From NCBI GenBank assembly GCA_035478775.1, contig DATIJG010000008.1:56354-120353 (forward strand): a stretch of DNA of 64,000 nt, given 5' to 3'. Every line of letters starts with the position of its first letter. Positions within the stretch are counted from its first letter, which is position 1. Under the pieces are notes generated by a model. The model had not been told where the DNA came from. It saw nothing but the letters and a program-made list of their open reading frames with translations, and ran no database searches. Shown in pieces: positions 1-64,000 of the stretch. Origin of the DNA: Candidatus Saccharimonadales bacterium (GTDB lineage Bacteria > Patescibacteriota > Saccharimonadia > Saccharimonadales > UBA4665). The position numbers were made by a program, and so were the translations under genes.

Positions 1-790
1 GAGTCGCAGCCTTGAACCAAAATCCTGCGAGCCAGTGCAGCGCTGCTTTGTCTAATCGGCTCGCGTGGTCTTTTATGCCGAAGCCCGTTTTATGGACATG
101 CACAAGAAAAGCATTTACATCAATGCGGCGATCGCCCAGCTGTGCCCAGTTCCAGTCAATAAGCTTTACTGTTCGCCGGCTCTCGTTCCAGGCACAGTTA
201 TCAGCACGCACGTCATTGTGCACTAAAGTCGTGCGCTCAAATATAAATTTTGAACTTAGTTGAGCATTGGCGTCAAAATCAAGCCCATCCGCAATGTCAT
301 GTCGGTTTACAGCTATTAGCTTGTTGCATAATGCATGCTGTAATTCTTGGCTTTCGCGCAAGGGGCGCCAACCGTCTGCGGTTTCGCTAATAAACGACTT
401 TTCAAAGAGCGGCATATACTCGCTGCCAAGGGAAATCTCAGCAAGCGAATCCATAGCCCTAAGAGTCTCATCAAGGCGCTCCGTAGTCCAGTTATCAGAC
501 CAATCCCAATCATTCTGTAACGGCTCCAGGGCAAACGCTGTTTCATCGTCATTAACTGCAATAAGTTTTGGGATAAAAGGATAATTTGCCCTTTGCAGGA
601 AACGATAGACTAATATTTCCTTATGCGCCCATTGTTTAGTTAGGTCATCGTGGCCAATTTTAACAAACAGCTTTTGGCTGTCAGGCAGCGCAATAATACC
701 TCGTTGTGCTGTCGTGTAACCGCCAGATGTTTCAGCAAGCGTGGGCAAAGCGGCTTTGATGTCACTCCAAGAAGTAGTGTCCATACTCAT
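1..790 (-). CDS. APH/choline-kinase-type phosphotransferase, 3' end runs off the window
   Basis: Absent from the ORF track because there is no stop inside the window. My translation from ATG at 790 (MSMDTTSWSDIKAALP...) stays open to nt 1 (>260 codons). It contains the catalytic loop HNDVRADN (HxDxxxxN) followed by KLIDWNW. Confidence 0.7.
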   Translation of the reverse strand, partial: MSMDTTSWSDIKAALPTLAETSGGYTTAQRGIIALPDSQKLFVKIGHDDLTKQWAHKEILVYRFLQRANYPFIPKLIAVNDDETAFALEPLQNDWDWSDNWTTERLDETLRAMDSLAEISLGSEYMPLFEKSFISETADGWRPLRESQELQHALCNKLIAVNRHDIADGLDFDANAQLSSKFIFERTTLVHNDVRADNCAWNESRRTVKLIDWNWAQLGDRRIDVNAFLVHVHKTGFGIKDHASRLDKAALHWLAGFWFKAAT

Positions 791-932
791 ATAGTAACAG
801 ATGATCAGTTCAAACGTCGTCACTCTGCCGGTAGGCAGGAATCGCGGCGAATACGCCTCGATTGTACGCTAGCTTTATATTTTTTTTGAAAGAAAGGTAT
901 AATAGTAAAAGTAATAAAACGTACAGGGGGGT

Positions 933-1802
933 ATGATGAAACGATTGTTTGTATCAAGTGCATTGGCTTTCGGCATACTAGTATTCGCATTGGTGTTTGC
1001 TGTGAACCCGGTGTTCGCGGCGCAAAGCCAACGTAGCGACGTAAATAATACATATGCGGCACTGGGAGATTCCGTGGCCGCCGGTTTTGGTTTGAGGCAG
1101 AGCAGTAGCGACCCGGCCGATGTTGCATGTGCCCGGTCTACCCAATCCTACCCGCATGACGTTGCCGCTGCACTACAGATGCCGCTCGATCATTTGGCAT
1201 GCACAGGAGCTTCGACCAACCAAGGTTTATATGGCTCGCAGCAAGTAACACAGTCGTTGACGCTCGCACCCCAAATTGATCAGGCGTTCGCGCACGGTAC
1301 GCCGCGACTTATGACCATTACCATCGGAGCTAATGATGTTCAGTGGAATAACTTCATTACAAAATGCTACGTAACTGGTTGCGGATCAACTCAAGACAAC
1401 ATTCAGTTTGAGGCGTTACTGTTGCAGCTGCGTGTACGGCTTTTTGTTGCGCTGGCTGACATCCGAATGCATAGCGGTAATAACAGTACACCCCGAGTAC
1501 TATTGACCGGTTATTACGCAGTGGTGTCCAACGACCAACCGCATTGCTCTGATACCGACGGCTTGACGAGTGCGGCTATTTCTTGGATCAATGACAAAGA
1601 GGTTGAACTAAACAATGTTATACGTCAGGCGACGATACCGTTTCCTTTTGTGCAATTTTTGCCTGTAAACTTTACCGGCCATGAGTTTTGTTCTTATGAG
1701 CCGTGGGTGCAGGGTTTGACTGCTCCGGCTCCGTTTCACCCAATCGCTATCGGGCAAGCCGCTATCGCGCAAAGCATACTGTCTGCTTACGGCAAAAACT
1801 AG
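933..1802 (+). CDS. Secreted SGNH/GDSL-family hydrolase
   Basis: 289-aa ORF. N-terminal signal peptide (MMKRLFVSSALAFGILVFALVFAVNPVFA), block I motif ALGDSVAAGFG, G-rich SD upstream. Confidence 0.75.
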   Translation: MMKRLFVSSALAFGILVFALVFAVNPVFAAQSQRSDVNNTYAALGDSVAAGFGLRQSSSDPADVACARSTQSYPHDVAAALQMPLDHLACTGASTNQGLYGSQQVTQSLTLAPQIDQAFAHGTPRLMTITIGANDVQWNNFITKCYVTGCGSTQDNIQFEALLLQLRVRLFVALADIRMHSGNNSTPRVLLTGYYAVVSNDQPHCSDTDGLTSAAISWINDKEVELNNVIRQATIPFPFVQFLPVNFTGHEFCSYEPWVQGLTAPAPFHPIAIGQAAIAQSILSAYGKN

Positions 1803-1818
1803 TACGGCAGGCGAAACG

Positions 1819-4107
1819 TCATACCCGGCTTTTTCGCCCATCGCGTACGCGCCAGCTCTCGTCATGCATTTCATCACCATCAGGATAGAAGCGATTCTCG
1901 CCCGGCCACGGTGCGTTAAACGGGCGTAGGTAGGCAGGCGTAGGAAGCGCACTCAATACCATACTGAGCTGTTCCGGATTAGGGTAGAGTGAGATTGTCT
2001 CGACAATTTCGTCGAACAGACAGAACATTTCATCCGTCGAAGCATTGGGCATATCGAGTACGAGCATATCACTCGGTAAGTCAAAGAAATCAACCTTAAA
2101 CGTTTCGCGTGCCCACCCCCAAGGCGGCTTGTACGGTGGAGGCGACGCACTTGGGACCAACATACCCAAAACTGACGAAGCTTGAGATGCCAGCGCACGC
2201 ACCGCTTCTCCATTTACAAGCCAACATCCACCGGCCTTCGCAACTCTAAGCGGCACGTCGCGCATGGCCGGCTGACCTTCGTTGAGCAAGGCCATAATAA
2301 TGGCATCGCCTACGGACTCATGAAGCAAAGCATCATGCTCCATTACAGTCGACACCGCATTGGCTGCCGTCAACGGCGCACTGTAAAATCGAGCAGAGGG
2401 AAAAAGAGCTTGGTAAGTTCGCGCCGCAAGCTTGCCCTGGAGACTTCCTTTTTCAATAGCATCTACTATATTGCCTCTCTGGTGGTGTGGTGTTTCTCGC
2501 TCCCATTTCTTTGGGTCATTGCCAAACGGGAAAACTTCGTAATCCGGAGAGCAGCGTAACCAATCAACAGTGCATTCATCTAATTGAGACGTCACTTCTT
2601 CCATCCTTGCCCTGTCTCTGTGATATATCTGATCAATTAACCCTCTTAACGCAAGCGGACGTGGCGCACAGTCTGGTAAGGGTTGAATATGTCCAGGGTC
2701 AAGAAGTTGGATTTCTATATCCCGCTGCGCTTCAGGGGTCGTATGCGTAACAGTTGCAAGGGTAATCTTTTCAGCCTCGATTATTTCAGCCGGCACGAGT
2801 TCGCTGATATCATCTGGCATCTTTATCTCGCCAGTAAGGAGACCTTCTGGATAGCCCTTCGCCATTTCTACTGTCCGAGCGATGGCTGGCAAGAATTCCT
2901 TTTGGTCTGAACAAAGCGGACTAGTGTCGCCATAAGCATCAGCAAATTGTTCCGGCGAACTTCGCTTGGTAAGGTTTCTGAGCTTTTCTGGGTTGCCACG
3001 ATGGGGGTAGTAGTCTCCTCCGCAGGCCTCGACAAGCGGACATGTCCGGCATGCGACAGGCAGCGTTCCCCGACCGCCACGCTGTGCAATATAACCCGGG
3101 TCGTTAGCCAACACATAGTCGACCGAATGATCGTATGGGTTAAATGCCGTCATATGCACACCACGGGCACCTGGCGCAAGGGTATCAATACGGCCCCAAC
3201 CTTGAGGATGCATGAACATTTCCTGCCATGCTCTGCCGGCTACGTTTTGTTGTTCAGCCAAACTACCATTAAACACTGCTTCATAATCATCCCAGCGAGG
3301 CACGGCAAACGGACGATCATGATCCTCGGGGTGATACAGTACCCAGTCGCGACAGCGCTCATAGGCACGTATCTGCCACTGGCCAAGAGACATCACATTT
3401 AGGTCACCTTTCGCCTCATTATCCATTTTAATAAGAGACGGGAAAAGTGATATGCTGTGGGGCTTCAACGCAGCTAAATCTTCAACGACCTCTTCGGGGT
3501 TGTTGCGCGGGTCGATAACACCCAGGATACCCCATGTTAACCCGCTGCGGCGTAATATATTTGCCGTATGCACGACGCGGTCATACACATCCTCGCCCTT
3601 TCGGCCGCGGCGATGCCTATTGAACGCCTCTCTACCACCATCAATACTAACTCCGACACTTATATTATGCCTCTGTAACATTGGTATGTGCTTCTCGATA
3701 TCTATCGTGCCATTCGTTTGTAGCGAGATACCGAGTTCACAGCTAAGAAGCGTCCGCAACGCTGTCGCTGCCTCGTCTATTTTCTTCGGATAAAGGAGTG
3801 CCTCACCACCATGCATAACAGCACGTACGACACTTAACTTACGCGTTGCGGCATGCTCTGCAATTCGCTCGGCATAACGCACAGTCGTCTCGCTGTCCAT
3901 AACAGCCGGTTTAACGTCTGGGTCATAATCTTCAAAAACATAGCAGTAGTTACAACCGGAATTTTTGTCTGCGTCAGTAATCCGCAAAAGTTTCGGCTTT
4001 GGCTTCAGATTGCAAACTTCTGGGCCAAATTTATAAACAAATTCGTCAACAGGCAAGTCAGACGGCAGGATCAGAAAATTCGGTTGTGGTTGATTTTCGA
4101 CTGACAT
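1819..4107 (-). CDS. Radical SAM/SPASM peptide maturase, FxsB-like, with ~330-aa C-terminal extension
   Basis: 762-aa ORF. GCNYCYV (CxxC part of the rSAM motif), HGGEALL (GGE SAM motif), SPASM/twitch block CRTCPLVEACGG. Divergent from an FxSxx-COOH small ORF. Confidence 0.7.
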   Translation of the reverse strand: MSVENQPQPNFLILPSDLPVDEFVYKFGPEVCNLKPKPKLLRITDADKNSGCNYCYVFEDYDPDVKPAVMDSETTVRYAERIAEHAATRKLSVVRAVMHGGEALLYPKKIDEAATALRTLLSCELGISLQTNGTIDIEKHIPMLQRHNISVGVSIDGGREAFNRHRRGRKGEDVYDRVVHTANILRRSGLTWGILGVIDPRNNPEEVVEDLAALKPHSISLFPSLIKMDNEAKGDLNVMSLGQWQIRAYERCRDWVLYHPEDHDRPFAVPRWDDYEAVFNGSLAEQQNVAGRAWQEMFMHPQGWGRIDTLAPGARGVHMTAFNPYDHSVDYVLANDPGYIAQRGGRGTLPVACRTCPLVEACGGDYYPHRGNPEKLRNLTKRSSPEQFADAYGDTSPLCSDQKEFLPAIARTVEMAKGYPEGLLTGEIKMPDDISELVPAEIIEAEKITLATVTHTTPEAQRDIEIQLLDPGHIQPLPDCAPRPLALRGLIDQIYHRDRARMEEVTSQLDECTVDWLRCSPDYEVFPFGNDPKKWERETPHHQRGNIVDAIEKGSLQGKLAARTYQALFPSARFYSAPLTAANAVSTVMEHDALLHESVGDAIIMALLNEGQPAMRDVPLRVAKAGGCWLVNGEAVRALASQASSVLGMLVPSASPPPYKPPWGWARETFKVDFFDLPSDMLVLDMPNASTDEMFCLFDEIVETISLYPNPEQLSMVLSALPTPAYLRPFNAPWPGENRFYPDGDEMHDESWRVRDGRKSRV

Positions 4108-4141
4108 ATACTAGTTATAGTATAAGGTATGGAGGGATTCA

Positions 4142-4378
4142 ATGAGTGTAGCCGAAGCAAATATAGCAGTTTTACCGTATCCGGTAGAGGTAGTCGATAA
4201 TGGCGTGATCGATCAAGTTCCCGGTGCAGAAATAGAAATTTCTGTTCCAGAGAACGCCGTTGCCGGTGCTGTCTACGATGGCGTTAGGAGAAGGCTCGCC
4301 GAGAGGGAACGCAAGCCTATCCAGTCAGGCAATAGCAATACCAATGGACATGCTAACGCCTTCCAGAGTGCTGTTTAG
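4142..4378 (+). CDS. FxsA-like RiPP precursor peptide (C-terminus ...NAFQSAV)
   Basis: 78-aa ORF with SD GGAGGG 6 nt upstream. Acidic N-terminal region. The last five residues F-Q-S-A-V match the FxSxx-COOH signature. Start is 34 nt from the maturase start. Confidence 0.6.
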   Translation: MSVAEANIAVLPYPVEVVDNGVIDQVPGAEIEISVPENAVAGAVYDGVRRRLAERERKPIQSGNSNTNGHANAFQSAV

Positions 4379-4436
4379 GGGCGAAGCCGGAGTCATAGCA
4401 ACCTTTCTTGGCTGAACGATGGTATTTTTTGATAGT

Positions 4437-5711
4437 TTAATGAATAATGATTTTGCCGCCCCCGGACACAACAAAGCTGCCGCCGCCTATTTCTACTGTA
4501 ACCCCTTTCTGCTCACGCATACCGGTGTATGTGGCTACTTCTTCTAGACCTGTAACGATTGGCTCAATGCTTCCTTGGCCCATTAGTATGGCTTGCCATA
4601 CTTTTTGAGCTTTTATCCGTGCTTGGGTGATTAGTCTCTCTTCTTGGTTAAAGGCTGGCCCAAGTTCGCGCCTCAAGTTTTGAAAGTATTCAGTATCAGG
4701 TCCATCAACCAGTGCCTTATAAACAATCGACGTAGCCGGCACTTCAGAATATACAAATGTACCACTGTCGATAAGCCCTCTATCCAATGCCTCGCGGATA
4801 CTTAGGCCGTGCATAAGAGGCAAGGGCGCGCCCTCCTGCTTATTCTCCTTGGCTCGTATCATGCCGATAAGGTCTGTTAGGCCCCAAGCCCGGCGATTTG
4901 TGTAACTGTATGTGAAGAACCCTTTATCTTCTGGCGCAAAGGCTGCATGAGTTGACGCTATACCGGATAGCCGCAAAAGTGTGTTGTTTGCGTCTAGTTT
5001 GTACGCAGGCAAATCGCGCTGCACGCCCTTTATTGTTGCCGGCCCGGTGTAGGCTAGTCGGTTTAAGAAATCTTGACGCGCAACAGATACTGGATCAAGC
5101 AGATCGAATACACCTTCAGTAGTGCACAGATCAACACACGTTTGCACGAACGGGGCTCCAAGAAGAGCGTGGCGCTCTACGCTTAACGGTGACATGCGCC
5201 TACTGCTATAGTACGCATAATGTGATGCTTCTGCTTCAGGTCGGCTAACAAATAGTTCTCCCCCTAAAGGAATGGCAGTGTCGGCAATCAAATCTCGTGC
5301 CTCTTGCTCTGTAATGCACCTGGAGGCTTCCAGCAAATTAAGTTCAGTTTCCGGCGCAACATAGTGCGCTGCATCGCCTCGTCCGTCGGATGCTTCAGGG
5401 AAATAAGCCGTAATGCTATAGGGATTCTGCAAGCTCAGAATGTGAGCATCGGCGGCAACCTGTATGCCGTGCTCATCCGCCGTGTACCGAACAGGCCTTG
5501 TGGCATTACCCTTTATTAGCGCAGCATCGATATCATAATCAGCACGCTGTTGGAGTAGCACAAACGCACTCCTTCCCAATGCATCAGATAACAATACCGG
5601 ATCTGGCCATGTATTGGTTCCTCCAAGTTCACCAACTGAGAACGAAGAGATAGGGCCTAGAGCGGCTAAACCCGCCTCAAATTGTTCCTTACCATATGAA
5701 CCGTCTGTCAT
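4437..5711 (-). CDS. Hypothetical protein (424 aa), no recognisable domain
   Basis: Long uninterrupted ORF, convergent with the FxsA-like ORF. C-terminus is Gly-rich (EIGGGSFVVSGGGKIIIH). Confidence 0.6.
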   Translation of the reverse strand: MTDGSYGKEQFEAGLAALGPISSFSVGELGGTNTWPDPVLLSDALGRSAFVLLQQRADYDIDAALIKGNATRPVRYTADEHGIQVAADAHILSLQNPYSITAYFPEASDGRGDAAHYVAPETELNLLEASRCITEQEARDLIADTAIPLGGELFVSRPEAEASHYAYYSSRRMSPLSVERHALLGAPFVQTCVDLCTTEGVFDLLDPVSVARQDFLNRLAYTGPATIKGVQRDLPAYKLDANNTLLRLSGIASTHAAFAPEDKGFFTYSYTNRRAWGLTDLIGMIRAKENKQEGAPLPLMHGLSIREALDRGLIDSGTFVYSEVPATSIVYKALVDGPDTEYFQNLRRELGPAFNQEERLITQARIKAQKVWQAILMGQGSIEPIVTGLEEVATYTGMREQKGVTVEIGGGSFVVSGGGKIIIH

Positions 5712-5784
5712 GCTATGTATCTTTCTGTGTGCTTAAGAATCTCTCGTTGCTACCCACAATGCCATCTTTTGGTATCTATAACCA

Positions 5785-5808
5785 TTTGATTATACAATAA
5801 TAATCAAA
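5785..5808 (-). promoter_or_regulatory. Extended -10 promoter (TGTATAAT) embedded in a 9-bp inverted repeat, upstream of the 424-aa gene
   Basis: Plus strand reads TTTGATTAT-acaata-ATAATCAAA (5785..5793 / 5800..5808). The reverse complement of 5789..5796 is TGTATAAT, about 75 nt upstream of the ATG at 5711. Confidence 0.4.
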
Positions 5809-6073
5809 CCTGCTGGCTATTTTTCATAGATTGCAGAGTTATGCCTGTCGTCGCTCTGCTCATAAACCAAAACGAAGAAGCAAAGATAATTACTTCTCTC
5901 AAAACAAAATTTCTGAAGAGAGGATAGCCGCACCAATAAAATAACGCTTAACTGTAGTATCCATTATCTCAATAATAACAAAATTAATAATTAATCCTCT
6001 TCAAAGAAATAGTATGGGCAAGATCACAGAAGAAAATAACCGAAATATAACTTTCAGCAATGGACTGAACTTC

Positions 6074-6117
6074 AGCTCGGATCTGAGGCGTGGCCTCTGT
6101 TATTCTGGCAGGGTAGG
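6074..6117 (-). repeat. tRNA-Trp 3'-end-like repeat, copy A1 (32-nt flank block + TGGCAGGGTAGG)
   Basis: 6074..6105 matches 28399..28430 at 28/32 nt. It is followed by TGGCAGGGTAGG (compare tRNA-Trp TGGCAGGGGAGA). Confidence 0.7.
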
Positions 6118-6221
6118 AGCGGTTTTGCTCGTCAATGACGCAGTGACGATTCCTTCGACACTGGCATGATAGAAGCATGGCACACTCATGGATCCATCAT
6201 AGCAGATCAGGTTGAAATCCT

Positions 6222-6254
6222 TGGCGCGCACAGGACTCGAACCAAACTTTAAGG
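6222..6254 (-). repeat. tRNA 3' remnant, copy A2 (CCA end, shortened acceptor, T-arm)
   Basis: TGGCGCGCACAGGACTCGAACCAAACTTTAAGG. The 20-nt ACAGGACTCGAACCAAACTT (6230..6249) is identical to 28344..28363. No 5' half, so no cloverleaf. Confidence 0.7.
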
Positions 6255-6255
6255 T

Positions 6256-6972
6256 TCAAACTTCAGGCTGAAACTTATTCCGACTCCAATGCCAAAGCAC
6301 AGGATGAACTTGCGACGGACTTATGCCGCTGCCTTTTAACAGCTCCTTCCAGGCGGCTTCGGCTTGCGGCGCAGTAGGCCCAGCCGGCGTTACTCCTAGG
6401 TGAACACTGCATTGTAAAACGTGCGTGTCGGGAATAATCGATATTTCCTGCGCATTCTTGAACTGGACATCTGTAAAGCGCGATAGAATAAACGGCCAAT
6501 AATTAGATAGCTTAGGGCCAGAAAGGTAGGGGAAGCGCTTTCGATGTGTTTTTTGCAAAAGTGTAATGAGTTGACCAGCATCATGGTTTGCTTCCTTAAG
6601 GATATTTCGAGGGTCATCTTTATAGTAGTTGTGCAGTGTTTGAGCTATTGTCGTCCAAATGAGCGTATGTTTGTTCGGCTGTAAGGCAAGTTTATGTTTT
6701 ACAAGATCGGCACGAATTTGTTCTATAGGTGTTTTCGCCAAACGTTCCGGAAAAAAGACATACCTGGTTGCTTCATCTTCCCAGGTGGCAAGCGCAGCAG
6801 CCCACATAGCTGGTGAACTACGCTGGAAGTTAATACAAACTGGCAGGGTGAAATAAAGGTAGTTTTCTCGACTATCGAGTGAAAGTTTAGGATTAACCTC
6901 GTGCTGTGCAAGCGTTGGGATAAGACCTTGCTCATATAGTGCAAGAAGATGTTTGACTTTCTCTAGTTGCAT
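6256..6972 (-). CDS. HhH-GPD superfamily (endonuclease III-like) DNA glycosylase-like protein
   Basis: I trimmed the start to MQLEKVKH (ATG 6972) because the track start overlaps the upstream gene. Motifs: LSGPKLSNYW (hairpin-helix region) and IIPDTHVLQCSVHLGV (compare VDTHVxRvxxRLG). Confidence 0.55.
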   Translation of the reverse strand: MQLEKVKHLLALYEQGLIPTLAQHEVNPKLSLDSRENYLYFTLPVCINFQRSSPAMWAAALATWEDEATRYVFFPERLAKTPIEQIRADLVKHKLALQPNKHTLIWTTIAQTLHNYYKDDPRNILKEANHDAGQLITLLQKTHRKRFPYLSGPKLSNYWPFILSRFTDVQFKNAQEISIIPDTHVLQCSVHLGVTPAGPTAPQAEAAWKELLKGSGISPSQVHPVLWHWSRNKFQPEV

Positions 6973-6979
6973 ATTCTTG

Positions 6980-7627
6980 CTATACCTTTCTGACTCGCGC
7001 GGGTTTATTGCTTTGCTCTTGATCAGGGTGTTTATGCTGTAAATATGCCTGATACTCGTGGTCGTGTTCAATGATGTTTTTAAGCGCTTCACGGATAACT
7101 TTAGTGCGGCTTTTATGCTTTACGAACTGTGCCCAGTCTAGATAGCGACGCTCTCGACCACTCAGCACCAAATGGAAACGATTCTTCTCAGCGCCATCAG
7201 CGTAGGTATTAATAAAAGTCTGTAAAACATCGACCAAAGTATCTGGTGTATATTCAGCCACCTGCAGCAAATCTGATTCGATGCCATGTATAAACATCTG
7301 GTTAAAGTGTTTATGTTTTTTGCGTTGCCAGAGAACGAGAGTGGGTTTACGTATTTGGAGCGCCAGAGTAATCTGATGGCCGGTGCTAAAGTTAGAAACC
7401 GTATCTTCGATAACCACGAGCTCAGCTTCGCGGATCGCTTCAACGCAGGCCTTATAAATATTCTTTATATTTGGCAGCTCAGTGTTGCCGGCCTGCATAT
7501 GCTTTTCAGTTTCTTCAAGCCAGTCACGCGTCAGAATATGTTCTTTTGCTAGGTAGTCGCGGATTGCATAGTAACTATCACGATACTCAGCGAGTTCAGC
7601 AGTCGAACAAGAGAAATAGATCTTCAT
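6980..7627 (-). CDS. Nucleoside 2-deoxyribosyltransferase/TIR-like flavodoxin-fold domain fused to a C-terminal ribbon-helix-helix-like segment
   Basis: 215 aa. MKIYFSCS... then EAELVVIEDTVSNFSTGHQITLALQIRKPTLVL, which fits the NDT/TIR-like pattern but lacks the catalytic Glu. The C-terminus NRFHLVLSGRERRYLDWAQFVKHKSRTKVIREAL resembles CopG/RHH. Confidence 0.4.
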   Translation of the reverse strand: MKIYFSCSTAELAEYRDSYYAIRDYLAKEHILTRDWLEETEKHMQAGNTELPNIKNIYKACVEAIREAELVVIEDTVSNFSTGHQITLALQIRKPTLVLWQRKKHKHFNQMFIHGIESDLLQVAEYTPDTLVDVLQTFINTYADGAEKNRFHLVLSGRERRYLDWAQFVKHKSRTKVIREALKNIIEHDHEYQAYLQHKHPDQEQSNKPARVRKV

Positions 7628-7843
7628 ACAATCGTAGCATACGCTATACGTCTTTTATGTGCAATATGTGCATATGGATATATAGACTTACTATTTCAAA
7701 GGAAAATCACAAAAGACGGCGGATATCGAACCACATTAGGATTAGCCTTTCATCGCATGCTGAAACGAGCAATATGATGAATTCTGGTTTGATTGGACCA
7801 GACGGCGAAATAGTAAACAAAATTGAACGCGAGGAAGGCAACT

Positions 7844-7900
7844 TGACAGTCCTAGCCGGACTTCTCTCGAACCGATAACAGGGATAGAATGAAGCCCAGG
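7844..7900 (-). repeat. tRNA-3'-end-like repeat, copy B
   Basis: TTGACAGTCCTAGCCGGACTTCTCTCGAACCGATAACAGGG...GAAGCCCAGG. Aligns with copies at 9206.. and 23110... Hairpin AGTCC-TAGCC-GGACT. Confidence 0.6.
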
Positions 7901-7973
7901 TTATTGACATTACGCTGCCACCTTGTTATTATCTTAGATATCAAGACGAAGAGAGTTCCGAACGGTTAGTTGC

Positions 7974-8501
7974 CTAAGGAGCTCTTTTCTTTTTGTCGTG
8001 ATGAGTGATCTTTTTCTTTACACCTGCGTCATCTAAATAAGCAAAATACGGTGCACCAATCTGCTTATAAAGAGATGAGCGAAACTTTTTATTTGGGAAA
8101 AGTATCTTTTCAAACCGGTCTTCTTCAATTAGATAATCAACAAGCATCTTATAATCACCATCCCCAGAAACAAGTACGACTTTATCAAAGTCCGGATCTT
8201 TTTGAAGCCGTTTCATTACAGAAAAGATAATGTCTGAATCAACATTGCCCTTCTTATTGCCAATCATAGCTGCATTATGCTGTCTGAAAACGAGAATAAA
8301 ACCGGCGTTCTGAATAGCTTCGTACAGGTGTTCAATCTCTGCACCTTCTTGTACATATCCTAAGTAGTAAAAAGCCTTTTCGACATGGTACTTCTCGCGT
8401 AAATAAACTCGAAACTTAGGCAGGTCGATTTTCCATGCTGGACCAGCGCTGGCCGTGCCGAGGTGGAGGTTCTGACCGTCAATATAACAGTAGTTCTTCA
8501 T
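7974..8501 (-). CDS. NYN (LabA-like) domain protein, predicted RNase
   Basis: 175 aa. N-terminal YIDGQNLHLG and VLVSGDGDYKMLVDYL motifs typical of NYN/LabA. Confidence 0.65.
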   Translation of the reverse strand: MKNYCYIDGQNLHLGTASAGPAWKIDLPKFRVYLREKYHVEKAFYYLGYVQEGAEIEHLYEAIQNAGFILVFRQHNAAMIGNKKGNVDSDIIFSVMKRLQKDPDFDKVVLVSGDGDYKMLVDYLIEEDRFEKILFPNKKFRSSLYKQIGAPYFAYLDDAGVKKKITHHDKKKRAP

Positions 8502-8516
8502 GGCATTATTATAACA

Positions 8517-9083
8517 TTAGTTGATTGGCAAATTTTCCGCGTAGGGTAAGCCGTGCATGTATCTAATATATGTATGAGCAGCTTTTAAAAATGTTAGATC
8601 GCGCTCATGGATAAACTTGCCACCATAGTCGTCAGGTGCATCTTGCTCAAGAAGGTTAATCGCATCGGCTGTATCTTTTGCCCAGACAAGGGCAACGCCT
8701 TCACTCAATTCTTTTCCGGTAAAATCAGGCCTATTCATCTCGCCGACTTGCTTAGCAAGATAACAATACGAGGTCTGCTTTTGGTTCCATTCATCACGGT
8801 ATTCGATTATTTCGCCAAGCTCATCCGTAATTTCTGCTCGGCAACCAATCTCTTCTAATAGCTCTCGCTCAAGCGCCTGCTTAATGTCTTCATTGTTCTC
8901 AACACCGCCGCCAGGCAATTTGTGATAGTTATATTTTCCTACGTGAAGCAGTGCAACTCTGCCATTCCCGCCAGTCACAATTGCTCTCGCCGCATGGCGC
9001 TCACCAAAGCCGGTAGAATCTTTATCTTTAGCATTAGGAACTATTTCAGAGTGGCGAATCTCACACAGTAATTTCATAGTCAC
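8517..9083 (-). CDS. NUDIX hydrolase
   Basis: 188 aa. Nudix box GGGVENNEDIKQALERELLEEIGC (GX5EX7REUXEEXGU). 15 nt upstream of the NYN gene on the same strand. Confidence 0.8.
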   Translation of the reverse strand: MTMKLLCEIRHSEIVPNAKDKDSTGFGERHAARAIVTGGNGRVALLHVGKYNYHKLPGGGVENNEDIKQALERELLEEIGCRAEITDELGEIIEYRDEWNQKQTSYCYLAKQVGEMNRPDFTGKELSEGVALVWAKDTADAINLLEQDAPDDYGGKFIHERDLTFLKAAHTYIRYMHGLPYAENLPIN

Positions 9084-9154
9084 AGTTTAGCAGAAGTTAG
9101 TTTGATCATCGACTTTCTACCGGAAAACGGGACTTTGGCTAAGACTACTAGAAG

Positions 9155-9262
9155 AATCCGAGTATTTTTCAACTCGGATTTGAGGCGTGACCTATGTTAT
9201 TCGTTTTGGCAGCCCTGGCTGGGCTTTTCTCGAACCGATAACGGCGGGAGAGTGAAGCCAGG
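9155..9262 (-). repeat. tRNA-Trp 3'-end-like repeat, copy C (hairpin + 32-nt flank block + TGGCAG + T-arm-like part)
   Basis: 9171..9202 matches 28399..28430 at 30/32 nt. It is followed by TGGCAGCCCTGGCTGGGCTTTTCTCGAACCGATAACGG. The stem AGCCC/GGGCT covaries with AGTCC/GGACT in other copies. Confidence 0.7.
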
Positions 9263-9294
9263 TTCATAGCTAGTATCAAAGCCGCTAGCCTTCC

Positions 9295-18379: not shown

Positions 18380-19279
18380 TTAGGCGTCGATTGGGCGCCA
18401 GACGGGCTTACCTTCTTCGTTGTCAATGTGGCCAAACACCATGTCAGGGAAGTGGTCGCCATATCCGATCACATCAGGCTCAGCCAATGTTTCGATAAGG
18501 GTACGGTGCGCTTTTATAGACTGCTCACGGTCGTGGTCAACCTCGGTAGGCAAATCAGGATTTTCAAATTGAACAAGAGTATGGACGATATCGCCAAAGG
18601 CCATAACCTGTTTTTCGCCAGCCTTGATTACATAGGTAGTATGCCCAGTGCTATGGCCTGGAACGAACTTAGCATGGACGCCTGGGAAGATTTCCTCGCC
18701 GTCGCCTATGGTCTGCACTCGCGGCTCCATAGCCTTCAGCATGTCACTACTTACGCCTGTCATTTCAGCGAGATGGCGTTGAGTCCACTCGGGTTCTGAC
18801 ACCAGATACTTAGCGTTCGTGAACGCAGGTTGATCAGTGCCGGGAGCAGGGTGCCAAGCCCACCCGATGTGGTCGATATGCAAGTGCGTGAAGGCGACTG
18901 CCTCGATATCCGCGGGATTACGACCAAGTTTGGCGAGACTGTCGAGTAGCTTACCGCCACTTAGGCTGATGCCATATGGGTTTTGGGACGCATCTATTGT
19001 AAGCGGGCCGGCACCTGCATCAATAAGTAGCGCACGACCGTCGCGTTCTACTAGTAGCGCGCCCACACTGCCTACTAAACGTCCAGCCTCATCGAGGTAC
19101 TCTGAATATTTTTCTGCCCAGTCTTTATCAGTGGTATCTGGAAACCAGATCAAAGGATCAAAGGTAACCACACCATCTGGCACGAAGCTGATTTTTGTGT
19201 CTCCTAGTGTAAGCGATCTGATACCTGACGGCCGCCTGAGTCGCTCACCTTTGTCTAAGTTTAATGTAGTATGTTTCAT
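18380..19279 (-). CDS. Metallo-beta-lactamase-fold hydrolase (lactonase-like)
   Basis: 299 aa. HxHxDH motif FTHLHIDHIGW. Confidence 0.8.
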   Translation of the reverse strand: MKHTTLNLDKGERLRRPSGIRSLTLGDTKISFVPDGVVTFDPLIWFPDTTDKDWAEKYSEYLDEAGRLVGSVGALLVERDGRALLIDAGAGPLTIDASQNPYGISLSGGKLLDSLAKLGRNPADIEAVAFTHLHIDHIGWAWHPAPGTDQPAFTNAKYLVSEPEWTQRHLAEMTGVSSDMLKAMEPRVQTIGDGEEIFPGVHAKFVPGHSTGHTTYVIKAGEKQVMAFGDIVHTLVQFENPDLPTEVDHDREQSIKAHRTLIETLAEPDVIGYGDHFPDMVFGHIDNEEGKPVWRPIDA

Positions 19280-19319
19280 GAAATTCCTCCAGCTTTATTT
19301 TCATTACATAGCCTACCAT

Positions 19320-19355
19320 AAAGTACTATCATTTTGATAGTACTTTTATTATAAT
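19320..19355 (+). promoter_or_regulatory. 12-bp perfect inverted repeat (candidate HxlR operator) plus TATAAT -10 in the divergent MBL/HxlR intergenic region
   Basis: AAAGTACTATCA-ttt-TGATAGTACTTT (19320..19346), then TATAAT at 19350..19355, 13 nt before the ATG at 19369. Confidence 0.5.
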
Positions 19356-19368
19356 CTATAATGAATTT

Positions 19369-19821
19369 ATGAACTTACACGAATTACGATCTGATTGCCC
19401 AATAAATTATGTTACTGAGCTCCTTGGAGACAAGTGGAGCTTTCTTATTTTGCGTGACATTGTTTTTCAGCATAAGAGTTCCTATGGTGACTTTCTCGGC
19501 TCAAAAGAAAAGATCGCTCCTAGTATTTTGGCTCGCCGTCTTGCTTCGCTTCATGATAATGGCTTCTTAAGAAAGCAGCGAGATCCCGAGAATAAAGCAA
19601 AGTTCATTTATAGCCCGACAGATAAAACAATTGGCCTCATCCCTCTCTTGGTTGAGATGATGTTGTGGAGTGAGCAATACTCATCCTTGTTTATATCTAA
19701 GGAGCGTCAGGCAGACTTACGAAAGATTCATTCTAATAAAGAAGCCTTCGTCCAAGAAACGCGAGAACATATCCTAACTCAAGCATCAAAGTATAAAGAC
19801 AAAAAAGCCCATAGCCACTAA
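19369..19821 (+). CDS. HxlR-family transcriptional regulator
   Basis: 150 aa. CPINYVTELLGDKWSFLILRDI is typical of the HxlR winged helix. Confidence 0.8.
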   Translation: MNLHELRSDCPINYVTELLGDKWSFLILRDIVFQHKSSYGDFLGSKEKIAPSILARRLASLHDNGFLRKQRDPENKAKFIYSPTDKTIGLIPLLVEMMLWSEQYSSLFISKERQADLRKIHSNKEAFVQETREHILTQASKYKDKKAHSH

Positions 19822-19939
19822 CCCTTATTGTGGCATCGCATGATTATCGCCGACGGTATCGTGCGGTTAATAACACGGCATGTACCTGCTTATTGTAGAG
19901 CTAATTAGATAGAAATTCCGATATATGTGGTCATATTTT

Positions 19940-20536
19940 CTATGTGCCTTGTAGCCCCTGGATTTTAGTCTTCCTCGGTATCGTTACCAGCACTGCTATC
20001 GCTGTGTCAAATACAAATAAATAGAGTGGATACAATACAAGATAGGGCTCAAGCTTCGTCAGGGCGCACAAGCTAAATGCTGCCGCTACAGAATACATTA
20101 TCCATGCTGTTTTATTTTCCGTATAGGGTTCAAAGTAAACCTTCTTGAGTTTCGGTGCAAAGCCACAGGTGGAGGCAAGCATTGTGAGATATAGCGCAGT
20201 GTGCGGATTCCCGGTTGCTTTCCAGCCAACGATACCAACAACAGCTCCAAGTAGACAAAAGATATCCAACTTTGAAGTTCCACCGACACCATGTTTGAGA
20301 GCAAGTAAGAATACAGCGATCCCGCAAACAGCATTTACGCATGGCAATAGTGCTGTTGCCCGCGCTCCTGATGCAACATAACTAGTGGCTCCAACAATAC
20401 CGGTTAATGCCCAAATACCGACCGTTGCGCGATTGGGCTTAGTTTCACCTCTGAGAATACTTCTGAAGTACGGCCAGTAGGAAGCGAGGCCAATGATAGC
20501 AGCAAGAATACCGAAGATAGTGTGAAGCTTAGGCAT
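19940..20536 (-). CDS. Integral membrane protein (about 6 TMS), unknown function
   Basis: 198-aa hydrophobic ORF. Confidence 0.55.
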   Translation of the reverse strand: MPKLHTIFGILAAIIGLASYWPYFRSILRGETKPNRATVGIWALTGIVGATSYVASGARATALLPCVNAVCGIAVFLLALKHGVGGTSKLDIFCLLGAVVGIVGWKATGNPHTALYLTMLASTCGFAPKLKKVYFEPYTENKTAWIMYSVAAAFSLCALTKLEPYLVLYPLYLFVFDTAIAVLVTIPRKTKIQGLQGT

Positions 20537-20715
20537 TGGTTAGCTCTTTAGCCTTTTATATTCTTTTCTGGCTTCACCTTGCTTGCAAAGCCAGAAATTT
20601 TATCAGCTGGATATATCTTTTTATATTCATTAGTCTCAGTGTAGCATTTATTCTTTATGCGTGAAATTTTACCCAAACGAGCATGCGTAAGGCAAATACG
20701 ATGCAACAGAGGTAG

Positions 20716-20743
20716 ACAAAAAGAATGAGTCAAATACTCATTC
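20716..20743 (-). terminator. Intrinsic terminator-like hairpin (minus strand)
   Basis: Minus strand reads GAATGAGT-atttg-ACTCATTC followed by TTTTTG. Confidence 0.4.
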
Positions 20744-20932
20744 TGATATAACCTTTTGCAATCTGCTAGATCGCGAAATAATAACTTGGCAGGGGCTCGA
20801 GAATGGGAACATAACCTTTACGGATGAGTTAGATTTTGAGATTTCGGAGTTTGACTATACCTATGAAGACAACGCACTTTGACATAAGTAGCTGAAGAGA
20901 CTTTACAGCCTTATTTAATTTAAGGCCACAGC

Positions 20933-21793
20933 TTAAACATCTTCTACATAAAGTTCAGGGGCTAGCAGGTTAATATCGTCAATACTGTATGGCTCCTCCA
21001 TACCTGCAATGTGGGCCCCGACTTGCTGATGAGTAATAAGGTGAGCGGCAATTCGCAGCGGTGCGGTGAAGTTTACATTTAGCTGTTTGAAAGAGCTGAC
21101 ATCGTCTACATCTCCTGGTCCGACAAAGCGTGCTTTATAAGAGCCGCTTTTACTTCCCGGGATACGCAATGGTACTGCAATACCCTCGCGTTGAATCCAA
21201 TCTGTCATGGTCCTGTTTGCGAATGTCATACTAGCATCGACCAGTTGCCGGCAAAATCGTTGATTGAGCGGCGCTACTGGCTCAGTACGACCAAGCCAGC
21301 GTTGCGCAAAGTATCCCAAATCTTCAGGTAGTTGCTGGGATTGGTGGCTGATATGCAAGTTGACGGTACTTATCCAGGCTGGCATGATAGTTGGCTCTTC
21401 CACGGGCTTGACATCTGCATCAAATTGTTGAGTTAGTAACATGGCTCTGCACCTTTTTCCACGTAACTCCATGGCGCGTATAACGTATCCGGCGAGCATT
21501 AGATTGTCGACCTGGCGGTTATGGGAGTAGTAACTGTGGCGTTGCTCAATTGCCCGTTGTGTTTGCTCGTGATCGGGTGATAGCTGCGAGCCATCTACGA
21601 TCGCTACTTCGAGCTTAAAGGAGCTTTGGCTGTTTCTCGTAACTCGCATGGCGTCATCAATTTCCCGCGGGCCTAAGCCGTCAATAGAGAAAAAGGGCTG
21701 GCCCGTACAGTCTACTCGTATATTGTCGTTGAGACCAGTTACTTGCAAATAATTTTTCGACTTTGTTTTTCTTGGTGAAGGTCTTCGAGGCAT
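20933..21793 (-). CDS. Stand-alone RNB (RNase II/R catalytic) domain protein
   Basis: Start trimmed to MPRRPSPRK (ATG 21793). Motif I IDGLGPREIDDA, VAIVDGS (compare HIADVS), motif IV FTAPLRIAAHLITHQQV (compare TSPIRRYxDLxxHR). No CSD or S1 domains. Confidence 0.6.
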   Translation of the reverse strand: MPRRPSPRKTKSKNYLQVTGLNDNIRVDCTGQPFFSIDGLGPREIDDAMRVTRNSQSSFKLEVAIVDGSQLSPDHEQTQRAIEQRHSYYSHNRQVDNLMLAGYVIRAMELRGKRCRAMLLTQQFDADVKPVEEPTIMPAWISTVNLHISHQSQQLPEDLGYFAQRWLGRTEPVAPLNQRFCRQLVDASMTFANRTMTDWIQREGIAVPLRIPGSKSGSYKARFVGPGDVDDVSSFKQLNVNFTAPLRIAAHLITHQQVGAHIAGMEEPYSIDDINLLAPELYVEDV

Positions 21794-22063
21794 AACTAAA
21801 AAATTATATAATAACACGTAGACTAGGGCAAATATAGTGGAGTAATAGTCACGGTATTGTAGTATAAGATACGTCAATATAATTACGCTTATGCTCTCTA
21901 ATTAAATTAATCAATGGAAGCGTAGACTTGACTAATATATTGCATTATATTTGCTACTATATAGGTGTCGCATGCCGAGCTGTATGATGACCTCTTGATG
22001 CGCCCCTAGGGACGCTGATTGTTTTTATAGGATGTGCTGTCAGACCAGCTACGCGCTCTTCGG

Positions 22064-22329
22064 CTAGACGGTCATTACTACAAGTGTTTCATCAATATCA
22101 CAGGCCAGCACCAAGTCTTGTTCCGGGCTTATTCGTCTCATCCCAATACCTCTCGTGCAGCGATTAGGCCATGCTCAATAATTACTAGCTCGTCAGGCTG
22201 CATAGTGCCAGCTTCCACAAAGCCACGCACCGCTTCTATGGGAAATGTCCGTTCGGCTGGCTGATCGGGGTCGGTAGGCACCTGCAGCCCATGTTCTGTG
22301 GTTGCCCAAAGATTTCGACAACCAAGCTT
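22064..22329 (-). pseudogene. Decayed gene remnants (unknown C-terminal fragment plus 25-codon HAD-like N-terminus)
   Basis: Start-less frame 22329..22138 (...NLWATTEHGLQVPTDPDQPAERTFPIEAVRGFVEAGTMQPDELVIIEHGLIAAREVLG-stop). It overlaps by ATGA a 25-aa ORF, MRRISPEQDLVLACDIDETLVVMTV-stop, which carries the DxDxT motif. Confidence 0.35.
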
Positions 22330-22398
22330 TTATAAAAATCCTGAAAGTTTATTACTAGCCACAGGCCGCCTAAGCATCGTGAGGCGTAGCACCGGATC

Positions 22399-22968
22399 CT
22401 AGACAGTAGCAGCACTATCGCAAGCAGAAAATAAAAACTCTACATTAGCAGGGGCAATAGTGTTGGTTGCTCCGCTTATATTGTTTGAATCCTCTTGGAA
22501 GGTGAAACCCTTTTCATTACTCATCAAACCACCTAGCACATCTGTTTCAAGCAGACCTGCTGCTTGACTAGCTTGCTCTTGAGTAAACTTACCTCCAGCC
22601 TGAGTGGAGTCATAGCCAACCAGCGTGTGCATTAAAAAGGTAACCGATTTAGGAACTCGCAGCCTTGCCGTTGCTCCTATAACACTGCCTGCTATAGTCC
22701 GCTCAGCCGTCGCCTGAAGGCTGGGTCTATCTGTATTCAGAAGGTCGCCCAAGCCAATATTATCGGTTCTCACATTAAAGTCGTACTGAGCTACATGATT
22801 ACACGCTTGAGCCAAGCTAGAAGGGCCCGGACTAGGTGCTATGCCGTCGCCCGAGCCTTTGCTGGCACACGCCGAAATAGCAAAGCCTACAACAGCACCA
22901 AAAGCAACTGCTTTAGTAGCTCTTGATACTTCTCCACCATTGCCTTCAGCGCTTTTCCTACTTTTCAT
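22399..22968 (-). CDS. Putative lipoprotein, unknown function
   Basis: 189 aa. Signal peptide with lipobox AISAC. Confidence 0.55.
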   Translation of the reverse strand: MKSRKSAEGNGGEVSRATKAVAFGAVVGFAISACASKGSGDGIAPSPGPSSLAQACNHVAQYDFNVRTDNIGLGDLLNTDRPSLQATAERTIAGSVIGATARLRVPKSVTFLMHTLVGYDSTQAGGKFTQEQASQAAGLLETDVLGGLMSNEKGFTFQEDSNNISGATNTIAPANVEFLFSACDSAATV

Positions 22969-23089
22969 ATAGATAGTTTAAACAAAAAATCAGAGATATG
23001 AAACTATATTTGGGTGTTCCTAACACGCTTACGCTAAACCCGCTAAATGGGTACGCTTAACACTTTACACAAAAGAACCTGTTGAGGCA

Positions 23090-23151
23090 TTTTCGTATCT
23101 GTTACTAAACTTGGCAGTCCTAGCAGGACTTCTCTCGAACCTTTAACAAAG
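23090..23151 (-). repeat. tRNA-3'-end-like repeat, copy E
   Basis: TTTCGTATCTGTTACTAAACTTGGCAGTCCTAGCAGGACTTCTCTCGAACCTTTAACAAAG. Hairpin AGTCC-TAGCA-GGACT. Confidence 0.6.
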
Positions 23152-23160
23152 TAAAATTAT

Positions 23161-24342
23161 TTAAATAGATGCAGGTTCGTCGAGCGGAACATCTTTGTGA
23201 ATACGGACACGATAATGCGTGTATAGCAGGTATGCCACTGCTGGCAGTTTGGCAAGAGCAAGGATAATAAGAGCTAATTGGATCGATCTTGTTGCCACGG
23301 CACCCGCAGCCCACACAAGTCCACCTCCTAGAATATTACGCGTACTGCTCGCCAGAGAAAGCATCGCGGCGCGTTGGCCGGTAATGATGCGGTTCAGGAT
23401 TGTAGACATGTACACCCGAAAGTAGTTCTCGGTGGCCAGAAAAATTGTCAGTGCGACAATACTGACTACCTTTTGGTCGAGGCCGAAAGAAACGAGCGTT
23501 ATGAGCATCACCGGAAAAGCGACAAGCAGATCTCTGAGACCAAAGTCTTTATGTCGGGCGAGTATAGACCCTACAATCGCGGCACCTTTATAGAGTGCAA
23601 ACACCAAGCCGAAACTTGCTACACTAAGCCCGATGTTTTCCATATGCGGCTGCCAGAGTATACGCCCGCTCTCATAAATAAGTGCCAGCGCGATCAATAG
23701 CGGCAAAAGTGGAACTGTCTGATGCAGCGCCTTTCGGACGGAGTGCCATGTCATATGTATCGGCTCGGCGTTCATGACACCGCGACGCGAGTGCGGCAAA
23801 CCGAACTGTACATAACATGCGTGTACGGCAAGCAATGCTGCCGCTACGACGAGCGGCCAGCGAAGATCATCGACAACAAAAAGCAAAAGACTAGAAAAAG
23901 CCATACCAATAACTGTTGCTGCCTCATCGACAATAGTTATATTGGCGAATGTCCTTTGGTATTGCCGTTTGTCTTTCAGAAGGTCGTCATGCACATATGC
24001 CTCGTCTGCTCCCGTGCTGAACGCCCATCCAGTACCACTCAAAACAGCGGCAATCACAAACATGGTGAGCGAGTTGCCAACCGCTAAGAAAATAGTTGCT
24101 GCAGCCTGGAACATCGCTCCGATTAACAATGATCTTTTATTGCTAATCTTGTCGGCGATAAAGCCCGCCGGGACTTCAAACAGTGCAGTCGTGAGGAGAA
24201 TAAGCGACTCTGTAAATGCAGCTTGGCCTACGCTAAGACCGCTCTGCAATTTCCAAGCGATAGAAATCGGTATCATTAAACCAAACCCGAAGTGTTCGAT
24301 AGCTACTTTTATGTAGTATTTCATAGCTCTAGTATACGGCAT
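23161..24342 (-). CDS. MFS transporter
   Basis: Polytopic ORF. Start is uncertain (ATG 24342 or 24324; the track start 24471 adds a non-hydrophobic, Tyr-rich extension). Confidence 0.65.
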   Translation of the reverse strand: MPYTRAMKYYIKVAIEHFGFGLMIPISIAWKLQSGLSVGQAAFTESLILLTTALFEVPAGFIADKISNKRSLLIGAMFQAAATIFLAVGNSLTMFVIAAVLSGTGWAFSTGADEAYVHDDLLKDKRQYQRTFANITIVDEAATVIGMAFSSLLLFVVDDLRWPLVVAAALLAVHACYVQFGLPHSRRGVMNAEPIHMTWHSVRKALHQTVPLLPLLIALALIYESGRILWQPHMENIGLSVASFGLVFALYKGAAIVGSILARHKDFGLRDLLVAFPVMLITLVSFGLDQKVVSIVALTIFLATENYFRVYMSTILNRIITGQRAAMLSLASSTRNILGGGLVWAAGAVATRSIQLALIILALAKLPAVAYLLYTHYRVRIHKDVPLDEPASI

Positions 24343-24599
24343 GGTCTGAAGATATTGGGCATGTTGAATTATACGCCGAATGTATGTATTATCAACATAT
24401 TGCTTGTGCTTATAGTAGTAAGAGCGGAGTTGGAATGCATACTTTACATTTAGAACATAAGGACATAGCAAGGCTTAAAACTGCATTGAGTGACGAGCTT
24501 GAAGTAGAACCTAAGGCGAACGAAGTTTTTAGACGCCTCGGTCAACAAGGTCTTACAAAAATACTTACGGAGTAAGCTTCGAACGTCGCATCTCAACTT

Positions 24600-25325
24600 G
24601 TGCAGTCAAAGAATAGGTTAACTCAAGGCGCTGGCGCTGTTGTTTTAAGAGGACTGGCGATAAGTAGCGAGTCGCCAGAGCTTGCACAACTAGCCTCAAT
24701 TACCATTGGCAGTGCTTACGGAAGACCTACAAAAACTGATAAACAGTTATCTCAGATAGCGTGGCCGGTAAGATTCGATCCGGATGCGCCCATACGCTCC
24801 ACCTTTTCACAAACTAAGGGCGAGGCACAGCTCCATACTGATTCCCAATATTTTGAACATCCAGAGAAGTTTTTCGGATTATTCTGTATCGTAGCAGATG
24901 AGCAGGGAAAAGGCACAAACACTCTCGTCTATGCAAAAGATGTGGTGCATGCAGTAGCCAAAGAAAGTCCAGAGTCTCTTGAAGTGCTTTCTAAGAAGTA
25001 TCCATTCCGCGTCCCAACCGCGTTCACTGAAATGGCGACAGATTCAGCAGTAGAAATAACATGGGCGCCAATTATTACAATGGGCACAGTGCGGTATCGT
25101 TACGACACTCTGTGTGACGGAATTGCCGCAGTAGGAGGTATTGATGAGGCTCAGCTTACGGCATTAGCCCTATTTGAGCAAAAATTAGCAGAAGCGCCGT
25201 CACAAGCCTACCATCTCTCTCCCGACGAAGCGCTGCTAGTTAATAATCATACTATGCTGCATGCTCGTACGCCCTTTGATAACCCTGAGCGTCTATTGTA
25301 TCGAGTAAGGATGGAGGAGCCATGA
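24600..25325 (+). CDS. TauD/TfdA (clavaminate-synthase-like) Fe(II)/2-oxoglutarate dioxygenase; N-terminal part may be cut off by an in-frame TAA
   Basis: HxD facial-triad motif LHTDSQY, distal NNHTMLHARTPF, GAVVLRGL strand. ORF 24384..24575 is in the same frame, separated only by TAA at 24573..24575. Confidence 0.65.
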   Translation: MQSKNRLTQGAGAVVLRGLAISSESPELAQLASITIGSAYGRPTKTDKQLSQIAWPVRFDPDAPIRSTFSQTKGEAQLHTDSQYFEHPEKFFGLFCIVADEQGKGTNTLVYAKDVVHAVAKESPESLEVLSKKYPFRVPTAFTEMATDSAVEITWAPIITMGTVRYRYDTLCDGIAAVGGIDEAQLTALALFEQKLAEAPSQAYHLSPDEALLVNNHTMLHARTPFDNPERLLYRVRMEEP

Positions 25326-26113
25326 TTTCGAAACTGCCATATAAACGTGCAATTATAACAGGAGCCAGTTCTGGCATCGGCGCAGAGATAGCCCTCCAAT
25401 TATGTCAAGCCGGAGTTATAGTTTATGCTGTAGCACGTACTAAATCCAAACTACAAGAAGTACAAAAGCAGCTCAGCAAGACGCAGCAGAAACGCTTTAT
25501 AGTTCTGGCAAAAGATTTGCAATCAGCTACTGATATTGAAGAGATATTACATGAGACAACCTCGAACGGCCCCATTGACCTGCTGGTAAATAATGCAGGA
25601 GTTGGTTTTAGTAAACGATTCGAGGAACTCTCACCTCATGAGATTGAAACAATGATTGCAACCAATCTCATAGGTCCAGTGCGTCTAACCCACGGCATAC
25701 TCAAAAAACACGATCAGGCACAGCCTCTGCAGATCGTATTTGTGACCTCATTAGCTGGTAAAGTCGGGTTTGGTGAGCTATCTGTTTACTCTGCAACTAA
25801 GTTCGCACTTGAGGGTATAGGCGAGGCATTACGCATGGAATATACTAACACGCCAATTTCTATAACCGTTCTTCGGCCAGGTATTACAGATACTGCATTT
25901 TTCCACAAAGCAGGCATGAGTGATTTCAAGAGGTCGGTAGAAGGTACTAAGTCTTTTTATTCTGCCCAACAAGTTGCAACTGAGTTCCTGGGCAAAATTA
26001 CTGCCTGTCCCCCTGCGATCGTAGTGGGCAACGATAAATATTTTTTAAAGCTTTTACCGTTTATCCCGTTCAGACACAGGTTTAAAATTCTTAACATTGT
26101 TAATAAGATTTAG
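25322..26113 (+). CDS. Short-chain dehydrogenase/reductase (SDR)
   Basis: TGxxxGxG ITGASSGIGAEIA and catalytic YSATKFALEG. Overlaps the previous gene by 4 nt (ATGA). Confidence 0.85.
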   Translation: MISKLPYKRAIITGASSGIGAEIALQLCQAGVIVYAVARTKSKLQEVQKQLSKTQQKRFIVLAKDLQSATDIEEILHETTSNGPIDLLVNNAGVGFSKRFEELSPHEIETMIATNLIGPVRLTHGILKKHDQAQPLQIVFVTSLAGKVGFGELSVYSATKFALEGIGEALRMEYTNTPISITVLRPGITDTAFFHKAGMSDFKRSVEGTKSFYSAQQVATEFLGKITACPPAIVVGNDKYFLKLLPFIPFRHRFKILNIVNKI

Positions 26114-26123
26114 GAGATTCTAT

Positions 26124-27095
26124 ATGAATAACGGTATCATTGACCCAGTCAACCACAAGTTAACGCAAAATGACCTCGAAGCAGACAACTATAAAAGTTT
26201 CCTGGACGAGCTAACCGACGTGCCATCCTCTGTGCCGCTCAAGTCATTTTCCATCAACAAAGCAGGTATTAGCGGACAAATGGCTTACATAAAAGTACGC
26301 TCACTGTTTAGTGACCAATATGTACCCGTACTGTGCCAAATCAAGATGCAAGTCACGCTTGAAGGCCACCGCGGCATCCACATGTCGCGTTGCGAGGAAG
26401 CACTCTTTGCGCTCATGCAGGAAGAACACGATTCGCTAGATGAACTTGCGAGTCGACTTGCCATGAAGCTACGTAATCTCCAATCCGCTGATGCCGCATT
26501 CGTAGAAATCGAGGGCACATATATAGCTGAGCGTAAGACTATTAAGACAAGGCGTACATCACATGACCGCATGACCTTATTTGCAAACGCCCAGGCCACC
26601 GCTACAGGCATAGAGCGCCAGATTGGTATCGCAGCTTTTAATATGACAGGCTGCCCTTGTACCGAGACATTTACAAAATTCTCCGTAGCGCCTAAGCTAC
26701 TCGAAACAGGTCTAACGCTCGATCAAGTTAACGAGATACTTTCTATAACCAACTCAGGAACGCATACGCAACGCGGACAAGCAAAGATAATGCTCGACAA
26801 GCCCCGTGACGGAGTTACTTACAAGATGCTCTACGATATTCTAGACGAGAGCTGCCACTTAGTGTTCGAGCTGCTGAAGCGTGCCGACGAGCATGAACTC
26901 GTTGTTCGAGTGCTCCGTAAACCGCAGTTTACCGAAGATGTTGTTCGCGACATTATTGACGTCTGTATACGCAAAGCCGGGCGGTACCTCGAAAAGGAAT
27001 CTCGTATTTTTGCATCTTCGGTACTTTTCGACAGCATTCACATTCATGATGTATGTACGGAAATAGAAAGATCCTACGGTGAACTCACTGCCTAG
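26124..27095 (+). CDS. folE2: GTP cyclohydrolase FolE2/MptA-family (COG1469) protein, divergent
   Basis: ATG at 26124 after AGGAG. Family motifs appear in order: GIHMSRC, MTGCPCTE, GTHTQRG, LLKRADEHELVVRVLRKPQFTEDVVRDI, DSIHIHD. Confidence 0.65.
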   Translation: MNNGIIDPVNHKLTQNDLEADNYKSFLDELTDVPSSVPLKSFSINKAGISGQMAYIKVRSLFSDQYVPVLCQIKMQVTLEGHRGIHMSRCEEALFALMQEEHDSLDELASRLAMKLRNLQSADAAFVEIEGTYIAERKTIKTRRTSHDRMTLFANAQATATGIERQIGIAAFNMTGCPCTETFTKFSVAPKLLETGLTLDQVNEILSITNSGTHTQRGQAKIMLDKPRDGVTYKMLYDILDESCHLVFELLKRADEHELVVRVLRKPQFTEDVVRDIIDVCIRKAGRYLEKESRIFASSVLFDSIHIHDVCTEIERSYGELTA

Positions 27096-28287
27096 CGAGA
27101 GACCGGTGCCTGCTGACACATATAGGCATAATGAGCTAGCAAGTAGTATCGGTCGCTTCAGCGTCACAGAAATTGACATTGAAACAATGCGACAAGCAAC
27201 TGAGATTTTTGACATAACAGTAGACATGTTGGCTACAAGTGAAGCACCACCTGTTCCCCATACTGACCCGGAACTGCTGCGGCAAGCAGCCGCTTTTGAC
27301 GATAAGCTCATACATCAATTGCATGAAGGGCCCGCCTCTATACATCTAGCAACAAGCAAAGTTAGTCGCGCAACTGGCTTGCTAGCCGCACATAAAACGT
27401 TTTGTCTCGACACCTTACGATCTAAGCAACCATCTGAATTATATGTTGAGCCGCAGTCCATCGCAGATGCGTATGGGTTGCCGGAGCTCTGGCAAGGTGC
27501 CAAGAATGTTTTAAAGGAAGAGGTAACGCGTTATAAAGTCGAAACACAGCATCCTGATATCCCCGAGCCACTACAACAACCAGTTAGCCTGGCCGAAACT
27601 AAGAGTTTGCTACGGTTTATGTGGGATCGGGTAGTACAGCCACGCGAAACACCTAGCGTTAATGTATACATGACCGACCAACCTCAAAACTATCACGTTT
27701 TCTGGGCACCCACTGCCAGTAACCTAGACTACGCGACACCTACAGCATATAGCCGCGCCACGCAACTTTCGTTTGATTTACCTCACAATGCAACACATCT
27801 TGCACATCTTGACGTATTACAAAAGGCTGATGGTGTGCATCGCTACAAAGATTCTATGCCTCAACGCGCGTTCTTTGAAGCGGCTACAGTCCTGTCTGAG
27901 TATATAACTATGGAGACGGCTGCTCATGGCGCCGAATTCGGTGAAGAGCTTTTGCGCGTGATGAATCTTGAGGGTTCTATGACGGCAGACGAACTATCAA
28001 AGTGGGTTGTAGCTGATCGAATGTACGAGTTCAAACTTCGTGCCGTACGGCTTTATGCTGACGTCTTAATGCTAGAAGGACGGCCGTTTGAAGATACGGT
28101 GCAACATATTAGTGAAGAGTTCGGCATACCGCACGAGCAAACAGCCGCAGAAACCGCCAAATACCTACCATGGACTGGCTTGGGAGGTGTGTATACATAC
28201 GGTTATCGTAAACTACTCGCAGAGCAAAAATATACGCTCGATGAAGTGTTCTATGATACGAAAGGCCAACCTAGAGAAAATTGGTAA
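27079..28287 (+). CDS. Hypothetical protein (402 aa)
   Basis: Long ORF overlapping the FolE2-like gene by 17 nt (GTG start; alternative ATG at 27187). HNATH motif noted, but I cannot make a family call. Confidence 0.5.
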   Translation: MNSLPSERPVPADTYRHNELASSIGRFSVTEIDIETMRQATEIFDITVDMLATSEAPPVPHTDPELLRQAAAFDDKLIHQLHEGPASIHLATSKVSRATGLLAAHKTFCLDTLRSKQPSELYVEPQSIADAYGLPELWQGAKNVLKEEVTRYKVETQHPDIPEPLQQPVSLAETKSLLRFMWDRVVQPRETPSVNVYMTDQPQNYHVFWAPTASNLDYATPTAYSRATQLSFDLPHNATHLAHLDVLQKADGVHRYKDSMPQRAFFEAATVLSEYITMETAAHGAEFGEELLRVMNLEGSMTADELSKWVVADRMYEFKLRAVRLYADVLMLEGRPFEDTVQHISEEFGIPHEQTAAETAKYLPWTGLGGVYTYGYRKLLAEQKYTLDEVFYDTKGQPRENW

Positions 28288-28343
28288 AACCTCAGAGTCA
28301 CCGAAGGCGCAGTTTACCCGAGGTTTGAACTTTCTGCTAAGAT

Positions 28344-28371
28344 ACAGGACTCGAACCAAACTTAACAGAGG
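28344..28371 (-). repeat. tRNA T-arm-like repeat, copy F1
   Basis: ACAGGACTCGAACCAAACTTAACAGAGG. The first 20 nt are identical to 6230..6249. Confidence 0.7.
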
Positions 28372-28372
28372 C

Positions 28373-28409
28373 AGGAATAAAAAATCCAAGCTTTTAATAA
28401 CTCGGATTT
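28373..28409 (-). terminator. Intrinsic terminator downstream of tRNA-Trp
   Basis: Minus strand: AAAUCCGAG-uuauuaaaag-CUUGGAUUU (9 bp including one G-U) followed by UUUAUU. Confidence 0.7.
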
Positions 28410-28435
28410 GAGACGTGACCTCTGTTATTCTGACC
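28399..28435 (-). repeat. Reference copy of the 32-nt flank block directly 3' of tRNA-Trp
   Basis: AACTCGGATTTGAGACGTGACCTCTGTTATTC recurs at 9171..9202 (30/32) and 6074..6105 (28/32). Each copy is followed by TGGCAG. Confidence 0.75.
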
Positions 28436-28511
28436 TGGCAGGGGAGACAGGACTTGAACCTGCGACACCCGGTTTTGGAGACCGGTGCTCTACCAACTGA
28501 GCTACTCCCCT
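28436..28511 (-). tRNA. trnW: tRNA-Trp (anticodon CCA), CCA-3' encoded
   Basis: The reverse complement AGGGGAGTAGCTCAGTTGGTAGAGCACCGGTCTCCAAAACCGGGTGTCGCAGGTTCAAGTCCTGTCTCCCCTGCCA folds as a 76-nt cloverleaf: 7-bp acceptor, D arm GCTC/GAGC, anticodon stem CCGGT/ACCGG with loop CTCCAAA, and a T arm. Confidence 0.95.
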
Positions 28512-28721
28512 ATAATAACTGGCACGAACTTAACTTGACTTGCGCTTAGGGCATAGCCACCAAAACGGCTAAATCTAATCGCAACAGAGATATCATACGA
28601 CATTTCGCCGGCGTTGTCACCCATAACTTACGACCAGCACTGCGTAAAACGGCCAGCCTAAAAAGCCACGGCGCCCGTTGGGGTTTTACTTTTAAGCACA
28701 ATCTGGCATACTAGTAGGCAG

Positions 28722-29381
28722 ATGTTAAAAGTTACGCCTAACAAGCCGCTGTTGATTCTCTTGTACGGGTTCCCCGGAGCAGGCAAAACCTACTTTGCGC
28801 GCCAGCTGTGCGAGCATTTGCAAGCCGCTCATATTCAGGGCGACCGTATTCGGGGTGAACTATTCGAAAAACCGCAATACGACAAAGAAGAGAATCAGGT
28901 CATTACGCAGCTTATGGACTATATGACCGGCGAATTTTTAAATGCGGGCATGAGCGTGGTATACGACACCAACGCTATGCGCCTAAGCCAGCGCCGCGCT
29001 TTGCGCGAAATGGCCCGCAAAACCAAAGCGCAAACAGTGCTGGTGTGGTTACAGATTGACAACGATAGCGCTATGGCCCGCATTTCAGCCCGTGACCGCC
29101 GCCGCAGCGACGACAAATTCGCGATGCCGATAGATAAAACCACGTTCCAACGCGTGACATCCGGTATGCAAAACCCCCAAAACGAAGATTATATCGTTAT
29201 CAGCGGCAAGCATACTTTTAATACGCAGCTCAGCGCCTTCGTAAAACGCTTGCGCGAACTCGGCCTGATTACCGATAATCAAGCCGCTCCCAAACTTGTA
29301 AAGCCCGGCCTGGTAAATCTGGTACCAAACCCCACGGCCGGCCGCGTAGACTTGAGCCGACGTAATATCGTCATTCGTTAG
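28722..29381 (+). CDS. P-loop kinase (AAA_33 / zeta-toxin-like ATPase family)
   Basis: 219 aa. Walker A YGFPGAGKTY. Confidence 0.65.
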   Translation: MLKVTPNKPLLILLYGFPGAGKTYFARQLCEHLQAAHIQGDRIRGELFEKPQYDKEENQVITQLMDYMTGEFLNAGMSVVYDTNAMRLSQRRALREMARKTKAQTVLVWLQIDNDSAMARISARDRRRSDDKFAMPIDKTTFQRVTSGMQNPQNEDYIVISGKHTFNTQLSAFVKRLRELGLITDNQAAPKLVKPGLVNLVPNPTAGRVDLSRRNIVIR

Positions 29382-29396
29382 CAAAGGCGTTTTCAA

Positions 29397-30113
29397 ATGG
29401 CCACTAAGCACGTTACATTACCTGACATTGGCTCTCTCACACTCTACAAGCGCCGCGGCAGCCGTAGCCTGCGCTTAAGCATTGGCCTGAACGGCGAAGT
29501 GCGCGTGTCTCTGCCATATTGGGTGTCCTATAAAGCCGCCGAGGAATTCGCTAAAGGCAAAGCGAGCTGGATCTTACACCAGCAAGGACAACGCACACCA
29601 ACCTTAGAACACGGCCAACTCATCGGGAAAGCCCACCGTTTACACTTTGAACCGACCGCTGGCGAGCGCACCACCACGCGCGTTTCACTTACCGAAATTA
29701 GGGTACACCACCCCATTACCGTACCGCCCGACAATGACGAAGTGCAGGCAAGAGCTTCGGCTGCTAGCATAAAAGCCCTACGCCAAGAAGCTGAGCAACT
29801 TTTACCAAACCGTTTGCAGCGCTTGGCCAAAGCGTATGGCTTCGACTTTAAAAGTGTCGATGTTAAACGCCTAAAAACGCGCTGGGGCAGTTGCAGCTCG
29901 GCACAAGAAATTACCTTAAACCTGTTTTTAATGCAACTGCCATGGCATTTAATAGATTACGTTTTGCTGCACGAGCTGACTCACACTAAAGTCATGCAGC
30001 ACGGCAAACCCTTCTGGAACGAGTTAGAACGCCATTTGCCAGGCGCGCGTAAACTCCGGCAAGAAATAAATACTTACCAACCAGTATTACAACCACACGT
30101 ACATGTGACATAA
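29397..30113 (+). CDS. YgjP-like (DUF45/M48-like) metal-dependent hydrolase
   Basis: 238 aa. LLHELTHTKVMQHGKPFW (HExxH plus the downstream H..FW typical of DUF45). Confidence 0.75.
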   Translation: MATKHVTLPDIGSLTLYKRRGSRSLRLSIGLNGEVRVSLPYWVSYKAAEEFAKGKASWILHQQGQRTPTLEHGQLIGKAHRLHFEPTAGERTTTRVSLTEIRVHHPITVPPDNDEVQARASAASIKALRQEAEQLLPNRLQRLAKAYGFDFKSVDVKRLKTRWGSCSSAQEITLNLFLMQLPWHLIDYVLLHELTHTKVMQHGKPFWNELERHLPGARKLRQEINTYQPVLQPHVHVT

Positions 30114-30121
30114 TAAAGCTT

Positions 30122-31297
30122 ATGATTGAGCGCATTTTGCCAAGGAAAAGAAAACGGGCCGAGCTTGAGCACCAGCGGCTCACCAGCCTCATAAACAGCA
30201 TGGCCGATGGCGTTTTGGCGGTCGATAGGCGCATGAACGTCGTCATTTACAATGGTGCGGCGCTCAATATTCTCGACGTTAACAGTTCGATGCACGGCCG
30301 GGCGCTTGCCGAAGTGCTACAGCCCTTCGACCATAACAACCAACCTGTCGACATTGTAAAATTGGTACGCAAAACGACCACTGCCACCTCACAACGCGAT
30401 CTGCTTTTGCATTACCGAGATGGCAGTACCATCAACCTATATTTGAGCATCGCACCAGTGCATTTTGGCTACGGGCAACAAGGGCAGCGTGGCTTCGTAC
30501 TGTTGCTACGTGATATCACCCGCGAAAAATCACTCGAGGAAGAGCGCGACGAATTTATTAGCGTCGTCAGCCACGAACTACGCACGCCGATCGCCATCGC
30601 CGAAGGCAACATTAGTAACGCCCAGTTTATTCTGGACAAAAATCCGGACATCGCAGCAATTAAAACGGCACTCAAAGATTCGCACGACCAAGTTATGTTT
30701 TTAGCAAGCATGGTGAACGACCTGGCTACGTTGTCACGAGCCGAACGCGGCAAACTGAACGTTGATATTACGCCGATTGACGTGCCAAACTTTACGGCCG
30801 AGCTTGCTAAAAATTACACAGCCGATGCGCAAGCTAAAGGCTTAGAACTTAAGACCAACGTAACGCCAAACATGCCGCCGCTCTTTTCAAGCGAGTTATA
30901 TGTGCGCGAAATTCTGCAAAACTTTATTACCAACGCCATCAAATACACCGAAAAAGGCTCGGTGACTATTGGGGCGCAAATGGCCGAAAAGGGCACCTTG
31001 TTTACTGTTGCCGACACAGGCATTGGCATAAGTAAAAGTGATCAAGAGAAAGTGTTCGACAAATTTTTCCGTTCCGAAGATTACCGCACCCGCAAAACAA
31101 GCGGTACCGGCCTTGGTTTGTACGTTACATTAAAGCTTTCCCGGCTATTGCACGCCGAAATTAACATGAAAAGTCAGATCAATAAAGGCTCGACGTTTAG
31201 CGTTTTTGTGCCGAACCTCGAGGGCCCGACAAGCGCAGACAGTGCGCAAAAGCCCGCCGAGCAGGCAAACAGCAATAACGCGGTTACCTCAACGTAA
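30122..31297 (+). CDS. Cytoplasmic PAS-domain sensor histidine kinase (no adjacent response regulator)
   Basis: H-box SVVSHELRTPIAI. HATPase N/G boxes NAIKYT and GTGLGLYV. No TM segment. Confidence 0.85.
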   Translation: MIERILPRKRKRAELEHQRLTSLINSMADGVLAVDRRMNVVIYNGAALNILDVNSSMHGRALAEVLQPFDHNNQPVDIVKLVRKTTTATSQRDLLLHYRDGSTINLYLSIAPVHFGYGQQGQRGFVLLLRDITREKSLEEERDEFISVVSHELRTPIAIAEGNISNAQFILDKNPDIAAIKTALKDSHDQVMFLASMVNDLATLSRAERGKLNVDITPIDVPNFTAELAKNYTADAQAKGLELKTNVTPNMPPLFSSELYVREILQNFITNAIKYTEKGSVTIGAQMAEKGTLFTVADTGIGISKSDQEKVFDKFFRSEDYRTRKTSGTGLGLYVTLKLSRLLHAEINMKSQINKGSTFSVFVPNLEGPTSADSAQKPAEQANSNNAVTST

Positions 31298-31336
31298 CAG
31301 TCTAGAACCCGCTACGCCATGGCAAAGGTTCGTTCG

Positions 31337-31732
31337 TTAAATGTCGCCCATTGCCTTTTTATAAATAATGCTGGCACTTATGGCAATCGCCGCACCAAAT
31401 GAGACAGCTGCCCAAGTAAAGTCACCATCTTTGGCCTCCGCTTGGCCATCCGCCAACCCCATGTACTGATTTTTCCATCCGTCGACGTTATAATATTCCA
31501 CCAATTGCTTTTGATCGTTAGCATCTTCACTTAACGGATCGACAGAAGGCATTTGAGCTTCTAAAGAAATGTACTTATCCGCTTCATGGTTGTTGCGGCC
31601 TTGCCATATGGCATGGTTGATTCCCGCAATCCCAAAGCCTAACGTTGCAGCAAGTCCCACACCGCTTAGAGTCCCTCGGGCAATTTTGAACCTTGATTCT
31701 CTATCAGTAATATATTCTTCGCTCTGTCGCAT
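31337..31732 (-). CDS. Hypothetical small membrane protein
   Basis: 131 aa with Gly-zipper-like TM segments. Confidence 0.45.
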   Translation of the reverse strand: MRQSEEYITDRESRFKIARGTLSGVGLAATLGFGIAGINHAIWQGRNNHEADKYISLEAQMPSVDPLSEDANDQKQLVEYYNVDGWKNQYMGLADGQAEAKDGDFTWAAVSFGAAIAISASIIYKKAMGDI

Positions 31733-31865
31733 TGTTACTCCAAACCTGCATATATAGAAATATATATAGAATTTTACTTATAAAATATACTTATAGCAGT
31801 TCTGTTAATACATTACTAGGGGAAGCTGTAATTTATAGAACTTTATCCAACCTATAGCCAGCACA

Positions 31866-33374
31866 TCACTCATGCATATTTGACGGATGCGGATACGTAT
31901 GCATAACCGGAATACACACATTGCGCTCTTTCCATTCCACCACTGAAAATTCATACTGCCACATAGAGCGGTGCAATAACAACACGTCAACAATAATCAT
32001 TACCGGCATACCAATAAGCGAATAAGGCAACCGTCCGATATGCGTTGCGTTGGTCACCCGCACATAACATACAGTTAGCAACACTGCCGAAGCCGCCGCT
32101 AATGTCTGCGCAAGCGCATTTACTGGCAGCCACCAGCCCGCCAAAGCTATAATAAACGGTAAAATCAACAAAATTAGGTTAGCAAAAGTGACCAGAAAGA
32201 CTTGCTCTGGCCTGCGGTGCACCTGTGGATAGCGCATGCGCACGGCGGTGTCGATTTGGTCGGCACGCGGCTTAAAACTAGTGACAATCAGGTCTTTATC
32301 ACTCCGTATAAAACTATACCTATCGCCTTGTATTAACGCTTTAGCAAAGTAAGCTTCGGGTACAATTGCCCGCGTAACGGCGGCAAACCCACCGGTTTTA
32401 ACTAACGCTTTGCGCTCGATAATCCAGCAGCTACTGAGCACTGCCGGGCGGTTAAACAAGCGGCGTGGCGGCACCAACTCCCACCAATAGCGCGCTGCCT
32501 GAATAACGGATAGGTGAGGCCGCCTTGGGAGTTGCTGCATCGGCAGCACGCTGACCATACTTTTCTTGCGGGTAAGTGCCAGCGTTACGAGCTGGCGTAA
32601 GCTGTCCGGCTCAAAACGCACATCGACGCCGCAAAATACAATGAATTCACCGCTTGACTCTTTTGCCAAGCGGTCGTATGCCTGGTTTTTAGCGAGCCAC
32701 GTTGGCCGTGGCTCCTCACCCTGAACAAACCGCACGCCGTCGTGTGCAAAGCTTTTAATAATTTCCGGTGTATGGTTGTTTTGCGAGCAATCATCGAGCA
32801 CAATCACCTCAAGTTTCGGGTAATCGCTGGCAATAACGCTGCTTAAGCACTCTTGTAAATCCAGGGTTTCGTTGCGGGCAGGGATAGCCACTGTGAGCGA
32901 AGGCAACTCGGCATCGCTGTAGTGTCTATTCAAGTGGCCGGGGGCCGTTTTATGTAACCGCCGGCGCAGTGAGGTAAACAATGCAACCGCACTCAGCGCC
33001 TGAGCAACCGCGACCATCAGCCACACAAACGAGCGGTTCCGCGGCATTTGATACCACAACCACCATGCCGCAAATAGCAGCACCTGCGTCCCTATAAGCA
33101 TATAGCTTGTACGCCAGGTCACGCGCCGCAAATAATTAGCGTGCATTCGCCCTTTAATAATACGCACCATATTAAAAGTACGGTACAAGCTTATGGCAGC
33201 GATAAGCCCAGTAAGGACATTAGGCCGCAGCACGCATAAACTGGCCGAGGCAAAATTAGCCAGCACGCAAGCCAGTATAATAAATAGTAACCGCAAGCCG
33301 CGCCGTAGCACCATAACATGGACAATAACCTCCGAAAGTACAGAGGCGCAAAACGCATAAAGCATAAGAATCAT
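31866..33374 (-). CDS. Membrane-bound family 2 glycosyltransferase
   Basis: 502 aa. TVAIPARNE...EVIVLDDCS GT-A motifs flanked by TM segments. Confidence 0.75.
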   Translation of the reverse strand: MILMLYAFCASVLSEVIVHVMVLRRGLRLLFIILACVLANFASASLCVLRPNVLTGLIAAISLYRTFNMVRIIKGRMHANYLRRVTWRTSYMLIGTQVLLFAAWWLWYQMPRNRSFVWLMVAVAQALSAVALFTSLRRRLHKTAPGHLNRHYSDAELPSLTVAIPARNETLDLQECLSSVIASDYPKLEVIVLDDCSQNNHTPEIIKSFAHDGVRFVQGEEPRPTWLAKNQAYDRLAKESSGEFIVFCGVDVRFEPDSLRQLVTLALTRKKSMVSVLPMQQLPRRPHLSVIQAARYWWELVPPRRLFNRPAVLSSCWIIERKALVKTGGFAAVTRAIVPEAYFAKALIQGDRYSFIRSDKDLIVTSFKPRADQIDTAVRMRYPQVHRRPEQVFLVTFANLILLILPFIIALAGWWLPVNALAQTLAAASAVLLTVCYVRVTNATHIGRLPYSLIGMPVMIIVDVLLLHRSMWQYEFSVVEWKERNVCIPVMHTYPHPSNMHE

Positions 33375-33450
33375 ACTATTTATAGTATATGCAAAATATG
33401 CACCGCTGGAAATATTGCTAAATTTCTAATTTTGTGCTATTATATGCGTC

Positions 33451-33969
33451 ATGAACCAACAGCCAGCGCCACAAGAGCAGCCAAACGACGCTCAAAGCAA
33501 CTTTATTGTACAGCCTAAGGACCGGCTTGCAGCGCCTGAACTAGCTAACTACCACGGGGGTAAGATTATCGCAGCCGGTACGGTTATCGGCATCATAGCA
33601 ATTGGAGCCGGCATTGGCTACAGTGGCTACGAAAACCACACAGCTGGCAACGAAGCAGTCACTGCTAAAAACGAACGTATTGCTGCCGACCAAGCGTATT
33701 TCCACGGTGATATGGTTAAAAGCCAAGCGCTCATACACGACTCGCATACCCACGCTGACACCATCAAAAGCCATATAGACGCTAGCAAGGTTGACATGAA
33801 GCTTGGCTGGGGAGCCGGCGCTGCATCGATCGTATTCGGAATCGCCGCAGGCGGAATGTTGCGCCGTAAGCAAAACATGGTAAATGCCGCACTGAGTGCA
33901 GACTATAACGCTCGCGTACTGGCCCACGTTACCGAAAAAGCCCGGCAACAAAACCAAGGCAATAACTAG
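33451..33969 (+). CDS. Hypothetical membrane protein
   Basis: 172 aa with two Gly-rich TM segments. Confidence 0.45.
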   Translation: MNQQPAPQEQPNDAQSNFIVQPKDRLAAPELANYHGGKIIAAGTVIGIIAIGAGIGYSGYENHTAGNEAVTAKNERIAADQAYFHGDMVKSQALIHDSHTHADTIKSHIDASKVDMKLGWGAGAASIVFGIAAGGMLRRKQNMVNAALSADYNARVLAHVTEKARQQNQGNN

Positions 33970-34057
33970 TACTTGACGCCTACGCGCCAACCGGCGTATA
34001 CTTGACACATCAGGAGCTTATCGTTTTGATAAGCTCTTTTTATATAGGAGAACAAGA

Positions 34058-34453
34058 GTGGCTGACGAAGACCAGAAAAAACCAAAGCGCCGCGTACGCA
34101 AGGTTGAAAGTGTCCGTGACATAAGCACCAAAAGCGAGCAGCCTGCAACAGTGGGCACCGGCCGCAAAATAGGGCGCGGTTTTACAGCGCCAGTGCGTTT
34201 TATTGGCCGCGGCATTGCCGGCGTAGGGCACAAACTTAATAAAATTAAGGTGTTCCGAATTTTGGGCCTTATTTTATGGCCGCCTTACTTCCGCAACAGC
34301 TGGAAGGAACTTCGCCAAGTCACTTGGCCAAACGGCAAGCAAAGCCGCCAATTAACCACCGCGGTTATTTTGTTTGCGGTCACTTTTGGCATTATTATTG
34401 CGCTGCTTGACTTTGGTCTCGACAAAATATTTAAACAGGTATTATTAAAGTAA
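34058..34453 (+). CDS. secE: Preprotein translocase subunit SecE (long basic N-terminus)
   Basis: GTG start after AGGAG. C-terminus NSWKELRQVTWPNGKQSRQLTTAVILFAVTFGIIIALLD. Position is immediately upstream of nusG. Confidence 0.8.
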   Translation: MADEDQKKPKRRVRKVESVRDISTKSEQPATVGTGRKIGRGFTAPVRFIGRGIAGVGHKLNKIKVFRILGLILWPPYFRNSWKELRQVTWPNGKQSRQLTTAVILFAVTFGIIIALLDFGLDKIFKQVLLK

Positions 34454-34484
34454 GCAGGTTTAAGGCTGACTTACCGGAGAATTT

Positions 34485-35027
34485 ATGAGCAAACGATACG
34501 ACGAATCAAAACAATGGTACGCAATCCACACCTATAGCGGCTATGAAGAAAAGGTGGCCGAAAGCATCCGCCAACGCGCTGATAGTTTGGACATGAAAGA
34601 CAAGGTTTTCCAAGTCTTAGTGCCTAAAGAAAAGATGATTGAGATCAAAAACGGCAAACGCCGGGTGGTTGAAAAGCGCATTTTCCAGGGCTACGTACTA
34701 GTAGAAATTAAAATGAGCGAGGATGCTTGGTACATTGTGCGCAACACTCCTGGCGTGACCGGTTTTGTGGGTTCAGGCACCGAGCCGACTCCCGTAAGTG
34801 AAGATGAAGTTAAAAACATTCAGAAGCGCATGGGCTTAGAACAGCCAAAGCACAAAATGGACTTCCGCCTTGGCGAAGTGGTCAGTATTATTGACGGGCC
34901 GTTCAAGGGCTTCGACGGTGCCATCAACGAAATTGACGCCGCCAAAGGTAAACTTAAGGTGCTTGTGAACATGTTTGGCCGGGAAACGCCAGTCGAACTC
35001 GACAGCCTGCAAGTTAAGCGCGTATAG
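34485..35027 (+). CDS. nusG: Transcription termination/antitermination factor NusG
   Basis: WYAIHTYSGYEEKV NGN start. C-terminal KOW (GEVVSIIDGPFKGFDGAINEID). Confidence 0.95.
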   Translation: MSKRYDESKQWYAIHTYSGYEEKVAESIRQRADSLDMKDKVFQVLVPKEKMIEIKNGKRRVVEKRIFQGYVLVEIKMSEDAWYIVRNTPGVTGFVGSGTEPTPVSEDEVKNIQKRMGLEQPKHKMDFRLGEVVSIIDGPFKGFDGAINEIDAAKGKLKVLVNMFGRETPVELDSLQVKRV

Positions 35028-35038
35028 GCAGCAAAACC

Positions 35039-35416
35039 ATGTCTGCAGAAAATCTCACGCCCCCCTCGTCACCGGCAGGTAATCGTTGTCTAAAAATTTC
35101 GCTACTTATGTCAACAGTAACGGGTGACTTTACTCCGGAAATTGGAGTGCCGTACACATGCGCTTTTGCCCGGTCTGAACACAAATGTGATCAGATTCGT
35201 ACAGCGACTCAGCAACCCGAGAGAGGTTTATATAGCATGTCTGACTACGCTACCACCGGCGATTGCCTTATTGATAAACCGACTCCGGAAGAGCGAGAAA
35301 GGATGCTTAGTGCAGAACGAGCGCTCCTGAATGCGATATTTTCCGACCAAGACACACCTACAGATTTCACTGACTTACTGCCAGATTTTCCCCAAACGCC
35401 GCACGACGAAGCATAG
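35039..35416 (+). CDS. Orphan ORF between nusG and rplK (125 aa; possibly only the 59-aa acidic C-terminal part from MSDYATT)
   Basis: ORF only, with no motif. The nusG-rplK gap is unusually long (481 nt). Confidence 0.25.
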   Translation: MSAENLTPPSSPAGNRCLKISLLMSTVTGDFTPEIGVPYTCAFARSEHKCDQIRTATQQPERGLYSMSDYATTGDCLIDKPTPEERERMLSAERALLNAIFSDQDTPTDFTDLLPDFPQTPHDEA

Positions 35417-35508
35417 ACTTTTAAAGCGTTTTATAGTAAAATACTAAAGTTACGCACATTGTGGTGAGCGCTTCAACTTTCTCACCATATTGCAAGAAGG
35501 ATTAAACA

Positions 35509-35937
35509 ATGGCAAAAGCTGTAAAAGCAAACGTAAAAATGAAGCTGCCTGCGGGCCGCGCAACCGCTGCACCTCCGGTTGGTAGCATCCTTGGTGCGCA
35601 CGGTGTAAACATGATGGACTTCATCAACCCGTTCAACGACCAAACTAAAGACATGCAGGGTGCAACCGTCACTGTCCACGTGACAATTTACGACGACCGC
35701 AGCATGAACTTTTACGTCGTTGGTGCGCCTACCGACGACCTTATTCGCGCTGAACTCGGCATCAAAAAAGGTTCGGGCAAACCAAACAGCGAAAAGATCG
35801 CTAAAAAATTAAGCGATGCCCAGCTGACCAAAATCGCCGAGGTGAAAGCAAAAGACATGAACACCGATGACATCGCAGCTGTCAAAAAGATGGTTGCCGG
35901 CACCGCACGCAGCATGGGTGTCGAAATCGAAGGGTAA
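35509..35937 (+). CDS. rplK: 50S ribosomal protein L11
   Basis: MAKAVKANVKMKLPAGRATAAPPVGSILGAHGVNMMDF... is classic L11. Confidence 0.97.
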   Translation: MAKAVKANVKMKLPAGRATAAPPVGSILGAHGVNMMDFINPFNDQTKDMQGATVTVHVTIYDDRSMNFYVVGAPTDDLIRAELGIKKGSGKPNSEKIAKKLSDAQLTKIAEVKAKDMNTDDIAAVKKMVAGTARSMGVEIEG

Positions 35938-35940
35938 ACC

Positions 35941-36216
35941 ATGGCGGAAAGAATACGTCTATTTGAAGACGAAAATTCTGAAGATCGGCCAACTGGAGGT
36001 CGCCGCTTCGTGGATAGCGGCAATCCAAACGAAAAGCCTTCGGACCCAAGTGAGTACGCGGTGCCAAGCAGCTCTGACCTTAATTACCCACAGCCAGTCA
36101 GAACCCCCCGTTTCGAGAAAGAAACAAGTGTAGGCCAGCCCGAGAGCAATCAACGGCAGCAACCCCAGATACCACCAGAACAACGATATGATGGCCCATT
36201 TTATGTTGGCGGCTAA
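35941..36216 (+). CDS. Orphan Pro/Glu/Gln-rich 91-aa ORF between rplK and rplA
   Basis: ATG 4 nt after the rplK stop. Low-complexity, probably disordered. Confidence 0.3.
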   Translation: MAERIRLFEDENSEDRPTGGRRFVDSGNPNEKPSDPSEYAVPSSSDLNYPQPVRTPRFEKETSVGQPESNQRQQPQIPPEQRYDGPFYVGG

Positions 36217-36294
36217 ATTGAAAGACTGTAGATTTTGTAACTAAATTGTGGGAGGCTCGGGAAACCGGCCGTACGCACCACGAAAGGAATAATT

Positions 36295-37200
36295 ATGGCA
36301 GACAAAGCCGTTACAAACGAAGAAACTAAAGAAGCTGAACTAATCGTAGAAGCAGCTCCTGAAAAAGAAGAAAAAGCGACCGCTAAGGCTGGCAAGCGCA
36401 GTGCAAAATCTTTGGCTGAAGCCGAAGAAAAGCAAGCTAAAGAAGAGCGCAAAGAACAGACGGCTGAAGAGGCTGAGAAGCCAAAGCAGCACGCCAACCC
36501 AACTCGCCCTCGTTTAGAGCGCCAAGGTAAAAAGTTCCGCGAAGCCGCCAAGCAAATCGAAAAGGGCAAAACCTATAGTTTGGCCGAAGCTTTGGAGCTT
36601 GCTACCAAAACCAACCCGGCAAAGTTTGACGCTAGCGTTGAATTGCATGTTAACCTGAGCGTCGACCCGCGCCACGCCGACCAAAACTTGCGCGACAACC
36701 TCGTGCTCCCCGCCGGTACCGGTAAAAACGTACGCGTTGCAGTTTTTGCCGATGACGAAGCTGCTGCCGCTAAAAAAGCCGGCGCAGAACTTGTTGGTGT
36801 CGAAGAAATAATCAAAGACCTCGACAAAGGTGTTATGAATTTCGACATCTTAATTGCCACTCCTAGCCAAATGGCTAAGCTTGGTAAATACGCCCGCGCC
36901 CTTGGCCCACGCGGTTTGATGCCGAACCCAAAGAGCGGCACCGTTACCACCGATGTTGTTAAAGCCGTCAACGAAGCAAAAGCCGGCCGTGTTGAATACC
37001 GCGTCGACAGCACCGGCATCGTACACCTGGGCGTTGGCAAGGTTTCGTTCGGCAAAGACAAGCTCGAGCAAAACGTTCGCGCCATATTTGCAAGCATCAA
37101 AGGCAACAAGCCGAATTCTGTGAAAGGCAACTACGTGAAGGCGATCCACATCGCCACCGCTATGGGGCCTTCAATTACAGTTGATGTAAGCGAACTTTAG
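36295..37200 (+). CDS. rplA: 50S ribosomal protein L1 with a ~75-aa Lys/Glu/Ala-rich N-terminal extension
   Basis: The L1 core starts near GKKFREAAKQIEKGKTYSLAEALELA...FDASVELHVNLSVDPRHADQNLRD. There is no internal Met that would allow a shorter start. Confidence 0.93.
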   Translation: MADKAVTNEETKEAELIVEAAPEKEEKATAKAGKRSAKSLAEAEEKQAKEERKEQTAEEAEKPKQHANPTRPRLERQGKKFREAAKQIEKGKTYSLAEALELATKTNPAKFDASVELHVNLSVDPRHADQNLRDNLVLPAGTGKNVRVAVFADDEAAAAKKAGAELVGVEEIIKDLDKGVMNFDILIATPSQMAKLGKYARALGPRGLMPNPKSGTVTTDVVKAVNEAKAGRVEYRVDSTGIVHLGVGKVSFGKDKLEQNVRAIFASIKGNKPNSVKGNYVKAIHIATAMGPSITVDVSEL

Positions 37201-37226
37201 CCCGCATTAGCAACGAAGCATAAAAT

Positions 37227-37264
37227 AAAACTGCTGCCGATATTCAGGCAGCAGTTTTATTTTG
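37227..37264. terminator. Bidirectional intrinsic terminator between rplA and the convergent MprF-like gene
   Basis: AAAACTGCTGCC-gatattca-GGCAGCAGTTTT with A/T runs on both sides. Overlaps the stop codon of the minus-strand gene. Confidence 0.7.
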
Positions 37265-38978
37265 CCCTGCGAGGTTTGCGCACACGCATCGCGCGGTTGA
37301 GGGCGTTCAGTGTTTTTGTGAAGCCGCTTAAACCGCCACGATAGGCGATATATCTGGGTTGCCACACAGGTTCGTACTTTTCTTTAAAGCGGCGCAGGCC
37401 ACTAAACGAATAAAACCTGTCGCCATTCGCATACACAAAACGCAACGCATTATTTATAACGGTACGCTCCTCGGTCTTATCATCAAGGCCACTTAATGGG
37501 CATAGCCCCAGGTTCAAACGAGCAAAACCATCATCGCGCAATGCGTTAATAAAAGCCAGCAACAGCCGGTCGTTACTATTGCCGAGCGCTTCGTGCGTAT
37601 GGCGCAACAAGTCGAAGTTGGCCTCGTGCGAATCATACGACGGAATCTGGTTAATAAATGCCTGGATGGTGCCCGCTTGGTCGCGAAGCACCATAATATT
37701 ACACAGTTGCATGTATTGGTTGGTGTAGTTTCCCATCATAAATCCGCGCTCAGCACGGCCCGGCCTATCAAGCCATTCCTTTGAAATGGTACCTAAGCGA
37801 TTCAGCAGCGCCTGGTTATGCGGCGGCTTTAGCAGTTCGGCCGTGTAACCTTGCTTATCAAAGCGGTTTTTAATTTGTCGAAAATACTTGTTGTTTTCAG
37901 TGTGTTCTTTAAAGTGCTGCAAATCAAGCACTGCTTCTTCGCCAATTTTTTGCAAGCTAAAACCTGCGTCGCGGTATAGTTTGGTGTAGTCTGGCGTGGT
38001 GTGCACATAGGCAACGCGCCAGTCATTCGACCAACACAATTCATCGAATTCACGCAGCAGACGGGCAAACTTTCTGGCATCGCCCATGGGGTCGCCCACC
38101 ACCAAGGCAATACCATGGCGCACCGTGTAGGCCAGGCCGGCTGTGCCGGCCTCATTAAAAAAGTAATACTTGTCGTGCGGCCACAATTTAAAGAAATCTT
38201 CACTGTTGCCGTTAAACTGCGCTAACAGTTTTTCACTTACATGCCGGTGCTCGCTTTGATCGGAAAATCGGGCGCGTAGTGGCTGGAAAAACGACAAAAA
38301 GGCGTAACCGACCGCCACCAAGCTAATAAAGCTCAACGAATTTAAAAATATATGCGCGCGCCGAGTGTATGGCACCAAACTAGAGTTAGTCGTCAGCCCA
38401 AACTGGTCAATGGTACGGTGGAGTGCTTCGCCCAAGGTAATTTGGTGGTGGAAATCGTGCACATCGAGCAGCATGAAACCGGTGACTCCATAAATGAGCG
38501 CAATCGCCATGACCGCAACCACAAACCGTAGCGACACGCTAAAGCCACGGATATCACTCTTTACTGTAAAGTGGTCGTCTAGCAGAGCTAAAATCGCAAC
38601 GATTGTTGCCGGCAATGCGATATTAATAAGAATGTGTGCCAACGGATAGCCAGCTGTTAAAGGGTGATGCACGCTCGCTAGCCGTATGATATTGATGCCT
38701 AGTACAAAGCCGTATACTAAAATTGTCACCAGCCAAGCAGTACGTTTACGGCGGCGCAACAACACACTCAAGTACACCAGCGTAAGGCCTAAAAACAGGG
38801 GCAGACTAAAGATAAGCTCGCCAAGTTCACTAATTTCAAGGCGTAAAAAGTTACTGCCAACTTGGTCACGGAGCACGCTCGCAATAATAAGCACGCCATT
38901 CAACGCCACACCATAAGAAAGCAATCGCACTAATAAACCATGGCGGCGATGCAGCCCAAGGGCATGGTGGGTAATCAT
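37257..38978 (-). CDS. Aminoacyl-phosphatidylglycerol synthase (MprF/LysX C-terminal DUF2156 domain) with N-terminal TM region
   Basis: 573 aa. About 6 TM segments, then GLAYTVRHGIALVVGDPMGD and a C-terminal domain pattern typical of MprF synthase. Confidence 0.65.
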   Translation of the reverse strand: MITHHALGLHRRHGLLVRLLSYGVALNGVLIIASVLRDQVGSNFLRLEISELGELIFSLPLFLGLTLVYLSVLLRRRKRTAWLVTILVYGFVLGINIIRLASVHHPLTAGYPLAHILINIALPATIVAILALLDDHFTVKSDIRGFSVSLRFVVAVMAIALIYGVTGFMLLDVHDFHHQITLGEALHRTIDQFGLTTNSSLVPYTRRAHIFLNSLSFISLVAVGYAFLSFFQPLRARFSDQSEHRHVSEKLLAQFNGNSEDFFKLWPHDKYYFFNEAGTAGLAYTVRHGIALVVGDPMGDARKFARLLREFDELCWSNDWRVAYVHTTPDYTKLYRDAGFSLQKIGEEAVLDLQHFKEHTENNKYFRQIKNRFDKQGYTAELLKPPHNQALLNRLGTISKEWLDRPGRAERGFMMGNYTNQYMQLCNIMVLRDQAGTIQAFINQIPSYDSHEANFDLLRHTHEALGNSNDRLLLAFINALRDDGFARLNLGLCPLSGLDDKTEERTVINNALRFVYANGDRFYSFSGLRRFKEKYEPVWQPRYIAYRGGLSGFTKTLNALNRAMRVRKPRRAK

Positions 38979-39016
38979 GCAACTATTATACCATTTACTG
39001 GCGTCTTAAAAAGCAC

Positions 39017-39517
39017 CTACAGCTTTGACTGTACGGTGTAATGGAACAATGTGACATCAGGCGTAAGTTGCTTGCACTCGGCGAGCGACAGACGGACATC
39101 ACACGGTGTTTTAAAAAGGCTGATGCCCGTGCCAAAAAGCACTGGTTCAATTGTCAAGTATACATCTGTAACTACGCCAGCTTGCAAAAACATATCATAA
39201 ATGGCAGCACCGCCGCACACGGCAACCTCGCTAAAGCCCTCTCTTTGCAGTCGTTCGGTCAGCACACTCGGATCTTCTTGTGTCGTTTCGATACCTTCTT
39301 GATTGATAGTCGTGCGGCTATACACAATGTTACGCCGCCCGGGCAAAGCGCGGCCGATTGTCCGATACGTTACGCCGCCCATTACCATTACGCCAGCGCG
39401 CTTAGTCAGTTCCACAAACAGTTTTTTGTCTTCTTTGCTCGACCAGTTCGCAAGCTCGTTGTGCTCGCGGGCAATAAATCCGTCGGCCGAAACAGCGGCA
39501 ATAATACTCACACGCAT
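39017..39517 (-). CDS. Dihydrofolate reductase-family protein (RibD C-terminal-type)
   Basis: 166 aa. MRVSIIAAVSADGFIA...VMGGVTYRTIGRALPGRRNIV pattern. Confidence 0.7.
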   Translation of the reverse strand: MRVSIIAAVSADGFIAREHNELANWSSKEDKKLFVELTKRAGVMVMGGVTYRTIGRALPGRRNIVYSRTTINQEGIETTQEDPSVLTERLQREGFSEVAVCGGAAIYDMFLQAGVVTDVYLTIEPVLFGTGISLFKTPCDVRLSLAECKQLTPDVTLFHYTVQSKL

Positions 39518-39551
39518 CGCTTTTAAACCCCTTATATGTCATTATTGTTGC

Positions 39552-40565
39552 ATGAAGAGCCAGGCAACTCAAGCGCCAGCATATATTTTGCGGGCCATAC
39601 GGGCGTACGATTTGGAGCCTGTACATACGCTAGGCGTGCAGAAAGGCTACCGCAATCAATCTTACGGTTTTCGTGTGGCTAGCGGGCGTTTGTACAACTT
39701 TATTTTGTTCAAACAGGAACCTGGCATGGCCAAGCGGATCATACGCACTCATGCTGTCGCCAACTTTGCAGCCGCAAGCGGGCTGCCAGTGCGCGCTAGC
39801 ATAAGCGACCGGATTATTAAATTGCAAGATGCTCAAACTGCTCGGTTTGGTGCGCTGTATAATTACTTGCCAGGCGAAACTATTTCATGGGAAGCATACA
39901 CAGCCAAGCACATTAAACTGCTCGGCCAAGCATTAGGCGAGTTACATAGCGCACTTGCGCGGTACCCGCAAGCCGCGGCGTTGCCAAGCGTCGCACAGGA
40001 ATATGTTCAAATTTTCAACCAAATGTTTATATATTTTAGCCAGCCAGCTACCATGCAAGCAGTAAAAAACAAGCTTGGTATATACTTACCGGTTAACACC
40101 TTATATGAGCTAAAAACGTTTATCGCGGCATGTGACAAGTTACCCGGCCAGCAAGCGCTGCACATGGATTTCGTGCGCAGCAATATTTTATTCAGCACGC
40201 GGCCTAGGTTGCGCATTAGTGGTATTTTAGACTTTGAAAAAACAGGCTGCGGCGCACCGATGTTCGACATTGCCCGCACTTTGGCGTTTTTACTGGTCGA
40301 TTGCAAATACAAAACCGAAGCCCAAACACACAAGTATTTTCTCGATTCCGGCTATAACAAACGCAGCCCGGTGCAAGTCAAGCAAACATTCGTGCGCGTA
40401 AAAGGTATACGCCACGACTTGCTCGAAACCCTTATAAATGTGTTTTTGCTACATGACTTTTATAAATTTCTGCGGCACAACCCTTACGAATATTTGGCAG
40501 GCAACGAACACTACGCGCGCACCAAAAACTTGTTACTGCAACGCGGCATTTTACACCAGTTGTAA
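39552..40565 (+). CDS. APH/homoserine-kinase-II-type phosphotransferase
   Basis: Start trimmed to MKSQATQ (in frame with track ORF 39303, whose 5' part is antisense to the DHFR gene). Motifs LHMDFVRSNILF (HxDxxxxN) and ILDFE. Confidence 0.7.
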   Translation: MKSQATQAPAYILRAIRAYDLEPVHTLGVQKGYRNQSYGFRVASGRLYNFILFKQEPGMAKRIIRTHAVANFAAASGLPVRASISDRIIKLQDAQTARFGALYNYLPGETISWEAYTAKHIKLLGQALGELHSALARYPQAAALPSVAQEYVQIFNQMFIYFSQPATMQAVKNKLGIYLPVNTLYELKTFIAACDKLPGQQALHMDFVRSNILFSTRPRLRISGILDFEKTGCGAPMFDIARTLAFLLVDCKYKTEAQTHKYFLDSGYNKRSPVQVKQTFVRVKGIRHDLLETLINVFLLHDFYKFLRHNPYEYLAGNEHYARTKNLLLQRGILHQL

Positions 40566-40638
40566 TAAACACGTTTTGGCATACGCGCCGCAATCGATTA
40601 CAATCAAGATATCTTAATGACACCAGAGGGCAGAGAAA

Positions 40639-41196
40639 ATGGCGCAATCGTGGAAGAAACGGCTTATTTCGCAAAGTGATTTATTAGAGTTACGCGAGCA
40701 ACTAAAAGCACGTGGCAAAAAGGTCGTGTTTACGGCAGGCTCGTGGGATTTAATCCACGCTGGGCAGTGCCGTTACCTTGAAAAAGCCAAAGAACATGGT
40801 GATATTTTAGTGGTCGGCGTCAGTAGTAACGAGGCCATTAAAAAGGTGAAAGGTCCGAACAAGCCCATTTTAGATGAAAAAATCCGTGCCGAAATGCTCA
40901 CCTTTTTACGCTGCGTCGATTTTGTAACCATTTTGCCCGAACCCAGCTGCCAACCCTCGCTCGGCTTGCTTAAGCCTGATGTATACATCACCGTCAGAGA
41001 AGACTGGACCAACGATTACAAAGATTCTAAAGAGTACAAAACGGTAGCTAAATACGGTGGCGAAGTGGTTGTCGTTGACCGCCAAAGCACTGCAATTTCG
41101 ACCACTAAAATTGTGCAGCGCGCTATTGGCGGGCACTTGGGCGACGTATTTAAAGACTTTATGGAGCTACGCAAAGACCCCCTCAAGGAACGCTAG
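40639..41196 (+). CDS. Cytidylyl/adenylyltransferase-family protein (RfaE-II / TagD-like)
   Basis: FTAGSWDLIHAGQCRYLEKAKEHGDILVVGVSSN (variant of the HxGH motif). Confidence 0.7.
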   Translation: MAQSWKKRLISQSDLLELREQLKARGKKVVFTAGSWDLIHAGQCRYLEKAKEHGDILVVGVSSNEAIKKVKGPNKPILDEKIRAEMLTFLRCVDFVTILPEPSCQPSLGLLKPDVYITVREDWTNDYKDSKEYKTVAKYGGEVVVVDRQSTAISTTKIVQRAIGGHLGDVFKDFMELRKDPLKER

Positions 41197-41208
41197 CCGG
41201 TTTATTTT

Positions 41209-42783
41209 ATGCAACTCACCCCCGAGGAACAAAAAAAACAAATAGCTTACCGCGACGCTCGGTTTAGCAAACAATACGACGGCATCTGGCAGACAGTTGG
41301 CAAATGTGTGTTTTGCGACCTCAACCCAAAGTATATATTTTTTGAAGAACACGGCATTGTTCTGACTATCACTTTATATGCTTACATCGACGGCCACATG
41401 ATGATCGTCCCCAGACGGCACGTTACGTCGCCCAAAGAATTCACACCGTTAGAGTGGCAAGCCGTGCGCAAGGGCATGTATATTGCTAAAAAACTTATCA
41501 AAAACGTGCACGGCATCAGCGGTATGCAAATCGTTCAAAAAGACGGCGCCGAGGCGCAAAGTACCGTCGGGCATGTGCACTTTCATGCCATTCCGTTTGA
41601 CGCACCCGATTTATGCACCTGGAATTATCGTCAGCTTAAAAACACACCGCTCGAAAACGTGGCGTTATACCAGGCAGCCAATAAAAAAGTTGAGCAGCTC
41701 AGCAAAAAGTTTGACCAAAAATATGCCGATGGGAAGAGCAATGAAAACGAACAAAGTAGCGCGGGCAATGCGGCAAGTAGGCAAGACAAAAAACCATATA
41801 ATTTGCAGTGGGCGGACTTGGCGTTTGGCAGCGGCAAGCCACTCAATAAATTAAAGGCTACATTTATCTTGGCACCACGCGAAATTTCGGCCAAACGGTT
41901 TACGCAGCTCGTAAGGGCCTACCTGCCAAAAGGCAATATTATTTTGGGAGTGGCCGCGGAACCGTACGTTTTAGGCTTCGAAGGCCAACCGCAATTTAAG
42001 ACCCTTCGTGCTGAAACGCTTGCCGCGCTCATTAAAAAAGTAAACACCAGCGCCAGCCCGCATAAAATATACACGCTTATATATTCGCAGCGTGATGGCG
42101 TGCATGTTATTAACAAGGGTGGTTTTAAGCGTATTGTGGGTATAAATGGCTCGTGGAAATATTCCTTTCATACGCTGCCAATGTTTTATGAAATTACAAA
42201 GGCCGCGACGCCGTACGAACTGGTATCACCATTTGTGGGCGAAGCCGAAGCAAAAGCCTACGCGGCTGAAAAAGAGCCGGAGATTACTCAGCGCATTACC
42301 CATAATTCACCGCGAGGTACCGCGCTTGCAGATGGGCAAATGCTAAAGCTTGCCAGCAACGCCGCCCAGTACTCGTACGATACTAGTTTTCAAACCGGTG
42401 CCGTTTTAGGCAAAAAAACCGGCCAAAAATACCGAGTGTTGCTCACCAGCTTCAACAAAGTTGTACCGTTTCAAACATATGCCATGGTACATGGCGCTTC
42501 GCGCGAGACCCACTTTTCGCCGCCGGGCGACCTTAACCATTACGATGCCGTACATGCTGAGGTCGAAGCTGTCGTAAAAGCCGCCGAGCAAGGGGTCAAC
42601 CTCAGGGATGCCAGCCTATTTATTAACCTGCTGCCATGCCCCTCATGTGCGCGCATGCTTGCCGAAACTGATATTGCCGAGGTTGTGTATCAAATTGACC
42701 ATTCCGATGGGTACGCCGTTACATTATTAGAGGCCGCGGGCAAAAAAGTGCGCCGCATTGCGCCACAACAAAGGGAGATTTAG
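41209..42783 (+). CDS. Three-part fusion: N-terminal HIT-family hydrolase/transferase, ~220-aa unknown middle region, C-terminal dCMP/CMP deaminase
   Basis: HIT motif GHVHFHAIPF. Deaminase zinc motifs HAEVEAV and PCPSCARML. Confidence 0.8.
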   Translation: MQLTPEEQKKQIAYRDARFSKQYDGIWQTVGKCVFCDLNPKYIFFEEHGIVLTITLYAYIDGHMMIVPRRHVTSPKEFTPLEWQAVRKGMYIAKKLIKNVHGISGMQIVQKDGAEAQSTVGHVHFHAIPFDAPDLCTWNYRQLKNTPLENVALYQAANKKVEQLSKKFDQKYADGKSNENEQSSAGNAASRQDKKPYNLQWADLAFGSGKPLNKLKATFILAPREISAKRFTQLVRAYLPKGNIILGVAAEPYVLGFEGQPQFKTLRAETLAALIKKVNTSASPHKIYTLIYSQRDGVHVINKGGFKRIVGINGSWKYSFHTLPMFYEITKAATPYELVSPFVGEAEAKAYAAEKEPEITQRITHNSPRGTALADGQMLKLASNAAQYSYDTSFQTGAVLGKKTGQKYRVLLTSFNKVVPFQTYAMVHGASRETHFSPPGDLNHYDAVHAEVEAVVKAAEQGVNLRDASLFINLLPCPSCARMLAETDIAEVVYQIDHSDGYAVTLLEAAGKKVRRIAPQQREI

Positions 42784-42784
42784 T

Positions 42785-43600
42785 ATGTCAAAACAACATC
42801 CTGAACTGCAATACTTACAGCTCATGAACGAGATCTTAGAAAACGGCAAAACCAAGCCGACACGCGGTATTGTCGACGTAAAAGCCATTTTCGGCTACCA
42901 ATTGCACTTCGATTTACGCTACGGTTTTCCGCTGTTAACCACCAAAAAAATGCCGTTCAAAATTTTACTGCACGAACTTTTGTGGTTCGTTTCGGGCAGC
43001 TCTAACATCAAATATTTGCAAGACCACAAAATCCATTATTGGGATGAGTTTGCCGACAAAAATTTGAACCTTGGCCCCGTATATGGCGTGCAGTGGCGGC
43101 ACTGGAAAGGCCCAAACAGCAAAGAATTCGACCAATTGCAATGGGCAATTGACGAAATTAAAAACAACCCGAATTCAAAGGCGATTATTGTGAGCGCCTG
43201 GAATGTGGCCGACTTAAAAGAGATGCGCTTGCCGCCGTGCCACACCATGTTCCAATTCGATGTCACCAAAGGCAAGCTGCGTATGCAATTGTACCAGCGC
43301 TCGAGCGATGTGTTTTTGGGCTTGCCGTTTAATATTGCACAGTATGCTATGCTGCTGCACATGGTCGCGCATTTGACCGGCTTTGAGGCGCGTGAGCTAG
43401 TGGTGAGTATCGGCAGCGCTCATTTGTATAAAAACCAAATTGACCAAGCGCGCGAGCAAATGGAACGAGCGCCGTATGCTTTCCCGAAACTCAAAATTGT
43501 TGGCAATCCGCAAACTATCGACGATTTCACCGAAGATAACTTTGTGCTTGAAGATTACCAAGCCCATCCGCATATTAAAGCACCACTTGTTATCTTATAA
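42785..43600 (+). CDS. thyA: Thymidylate synthase ThyA
   Basis: ATG 42785 after AGGGAG. ELQYLQLMNEILENG, catalytic RLPPCHTMFQF, DVFLGLPFNIAQYA. Confidence 0.95.
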   Translation: MSKQHPELQYLQLMNEILENGKTKPTRGIVDVKAIFGYQLHFDLRYGFPLLTTKKMPFKILLHELLWFVSGSSNIKYLQDHKIHYWDEFADKNLNLGPVYGVQWRHWKGPNSKEFDQLQWAIDEIKNNPNSKAIIVSAWNVADLKEMRLPPCHTMFQFDVTKGKLRMQLYQRSSDVFLGLPFNIAQYAMLLHMVAHLTGFEARELVVSIGSAHLYKNQIDQAREQMERAPYAFPKLKIVGNPQTIDDFTEDNFVLEDYQAHPHIKAPLVIL

Positions 43601-43656
43601 TCTATCTCAAGTAATATAGTTGACATATGGGTGCCAAAGTTACATAGTTATACGTC

Positions 43657-46008
43657 ATGGAGCGTCTCCTTTTACAACCCGAAGCGATTACGGATGGTAG
43701 CCTATTCTTATTTGAAGCATACCGCACCCTGGGGCCTACAGATGAAGAGTTGCAGGCGCAGCGCGAAGCCTTTACAGAAGCCGTAGAGAATATTATGGCC
43801 GACCACGTCACACAGTCACAACGCGATGCTATATATACCGCGGCGGGCGTTTTTGAATGGTTTCACTTTTCTGAGCGGGCAGCCGAGTTGCCAGTAGGTT
43901 TAACGAACATGCTTGAGGAAGAACAGGATACTAAAAGGGTCATGGTTGATGAAAGTGTTATATCAGAAACTGATCTAGCAATTGCTTGGAGGGCTATTAG
44001 TAACGCGAGCGCCATTCCCATTACAGGTCAGATTCCGCAGTTGGAAACACCACAGCAAATCCAGCCGGCCATCGAAACATACTTACGCACAACCGAGGCG
44101 TATAAGTTTGTGCAAACACTCATAACACCAGAACCTCAGGGCAGGCAAACCCAACCGCTCTCCCAGCACAGGCGCATAGAGCGCGAAAGTGAAGTTACTA
44201 ACGCTATACTTGCGCTTTACCGTCTTAAAAATACAACTGAGATTCAGCGCCGCACGGGAATCGACTCCGAATTACAGCACCGGCTGTACCGCATTAACGA
44301 CGAGACGATGCTCGCGCCGCAACCTCAGCCCTCCCAAACAACAGACATCCAAGGAACACTCCGCACATTTTTTGAACCTCATCTTTTGTACGAACTGCAA
44401 CAAACGTTAACGCTCAATAGTCAAAAACTTACTTCCGTAAGCTACGACCCAAATAGTAAACAATGGTCCGGCCTAATAGGTACAGACGTAACAAGCGCAA
44501 GCCTAGAAGCTTCACATGAATATAGCACACTTATAACTTTGGGCAGCAGTTTGTACAAGTTGAATGAATATTCCGTCACGCCGCTCATTTGCGCATACCT
44601 AGATACAGTTTGCGCAGCAGCCTATAGCCAGGAATTACAAACGCCGCAAGATTTAGAGAGGGCGCTCAGTGAGGCTGCAGCATGGATTACTGAGAGATTT
44701 AGTACGCAACCCCTCGACAACAGCATGACCAAAGCTTTCACGGCACGGGCATACTTATACGACAGCCGAGGCCCAACCTACCGCGATGAAGATCTTGTCC
44801 TTGAAGAAAAAGCCCCGAATCGCCTGAGTAATAACAATAGTGAGTTTCTTGCCCTTGACCAGATGTATGAAGCAGCCTCCCATTCAGCCGGTTTTGTAGT
44901 CCAACCAGATTATGTTGCGCCGCCAGTTCACAGACTCATTCAAACAACCGAGCAAACTGAAACGTTGCCGGCATACGATAGCAGTCAAACTCTGACGATT
45001 CTTTTTGAGGCAGACTTAGATTACCCGGAAGAAGTAATTGGCGAGGGCGAACAGCCCAGCATCCCAGGATATAAAACCGTTAGTCACGATGCCGTTACCG
45101 ACGTCTGGGGTTTGGCGTACGACCCGGATACCGATCCGCACGTGTACGCAAACGTTCCTATTCCCGAAGAAGGCATTTTAAAACTTATGCAACAATACGA
45201 AGACATTGGCCTTGATGACCTGGCCGGCATGCTGCGCGACTCAGCCGATATGGTGGTGGGCAAACTAGTGGAAGCCATTAAAGCACACACGACATACTAC
45301 ATCCCTGAAAATTCCTCGGCAAGCCATAGCATAGAGCACTTCACAGACTTCGCCGTCAGTAACGGCAAACTCTACCTGCAATGTACTGGTTCGGCGCTGT
45401 TTTTAGCTATGTCGCTCAACGAAGCCTTCGGTTCTATTTGCGCCAGCACGCAAAGCGGATTACTTCTTTGTCCGGACGATGTGGTAATCAGTCAGCTCGG
45501 TCATGCGCAAGTCGCATTTACTGACAATGGCCGTATGTACATTCTTGACGCCACGGCCAATTCGCCCCTGAACATATTCGACAACAACACCTCTTTACCC
45601 ACCGACATTCGGCCACGTACAACTACAGCCATAAGACCTACGCCGTCACAGCGCCGCCTGCCTGCAGAACGGCCTACAGCCTCTATCGACTCGGCCATGC
45701 TCAAACAGCACGCTACCAATACTTTCAAGCAATATCTTATGGCCACATATAAAGTCCAAAGCGTCGAGCAGTTATACGACCGCGTTGCTGCTTTCAGATC
45801 AGATGACCCTATTCGCGCGACGCTCGCCAATCTCATGACGCGGGCAACTAAAGAACAGCTCCAGCGTAACAGGGATTTCATTTATAAGGTTGCCACTACC
45901 AGTGAAGTTGACCTTGCAGGAGCTAATCTTGAGCAATACTTCGGCCATGACATTCTGCGGGTCACTATTAGTGCACTCGATACTATTATTGCACTAAGTG
46001 ACGATTAG
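43657..46008 (+). CDS. Large orphan protein (783 aa) with a C-terminal transglutaminase-like cysteine-protease core
   Basis: Cys-His-Asp core: GKLYLQCTGSALFLAMSLNEAFG ... LGHAQVAFTDNGRMYILDAT. The N-terminal ~560 aa has no recognisable motif. Confidence 0.6.
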   Translation: MERLLLQPEAITDGSLFLFEAYRTLGPTDEELQAQREAFTEAVENIMADHVTQSQRDAIYTAAGVFEWFHFSERAAELPVGLTNMLEEEQDTKRVMVDESVISETDLAIAWRAISNASAIPITGQIPQLETPQQIQPAIETYLRTTEAYKFVQTLITPEPQGRQTQPLSQHRRIERESEVTNAILALYRLKNTTEIQRRTGIDSELQHRLYRINDETMLAPQPQPSQTTDIQGTLRTFFEPHLLYELQQTLTLNSQKLTSVSYDPNSKQWSGLIGTDVTSASLEASHEYSTLITLGSSLYKLNEYSVTPLICAYLDTVCAAAYSQELQTPQDLERALSEAAAWITERFSTQPLDNSMTKAFTARAYLYDSRGPTYRDEDLVLEEKAPNRLSNNNSEFLALDQMYEAASHSAGFVVQPDYVAPPVHRLIQTTEQTETLPAYDSSQTLTILFEADLDYPEEVIGEGEQPSIPGYKTVSHDAVTDVWGLAYDPDTDPHVYANVPIPEEGILKLMQQYEDIGLDDLAGMLRDSADMVVGKLVEAIKAHTTYYIPENSSASHSIEHFTDFAVSNGKLYLQCTGSALFLAMSLNEAFGSICASTQSGLLLCPDDVVISQLGHAQVAFTDNGRMYILDATANSPLNIFDNNTSLPTDIRPRTTTAIRPTPSQRRLPAERPTASIDSAMLKQHATNTFKQYLMATYKVQSVEQLYDRVAAFRSDDPIRATLANLMTRATKEQLQRNRDFIYKVATTSEVDLAGANLEQYFGHDILRVTISALDTIIALSDD

Positions 46009-46012
46009 CGTT

Positions 46013-47272
46013 TTAGGCCTTGGCCTTGGCAATAAGTTTTTGGTAGGCAGCTTGATGGCCCGCGATCATTTTTTGTAGGGTAAAACGTTTTTCAAATTGC
46101 TGGCGGCAGCCAGCGCGGCTTATTTTTGGCAGGTTCGCAATTGCTTCGGCCATGAGTTTTGCGGTTGCAGCTGTGTCGAGCTGGCGCGGATTTTTAGCTA
46201 TTCTAGCAGCGCGGTTTTGTGCGCCAGTTTGCGCGTTTTCGGGCGTCTTGATATTTTTGAGCCATTGCTTTTGAATTACAAAGCCGGTTTTGCCATCATC
46301 CACAACTTCGGGCAAAGCACCAGAATCAAGCGCGACCACCGGCGTGGCACATGCCAAAGCTTCGATGCTGACCATACCAAACGGCTCGTCAAAAATTGAC
46401 GGCACTAAGAGTGCTTGTGCATTGCCAATAAATTTATTTTTAGCGGCGTTATTTTTGATGAACCCGACGTATTCGACGTCGTTACCTAGCTGGGGCAGTA
46501 TTTTTGCGTGCCAGTAGGTGTCTTTTTGGGCATCGCTGTAATGTTTGCCGGCAATTTTGAGTGCCAGGGTGTTGTGCAGGTGCTGACGATTGTATTCACG
46601 CACGGCGGCAATTGCCAAGTGCACACCTTTGGGCTCAATGATGCGGCCTACGTAAGCGACATAGTTTTGGCCGCCACTTGGCGCAGGTTTTAAAACCGGC
46701 GCAAACATATCGGCTGCTAAGCCATGGTAAATTTTCGCCACCCAATGGGTGCTTGCAGGCATACCAGCGCGCTGGACATCCGACATCGAAAGCCAGTTAA
46801 GGTGGGCATATTTCGGGAAAACACTTTTATATTTCACCAAGAAATTAAAGGGGTCGTGATGCGTGAAAACAACCGGCTTTTTACAAAACTGCGCAAAGGG
46901 CAGGGCCACGTCCTCTTCGTTGCAATACACATGCACGATATCTAGCTGGCCAGCGTTCGCCATAGCAAAAGCGTGTGCTAAAAGCTCGCTTTGCACTTGG
47001 CGGGCAAGCGTTACAAATGTAAAGGTATGTTTTTTGAGCAAATCGATATATGTGTCGCCACGGCCAGCAAGTTCTTGTTCGAAATAACTGAGGTCGGCCG
47101 TAATTACCGGAACGCTTGTTTTAATCTTGCCTGGCGTAAACAACGTGACGTTTTCGCCCGCCGCCTGCAAGCCTTCGGCCAGCTGGATTGCTAAATGCCC
47201 AGGTGAAAAAATAACGTCCGGCAGAATTTGCGGATGCATGAAAATATGCGGCACCACAATACCGATCTTCAT
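46013..47272 (-). CDS. Family 4 (GT-B) glycosyltransferase
   Basis: EPFGMVSIEALACATPVVALDSGALPEVVDDGKTGF (E-x7-E region). Confidence 0.85.
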   Translation of the reverse strand: MKIGIVVPHIFMHPQILPDVIFSPGHLAIQLAEGLQAAGENVTLFTPGKIKTSVPVITADLSYFEQELAGRGDTYIDLLKKHTFTFVTLARQVQSELLAHAFAMANAGQLDIVHVYCNEEDVALPFAQFCKKPVVFTHHDPFNFLVKYKSVFPKYAHLNWLSMSDVQRAGMPASTHWVAKIYHGLAADMFAPVLKPAPSGGQNYVAYVGRIIEPKGVHLAIAAVREYNRQHLHNTLALKIAGKHYSDAQKDTYWHAKILPQLGNDVEYVGFIKNNAAKNKFIGNAQALLVPSIFDEPFGMVSIEALACATPVVALDSGALPEVVDDGKTGFVIQKQWLKNIKTPENAQTGAQNRAARIAKNPRQLDTAATAKLMAEAIANLPKISRAGCRQQFEKRFTLQKMIAGHQAAYQKLIAKAKA

Positions 47273-47311
47273 CGCCCAGCCTCCGAAAAACCCGCCCCCA
47301 GGCAGTGAAGG

Positions 47312-47437
47312 CTATTTGCCCTCTTCGACCTCATCTTCGTCATCGCTATGCTCATCCAAGAAACTGAGGTCGATGTCCTTTGATTCCATATCATCGCTTG
47401 CGTAATAACCATCTGCTTGTACGTCACTATCTGCCAT
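47312..47437 (-). CDS. Candidate 41-aa highly acidic small protein
   Basis: Below the ORF-track cutoff. SD GGAGGG 5 nt before ATG. MADSDVQADGYYASDDMESKDIDLSFLDEHSDDEDEVEEGK. Lies between msrA and the GT4 gene on the same strand. Confidence 0.35.
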   Translation of the reverse strand: MADSDVQADGYYASDDMESKDIDLSFLDEHSDDEDEVEEGK

Positions 47438-47487
47438 CTTACCCTCCAAAAACGTTTGCTACCGTTAGTATACCATAAAGTACTGGC

Positions 47488-47985
47488 CTACAGCAAGCTC
47501 GTATCAGTGCGAACGTAGTGGCAGGTGTAGCCACCGGGGTGTTTGCGCAAATAATCTTGATGGTAGGCCTCGGCAGTATAAAATGCCTTGAACTTCTCAA
47601 GTGACGTCACCACCGGCTTTTTGTACAAACCCGATTCGTTCACCTTGCCAATCACCATTTTGGCGATTTTTAGCTCATCGTCGGTTTGGTAGAAAATAGC
47701 CGAGCGGTACGATGAACCGACATCGTTGCCTTGGCGGTTCACAGTTGTAGGGTCATGAATGCGAAAAAAGAAATCAAGCAAATGGGTAAAATCGGTTTTA
47801 GCCGGGTCATAGGTGATGGCAAGCGTCTCGGCATGGCCAGGGTGGTTTTCGTACGTTGGGTTTTGGTTTTCGCCGCCGCTATAGCCGACTTCGGTAGCAA
47901 TCACTCCGGGCTGCTCGCGAAATAAATCTTCTAGACCCCAAAAGCAGCCACCCGCCAGATACGCAAGTTTAGCCTGCACCATCAA
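47488..47985 (-). CDS. msrA: Peptide methionine sulfoxide reductase MsrA
   Basis: AYLAGGCFWGLEDLF catalytic motif and the typical GYSGG...HAE pattern. Confidence 0.93.
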   Translation of the reverse strand: MMVQAKLAYLAGGCFWGLEDLFREQPGVIATEVGYSGGENQNPTYENHPGHAETLAITYDPAKTDFTHLLDFFFRIHDPTTVNRQGNDVGSSYRSAIFYQTDDELKIAKMVIGKVNESGLYKKPVVTSLEKFKAFYTAEAYHQDYLRKHPGGYTCHYVRTDTSLL

Positions 47986-48109
47986 AGCACCCTCCTTTTA
48001 CTACTATTAGCTTAGCATATGCTTGCGTTACAGAGACGTTTAGAGGTACATTAAAGGCATATGCTTGAGAGTGGGTCAAGCCATTTTGAAGCAACTTTTT
48101 GGAGGGTGC

Positions 48110-50350
48110 ATGAACAATACGCAGGGAACGTTTATCGTCATCGAGGGCACCGATGGCTCAGGCAAGGGCACACAGTTTAGCTTACTGGCAGAGCGCTTAC
48201 AAAAAGCCGGCTACGAGGTAGCTTTATTCGATTTTCCGCAGTACGAAAGCCCGTCAAGCTACTTTGTACGCCAATATTTGAACGGTGCGTACGGCGAGGC
48301 TAACGACGTCGGCCCGTACACCGGCTCGCTGTTTTATGCGCTCGACCGTTACGAAGCCGCGGGCGAAATCCGCAAGGCGCTAGCTGCCGGTAAAGTAGTG
48401 CTGGCCAACCGTTTCGTGGGCAGCAACATGGCACATCAAGGCGCTAAGTTCGTAAACGCCGAGGAACGCCGCGGCTACTTCATTTGGCTCGATAACCTAG
48501 AATTTGAAATGCTGCGCATCCCACGGCCGACCGCTAGCTTTGTGTTACGCGTACCGGCCGAAATTGCCCAAACCCTTGTGGACCAAAAAGAGCAGCGTAG
48601 TTACACCGATAAAAAACGCGATATCCACGAAGCAGACCTGGCGCATTTGCAGCGCTCCGTACAAGTGTACGATGAAATGTGCGAACTGTTCCCGCGTGAT
48701 TTTGTGCGCATTGATTGTGTGCGCCACGGCCGCCTGATGGACGTCGAAAATATCCAGCGCGTGCTATGGGAAAAGATTGACGCGTTGTTACCGCCGCCAC
48801 CGCAGCTGGAAATGAGCACGCCGGCATTTACGACTGTCGCAGAGGACATCCAAGCACAGGCACATGAAGCCACCATCGTTGAAAACCCGTTCGTAAAACT
48901 AAATAATGACGGCAGCTACGAGCTGACTAAAGAAGGCCAAGCTTTTTTGCAGCAAGCCACCACCGAGCCAGCCGGTGGCACATACGCACTCACCGGCAAG
49001 CTCGCGCCAGCTACTATCGCCGCGCTATTTACTAAGTTATACCACGGCACAGCTGACCTTCGCTTAGTGCTACTCGACGAATTTTCCGGAAGTACGCAAA
49101 AAGATGCCGCATTCTTACGCCAAGCAACGAAACAAGGCGATGCAGCGTTTATACAGCACCTCGCCCAAACGCACATAGTCATCGAGAACGCCAGCAGCTT
49201 GCTAGCCAGCGAGCTCCGCGCCCAACCAAACCTCCAAGTCGTGCAGCCGGAAACGTTCCGCGCTCATTTTAACTATAAAAGTAGCGAGGGCAATTACCCA
49301 TACCACACGCCCGCGAACTTAAGCGACGAGGCTCGCACTTATTACTGCGCTGCAATGGATAAGATCTTTGACGCGTATAGCTACATGCTGCAAACACTTT
49401 CCGACCATCTTAAGCAGAGCCGGACATCGCAAGATGGGCAAACCATGGCCTGGCATAATACCACTGCCGCTCAGGCACGCCACATTCTGCACGATACGCT
49501 GCCAGTCGCAGCTTCTACAAACATCGGCATCGCTGCTTCGGCAATTACCATGCTGCAAGCCGCAAAAATGCTTCAGCAGCAAAACCTTAACGAATATACG
49601 GCTGCTGGCGAGGCGCTCGCAGTACAAACCCAAAAAGCACTACCCGACTTTTTTACCAACAACGAAGAAGAAAACACAGCAGGCCAAAAACCTTCGACTA
49701 GCAAGCTTTCTAGCCTGGCCCAAAGCGTACTTGCCGACAATTACGCGGCAAGCGTAGCTACCAGCGCGATGCTCACTAGCTTTTTGCCCCGCAACGAGCT
49801 GGATTTAACCGCGGAGATGCTTTTTGCGCACGGCGGCCTGCCGCTAAACGAAACTATTCAAGCTGCTGCCAAGTTACCGTACGCCCAAAAGGCGCTGATA
49901 TTTGAAACCTATCTAAACAGTAACGACATTAAAGTGCTGCAAAAAACCAGTTACACCTGGGATATTGTGGCTAGTTTCGACACATTTAATACGTTGCAGT
50001 GTCAAAATGTCGGGGCGCTCACACGCCAGCAGCTGACACCACGATATGGCTACGAGGTGCCAAAAATAATTGAAGAGGCAGGCCTGTCCGACTATTTTGA
50101 AGCCTGTTTTGATATAAGTCTACAGCTGCACAGCTATTTGCAAAGCGCAGGCTACGCTGCCGAGGCAGAATACGCCACGCTATACGGCCACCGTTTACGC
50201 ATGCAGTTTACGCACACCGCTGCCGATACGACCGCGTTATTTACACACAAAACCTTAAAAGATTCGGAATTCACAAATATCTTGCAAGAAATGCAGGCCA
50301 AGCTGGCAGCTGCGCATCCGCTCTTAAGCCAAGTATTCACCAAAGAGTAA
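48110..50350 (+). CDS. tmk: Thymidylate kinase fused to a ~520-aa C-terminal region with two degenerate ThyX-like repeats
   Basis: ATG 48110 after GGAGGG. Tmk P-loop FIVIEGTDGSGKGTQ and DRY. The C-terminal SYTWDIVASFDTFNTLQCQNVGALTRQQLTPRYGYEVP aligns to the ThyX RHRxxSxxxxSxRY region, but RHR is replaced. Confidence 0.75.
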   Translation: MNNTQGTFIVIEGTDGSGKGTQFSLLAERLQKAGYEVALFDFPQYESPSSYFVRQYLNGAYGEANDVGPYTGSLFYALDRYEAAGEIRKALAAGKVVLANRFVGSNMAHQGAKFVNAEERRGYFIWLDNLEFEMLRIPRPTASFVLRVPAEIAQTLVDQKEQRSYTDKKRDIHEADLAHLQRSVQVYDEMCELFPRDFVRIDCVRHGRLMDVENIQRVLWEKIDALLPPPPQLEMSTPAFTTVAEDIQAQAHEATIVENPFVKLNNDGSYELTKEGQAFLQQATTEPAGGTYALTGKLAPATIAALFTKLYHGTADLRLVLLDEFSGSTQKDAAFLRQATKQGDAAFIQHLAQTHIVIENASSLLASELRAQPNLQVVQPETFRAHFNYKSSEGNYPYHTPANLSDEARTYYCAAMDKIFDAYSYMLQTLSDHLKQSRTSQDGQTMAWHNTTAAQARHILHDTLPVAASTNIGIAASAITMLQAAKMLQQQNLNEYTAAGEALAVQTQKALPDFFTNNEEENTAGQKPSTSKLSSLAQSVLADNYAASVATSAMLTSFLPRNELDLTAEMLFAHGGLPLNETIQAAAKLPYAQKALIFETYLNSNDIKVLQKTSYTWDIVASFDTFNTLQCQNVGALTRQQLTPRYGYEVPKIIEEAGLSDYFEACFDISLQLHSYLQSAGYAAEAEYATLYGHRLRMQFTHTAADTTALFTHKTLKDSEFTNILQEMQAKLAAAHPLLSQVFTKE

Positions 50351-50384
50351 CCCCCGAAGGGACTCAAGCTACACGCCAATCACA

Positions 50385-52085
50385 CTACACCGTATCGACT
50401 TTTATAGTAAACTGCCCGATTTTCTCTGGCGTTATTTGTTGGAATCTTTTCTTACGGGCTTCCTGCCATTGCTTCATTATCGAATAACGCAGTAAGAAAT
50501 CATCAGAAGGCAACGGTTTATAATGAGCTTCCGCAATCGTGTAAAGGCGGTCGGCATGCGCCTGGTTGGCGTCACCATAGGCCCGCTGCATAATCGGCGA
50601 TGCTTTCCAGCGCTCGTGCCAATCAGCAGGCAACAGCCGCGGCCACTTTGGGTCGGCAAAAATAGCAGGCCCGATACTCACCTTAATGGCGTTACGGTTC
50701 AGGTGTTTCTGAATAATACTCGCAGCAGCGCCAAGCGAAAAATCAAGCGGAATTTTCGTTTCAAATGCTTCATCGTAAAGAGCCCACGCCCTAACATAGG
50801 CATCTACGAACTCGTCGGCGTCCAAGTGTGGCGTCCCATCCGGCTTAAGCTCCAACCCGCCAGCTATACCGGCGGCGATAAAATCTGCCTGTTCGCTGCT
50901 GAGTACATCCTCGCCGAATAGTTCCGCAGCTAGGGCGTTGGCGCGCTGGTATGCACTATGCAAGACTGGCTTCAAGGTGGCATCGTATGCGATGTTTTCA
51001 ATTAAGCGATGCAGTTGAAGGTCGGTATCTTTATCAAAGTTATCGAGGCGCTTTACAAAATTTTTAAGTATGAGTTTTGCTGGGGTATGGCCAGCCTCGC
51101 CAATATTCGCTTGGCCCTTTTCATAGCCGTAGCTCATGGCTGCCATAAGCCAAAGCGACCCTTGCGCAACTGAACTGTGCAAATGCTTTTCACGTGTTTC
51201 AGCGTAGCCGTCTTTTATTCTGACAGAGACACGCTCGGTTCCAATAAACCATCTCCCCGAGGCATTTTCACCAAAAATAAGGGTTTCTTCGGCGGATAAT
51301 TCATTCATCCAAGCCCCTTCTTCGATCGCTGCGCTCACGCCGCTCATGATATCTAAGGTGGCATCGAATTTGTCTGGCGCATTACCGATAACCGGCAGCC
51401 ATTCCGGGGCACCGGACTCATCAGCCTGAGGTTCGTCTTCAGCGTACATGCTTAAATTGATATGCCTGCTGATGTGCTCGCCAGAATAACCCGGAACGCA
51501 GCCGTGCTTAGCGGCAATGCTAACAAGTTCATTAAGCACAATTCTTTCACGATAAGGCATTTCGCTTGGAGCACATGGCGACAAACGAATCTCTGTAACA
51601 CCCTTATTATCGTAGTAGCCGGCTTGTAAACCGGCATTCCCAAACCTGAATTCTAGCCAGTTATTTGGCGAACCGTACTGAGTAGCCAAGGTGTCGTATG
51701 AGGCACCTTTCGGCGGCGCTGTTTCGCCAAGAGTCGGGGTTGAAAAGCGTTTATATAGTTCATAATTAACAAAATCGGCTACAGTAAAATTGTCGATATT
51801 TGCCAGCCACTCCTGCTGCTTGCGGGCTTCTGCAGCATTGGCTGGCACTAATTGTAGTATGTCTTGCTGCGCCTCGTTGCGCAGGCGGTTGTATTCTTCG
51901 GCAGGCAAGGGGCTGACATCTGAAGTACCGACAATGTAAAACTCGAGCTCAGTGCCGACCAAAAAACGCACCGGCCGGCCGCCGTATTCACCAGTGCGTA
52001 AACTTTCTTCTAACTGAGGCAAACGGCGCTCCGCCAGCTCACTCTCATTAAGATATTCCGGCTGTTGCCCGCCAAACTCAGACAT
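50385..52085 (-). CDS. Glutamine-synthetase-like carboxylate-amine ligase (divergent)
   Basis: Ordered GS-type motifs: VGTELEFYIV, QAGYYD..VTEIRLSP, SGEHISRHINLS, ERVSVRIKDG, YAETREKH. Confidence 0.55.
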   Translation of the reverse strand: MSEFGGQQPEYLNESELAERRLPQLEESLRTGEYGGRPVRFLVGTELEFYIVGTSDVSPLPAEEYNRLRNEAQQDILQLVPANAAEARKQQEWLANIDNFTVADFVNYELYKRFSTPTLGETAPPKGASYDTLATQYGSPNNWLEFRFGNAGLQAGYYDNKGVTEIRLSPCAPSEMPYRERIVLNELVSIAAKHGCVPGYSGEHISRHINLSMYAEDEPQADESGAPEWLPVIGNAPDKFDATLDIMSGVSAAIEEGAWMNELSAEETLIFGENASGRWFIGTERVSVRIKDGYAETREKHLHSSVAQGSLWLMAAMSYGYEKGQANIGEAGHTPAKLILKNFVKRLDNFDKDTDLQLHRLIENIAYDATLKPVLHSAYQRANALAAELFGEDVLSSEQADFIAAGIAGGLELKPDGTPHLDADEFVDAYVRAWALYDEAFETKIPLDFSLGAAASIIQKHLNRNAIKVSIGPAIFADPKWPRLLPADWHERWKASPIMQRAYGDANQAHADRLYTIAEAHYKPLPSDDFLLRYSIMKQWQEARKKRFQQITPEKIGQFTIKVDTV

Positions 52086-52308
52086 AATAACGCTTATTAT
52101 ATCATATAACGTAGCTTATTGCTATCCTGCGAGCAGTCTGCGCTAAAGGTATAAATGATTTCACTCCTCTCTTTTATTTGACAAAAACAGTGTGGGTTAG
52201 TTAAATTGTTTCTATGCAACGAAAGATGTTCGGTCTCGTGGTTATTTTCGGCTCGATGGAGCGCGGATTGCACTTGGCTTAAAATTTTTCCAAAAAATAA
52301 GTAAAGGC

Positions 52309-52340
52309 ACCGGGCTCCACCAACAGGAACCCGGTTTTTT
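52309..52340 (+). terminator. Terminator-like hairpin in the 5' leader, 7 nt before the ATG of the transglutaminase-like gene
   Basis: ACCGGG-ctccaccaacaggaa-CCCGGT followed by TTTTTT. A TTGACA-17-TTAAAT promoter-like sequence lies about 130 nt upstream. Confidence 0.4.
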
Positions 52341-52346
52341 AATACC

Positions 52347-53501
52347 ATGTTTACAGAAAATATCTACACCCCGCACCCGAGATCACCAGCTTACACTGGA
52401 GCACGGCAAGCTTTGCTGGAGGTTGTGCAACCGGCGCGCCTCCATGAAACGATTGCGCAAGCTGGCGAAGCGAGCGATACAGTCCGCCTTGCAGCAGCAG
52501 AACATATTCAAACCCATGTGCATGACGCGCTGTGGTTTAAACTTGGCAATTATCCCGCGTACCAACCAGCCAATGGTGAAGCAGAAAATATCATCCCCGA
52601 AAATCAAGAGACGAATTGCCTCGGTTACGTCGCGATCACCGCCGAAATATTGGCTTTGGCGGGCATACAAAACCATATTATCTATTTTAAGGATCACTTT
52701 ATGAACGGTGTTGTTACCGGTGAAAACACATCGAAACCGCAGTTGCATATGTTTGACGCCATAAACCCTAGTCTCAGCCAGAACCTAACCAATACGCTGC
52801 GCGGCGTAACCGTTGCTCGATTGCTGCAACAACAGGCAGTGAGCGGGCGCGGTGCCGCCCGTATCGATACCGAGCGGTTGCTTACCAACGCCGGCTACAT
52901 TGCTGATGAATTCACTCACCGCCCAGACACTATTGGTTTTACCTGGTTGTATTATCAAAAAGGCGACTCGCTGCGACTCGACGCCACCTCACGGTTCGCC
53001 CGCGATGAACGTTGGGAGCGCCGCAACCGCTACACCAGTTTTATGAGCATCTACCCACATGGCATCGGCATGCGCGTGCTGGCCGCTTACGGTACATTCA
53101 AAGCCGCAATCGGCAACAAAAACTACGAAGATGCGCTGGCAAGTTCTTATAAGATTGCCGGTTTGTTTCCAGAACTTGACGCGCGGCTCAAACATGACAA
53201 AATAAAAGCACTGGTATTGGCGCTCACAGCCAGCGGCCATACCGAGGACGCACTCGCGGCAACCTTCAATTACTGCACGAGTTTCGCATGCAGCAGTGAC
53301 CCTCGTTTAAAGGGTATCGAAGCCGGGTTATACTACGATATCGCCATAGCCACCGGTGATGTCGAAGTGGCAGCTTTGGGCTTACATGCTTACCAGCAAG
53401 CGCTCGGTGATTACACCAATCGCACCAAAAAACCGATTCGGTCAGAAACTTTTGAAGGGAAAATGGCTAAACTACAAAAAATAATACAGGCAGGCAGATA
53501 A
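52347..53501 (+). CDS. Transglutaminase-like cysteine protease-fold protein (384 aa)
   Basis: ETNCLGYVAITAEILALAGIQ ... DHFMNGV ... HMFDAINP gives the Cys-His-Asp order and spacing of the TGase core. Confidence 0.5.
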   Translation: MFTENIYTPHPRSPAYTGARQALLEVVQPARLHETIAQAGEASDTVRLAAAEHIQTHVHDALWFKLGNYPAYQPANGEAENIIPENQETNCLGYVAITAEILALAGIQNHIIYFKDHFMNGVVTGENTSKPQLHMFDAINPSLSQNLTNTLRGVTVARLLQQQAVSGRGAARIDTERLLTNAGYIADEFTHRPDTIGFTWLYYQKGDSLRLDATSRFARDERWERRNRYTSFMSIYPHGIGMRVLAAYGTFKAAIGNKNYEDALASSYKIAGLFPELDARLKHDKIKALVLALTASGHTEDALAATFNYCTSFACSSDPRLKGIEAGLYYDIAIATGDVEVAALGLHAYQQALGDYTNRTKKPIRSETFEGKMAKLQKIIQAGR

Positions 53502-54575
53502 ATGGACCAATATCTCCAAAAACTTATTTCTTTTAAGAGCAACAGTAGCGACCAGGCAGCGTGCCAGGAAGCCTTAAAGTACGTTGCTGATTTTTGCGCC
53601 GCCCACGGGCTGCATGTTAAAGAGTACGACTTTAACGGCGTCGCATCATTCGTGGCAACAGTTAAACCAAACGACTTAGAGCCAAAAGTTATGCTGGTTG
53701 CGCATATCGACGTCGTGCCTGCCAGGCAACAAGATTATACGCTCACCGAAAAAGACGGCAACTATTACGGCCGCGGAGTGTACGATATGAAATCGGCTAT
53801 CGCTAATTACATGAACGTAGTCGACGTGCTGGGTGACGATCTTAAAAATTACAGCTTAGGCATTATGATCGTAACCGATGAAGAGGCCGGCGGCCAAAAT
53901 GGTGTCAAGCAACTCGTAGCCGAAGGGTATCGGCCAGGCATTTGTATTTTGCCCGACGGCGGGCAAAATTGGGACATTGAGGCTCTCGCCAAAGGTTTTA
54001 TCCAAGCGGATATCAACGTGGTTGGCAAAGCGGCGCACGGCGCACGCCCCTGGGAGGGCGATAGTGCAATCATTAAATTGGTTCATGTGCTCAACGAAGT
54101 GAGCCATTTATTTGACGAAAATGCTATACACACTAGCTCTCTAAACATTGGCACAATAAGCGGGGGCGACGCTATAAACCAGATTCCGGCACATGCTTCA
54201 GCCGCTTTAGATATTCGTTATGTAAAACACGAGGATTACACGCACTTAACAGAAGCAATTCATGATATTTGCACACGCCATGGTGCTACATACACCAAAC
54301 GATTCGTTGGCAGGCCGTGCGTTACCGACTTGAAACATCCACAAGTCATACCGTTCGTTGAAAGCATCACCAAAATCACCGGCCACGAGGTTACCGGCAC
54401 TATGAGTTACGGTGGCAGCGACGGTCGCTTTTTCGCCGCCGTTGATGTGCCGTGCGTTTTAACCCACCCCGAAGGTGGCGAGCAGCACGCGACAGGCGAG
54501 TGGATCAGTAAAAAAGGTTTTGAGCAATTCAACGAAGTCATTTTGGATTACCTACACAAAGCCGCCAAAAACTAA
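53502..54575 (+). CDS. M20-family metallopeptidase (ArgE/DapE/CPG2-like)
   Basis: VAHIDVVPA, DMKSAIA, VTDEEAGG motifs. ATG immediately follows the stop of the upstream gene. Confidence 0.85.
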   Translation: MDQYLQKLISFKSNSSDQAACQEALKYVADFCAAHGLHVKEYDFNGVASFVATVKPNDLEPKVMLVAHIDVVPARQQDYTLTEKDGNYYGRGVYDMKSAIANYMNVVDVLGDDLKNYSLGIMIVTDEEAGGQNGVKQLVAEGYRPGICILPDGGQNWDIEALAKGFIQADINVVGKAAHGARPWEGDSAIIKLVHVLNEVSHLFDENAIHTSSLNIGTISGGDAINQIPAHASAALDIRYVKHEDYTHLTEAIHDICTRHGATYTKRFVGRPCVTDLKHPQVIPFVESITKITGHEVTGTMSYGGSDGRFFAAVDVPCVLTHPEGGEQHATGEWISKKGFEQFNEVILDYLHKAAKN

Positions 54576-54593
54576 CTTTTAGTAAACCGTGCA

Positions 54594-54682
54594 GGCTGCC
54601 GATGTATATAAGTAACACGCGCAGTCCTCCGAGCAAAACGAGGAGATGTTTGAGCACGACTTACTTATATACATCGGCAGCC
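54594..54682. repeat. 22-bp perfect inverted repeat flanking a 45-nt spacer
   Basis: GGCTGCCGATGTATATAAGTAA (54594..54615) and its exact reverse complement at 54661..54682. No U-tract follows. Confidence 0.8.
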
Positions 54683-54695
54683 CCCGTAAAAACCG

Positions 54696-54724
54696 TTGAC
54701 ATTTTAAGTGCATTCGCGTAGAAT
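54696..54724 (+). promoter_or_regulatory. Sigma70-type promoter for rplJL
   Basis: TTGACA (54696..54701), 17-nt spacer, TAGAAT (54719..54724). Confidence 0.6.
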
Positions 54725-55060
54725 AACAGGGAACATCACCGAAGACAGTAGCAGCATAAAAAGCTTAATTGGCTACCGAGGCATGAATTCAAACAAATAT
54801 TTTGTTTATTTGGCTGAGTCTTTGGTAATGCGAGAACCAAAGACTTTTTATTTGTCTTTAGTAATCCGTTCATTAACAACTTGGCCGAAGAAAAATTTGC
54901 ATTATTGAAAGTACTTTTTTATTTCAGTTCAAGGCACATCGGAAGCGCAAAGTATGTTATGCAAAAACATACTTTGCGACCCGAGAAGTGCCGCGAAGTG
55001 TAAACTAAAGGTACGACCTCCTGCAACCAATTCAAAAACAGTAAACAAGGGACACGGCTT
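54725..55060 (+). promoter_or_regulatory. Long structured rplJ 5' leader (candidate L10 leader with attenuator hairpin)
   Basis: About 335-nt untranslated leader. Hairpin AGTCTTTGG/CCAAAGACT plus a T-run at 54817..54853. 13-bp perfect stem CGCAAAGTATGTT/AACATACTTTGCG at 54946..54978, enclosed by GGCAC/GTGCC. Confidence 0.5.
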
Positions 55061-55582
55061 ATGGCTTTATCAAAAGACCAAAAGAACCAAGTTGTTTCCG
55101 AAATTGCTGAAGCCCTGACAAGCTCAAAAATGACCGTCGTAGCTGCCTATCAAGGCACTACCGTTAAGGCCATCCAACAATTGCGCCGCAATGCCCGCGA
55201 AAACGGCACTAAAGTACGCGTTGTTAAAAATCGGCTTGTCATTCAAGCTTTGCAACAAGTAAACAACTTGAAGAACGTCGACACCAATGCCTTGAACGGC
55301 CAACTTTTGTACGCTTTTAACAGCGAAGACGAAGTTGCGCCAGCCCAAAGCTTGGCTGCGTTCGCAAAGACCAACCCAACAATTGAATTTGTTGGTGCCA
55401 TCAGCGCCGAAGGCAAATTCTTGTCTGCCGACGACGTAAAAGCCCTGGCAACATTGCCAGGCAAAGAGCAACTTATCGCTCAAGTTATCAACACCTTGCT
55501 TTCACCAGTCAACGACGTTACCAACGCGCTTTCGGGCAACTTGCACGCGCTGCTTGACGGCATTGAAGCCAAAGCACAGTAA
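55061..55582 (+). CDS. rplJ: 50S ribosomal protein L10
   Basis: 173 aa with a typical L10 N-terminus (MALSKDQKNQVVSEIAEAL...). Immediately upstream of rplL. Confidence 0.93.
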   Translation: MALSKDQKNQVVSEIAEALTSSKMTVVAAYQGTTVKAIQQLRRNARENGTKVRVVKNRLVIQALQQVNNLKNVDTNALNGQLLYAFNSEDEVAPAQSLAAFAKTNPTIEFVGAISAEGKFLSADDVKALATLPGKEQLIAQVINTLLSPVNDVTNALSGNLHALLDGIEAKAQ

Positions 55583-55615
55583 TTTAGCACACACATTAAG
55601 AAGGGATCTACCATC

Positions 55616-55990
55616 ATGGCTGATTTGAAAAAATTCGCAGAACAGCTTACAAGCTTGACTGTACTCGAAGTAAACGAACTCAAGAACATCCTTAAGGACG
55701 AATACGGCATCGAGCCAGCCGCCGCAGCTGTTGCTGTTGCAGCTGCTCCTGCTGAAGGCGCTGCTGCCGCTGAAGAAAAGAGCGAATTCGACGTTATCCT
55801 TAAAGACGCCGGCGCTCAAAAAGTTGCTGTCATTAAGGCTGTAAAAGACCTCACCGGCCTTGGCCTTGGTGAAGCAAAAGCTGTCGTTGACGGCGCTCCA
55901 AAAGCTGTGCTTGAAGGCGCTAAAAAAGACGACGCTGAAGCTGCCAAGAAAGCTCTTGAAGCCGCTGGCGCTACTGTTGAATTGGCCTAA
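55616..55990 (+). CDS. rplL: 50S ribosomal protein L7/L12
   Basis: Ala-rich hinge, then [33 protein letters not shown]. Confidence 0.97.
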
Positions 55991-56030
55991 CCGGTTCAAA
56001 ACACCGGTTATCTTCGGCCGACGTTATACC

Positions 56031-56068
56031 AAATACCCGCTTGACACATCAGGCGGGTATTTATTTTC
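56031..56068 (+). terminator. Intrinsic terminator after rplL
   Basis: AATACCCGC-ttgacacatcag-GCGGGTATT followed by TATTTTCT. A weaker hairpin AACCGGT/ACCGGTT lies just upstream. Confidence 0.75.
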
Positions 56069-56108
56069 TACAATTTTACAGATGTAGCCAATGTGATATG
56101 GTAAAAAA

Positions 56109-58250
56109 ATGAGTTACCCCGCTGGCGAACATAATTCATTCCTAATAGGCGAAGCGCCGTCTTTGGAGGTTAGCCAAGCCCGTTTGCAAGCAGCGCTCCC
56201 ACTTCCTCGCGAAATTATAAGCGCATATGGGCCAGCCCTAACGCGAGCATACGCACTGGGTGACCCGGGGTTTGACAGGAAGGAAGCCAACGACCTGCAA
56301 TGGTGGGTATCAAAGAGCGTAGACGAACTCACTATAAGCACCTCAGCTCTCATCCAAACCGCCGAGCCTGCCGGAAGTCTGTCCTTTTTCTTGGCCGCGC
56401 CAAACCTTGAGGTGTACACGGAAATATATCGCAACACGCAGCAATCTTCCATAGACGGCATCAATGCTCACGGCGTCCAGGCTCATTTATATAGTCTTGA
56501 GCATATTTTTTACTATGGCCAAAGCCCGGAACCGGCATACGACACCGTCCAGGGAAGCGGCATTTTACGACTCACAGCAGATGCAACCAACCAGACATAC
56601 GAAAGGCTGGTAGAGCAAGGTTTAATTGATACGAGTGCACGGCGACTAAGCAGACGGTTCGGGATTATGGAGCGGACAGCCCAGCTTGCCATGATTGAAC
56701 TGCTCGCCCGAGACCTCGATATAGTACGTATAATAAACGAGAAGTGGCATGATATTGCAAAGCTTACACTCCGAACATTGCTAGAAATAGACGGCAAACC
56801 GCCAACTATCTATAATCGTTTGGACGCAGTTAAGCGCATTGGCAGTGAGTTGCAAGAGCATGGCGAAAACGAAGAGCATCCTATTATAAAGCAAGCTATC
56901 GGTAACATTGTTACGCATGCCGCCGTAATTGCCAGTTCGGTTGACCGGCGTATGGATTACTTTGCAACCATCTACGACGCATTCAGGTATAAGCCGCCTT
57001 TTTCAAAATTATTAGAAGAATCACAGGGGAGCGGCCATTTGCGGCCAGCTGAAACACCCGCCAAAGCAGTTTCAGAGGCCGAGAAGCAGCGAGAACTGGA
57101 TCTGAAAGCCGAGCAAGAGCAGCGGAAGTTTGAGCAACGCGTCGCAGCCGAACGCCGATTACAGGAAATATTGGCAGGCGCCCCTTTATACCGCAATTTT
57201 ATAGAAGCCTTCAACAAGCCATGGTCCATCACTAATAAGGAATTTAAAAACGGCGGTTACGAATTCATACGGCAGGCGCTTACGGGCAATCATGGAAAGT
57301 TTCTACCGACACCCGAGACCACATTCACGAAAACTGACGCCCGGTACATTATCGGTTTCATTGCCCAATTGAAGGGTATGTTTAGCGGCGGTACGCTAGA
57401 GCCGATAGGTCGTTTCTTAGAGCACAGCTGCCGCGAGGAACGCAGCCGCGCCAATGAGATCAGGGATATCAACAACATTCTGCGCCGCTATAAGCCGGAT
57501 ACAGAGCCGCTAGAACCACTTCGCAAACTCACTGCCTACACCCAAACACTTGCTAAAAGTTGGCAATTATTTGAGCCGATGATACGGGAGCTGTGGCCGC
57601 AAAACGGCGCTGACCTCGCCGAGAAGTTACAGGCTTTGTTTACTTTGGTCCACCCGGAATTCACCCAAACTAGCTCGCCCGCCGGCAATGAACTGCTAGT
57701 ATCTGAAGAACCTGAGGCAACCAACGACGCGGATAAGGCAGAAGCCCAGGCTAAAGAGGACCTTGAAGAACTTATCGCCCAGGCCGAGGAACTGGATTTA
57801 GTCGTTTTCCCAGATAAGCCAACAGATAAAGAAATTATGCGGGTACTTGGTGGGCATGGCATAAAAGCCGGCAGCCTCACCCCTAAAAGGCTCGAGCGGC
57901 TCCGTGATTTCTTACGGCTTCGTGAGGTAACCGACAATTGCAAATTCTATGTCTCGCGGACTGGCGTCAAGCGTTCGCGCCGCCAATATTTCGTTTTGAG
58001 GTTCACAATTGAGGGCAAACAGTACGCACTTGCCGAAAGCCTTGAACCTGGCCGTGCCAGCTATGCGCTTGCAGAACATCTTGCTGAAGGCACAATTATC
58101 GAACTACTCAAATCGTACAAAGAAGAGGCGCGCGCCCTGGGAGCACGTCAAATTAACCATGAGCCCGACGATACACGGCACCACGAGAAACTGCTAAATG
58201 CGGTATTGACTATGCATGAGGAAACGAAAGGCCAAGCAGATGCGCATTAG
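56109..58250 (+). CDS. Large orphan protein (713 aa)
   Basis: Uninterrupted ORF. Central charged coiled-coil-like stretch (EKQRELDLKAEQEQRKFEQRVAAERRLQE). No recognisable catalytic motif. Confidence 0.55.
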   Translation: MSYPAGEHNSFLIGEAPSLEVSQARLQAALPLPREIISAYGPALTRAYALGDPGFDRKEANDLQWWVSKSVDELTISTSALIQTAEPAGSLSFFLAAPNLEVYTEIYRNTQQSSIDGINAHGVQAHLYSLEHIFYYGQSPEPAYDTVQGSGILRLTADATNQTYERLVEQGLIDTSARRLSRRFGIMERTAQLAMIELLARDLDIVRIINEKWHDIAKLTLRTLLEIDGKPPTIYNRLDAVKRIGSELQEHGENEEHPIIKQAIGNIVTHAAVIASSVDRRMDYFATIYDAFRYKPPFSKLLEESQGSGHLRPAETPAKAVSEAEKQRELDLKAEQEQRKFEQRVAAERRLQEILAGAPLYRNFIEAFNKPWSITNKEFKNGGYEFIRQALTGNHGKFLPTPETTFTKTDARYIIGFIAQLKGMFSGGTLEPIGRFLEHSCREERSRANEIRDINNILRRYKPDTEPLEPLRKLTAYTQTLAKSWQLFEPMIRELWPQNGADLAEKLQALFTLVHPEFTQTSSPAGNELLVSEEPEATNDADKAEAQAKEDLEELIAQAEELDLVVFPDKPTDKEIMRVLGGHGIKAGSLTPKRLERLRDFLRLREVTDNCKFYVSRTGVKRSRRQYFVLRFTIEGKQYALAESLEPGRASYALAEHLAEGTIIELLKSYKEEARALGARQINHEPDDTRHHEKLLNAVLTMHEETKGQADAH

Positions 58251-58379
58251 GCGTCCCGTTAGTTTTCCACAGAAGCACGCAATAGTTTTGACTTGACTAA
58301 ATAAACGTGATAGCTTTAAAAGTAAGTGTATCGAAACAAACACTTCTACATCTGAGAGACACAAGAGAGAAACACATTC

Positions 58380-58889
58380 ATGGCAGACATCCCAGAAAAA
58401 CAAATCAAGCGCCTTAGGGCACTCATTCAAGAGGCGGAAACCAACCTTGCGGCAGCGAACGAGCTGCTTATTAGTCTTGTAGGGGACGACTCAGGCGTAG
58501 CGCCAGTTATTCAAGAAGAAAACTTAGGCAAGATTATCGAAGGCGTATTTGACGGTCAAAATATGGTCGGTTCCGACGGCAAAATGTATCCGGTACCTGC
58601 AAACTATGCCAGCAAGTCAAAACTCGTGCAAGGCGATATCCTTAAGCTTACTATCACCGAAGATGGCACCTTTTTGTATAAGCAAATCGGGCCGATTCCG
58701 CGCAAGCAAATGGTTGGTACACTTAAGCTCGAAAATGGCCACTACTTCGTTGATGTTGCTGGCCACGACTATCGTGTGCTGCTCGCCAGCGTAACGTACT
58801 TTAAGGCAAAGCCAGGCGATCAAGTCAGCGTTAACGTTCCCGAAGATGATACCGCGGCCGAATGGGCTGCACTCGAAGCCGCTCTGTAA
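58380..58889 (+). CDS. Hypothetical protein (169 aa)
   Basis: ORF followed by an intrinsic terminator. Possible small beta-barrel repeats (GDILKLTI, GDQVSVNV). Confidence 0.5.
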   Translation: MADIPEKQIKRLRALIQEAETNLAAANELLISLVGDDSGVAPVIQEENLGKIIEGVFDGQNMVGSDGKMYPVPANYASKSKLVQGDILKLTITEDGTFLYKQIGPIPRKQMVGTLKLENGHYFVDVAGHDYRVLLASVTYFKAKPGDQVSVNVPEDDTAAEWAALEAAL

Positions 58890-58905
58890 AACGAGCGGTT
58901 TTTTA
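58879..58905 (+). terminator. Intrinsic terminator
   Basis: CCGCTC-tgtaaaac-GAGCGG followed by TTTTTTA. The stem overlaps the stop codon. Confidence 0.65.
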
Positions 58906-59024
58906 TTTCCGAAAGGTTCTTAGGTTCTTGCTGCACGCCGGACTGCAGCCGTATACATCGAGCCATTTTTAATCACGCTACAAAATACAACGTCGCGGCC
59001 AGCAACAAGCATGTATAATACAAG

Positions 59025-60734
59025 GTGATGGGGCAGGCGTTATACCGAACACACCGGTCGAGAAAGCTTAGTGAGGTTGTTGGCCAAGAACATATAACCG
59101 ACACTCTGACGGCGGCTTTAAAAAAGGGCTTGATTAGCCATGCTTACCTTTTTACCGGCCCTCACGGCGTGGGCAAAACCAGCGTCGCCCGCATTTTGGC
59201 GCACGAAATCAATCAGTTGCCGTACTCAGACGATTCAATCCATTTAGATATTATCGAAATCGATGCTGCCAGCAACCGTCGCATCGATGAAATCCGCGAT
59301 CTGCGCGAGAAAGTCCACTTGGCGCCAACCAGTGCTAAATATAAAGTATACATCATCGACGAAGTGCACATGCTCACCCGCGAAGCCTTCAACGCCTTAC
59401 TTAAAACGCTAGAGGAGCCGCCAGCCCACGTCGTGTTTATTTTGGCAACCACCGAAGCGCACAAACTGCCCGAAACTATTATCAGCCGCACGCAGCGTTT
59501 TACATTCCGGCCTATTAGTGTCGAAAAAGTCGTAGGGCATTTGCGCGAAATCGCCAGCAAAGAAAAGTTTGCAATTACCGATGACGCCTTAAAACTTATT
59601 GCCGAACACGGCGGCGGCACTTTCCGCGACAGCATTAGCGTGCTCGACCAAATGCGCAGTTTGGGCCGCGAAATAACCGCCGCAGATGTTGCCAGCACCC
59701 TTGGCGTGGCATCGGTTGAGCTTATTCAAAGCCTGTTTACGGCCATACAAAACCATGACCCCTACACGCTTACCAGCATACTAACGCAGCTGCAAAACCA
59801 GGGCGCTGAACCGGCACAGGTTGCCAAACAATTTGGCGAGCTCTTGCGCGAACGATTTATCGCCAACGAGCATAAATTGACCCACACGCAAACCATACAC
59901 TTGCTCACTACATTGCTTGACGTGCCCAACGCCACCGACCCTCGGGTATTTTTGCAAATAACACTATTAGACACTGCCTTAAGTAACCGTCCTTCTAGCG
60001 TTAAAGAAGCAGAGGTGCCGCAGCCAAGCACTCAGGCTACACCAAGCGCACCTAAAGCCACACACACTAGCAAAAGACCCGCCGCCATGAAGACAACAAG
60101 CGTTGCCAGCACTGTTACAGAGGCGCTGCCGCAAAATAACGCGGTAGTAGTTAGTACAAATGCGGTAAAACCGACCGAAAAACCTACGACTGCCGCAACA
60201 AAAGACACTACAAAAGATACCGTGGAAAAATCGGTGCAGACCACCGATACCGAAACCAGCAAAGACCCTCCACAACCAAGCCAAAACGATGAGGCCCTGA
60301 GCGCAGATATTTGGCCGCAAGTTTTGGCGGCAATCAAAAAAAGCCATAGTACGTTATACAGCATCTTGCGTATGGCTGCTCCAAGCTTTGAGCCGGGCAA
60401 GATAACCCTTGAAATTGGTTTCCCGTTCCACCAAAAACGTCTTAATGAAACACACAACAAGCAAATTATCGCTGAAACTATCGAAAGTATTACTAGCCAG
60501 CAAGTTGCCATCGCTTGCATTTTAGGCGAGCAGAAGCCGGCACAGCCGCCTCTACCATCAGCCGGTGAAAACGAAGTTGCCCACAACGTACAAATAGCGG
60601 GCGCTGCTGGCCAAGACAGTGAAAAAGGCAAAAGCGAGTTTGACTATTACGTTAACCAGGCCGAAGAGGCCTCGGCCCGTCCACTGGATACAGTCAACAA
60701 CATTTTTGGCGGTGGCGAGCTACTCGGCTCATAA
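59025..60734 (+). CDS. dnaX: DNA polymerase III subunit gamma/tau
   Basis: VVGQEHITDTLTAALKKGLISHAYLFTGPHGVGKTSVARILA, DEVHMLT, SRTQRF. Low-complexity Thr/Pro/Ala linker. Start is GTG 59025 or ATG 59028. Confidence 0.93.
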   Translation: MMGQALYRTHRSRKLSEVVGQEHITDTLTAALKKGLISHAYLFTGPHGVGKTSVARILAHEINQLPYSDDSIHLDIIEIDAASNRRIDEIRDLREKVHLAPTSAKYKVYIIDEVHMLTREAFNALLKTLEEPPAHVVFILATTEAHKLPETIISRTQRFTFRPISVEKVVGHLREIASKEKFAITDDALKLIAEHGGGTFRDSISVLDQMRSLGREITAADVASTLGVASVELIQSLFTAIQNHDPYTLTSILTQLQNQGAEPAQVAKQFGELLRERFIANEHKLTHTQTIHLLTTLLDVPNATDPRVFLQITLLDTALSNRPSSVKEAEVPQPSTQATPSAPKATHTSKRPAAMKTTSVASTVTEALPQNNAVVVSTNAVKPTEKPTTAATKDTTKDTVEKSVQTTDTETSKDPPQPSQNDEALSADIWPQVLAAIKKSHSTLYSILRMAAPSFEPGKITLEIGFPFHQKRLNETHNKQIIAETIESITSQQVAIACILGEQKPAQPPLPSAGENEVAHNVQIAGAAGQDSEKGKSEFDYYVNQAEEASARPLDTVNNIFGGGELLGS

Positions 60735-60737
60735 GTC

Positions 60738-62729
60738 TCATAAGCTATTCTTATATTCTTCTGGAGACAGGTTGGTGTAGGGCATTTGATGATACTTTTC
60801 TTCTGTTAGTAGGAAATCACGGTGGTCGGCAAATAACTGCACTATGGCCTTTGAAAAACCTTGCAAGGTTATCTTTTCCGTAGAGATCAAGCCGTTGTGA
60901 GCAGCGCGCACAATGAGCTGCGCCACAAAACTGACTTTTCCACTACGTCTCGGTCCTGATTCCAATGCATGCGCATGCAGCACTTCTTCTGTAAAGATTG
61001 GAAACAGAAAGCTACGATGCACATTTTCAGGTGTGCCAAACCACTTAGAGATGTCTATAGAGAATTTACTCTTAATCTGTGCGGATACTTTTGAAGCACC
61101 TGCCCGGTTAAGCATAGTATACATGTCGTGGTTGGCCGCAGGAAGCCGCGTACGTTCCTCACGGGTCGACCCAAGATATGGAATATATTGCAGATCGGCA
61201 CCATAGGCAACCAAGCAGTAATTAACAAGTTCGGCTACTTTACCGACATACCATTGATTGTCCAACTGGCCGTAATTATAAGACCGTACATTGCCGAGCA
61301 CTCTGGCCATCGCCTGAAAACTTTTTAAGATGTCATTCTCAGTGGCGAGTTCGCCAGCAGCCCTTAGGGCGAGCAGGCCACTGCTTGCAGACAGCATTGC
61401 GGCATTAACACGGTCTAAAGCAGGTTGTCCACTATCATGTGCAATATTTTGCGCTTCATCACTAGCGCGCAAAACCTGCTTACTGTCGCGAAGAACGACA
61501 CCTAGCTCAATGGTCTTCCAGAGCGAACTTACCAGTTGGTCGTCGTCGGCAATACGCTGCTGCTCAAGAACTTCGGGAGGGATAGACTCGGCCGGAAGAT
61601 ATGGATTGATGAACTTATACAAATTATTTTTCATAAAAAATACATCATGAGGGCGGGCGATAGGCTCTGAAACTACGGTCAGGTTTTCGGGGTCAGGCTC
61701 GACTTTTGGTGCTGGCTGCCGTTCCCCTGGTATAGCGGGCCGAGGCCGAGGCGGCGGGAATTTCGGCAAAGCACGCGGAGGGGTTTTCGGAACACTCGCT
61801 TTAGACCGGCTCGGGAGGCCTAGCACCTTTAAGCGATGTCCGTTTAACTGCGTTATCAGCCGATCCGATAGAGTCGTCAAAATGACATCTTCTGAGCTAC
61901 CTAACGGATAGCCATCAGTTGGTTCACCAGCAATAAGCTGCGCCGTGGCTTCGCCAAGTAGTCCATGAGGCGAAACGGCACCCATCTTTTCCAAAGCTTC
62001 TAGGTCGCCACCATTTTTTATTAAAAAGTTTCCGAGGCTATGTGGGTAAACGAAAGGGCTTTGTCTGATACTGTCTTCTTTGTAGCCAAATACACGCACA
62101 GCCGTCTTGAGCGTCACGTTATCGTCAACCGTATAAATGCCGTGGCTTCCCCCTGGCCACAAAGACTTTCGTTCACGAGGCGACCCCACGAACGGGATAT
62201 TCATAGTGTCTCTTTGGCGGGCGATTAGGGCAAACGTTATGGCTTCCGACACTGCCTTACTCCTTTTGTATTGGCGCGCGTTATCGGCCACAACGCCTGC
62301 CATCATATAATAACTTTGGGTGATGTCGTCAGCTTCAATCTTTTGGCGGTAGCCACGCAGTGCAAGCAACGGAAAGTTTGCTAAGAGCATCTGTGCTCTA
62401 ATTCTACGTTTTACTCCCACACTTTCTTGGGCTGCCCGCATCGTTTCTAAGCGAGCTTGCTCAATTCGCTCATCACGGTGCTCACTTGAATTGTCGTTCA
62501 AGAATTGCTCTACTAAAAACCAGGCGGTATCGGCGGTAAGTACATTATCAGTGCTTACAGGCATAACCAATTCAGTACTGTCAAGTTGTTCGGCTAGTGA
62601 ATAAGGGTTCGGGCCTAGCGGCGCGTTCGTTGAATTCTCAGGTGAGGTCATTTCCATTTCCAAAATTTTACTTTTGTTATTACGTCGTGGTTGGTCGTTG
62701 CCAAAGAAACAGCTTAACAAGCCAGGCAA
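60738..62729 (-). CDS. Large orphan protein (663 aa) built from two homologous ~250-aa halves joined by a Pro-rich linker
   Basis: Internal repeat: LLALRGY..DITQSYYMMAGVVADNARQY..IPFVGSPRERKSLWPGGSHGIYTV versus LLALRAA..DILKSFQAMARVLGNVRSY..IPYLGSTREERTRLPAANHDMYTM. Linker PKTPPRALPKFPPPRPRPAIPGERQPAP. Confidence 0.55.
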   Translation of the reverse strand: MPGLLSCFFGNDQPRRNNKSKILEMEMTSPENSTNAPLGPNPYSLAEQLDSTELVMPVSTDNVLTADTAWFLVEQFLNDNSSEHRDERIEQARLETMRAAQESVGVKRRIRAQMLLANFPLLALRGYRQKIEADDITQSYYMMAGVVADNARQYKRSKAVSEAITFALIARQRDTMNIPFVGSPRERKSLWPGGSHGIYTVDDNVTLKTAVRVFGYKEDSIRQSPFVYPHSLGNFLIKNGGDLEALEKMGAVSPHGLLGEATAQLIAGEPTDGYPLGSSEDVILTTLSDRLITQLNGHRLKVLGLPSRSKASVPKTPPRALPKFPPPRPRPAIPGERQPAPKVEPDPENLTVVSEPIARPHDVFFMKNNLYKFINPYLPAESIPPEVLEQQRIADDDQLVSSLWKTIELGVVLRDSKQVLRASDEAQNIAHDSGQPALDRVNAAMLSASSGLLALRAAGELATENDILKSFQAMARVLGNVRSYNYGQLDNQWYVGKVAELVNYCLVAYGADLQYIPYLGSTREERTRLPAANHDMYTMLNRAGASKVSAQIKSKFSIDISKWFGTPENVHRSFLFPIFTEEVLHAHALESGPRRSGKVSFVAQLIVRAAHNGLISTEKITLQGFSKAIVQLFADHRDFLLTEEKYHQMPYTNLSPEEYKNSL

Positions 62730-62835
62730 AAAATCACAATATTCTTTTTGGCCCTGCCCATAGTATTATGTAGTGAAGGGGAGATCTGGGGCCAAGTGCA
62801 TTACACCAGGCTATGCAAGCATCACCGTTTATTTT

Positions 62836-64000
62836 ATGGACGACTATCAGAATAAAAAACTTCCGGCACCGAGCAACTCCGAAGCAGAGGCCAGTTTGCT
62901 TGGCGCTATCCTTATTGATAATGACGCGCTCGTAAAAATTGCCGATTCCATTACCGTTAATGATTTTTTTGACCAAAAACACCAGCGCATTTACGAAGCG
63001 GTCAGCCAGCTATACGAAAAGCGCAAGCCGGTTGACGTGCTTACGCTCGCCGACCAACTAAAGGGCAATGGCTTTTTAGATATGGTTGGCGGCGCGACGT
63101 ACCTCACCGAGCTTACCAACTTCGTGCCAACTACGGCACATGTTGAGCAATACGCCGATATTGTAGCCCAAAAAGCCTTGCGGCGGCGGCTTATCCAGGC
63201 CAGCCAGGAAATGACGCAGCTCAGTTATGACGAAACCAAAAGTATCAAAGACTTGGTAGAAAACGCCGAAGCCCGCTTGTTCGAAGTCAGCAAACAGCAC
63301 GTTAAACAAAGTGTGATAAGCATTGAAAACATTTTAGCCGAAAGTTTTGAACGCTTAGATGACCTGCACCGCGACCACGGCAAAGTGCGTGGTATTCCCA
63401 CCGGTTTTGCAAGCATGGACAACATCCTGGCCGGTTTACAGCGTTCCGATTTATTTGTTTTGGCAGCCCGCCCAAGCATGGGTAAGACCGCACTTTCACT
63501 TAACCTGGCACACAACGTAGCAGTGCAAGCTAAAGAGCCAGTACTAATATTCAGCCTAGAAATGAGTAAAGAACAGCTTGTTGACCGCTTGCTTTCAATG
63601 GAATCCGGCGTAGACGCCTGGGCACTACGCACCGGCAACCTCACCGACAGCGACTTTGAAAAGATCAGCCTGGCGATGGGCACGTTAAGCGAAGCCAAGA
63701 TTTACTTCGATGACACGCCCGGCATTACCGTTAGCGACCTGCGCACGAAGGCACGGCGCGAGGCCCACAAACAGCCGCTTGGGCTTATCATCGTCGACTA
63801 CTTACAGCTTATGAGCGGTGGCAGCAAGTTTGGCGGCAGCGATAACCGCACGCAGGAAATTTCCGAGATTTCACGCGGACTAAAAAGTATCGCCCGTGAG
63901 CTCAACGTGCCGTTAATCGCCTTAAGCCAGCTCAGCCGCTCGGTAGAAAGCCGCAAGCCGCAAATTCCGCAGTTGGCCGACTTGCGTGAATCAGGCTCTA
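62836..64000 (+). CDS. dnaB: Replicative DNA helicase DnaB, 3' end runs off the window
   Basis: Absent from the ORF track. My translation reads MDDYQNKKLPAPSNSEAEASLLGAIL..., Walker A ARPSMGKTA, IIVDYLQLM, SQLSRSVESR. Confidence 0.93.
   Translation, partial: MDDYQNKKLPAPSNSEAEASLLGAILIDNDALVKIADSITVNDFFDQKHQRIYEAVSQLYEKRKPVDVLTLADQLKGNGFLDMVGGATYLTELTNFVPTTAHVEQYADIVAQKALRRRLIQASQEMTQLSYDETKSIKDLVENAEARLFEVSKQHVKQSVISIENILAESFERLDDLHRDHGKVRGIPTGFASMDNILAGLQRSDLFVLAARPSMGKTALSLNLAHNVAVQAKEPVLIFSLEMSKEQLVDRLLSMESGVDAWALRTGNLTDSDFEKISLAMGTLSEAKIYFDDTPGITVSDLRTKARREAHKQPLGLIIVDYLQLMSGGSKFGGSDNRTQEISEISRGLKSIARELNVPLIALSQLSRSVESRKPQIPQLADLRESGS

What the first reader, a model, noticed from the sequence alone, without database searches (positions are those of the whole stretch)
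1819..5711. FxsA/FxsB-type radical SAM RiPP locus with a non-canonical Fe-S motif, in an unexpected genomic background
The 78-aa ORF 4142..4378 ends ...HANAFQSAV-stop, which is the FxSxx-COOH signature of FxsA-type (cyclophane/triceptide) precursors.

Its start is 34 nt from the divergent start of a 762-aa protein. That protein has GCNYCYV, the GGE motif HGGEALL and a SPASM/twitch block CRTCPLVEACGG, followed by about 330 aa of unknown function.

Unusual features:
- The canonical first Cys of CX3CX2C is Lys48 (K48-NSG-C52-NY-C55). The nearest upstream Cys is C32, which would give CX19CX2C.
- As far as I know, Fxs loci are described mainly in actinobacteria. The core genes in this window look like a reduced CPR-type genome.
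- The locus lies at the far end of the tRNA-Trp-associated accessory mosaic.

The convergent 424-aa orphan (4437..5711) has its own extended -10 promoter inside a palindrome and may or may not belong to the locus.
Basis: partly seen in the sequence, partly recalled or inferred. Interest (0 to 1): 0.7.

Follow-up and report, generated by a model that had tools for sequence, protein, structure and literature searches.

The report
FxS cyclophane peptide module in Saccharimonadales
A tiny-genome Saccharimonadales (CPR) bacterium carries a two-gene module, a small peptide with a conserved Phe-x-Ser motif and a radical SAM enzyme, that most likely makes a ring-linked peptide like those of actinobacteria, using an enzyme with a stretched iron-sulfur loop and a tail domain of unknown fold.

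Summary
ORFs, motifs and the 34-nt divergent spacing are as stated. The contig is from a Candidatus Saccharimonadales MAG.

- **Enzyme.** The 762-aa protein scores best against FxsB (TIGR04269, E 3.7e-46). At 157.8 bits it is below the curated cutoff of 370. Its model superposes on the cyclophane synthase ChlB (TM 0.87).
- **Fe-S motif.** Lys48 is not a substitution. A 16-36 residue insertion splits the motif into CX19-39CX2C. C32, C52 and C55 are invariant in 10 clade members and 24 FxsB proteins. This part is under strong purifying selection (dN/dS 0.04-0.06).
- **Tail domain.** The HExxH hydroxylase domain of actinobacterial FxsB is absent. A ~290-aa domain takes its place. It has no solved structural relative and only 17 hits (two of them spurious repeat proteins) among 1.84 billion representative proteins.
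- **Peptide.** All ten related loci carry a divergent small ORF with N-x(5-9)-[AS]-F-x-[SA]. The tail after the motif varies from 1 to 12 residues, so FxSxx-COOH is not general. The FxsA model does not match.
- **Not part of the module.** The 424-aa orphan and the GDSL lipase are not conserved neighbours.

Verdict: a new variant of the triceptide (Phe-Ser cyclophane) RiPP system, moderately interesting. Chemistry, cluster binding and horizontal origin are untested.

The parts
1819..4107 (-). 762-aa FxsB-like radical SAM/SPASM peptide maturase fused to a C-terminal domain of unknown fold
   Evidence: ORF. NCBIfam TIGR04269 FxsB E 3.7e-46, 157.8 bits, and PF04055. AF2 model pLDDT 82.7. Foldseek best hit ChlB 9gmc, E 3e-22, TMt 0.87.
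3943..4014 (-). Radical SAM cluster loop, C32-N-L-[16-aa insertion]-G-C52-N-Y-C55 (CX19CX2C)
   Evidence: C32, C52 and C55 are invariant in 10/10 clade members and 24/24 FxsB proteins. Spacing in the clade is CX19 to CX39. dN/dS 0.04 against the 82%-identical homolog. The insert has low pLDDT, 59-70.
2878..4050 (-). Radical SAM core plus SPASM/twitch-like region (residues about 20-410), including the GGE motif H99-E102
   Evidence: Profile match residues 49-374. Superposition on ChlB and anSME. dN/dS 0.06.
2911..3051 (-). Auxiliary-cluster cysteines C353-x2-C356-x5-C362 ... C399
   Evidence: All four Cys are conserved in 10/10 clade members and 24/24 FxsB proteins. No other conserved Cys in this region.
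2698..2877 (-). Linker (residues 411-470), partly disordered
   Evidence: pLDDT below 50 for residues 436-463. dN/dS 0.23.
1858..2697 (-). C-terminal alpha/beta domain of unknown fold (residues about 471-750). Motifs D-A-I-[IV]-x-A-L, G-x-[YF]-W, D-L-P-x-D-x-L-V and P-[FL]-x-G-x-W-P. It occupies the place of the HExxH domain of actinobacterial FxsB.
   Evidence: Only 17 hits among 1.84e9 representatives, two of them (P0025, P0030) repeat proteins I judge spurious. No similarity to the FxsB HExxH domain. AF2 pTM 0.79. No Foldseek hit in PDB or BFVD. Profile finds no solved structure, while the control FxsB C-terminus does. dN/dS 0.40.
4108..4141 (.). 34-nt divergent control region. Strong Shine-Dalgarno GGAGGG (4131..4136, + strand) for the peptide. 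AT-rich -10-like boxes lie 6-9 nt before the maturase ATG, and the maturase has no Shine-Dalgarno.
   Evidence: Layout is conserved in all ten loci, with spacing 31-37 nt, 50 nt in L093, and about 32 nt in L008 after correcting a mis-called start. Promoter function is inferred, not shown.
4142..4378 (+). 78-aa precursor peptide (FxsA-like)
   Evidence: ORF. Orthologous divergent small ORFs in 10/10 loci. Alignment A6. dN/dS 0.67.
4343..4375 (+). Predicted core, N68-G-H-A-N-A-F74-Q-S76-A-V78. F74-x-S76 is the predicted cyclophane site.
   Evidence: N68 and F74 are invariant; A73 and S76 are 90% conserved. The C-terminus AFQSAV is identical to several Streptomyces FxsA tails. The FxsB-family enzyme MscB links Phe C4 to Ser C-beta (PMC11002830).

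Best explanation
This is a minimal two-gene RiPP module of the triceptide (three-residue cyclophane) kind.

**Proposed steps**
- The 78-aa peptide is translated from a strong Shine-Dalgarno site.
- Its acidic, fast-evolving N-terminal part, which contains a conserved S-x-V-x-R-R-A-like helix, acts as the leader. The C-terminal N-G-x3-A-F-Q-S-A-V is the core.
- In the divergently transcribed 762-aa enzyme, C32, C52 and C55 bind the radical SAM [4Fe-4S] cluster. The binding loop carries a 16-residue insertion, giving CX19CX2C, much like the extended loop of QueE (CX14CX2C).
- C353, C356, C362 and C399 bind one auxiliary cluster.
- Reductive cleavage of SAM gives a 5'-deoxyadenosyl radical. It abstracts H from C-beta of Ser76. 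The substrate radical adds to the ring of Phe74. Oxidation and deprotonation, probably through the auxiliary cluster, leave a Phe-Ser C-C cyclophane (-2 Da).
- The C-terminal domain of unknown fold has no conserved metal-binding or catalytic motif. It evolves as fast as the peptide. It most likely binds the leader or a partner rather than catalysing a second reaction. No HExxH beta-hydroxylation step is expected.

**Shown:** homology, fold, conserved cysteines, conserved peptide motif and synteny, purifying selection.

**Inferred:** cluster ligation by C32, the chemistry, the role of the C-terminal domain, and the fate and biological role of the product.
For: - **Enzyme family and fold.** FxsB is the top NCBIfam hit, followed by YhhB, DynA, XyeB and AmcB, which NCBIfam also names peptide maturases (all but DynA explicitly as cyclophane-forming). 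The AF2 model (pLDDT 82.7) superposes on the multiple-cyclophane synthase ChlB with TMt 0.87 and rmsd 2.8. ChlB is also the best sequence hit among solved structures.
- **Cluster cysteines.** Seven Cys positions are conserved across 10 clade members and 24 FxsB proteins. The flanks EFVxK....C-N-[LM] and G-C-x-x-C-Y match the canonical motif on both sides of the insertion.
- **Selection.** dN/dS is 0.04 for the loop and 0.06 for the rSAM/SPASM region.
- **Precursor.** There is a divergent small ORF in 10 of 10 loci, with invariant N and F and 90% A-F and S. In 76 of 80 actinobacterial FxsB loci an ORF ends [AG]F[NQD]S[SA][ILV], and some end in AAFQSAV.
- **Minimal module.** Only the peptide-enzyme pair is conserved. 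Its neighbours differ: rpiB/rpe, glmS, enolase, uvrC.
- **Chemistry precedent.** The FxsB-family enzyme MscB forms a Phe C4 to Ser C-beta bond (PMC11002830).
- **Loop precedent.** QueE has CX14CX2C with one extended loop (PMC4389238).
Against: - The FxsB score is less than half the curated cutoff. FxsA, SPASM (PF13186) and HExxH models give no hit.
- The insert is modelled with low confidence. I could not read model coordinates, so the proximity of C32 to C52 and C55 is not verified.
- One clade member (P0004) has CX23CX3C, so the geometry is not uniform.
- One precursor has F-N-A instead of F-x-S.
- No protease, exporter or immunity gene is conserved with the pair, so maturation and release are unexplained.
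- The role of the C-terminal domain is a guess. The domain also occurs alone, fused to GNAT acetyltransferases and fused to another N-terminal region, without an obvious peptide nearby.
Confidence: 0.68

Rival explanations
1. The enzyme modifies the conserved core, but with different chemistry. Examples are a larger ring that uses the invariant Asn68, a C-O or C-N cross-link, epimerisation, or a second modification carried out by the C-terminal domain.
For: The clade is a long, separate branch with 32% mean identity to FxsB, and its score is below the FxsB cutoff. Asn68, 6 residues before Phe in most of these peptides, is invariant in the clade. I saw no equivalent conserved Asn in the actinobacterial tails printed. 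The C-terminal domain is new. Related enzymes such as DynA, DarE and XyeB make other cross-links.
Against: The conserved A-F-x-S is the same motif as in FxsA, for which Phe-Ser cyclophane formation is established in the FxsB family. The core has no Cys, which excludes thioether chemistry. The C-terminal domain has no conserved His, Cys or acidic cluster; its only invariant residues are G, D, P and P.
Confidence: 0.17
2. The enzyme is a catalytically dead or repurposed radical SAM relic, because the canonical CX3CX2C is disrupted. In that case the small ORF is not a substrate.
For: There is no CX3CX2C. In a gapless local alignment to ChlB, Lys48 falls on the first Cys. The insert is poorly modelled. 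CPR genomes are reduced, and gene decay would not be surprising.
Against: C32, C52, C55, the GGE motif and all four auxiliary Cys are invariant across a clade with only 47% mean identity. dN/dS is 0.04-0.06 on the catalytic part. The peptide motif and gene pairing are kept in ten loci at different genomic sites. Extended cluster loops work in QueE.
Confidence: 0.07
3. The 78-aa ORF is a small protein partner or regulator of the enzyme rather than a RiPP precursor. The enzyme would then act on another substrate.
For: The FxsA HMM does not hit. A 20-aa tail HMM has no discriminating power. Overall dN/dS is 0.67. The divergent orientation is atypical for RiPP precursors.
Against: Conservation is concentrated in a short C-terminal motif behind a variable acidic N-terminus. 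That is the leader-core pattern of RiPP precursors, which I state from general knowledge of RiPPs. The motif is the one modified by the nearest characterised family.
Confidence: 0.08

Closest known systems
FxsA/FxsB system of Actinomycetota (TIGR04268/TIGR04269; MscA/MscB of Micromonospora; triceptides)
   Same: It is the best-scoring enzyme family. It shares the seven conserved Cys positions, the GGE motif and the CX2CX5C...C auxiliary motif. The precursor has [AG]-F-x-S near the C-terminus, in some cases with the identical AFQSAV-COOH. The expected Phe-Ser cyclophane chemistry is the same.
   Different: The score is 157.8 bits against a cutoff of 370. The motif is CX19-39CX2C, whereas 80 of 80 actinobacterial loci have CX3CX2C. 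There is no HExxH domain, which is present in 57 of 80 actinobacterial ORFs; an unrelated domain of unknown fold takes its place. The precursor is divergent rather than co-directional. The tail after FxS varies from 1 to 12 residues. None of the conflict-system genes (vWA/TPR, TIR-AP-ATPase) described around actinobacterial FxSxx systems are present (PMC7159879). The host is a Saccharimonadales genome.
ChlB / ChlBH (radical SAM multiple cyclophane synthase; PDB 9gm3, 9gmc)
   Same: It is the best structural and sequence match among solved structures: Foldseek E 3e-22, TMt 0.87; phmmer E 1.4e-22. It is an rSAM/SPASM fold that acts on aromatic-x-x motifs.
   Different: ChlB is much closer to actinobacterial FxsB (E 2.4e-78) than to this protein. 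ChlB has the canonical CNLACDYC motif. ChlBH carries an alpha-KG HExxH hydroxylase domain. ChlB makes several cyclophanes per peptide.
YhhB (NF041707) and other 3-CyFEs (XyeB, GrrM/OscB, AmcB)
   Same: YhhB is the second-best profile (128 bits, E 3.6e-37) over the same 49-375 region. The enzyme class and three-residue motif logic are the same.
   Different: These enzymes act on Tyr, His or Trp motifs. All score below FxsB. None is known to me to have this C-terminal domain or this loop insertion (from memory).
QueE (7-carboxy-7-deazaguanine synthase) with CX14CX2C
   Same: It is a precedent for a working radical SAM cluster site in which a long loop is inserted between the first and second Cys (PMC4389238).
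   Different: It has an unrelated function and substrate, and it is not a peptide maturase.

Membership tests
FxsB (NCBIfam TIGR04269) | HMM score at or above the curated cutoff (370 bits) | tested here: not met
   157.8 bits, E 3.7e-46, residues 49-374 on profile positions 13-341 of 363. It is the best of 38 families, but below the cutoff.
FxsB (NCBIfam TIGR04269) | Canonical CX3CX2C radical SAM motif | tested here: not met
   The window protein has CX19CX2C and the clade has CX19-39. 80 of 80 actinobacterial FxsB loci have CX3CX2C. The three Cys themselves are conserved.
FxsB (NCBIfam TIGR04269) | GGE motif and the C-terminal CX2CX5C...C auxiliary-cluster cysteines | tested here: met
   H99-G-G-E102 is present. 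C353, C356, C362 and C399 are conserved in 10/10 clade members and 24/24 FxsB proteins.
FxsB (NCBIfam TIGR04269) | Fused or adjacent HExxH domain (TIGR04267, alpha-KG hydroxylase type) | tested here: not met
   No HExxH motif. No NCBIfam hit. hhalign probability 0.1. No Foldseek or profile match to solved HExxH domains, while the control FxsB C-terminus matches 22nu at E 1e-48.
FxsB (NCBIfam TIGR04269) | Encoded next to an FxS-motif precursor | tested here: met
   The 78-aa ORF starts 34 nt from the enzyme's start. This arrangement is conserved in 10/10 loci, but it is divergent rather than co-directional.
FxsA (NCBIfam TIGR04268, FxSxx-COOH protein) | HMM match | tested here: not met
   No NCBIfam family at E <= 1. 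My own 20-aa tail HMM built from 68 actinobacterial tails has no power.
FxsA (NCBIfam TIGR04268, FxSxx-COOH protein) | F-x-S followed by exactly two residues and the C-terminus | tested here: inconclusive
   Met in the window (FQSAV) and in L001 (FQSSL). L093 has FNAAV. The other seven clade peptides have tails of 1, 4, 4, 5, 8, 8 and 12 residues.
Triceptide / 3-residue cyclophane-forming enzyme systems | Precursor with a conserved aromatic-x-x motif, paired with an rSAM/SPASM enzyme of the ChlB-like fold | tested here: met
   F is invariant and S is 90% conserved. Foldseek to ChlB gives TMt 0.87.
Triceptide / 3-residue cyclophane-forming enzyme systems | Aromatic C(sp2) to C-beta(sp3) cross-link in the product | not testable with these tools
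   This needs co-expression with MS/MS and NMR.
SPASM domain (Pfam PF13186; seven-Cys, two auxiliary clusters) | Pfam SPASM match and seven conserved Cys | tested here: not met
   Only PF04055 hits at E <= 1. Only four Cys are conserved after the rSAM core, both here and in FxsB. That fits one fully Cys-ligated auxiliary cluster.

The most novel reading that the evidence does not exclude
Saccharimonadia are obligate epibionts, often of Actinomycetota (established knowledge, not tested here). The module may make a mimic of the host's own FxsA cyclophane peptide; the window peptide ends in the same AFQSAV as Streptomyces FxsA. In actinobacteria such peptides are wired to NTPase/TIR conflict systems (PMC7159879). 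The parasite could therefore use the mimic to manipulate host signalling or cell-death decisions. On this reading, the fast-evolving C-terminal domain of unknown fold and the variable Cys-loop insertion would be the parts that adapt to peptide or host.
Probability: 0.07. Interest if true: 0.85.

Novelty: new variant of a known kind. Interest (0 to 1): 0.55.

Why it matters
**Retention in a reduced genome.** Genomes of about 1 Mb discard most secondary metabolism. Yet this clade keeps a 2.5-kb peptide-maturase pair under purifying selection at many genomic positions. That suggests the product matters for the epibiotic lifestyle.

**For radical SAM enzymology.** The clade is a natural series of CX19 to CX39 insertions inside the cluster-binding loop of a peptide maturase. 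It includes one CX23CX3C variant.

**For RiPP biology.**
- It extends FxS-type triceptides to the candidate phyla radiation.
- It shows that the F-x-S core, not its distance from the C-terminus, is the conserved element.
- It reveals a very rare domain of unknown fold that replaces the HExxH hydroxylase and may be a new peptide-recognition module.

None of this overturns a current view, so the interest is moderate.

Tried and rejected
1. **Lys48 as a real Cys-to-Lys substitution.** Rejected. MAFFT alignments, using the conserved flanks, place C32 on the first Cys and show an insertion. Only the gapless phmmer alignment puts K48 there.
2. **C-terminal domain as a degenerate HExxH domain.** Rejected.
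3. **424-aa orphan as part of the locus.** Rejected. It has only two homologs. One of them lies on a contig with no rSAM gene. It is absent from the other nine loci. It has no family hit in NCBIfam, Pfam, PADLOC or PHROGs.
4. **GDSL lipase as part of the locus.** It is adjacent only in the window and in the 82%-identical relative.
5. **ABC/FtsX transporter at 9.3-12.3 kb as the exporter.** It is not conserved near the other loci.
6. **Defence-system link.** PADLOC gives only generic viperin-type rSAM similarity.
7. **Genome-collection scan.** It was saturated by actinobacterial FxsB and returned no clade member.
8. **Metagenome scans.** A degenerate DNA pattern for VIDP-x-NNPE[EQ] found only one known relative and one unrelated rSAM.
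9. **HMM of actinobacterial FxsA tails.** Too short to discriminate.
10. **Neighbour-joining tree to test horizontal transfer.** The clade is monophyletic in 59 of 60 bootstraps. Its position relative to FxsB is unresolved and is probably affected by long-branch attraction.
11. **Distance from C32 to C52 and C55 in the model.** Model coordinates are not exposed.
12. **Rfam.** Nothing in the locus.
13. **Key papers.** The FxsB and ChlB papers (pmid 36454686, 40354606, 39294420) are not in the held library.

Full report
**1. The observation**

- A 762-aa ORF lies at 1819..4107 (-).
- A 78-aa ORF lies at 4142..4378 (+) and ends ...SGNSNTNGHANAFQSAV.
- A 424-aa ORF lies at 4437..5711 (-).
- A GDSL/SGNH lipase lies at 933..1802 (+).

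The divergent start codons are 34 nt apart. In the large protein the numbering is right: C32, K48, C52, C55, HGGE at 99-102, and CRTCPLVEACGG from C353. The protein is 100% identical to an NCBI entry from a Candidatus Saccharimonadales MAG on a 430,644-bp contig. So the guess of a CPR-type genome is correct.

**2. The enzyme**

NCBIfam places it nearest to FxsB (TIGR04269: 157.8 bits, E 3.7e-46, residues 49-374). Next come YhhB (128 bits), DynA, anaerobic sulfatase maturase, XyeB and AmcB. The FxsB score is far below the curated cutoff of 370. Pfam sees only PF04055.

An AlphaFold2 model built on 42 sequences has mean pLDDT 82.7. Its N-terminal 410 residues superpose best on ChlB, a radical SAM multiple-cyclophane synthase (9gmc/9gm3: E 3e-22, TM 0.87 on the target, rmsd 2.8). 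The next best matches are anSME, CteB and SuiB. ChlB is also the best sequence hit among solved structures.

**3. The 'non-canonical Fe-S motif'**

A gapless local alignment does put K48 opposite the first Cys of ChlB's CNLACDYC. Multiple alignments give a different picture.
- The segment before C32 (E-F-V-x-K-x4-5-C-N-[LM]) is the normal beta1-loop-Cys1 segment of FxsB (x-F-V-L-K-V-H-S-R-C-[ND]-L).
- G-C52-x-x-C55-Y is the normal end of the motif.
- Between them lies an insertion.

C32, C52 and C55 are invariant in all 10 members of the Saccharimonadales-type clade and in 24 of 24 FxsB proteins. So are C353, C356, C362 and C399.

The Cys1-Cys2 spacing in the clade is 19 residues in five members, then 21, 23, 25, 29 and 39. 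One member (P0004, seen in two independent assemblies) also has CX3C instead of CX2C. All 80 actinobacterial FxsB loci I fetched have CX3CX2C.

The insert is modelled with low confidence (pLDDT 59-70). I could not read coordinates to measure Cys distances.

Against the 82%-identical homolog, dN/dS varies along the protein.

| Region | dN/dS |
|---|---|
| Cys loop plus insert | 0.04 |
| rSAM/SPASM region | 0.06 |
| Linker | 0.23 |
| C-terminal domain | 0.40 |

So the catalytic part is under strong constraint and is not a relic. An extended first loop has a working precedent in QueE, which has CX14CX2C (PMC4389238).

**4. The C-terminal 350 residues**

Actinobacterial FxsB proteins usually carry an HExxH domain. 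It is present in 57 of 80 ORFs here. That domain is now known to be an alpha-KG-dependent beta-hydroxylase (cited).

The window protein has no HExxH. Profile-profile comparison of the two kinds of C-terminus finds nothing (probability 0.1).

A profile of the clade's C-terminus, searched against 1.84 billion representative proteins, finds only 17 proteins.
- Seven are rSAM fusions: three of the six query-clade proteins plus four further ones (P0017, P0018, P0020, P0024). All have the expanded Cys loop.
- Four are stand-alone proteins of 276-296 aa.
- Two are fusions to GNAT acetyltransferases.
- Two are about 785-aa proteins with another N-terminal region. One of these (P0026, 788 aa) appears to be encoded directly downstream of a clade rSAM in L093; I matched it there by length only.
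- Two are repeat proteins that I judge spurious.

A domain-only model (pLDDT 77.8, pTM 0.79) has no Foldseek match in the PDB (best E 2.8) or in BFVD. As a control, the C-terminus of an actinobacterial FxsB does match solved HExxH-type structures (22nu at E 1e-48, ChlH 8s5f). The clade profile matches none.

Conserved positions are few and not catalytic-looking: G, D-L-P, P, and the motifs D-A-I-V-x-A-L, G-x-Y-W and P-L-x-G-x-W-P.

**5. The peptide**

Every related locus has a small ORF, divergent from the enzyme. The C-termini are:

| Locus | C-terminus |
|---|---|
| window | NTNGHANAFQSAV |
| L001 | NTNTAYDNAFQSSL |
| L005 | TTNGPQGFAFQSSDSE |
| L003 | NENGLEGSFQSGGQAVAPEASV |
| L007 | DTNGSSFAFASIVQPE |
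| L008 | DVNGAVPAFQSVTQTPESL |
| L090 | DVNGETFAFSSASQA |
| L091 | DLNLQASAFQSN |
| L093 | NPDGTGQAGEAAFNAAV |
| L094 | DPNGAVTAFDSAVPQLEPIDL |

In the alignment, one Asn and the Phe are invariant, and A-F and Ser are 90% conserved. The N-terminal two thirds are acidic and variable apart from an S-x-V-x-R-R-A-like stretch. Overall dN/dS is 0.67. That is the usual look of a leader-core precursor.

As a benchmark, 76 of 80 actinobacterial FxsB loci have an ORF ending F.S... Nearly all lie just upstream of FxsB on the same strand and end [AG]-F-[NQD]-S-[SA]-[ILV]. Among 68 distinct tails, 18 end VAAFNSSI and 5 end VAAFQSAV.

Two things follow.
- The window peptide has a genuine FxsA-type C-terminus.
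- Within the clade the F-x-S core is what is conserved, not the 'xx-COOH' position. The TIGR04268 model does not hit.

**6. Extent of the module**

Only the pair is conserved.
- In other genomes it sits between rpiB and rpe (L003, L005), beside glmS (L007, L090), after enolase (L091), beside uvrC (L094), or beside a PBP5/6-type carboxypeptidase (L008).
- At least the L001 and L003 lineages are also Saccharimonadales, judged from 90% protein clusters of their neighbours. One relative lies on a 1.10-Mb contig.
- The 424-aa orphan has two homologs. One is on a contig without the rSAM.
- The lipase is shared only with the closest relative. There the 3.5-kb block 876..4387 is 86% identical, has sharp ends, and is inverted relative to a flanking APH-like gene.

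No protease, transporter or immunity gene travels with the pair.

**7. Control region**

The 31-37 nt between the two start codons is conserved in layout.
- The peptide has a strong Shine-Dalgarno (GGAGGG or CCCC-rich complement) 5-8 nt upstream.
- The enzyme has none. It has a TATA[AC][CT]-like box 6-9 nt before a conserved AGTAT-ATG.

This suggests a leaderless or near-leaderless maturase mRNA and overlapping back-to-back promoters. That is inference only. Generic promoter and terminator scans of the region are at chance level.

**8. Mechanism proposed**

By homology with the FxsB family, the enzyme should use the C32/C52/C55 cluster to cleave SAM. It should then abstract H from C-beta of Ser76 and couple that carbon to the ring of Phe74, with the four-Cys auxiliary cluster taking the electron. 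The FxsB-family member MscB was shown to link Phe C4 to Ser C-beta (PMC11002830). NCBI names the family 'cyclophane-forming'.

No hydroxylation step is expected, because the HExxH domain is missing.

The C-terminal domain evolves about as fast as the peptide (dN/dS 0.40 against 0.67) and lacks catalytic signatures. I therefore favour a peptide- or partner-binding role, with low certainty.

**9. Origin**

In the genome collection, the 80 best relatives kept are all Actinomycetota at 26-37% identity. In a neighbour-joining tree the clade is monophyletic (59 of 60 bootstraps). It is a long branch whose position relative to FxsB is unresolved. Mean identity is 47% within the clade, 55% within FxsB and 32% between them.

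Transfer from actinobacterial hosts is attractive, because Saccharimonadia are often epibionts of Actinomycetota (established knowledge). It is not demonstrated. If it happened, it is old.

**10. Verdict**

It is wrong or unproven in several details: K48, strict FxSxx-COOH, family membership, the orphan gene, and horizontal transfer.

It is a new variant of a known RiPP system, with four differences from the known one:
- a split cluster motif;
- a rare domain of unknown fold in place of the hydroxylase;
- a divergent minimal gene pair;
- a CPR host.

Noticed in passing
window 4108-4141 and the first codons on either side; same region in L001, L003, L005, L007, L008, L090, L091, L093, L094: The divergent control region is conserved. 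The peptide has a strong Shine-Dalgarno. The maturase has none; it has a -10-like TATA[AC][CT] box 6-9 nt before a conserved AGTAT-ATG, which suggests a leaderless maturase mRNA and overlapping back-to-back promoters. Residues E4 and Q8 of the disordered maturase N-terminus are invariant within the six-member clade alignment A3, possibly because the peptide's promoter lies in those codons.
   Followed up: partly
window 7842-7880, 9206-9242, 23126-23147; L001 1512-1550 and 3462-3493: A hairpin-containing intergenic element of about 40 nt (GGCAGTCCTGGCTGGACTTCTCTCGAACCGATAAC) occurs three times in the window; none is expected by chance. Each copy lies 14-95 nt past the stop of a minus-strand gene. 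It is shared with the related genome. It may be a REP-like or 3'-end element.
   Followed up: partly
window 876-4387 versus L001 5709-9250: The lipase-maturase-peptide block is 86% identical between two Saccharimonadales genomes and has sharp boundaries. It is inverted relative to the flanking APH-like gene (window 1-828 matches L001 3501-4328). The genes on the peptide side differ: the 424-aa orphan here, an unrelated 321-aa gene there.
   Followed up: partly
L093 4001-6427 and 6447-8813: In one relative the maturase (CX39CX2C) is followed directly by a 788-aa protein. By its length this is probably P0026, a protein that carries a second copy of the C-terminal domain of unknown fold behind a different, unannotated N-terminal region. 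The precursor there ends AAFNAAV, with Ala in place of Ser.
   Followed up: partly
L003 6001-8352 and L004 848-3199 (protein P0004): This clade member has C-x23-C-T-Y-P-C, that is CX3C instead of CX2C at the end of the cluster motif. The same sequence appears in two independent assemblies, so it is unlikely to be a sequencing error.
   Followed up: no
window 9295-12317: A MacB-like ABC pair (773-aa FtsX-type permease and 233-aa ATPase) lies 5 kb from the module. It could export peptides, but it is not conserved near the other loci.
   Followed up: partly
It is a single consensus match of unknown significance.
   Followed up: partly
L097 1269-3173: A 634-aa rSAM with canonical CNLNCDYC, 35% identical to FxsB, sits in an AT-rich metagenome contig beside large coiled-coil/P-loop proteins. 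It is another uncharacterised FxsB-like lineage with yet another C-terminal extension.
   Followed up: no
window 54721-54859: An ordinary ribosomal protein L10 leader (Rfam RF00557, 74.9 bits), which marks the core-gene part of the window.
   Followed up: no

What the first reader, a model, noticed from the sequence alone, without database searches (positions are those of the whole stretch)
6074..28511. About 22 kb of cassettes bounded by same-orientation degenerate copies of a tRNA 3' end, anchored at tRNA-Trp
tRNA-Trp (28436..28511, minus strand) is followed on its 3' side by a 32-nt block. That block recurs with TGGCAG at 9171..9207 (30/32) and 6074..6111 (28/32).

Further degenerate copies of the pattern TCTGT..-TGGCAG-(acceptor-like)-AGGACT..TCGAACC-..TAACAG.GG occur at 7844..7900, 16205..16266 and 23090..23151, with a weak one at 20785..20816. 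All are in the same orientation, and each sits directly downstream of a minus-strand gene block.

They partition the region into six cassettes:
- Fxs/SGNH
- glycosylase + NDT-RHH
- NYN + Nudix
- PadR-ABC + AsnB locus
- efflux/regulator/RNB set
- dioxygenase-SDR-FolE2 cluster

The hairpin within the repeat covaries (AGTCC/GGACT versus AGCCC/GGGCT). Gene remnants (NmrA and HAD fragments) lie inside the region.

By eye the DNA left of the tRNA looks AT-richer than the DNA to its right; I did not compute this.

The pattern resembles serial island accretion at a tRNA att site. However, no integrase is present in the window, and the conserved flank block is not what simple att duplication predicts. 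A structured 3'-UTR or processing element family is the alternative.
Basis: seen in the sequence. Interest (0 to 1): 0.62.

Follow-up and report, generated by a model that had tools for sequence, protein, structure and literature searches.

The report
Gene-cassette array behind tRNA-Trp
Behind the tryptophan tRNA gene of this tiny-genome Saccharimonadales bacterium lies a stack of about ten imported gene units, each bounded by a copy or imitation of the tRNA's last 45 bases; close relatives carry different units at the same joints, so this looks like a gene-collecting site built by repeated insertion at the very tip of the tRNA gene, with no recombination enzyme in sight.

Summary
On the minus strand, tRNA-Trp (28436-28511) is followed by co-oriented sites at 28335, ~24352, 23112, 20787, ~16790, 16226, 9207, 7844, 6222, 6106 and ~865. 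Each site has a ~45-nt left arm that imitates the tRNA from the variable loop to CTGCCA. There are three arm types: true tRNA-end copies (T), A and A16. A trailer with a terminator hairpin follows each arm.

None of these arms occurs in the other 42 kb of the window. A scan of one genome per species in the GTDB collection and of JGI metagenomes with the A-type pattern gave six loci. Every one with enough context has the arm downstream of a tRNA-Trp in the same orientation.

A relative with 90-96% identical flank proteins has 5.85 kb inserted exactly between the tRNA's GCCA and the window's trailer. It lacks two window units (4.0 and 6.4 kb) and has two units in a different order.

Left arms and trailers are re-assorted exactly at GCCA across genomes. 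This indicates serial site-specific integration at the CCA end.

About 100 kb of such arrays in five lineages contain no recombinase, so the enzyme acts in trans or has been lost. Its class is unresolved; a large serine recombinase is slightly favoured. There is no support for a shared RNA structure.

The parts
28436..28511 (-). tRNA-Trp(CCA), the anchor of the array. Its last bases, CTGCCA, are the shared core of all sites.
   Evidence: ARAGORN and Rfam at 71 bits. Homology to relative L006 stops exactly at 28436.
28380..28435 (-). Trailer B: GGTCAGAATAACAGAGGTCACGTCTCAAATCCGAG plus a terminator hairpin and T-run. This is the native right half of the target site.
   Evidence: The same trailer follows A or A16 arms in the window at 9207 and in L001, L005 and L006.
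28335..28371 (-). T-type arm: CCTCTGTTAAGTTTGGTTCGAGTCCTGTATCTTAGCA.
   Evidence: nhmmer E 7e-3. Orthologous to L006 10615-10652.
24352..28334 (+). Unit with the 402-aa orphan, FolE2-like, SDR and TauD-like genes. It is absent from relatives L006/L012/L017.
   Evidence: blastn: L006 10547-10662 = window 28439-28325 and L006 10663-11909 = window 24351-23110. Degenerate direct repeats TCTTAGCAGAAAGTTCAAAC / ATTCGGCGTATAATTCAACA lie at its ends. Pfam.
23161..24351 (-). MFS transporter unit, shared with L006/L012 (92-93% aa).
23112..23151 (-). A-type arm: TTTGTTAAAGGTTCGAGAGAAGTCCTGCTAGGACTGCCA.
   Evidence: (E 2e-11).
20804..23111 (-). Unit with trailer B3, a 189-aa orphan and a stand-alone RNB domain gene. 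It is part of the 6.4 kb that relative L006 lacks.
20787..20803 (-). Decayed T-type arm: TTCTCGAGCCCCTGCCA.
   Evidence: Its trailer is homologous to that of the L018 site at 11484. A terminator-like hairpin lies at 20744-20722.
16830..20786 (-). Unit with a 198-aa orphan, HxlR regulator, metallo-beta-lactamase-fold gene and MFS490. Absent from L006.
16749..16829 (-). Putative decayed T-like arm (GAATTCAAGCGTATCTAATAGG). It marks where homology to L006 resumes at 16748. Uncertain.
   Evidence: Read by eye only.
16276..16683 (-). Nudix135 single-gene unit, shared with L006/L012 (88% aa).
16226..16267 (-). A16-type arm: CCCCTGTTAAAAGTTTGAACTCAGTGCGCTTAGGGCTGCCA.
   Evidence: E 6e-9. Counterparts in L001, L006 and L014/L018.
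9247..16225 (.). Unit of 7 kb: AsnB-like locus (+), NmrA fragment, PadR-ABC-FtsX operon (-).
9207..9246 (-). A-type arm: CCGTTATCGGTTCGAGAAAAGCCCAGCCAGGGCTGCCA.
9152..9206 (-). Trailer B copy with terminator hairpin.
7974..9083 (-). Nudix188 + NYN unit. Homologues of both genes (76% and 90% aa) lie 8.4 kb apart in the tRNA-Trp array of L018.
7844..7886 (-). A-type arm, ending GTCA.
   Evidence: (E 4e-11).
6256..7627 (-). Unit with two orphans (215 and 278 aa).
6222..6249 (-). T-type arm: AAGTTTGGTTCGAGTCCTGTGCGCGCCA.
   Evidence: (D15).
6055..6119 (-). tRNA acceptor-end copy CTCCTACCCTGCCA (6119-6106) followed by trailer B. A 116-nt gene-less unit lies between it and the T arm at 6222.
876..6054 (.). 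Unit with a 424-aa orphan, the FxsA/FxsB radical-SAM locus and a GDSL lipase. In relative L017 this block lies on the other side of the APH gene.
   Evidence: blastn: L017 13390-16931 = window 4387-876.
829..875 (-). Decayed T-like arm (TTCCTGCC..GGCA) plus a GACGACGTTTGAAC..TCTGTTAC trailer or promoter, upstream of the APH-family gene.
1..790 (-). APH-family kinase gene (cut by the window edge). In L007/L012/L017 it follows a truncated A-type arm.

Best explanation
The region from tRNA-Trp to at least position ~865 is an additive array of about ten small integrative units (0.1-7 kb).

Each unit entered by site-specific recombination within the last six bases (CTGCCA) of the tRNA-Trp gene, or of an earlier copy of that site.

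An incoming circular unit carries one composite site. Its left arm of ~45 bp imitates the tRNA from the variable loop to CTGCCA (types A, A16 or T). Its right arm is a trailer with an intrinsic terminator.

After insertion the tRNA keeps its full sequence and receives the unit's terminator. The unit's tRNA-like arm becomes joined to the previous trailer and is pushed outward together with all older units.

Loss, replacement and re-ordering of units at the same joints generate strain-to-strain differences. Homologous recombination after DNA uptake may spread variants.

Shown here:
- the sites and their orientation;
- their restriction to the DNA downstream of tRNA-Trp;
- break points at GCCA;
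- re-assortment of left and right halves.

Inferred:
- the circular intermediate;
- a recombinase supplied in trans, or lost.

I favour a large serine recombinase of the tRNA-tip-targeting kind at roughly 45%, against 30% for a tyrosine integrase.
For: 1. Sites are non-random and local. There are three exact A-pattern hits and two trailer hits in the window with zero expected. Profile hits occur only between 6.2 and 28.4 kb, all on the minus strand.

2. Sites are linked to tRNA-Trp across genomes. The A pattern hit one genome among the GTDB representatives and five metagenome loci. In L001, L004 and L006 it lies 0.7-7 kb downstream of tRNA-Trp in the same orientation. L014/L018, found independently through a flank gene, has T and A16 arms behind its tRNA-Trp. 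Relatives without tRNA-Trp at the locus (L015, L019, L020) have no arms.

3. Break points are exact. L006 2-4692 matches window 33146-28436, ending at the tRNA's final A. Then come 5.85 kb unique to L006, ending ...TTAGGACCGCCA. After that, trailer B and the T arm match window 28439-28325.

4. The window has 4.0 kb and 6.4 kb that L006 lacks, both beginning at sites. The order of the APH and Fxs blocks is swapped in L017.

5. Halves re-assort at GCCA:
- trailer B follows tRNA (window), A (window 9207, L005) and A16 (L001, L006);
- B2 follows tRNA (L006) and A (L001);
- B4 follows tRNA (L004) and A (L003);
- B' follows tRNA (L014), an exact 21-nt tRNA-end copy (L001 3027-3047) and A (L004).

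6. Every trailer examined carries a hairpin, most with a T-run.

7. The array is compositionally distinct from the flank and contains a gene fragment.

8. LSR hint: the GGTTCGAG box lies at -30..-23 from the end of GCCA in A and A16 arms but at -25..-18 in tRNA and T arms. This is the 5-bp inward shift of the zinc-ribbon-domain motif in attB relative to attP described for serine integrases (PMC3783163).

9. Published precedents exist: tandem ssrA islands of Dehalococcoides, some without an integration module (PMC3146451), and tRNA-seeded islands of Prochlorococcus with scattered partial tRNAs.
Against: No recombinase domain was found in the window's main ORFs or its orphans (PHROGs). None was found in roughly 100 kb of related arrays.

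I therefore cannot show that any candidate enzyme exists in this organism, nor that the arms are absent elsewhere in its genome.

Only assembled contigs were available. They show no circular or empty-site junctions.

Junctions that pair an A or A16 arm with a non-native trailer (window 23112 and 16226, L001 6405, L003) imply insertion into an attL-like site. Canonical serine integrases avoid this.

The same NYN gene is followed by an A arm in the window and by an A16-like arm in L018. Arm and cargo are therefore not strictly linked.

Several proposed sites (~24352, ~16790, ~865) are read by eye.
Confidence: 0.7

Rival explanations
1. This is a classical tandem accretion of tRNA-integrating islands by a tyrosine integrase that crosses over in the T-loop. 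Integrase genes were later deleted and the displaced tRNA 3' ends decayed into the A and A16 forms.
For: T-type arms are what a T-loop crossover leaves: foreign sequence up to GG, then TTCGAGTCCTGTCTCCCC. In L001 an exact 21-nt copy starts inside the T-loop. Tyrosine integrases readily insert into attL or attR, which explains stacked units and the P|P'-type junctions. The 6-bp shared core CTGCCA is the size of a tyrosine-recombinase overlap region.
Against: The cleanest event (L006 against the window) leaves ...ACTTAGTACGCTTAGGACCGCCA next to trailer B, not the displaced tRNA end. The exchange was therefore at GCCA, not in the T-loop.

A and A16 arms are 85-95% conserved across lineages whose surrounding DNA is unrelated. 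That is not how neutral scars behave.

No integrase or integrase fragment was found in ~100 kb of arrays.
Confidence: 0.12
2. No dedicated recombinase is involved. The arms and trailers are ordinary 3'-end and terminator modules. Units are swapped by natural transformation and RecA recombination between these short shared sequences and conserved flanks.
For: Saccharibacteria are naturally transformable (my own knowledge, not checked here). Flanks (tRNA, AAA33, trailer B, MFS436) offer homology for replacing whole segments. There is no recombinase nearby.
Against: Homologous exchange does not explain how a tRNA-like arm plus a new trailer came to lie exactly at the tRNA's final base. It also does not explain why left and right halves re-assort at one fixed point while sharing only 4-6 identical bases there.

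The arms are not generic. None occurs in the 42 kb of the window outside the array, and the whole genome of the L001 organism has only one exact A-pattern hit.
Confidence: 0.08
3. The repeats are a family of structured RNA elements (tRNA-like 3' UTRs or processing signals) that stabilise or process cassette mRNAs. Their link to tRNA-Trp is incidental.
For: Each arm lies just after a co-oriented gene and before a terminator. The A-type arm has a 5-6-bp hairpin with one compensated change (window 9207).
Against: The consensus fold of 16 arms is -2.1 kcal/mol with no pair kept through a double change. A16 arms have no hairpin, and L005 breaks it.

Single-sequence folds are not better than shuffles, except where the terminator is included.

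There is no Rfam match.

An RNA role does not explain break points at GCCA or the tRNA-Trp linkage in five lineages.
Confidence: 0.04
4. This is a chromosomal integron or a cluster of attC sites lacking an integrase (CALIN).
For: It is a co-oriented site after each unit. In relatives there are single-gene units of 0.65-1.3 kb (L006/L007). Cargo is rich in Nudix, kinases, hydrolases and transporters.
Against: There is no IntI. The boxes occur as GTTA...TAAC, the reverse of the attC order RYYYAAC...GTTRRRY. Break points are at GCCA, not at G|TT. The sites are tRNA imitations, not folded hairpins. Many units are multi-gene, on either strand, with their own regulators.
Confidence: 0.01

Closest known systems
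ssrA-specific genomic islands of Dehalococcoides (DsiB large serine recombinase; PMC3146451)
   Same: Several tandem islands lie downstream of a single-copy tRNA-like gene, each bounded by a co-oriented copy of its 3' end. Some islands lack the integration module and are regarded as cis-mobilisable. Content differs strain to strain.
   Different: In Dehalococcoides, 16 islands carry dsiB next to attL, and the repeat is a 20-bp exact copy. Here no recombinase is seen in five arrays. Units are much smaller (0.1-7 kb). Most arms are conserved imitations (A, A16) rather than copies of the tRNA end.
tRNA-seeded genomic islands and tycheposons of Prochlorococcus (bioRxiv 10.1101/2020.12.28.424599)
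   Same: Streamlined genomes have flexible islands next to tRNA genes. Successive integrations push older elements inward. Partial tRNAs are scattered through the island. Most island DNA lacks an integrase.
   Different: Tycheposons carry their own tyrosine or serine recombinase and replication genes, and their att sites are about 40-nt partial tRNAs. Here the joint lies at the extreme CCA end, and the trailer is part of the re-assorting site.
Integron cassette arrays and CALINs
   Same: Functionally similar: a fixed entry point collects small, mostly accessory gene units, each with one co-oriented site. Units differ and are re-ordered between strains.
   Different: There is no IntI, no attC architecture and no folded single-strand site. 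Units often carry their own promoters and regulators, and may lie on either strand.
Large serine integrase attP/attB logic (A118/LI integrase; PMC3783163) and SCC elements at rlmH
   Same: Little identity is needed beyond a short core. A conserved 8-9-bp box lies 5 bp closer to the core in the host-type arm than in the element-type arm. Insertion is at the 3' tip of an essential single-copy gene.
   Different: No serine recombinase was identified here. Stacking by insertion into attL-like sites is not canonical for these enzymes.

Membership tests
tRNA-anchored additive genomic island (serial site-specific integration) | Intact tRNA gene at one boundary | tested here: met
   tRNA-Trp at 28436-28511, 71 bits. 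It is identical to the tRNA in L006.
tRNA-anchored additive genomic island (serial site-specific integration) | Co-oriented copies of the tRNA 3' part at internal and distal unit boundaries | tested here: met
   T, A and A16 arms are all on the tRNA strand. L001 has an exact 21-nt copy.
tRNA-anchored additive genomic island (serial site-specific integration) | Presence/absence of units between close relatives with break points at the repeats | tested here: met
   Window against L006/L012/L017.
tRNA-anchored additive genomic island (serial site-specific integration) | Integrase gene in or beside the element | tested here: not met
   There are no Pfam or PHROG recombinase hits in the window or in L001, L004, L006-L009, L012, L014, L017, L018 or L021.
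tRNA-anchored additive genomic island (serial site-specific integration) | Excised circular form or empty site in the population | tested here: inconclusive
   Only Logan contigs were available, with no informative joints. The window itself represents the empty state for the L006 5.85-kb unit.
Integron / CALIN | IntI tyrosine recombinase next to attI | tested here: not met
   The genes beside tRNA-Trp are an AAA_33 kinase, YgjP-like protein and a histidine kinase.
Integron / CALIN | attC sites: R''(RYYYAAC)-L''..L'-R'(GTTRRRY), a folded bottom strand, crossover at G|TT | tested here: not met
   Box order is reversed, break points are at GCCA, and there is no conserved fold. The attC covariance model itself was not available.
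Large-serine-recombinase integrative element | Gene with resolvase, recombinase and zinc-ribbon domains | tested here: not met
   None in any locus examined. The rest of the genome could not be searched.
Large-serine-recombinase integrative element | attP and attB half-sites share a distal motif shifted by 5 bp; identity is limited to a short core | tested here: inconclusive
   The GGTTCGAG box lies at -30..-23 in A/A16 arms and at -25..-18 in tRNA/T arms, and the shared core is CTGCCA. No matching shift could be shown for the right halves.
Dispersed REP/MITE/terminator repeat | Copies spread through the genome regardless of context | tested here: not met
   Within what could be searched: none in 42 kb of the window outside the array, one exact A-pattern hit in the whole genome of the L001 organism, and none in L015, L019 or L020. 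The window's own genome could not be searched.
Structured RNA family | Conserved secondary structure with covariation | tested here: not met
   RNAalifold gives -2.1 kcal/mol with 0 compensatory pairs. Rfam gives no match.

The most novel reading that the evidence does not exclude
Soil Saccharimonadales possess a gene-capture platform analogous to the integron but mechanistically unrelated to it. Small integrase-less cassettes each carry a ~45-bp imitation of the tRNA-Trp 3' half plus a terminator-bearing trailer. A trans-encoded large serine recombinase inserts, excises and re-orders them at the CTGCCA tip of the single tRNA-Trp gene. The A and A16 arms may be relics of that enzyme's own C-terminal coding sequence, which spans attP. 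Earlier unchecked notes of this scan report similar arrays at other tRNAs, so this would be a general route of gene flux in these reduced genomes.
Probability: 0.3. Interest if true: 0.8.

Novelty: new variant of a known kind. Interest (0 to 1): 0.62.

Why it matters
Patescibacteria have very small genomes and few recognisable mobile elements, yet a survey reports that up to 13% of genome length comes from horizontal transfer. That survey does not mention tRNA, integrase or recombinase (PMC12455944).

A defined, sequence-marked entry point that stacks and shuffles small accessory units would give that gene flux a concrete mechanism. The units here include nucleotide-salvage and Nudix enzymes, kinases, transporters and a peptide-modification locus.

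The array also offers short sites (tRNA tip plus trailer; A or A16 arm plus trailer) that could be tested directly with candidate recombinases. These sites could be useful for genetic work on these hard-to-manipulate bacteria.

Tried and rejected
No genome-wide count of the arms and no search for a recombinase in this genome were possible.

**Ruled out**
- Integron attC reading: rejected on box order and break points.
- dif/Xer-type 11-6-11 site: none seen by eye. The A-type palindrome is 6-1-6.
- Rfam at gathering and permissive thresholds gave only the tRNA.

**Led nowhere**
- Viral contig scans for A and A16 patterns gave nothing.
- A T-type pattern gave one AT-rich contig (L011) with Gabija-like genes and no integrase. 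I judged it unrelated.
- The tRNA-Trp 3' 25-mer hit 16 viral contigs of mixed taxa. None has a long antisense ORF running into the tRNA.
- Public runs hold only Logan contigs of the same strain. The 'joints' seen are repeat artefacts.
- Walking along contigs of four relatives found no recombinase.
- Literature searches found no description of tRNA-anchored cassette arrays in Saccharibacteria or Patescibacteria.

**Undecided**
- I tested whether the arms are coding remnants. The antisense frame LGSPxRT..* is open, with a stop 13-17 codons past the core. The sense frame that shares its third positions is open too, and variable columns do not concentrate at antisense third positions.

Full report
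**What is there**

ARAGORN and Rfam find one tRNA in the window, tRNA-Trp(CCA) at 28436-28511 on the minus strand. In what follows I read the minus strand, which is the tRNA's direction.

The tRNA is followed by a 56-nt trailer, here called B: GGTCAGAATAACAGAGGTCACGTCTCAAATCCGAG, then a hairpin and a T-run.

- The 32-nt core of B recurs at 9171-9202 with 2 mismatches. Zero matches are expected in 100 shuffles.
- It recurs at 6074-6105 with 4 mismatches.

A second module lies directly upstream of such trailers. It is a ~45-nt 'left arm' that imitates the tRNA from its variable loop to its last base. I distinguish three arm types.

- **T-type.** True copies of the tRNA end after a foreign CCTCTGT(T)AAA box. 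In the window these are at 28335-28371 and 6222-6249, which share an exact 20-mer. Decayed copies lie at 20787-20803, 6106-6119 and about 865.
- **A-type.** CTGTTAnnGGTTCGAGAGAAGTCCnnnnAGGACTGCCA, at 23112, 9207 and 7844. Zero hits are expected by chance.
- **A16-type.** CTGTTAAAAGTTTGAACTyAGTrCGCTTAGGrCTGCCA, at 16226.

An nhmmer profile of these arms finds significant copies only between 6.2 and 28.4 kb, all on the minus strand. It finds none in the remaining 42 kb. Each strong arm begins 10-90 nt after the stop codon of a co-oriented gene.

The array is 47.0% GC against 49.2% to its right. It is also more heterogeneous and more distant in tetranucleotide usage than any 5-kb chunk of the flank.

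**Organism and relatives**

Earlier notes on this window call the genome Saccharimonadales. My own hits agree. The only match to the A-type pattern among one genome per GTDB species is a Saccharimonadales MAG, L001. Homologues of the flank kinase are annotated as Saccharimonadales or Saccharibacteria.

The same pattern gave five metagenome loci. Wherever there is context (L001, L004, L006), the arm lies 0.7-7 kb downstream of a tRNA-Trp in the same orientation, together with further T, A and A16 arms and B-like trailers.

A relative found independently through the flank gene (L014/L018) also has a T arm and four A16-like arms behind its tRNA-Trp. Three relatives in which tRNA-Trp is not at this locus (L015, L019, L020) have no arms.

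The arms therefore go with tRNA-Trp. They are not linked to the chromosomal neighbourhood or to genes in general.

**Break points**

L006/L012/L017 is a close relative; its flank proteins are 90-96% identical.

- Its DNA matches the window from 33146 to 28436 and stops exactly at the tRNA's last base.
- Next come 5.85 kb found only in the relative: NT5C, glycosyltransferase, dNK-like, pyruvyl-transferase, HAD and two orphans, with no recombinase. This stretch ends in an A16 arm, ...TTAGGACCGCCA.
- After that, trailer B and the T arm match window 28439-28325.

So the window shows the empty state of that insertion. The exchange took place within the shared (C)TGCCA and not in the T-loop, because the displaced arm is not the tRNA's own end.

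Conversely, the window has two stretches that the relative lacks.

- 4.0 kb (28334-24352: orphan, FolE2-like, SDR, TauD-like), flanked by degenerate direct repeats.
- 6.4 kb (23111-16749), starting at the A arm at 23112.

At the far end, the relative has APH, then an orphan, then the Fxs/GDSL block. The window has an orphan, then the Fxs/GDSL block (4387-876), then APH (828-1). The order of whole units differs.

Homologues of the window's adjacent Nudix188 and NYN genes lie 8.4 kb apart in the L018 array, each next to arms.

**Re-assortment**

Tabulating 'left arm | trailer' for all sites shows that a few trailer families combine freely with the left types.

| Trailer | Follows tRNA in | Follows other arms in |
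|---|---|---|
| B | window | A (window 9207, L005); A16 (L001, L006) |
| B2 | L006 | A (L001) |
| B4 | L004 | A (L003) |
| B' | L014 | exact tRNA-end copy (L001); A (L004) |

In addition, the trailer of the window's weak site at 20787 matches that of an A16 site in L018.

The joint is always immediately after GCCA, or after a one-base variant of it. This is the signature expected if an incoming site (arm + trailer) recombines with the resident site (tRNA + trailer) at a fixed point.

Every trailer examined contains a hairpin, usually with a T-run. Each insertion therefore gives the tRNA gene a new terminator.

**Which enzyme?**

No recombinase domain is present in the window. None is present in about 100 kb of arrays from five lineages.

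Two observations lean towards a large serine recombinase.

- Identity between partners is limited to about 6 bp.
- The conserved GGTTCGAG box lies exactly 5 bp further from the core in A and A16 arms (-30..-23) than in tRNA and T arms (-25..-18). Serine integrases show this same relation between attP and attB half-sites (PMC3783163).

The Dehalococcoides ssrA islands offer a published precedent. They are tandem, co-oriented and served by a serine recombinase whose gene overlaps the target's 3' end, and some islands lack the integration module (PMC3146451).

Unchecked earlier notes of this scan report similar arrays at other tRNAs of Saccharimonadales, and serine recombinases split by their own attP. 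I treated these as leads.

I tested one prediction from them. The arms are open in the antisense frame (LGSP-x-RT-...), with a stop 13-17 codons past the core. The evidence is ambiguous, however, because the sense frame that shares its third positions is open too.

Against a canonical serine integrase, several junctions pair an element-type arm with a non-native trailer. This implies insertion into an attL-like site, which tyrosine integrases tolerate but serine integrases normally do not. I leave the class open: about 45% serine, 30% tyrosine, the rest other or lost.

**Alternatives**

- A shared RNA structure is not supported. The consensus fold of 16 arms is -2.1 kcal/mol with no compensatory pair. 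Only the A subtype has a hairpin, with one compensated and one uncompensated change. Rfam finds nothing.
- An integron is excluded by the lack of IntI, the reversed box order and the GCCA break points.
- Purely homologous exchange can spread variants. It cannot create arm-plus-trailer insertions at the tRNA's last base.

**Novelty**

tRNA-seeded additive islands are known, for example tycheposon islands and the Dehalococcoides ssrA islands.

The new features here are:
- the host group;
- the small, integrase-less units;
- the conserved imitation arms;
- the joint at the extreme CCA end, with trailers as part of the re-assorting site.

My literature searches found no description of this in Saccharibacteria or Patescibacteria. 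I rate it a new variant of a known kind.

Noticed in passing
window 1-5711 versus L017 11182-16931: The order of whole units is permuted between the window (orphan424 / Fxs-GDSL block / APH) and its close relative (APH / orphan321 / Fxs-GDSL block).
   Followed up: partly
window ~790-860 and ~9083-9115; L018 ~9960-10000; L001 ~3195-3235: Upstream of several cassette genes lies GATGTTCGAAC-N5-8-TCTGTTAnnAT, followed 5-7 nt later by ATG. It looks like an extended -10 promoter with a leaderless or near-leaderless start, and it may be part of the trailer family that follows T-type arms.
   Followed up: no
L020 + L021 (contig ERZ27257626:k141_2685634): In this relative the tRNA-Trp array lies between tRNA-Trp and the AAA33-YgjP-histidine kinase genes. 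This is inverted relative to the window, which suggests inversion of the whole array.
   Followed up: no
L008 11038-11042 versus L009 4733-10260: Two 98-99.8% identical strains differ by a 5.5-kb insert (amidotransferase, AMP-binding, aminotransferase, cytidylyltransferase) next to TyrRS. No tRNA-like arm lies at either end. A second replacement follows further on.
   Followed up: partly
window 33.4-37.2 kb and the matching parts of L012, L014, L015, L019, L020: Small ORFs of variable presence are intercalated between the conserved secE, nusG, rplK and rplA genes in different relatives.
   Followed up: no
window 12951-13214 (+): A start-less 88-codon frame matches the C-terminal part of NmrA (Pfam E 8.8e-7). 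It is a gene fragment inside the 7-kb unit. The proposed HAD fragment at 22.1-22.3 kb gave no Pfam match.
   Followed up: yes
L001 2875-3047; window 6106-6221 and 28336-28435; L006 11908-12025: 'Empty' units of 100-170 nt contain only a trailer or terminator between two sites. They are either minimal elements or what remains after cargo loss.
   Followed up: no
L011 2560-2860 (IMG/VR contig): Two inverted tRNA-3'-end-like sequences and an AACAGAGG box lie next to Gabija-like OLD and UvrD genes in an AT-rich viral contig. It is probably unrelated.
   Followed up: partly
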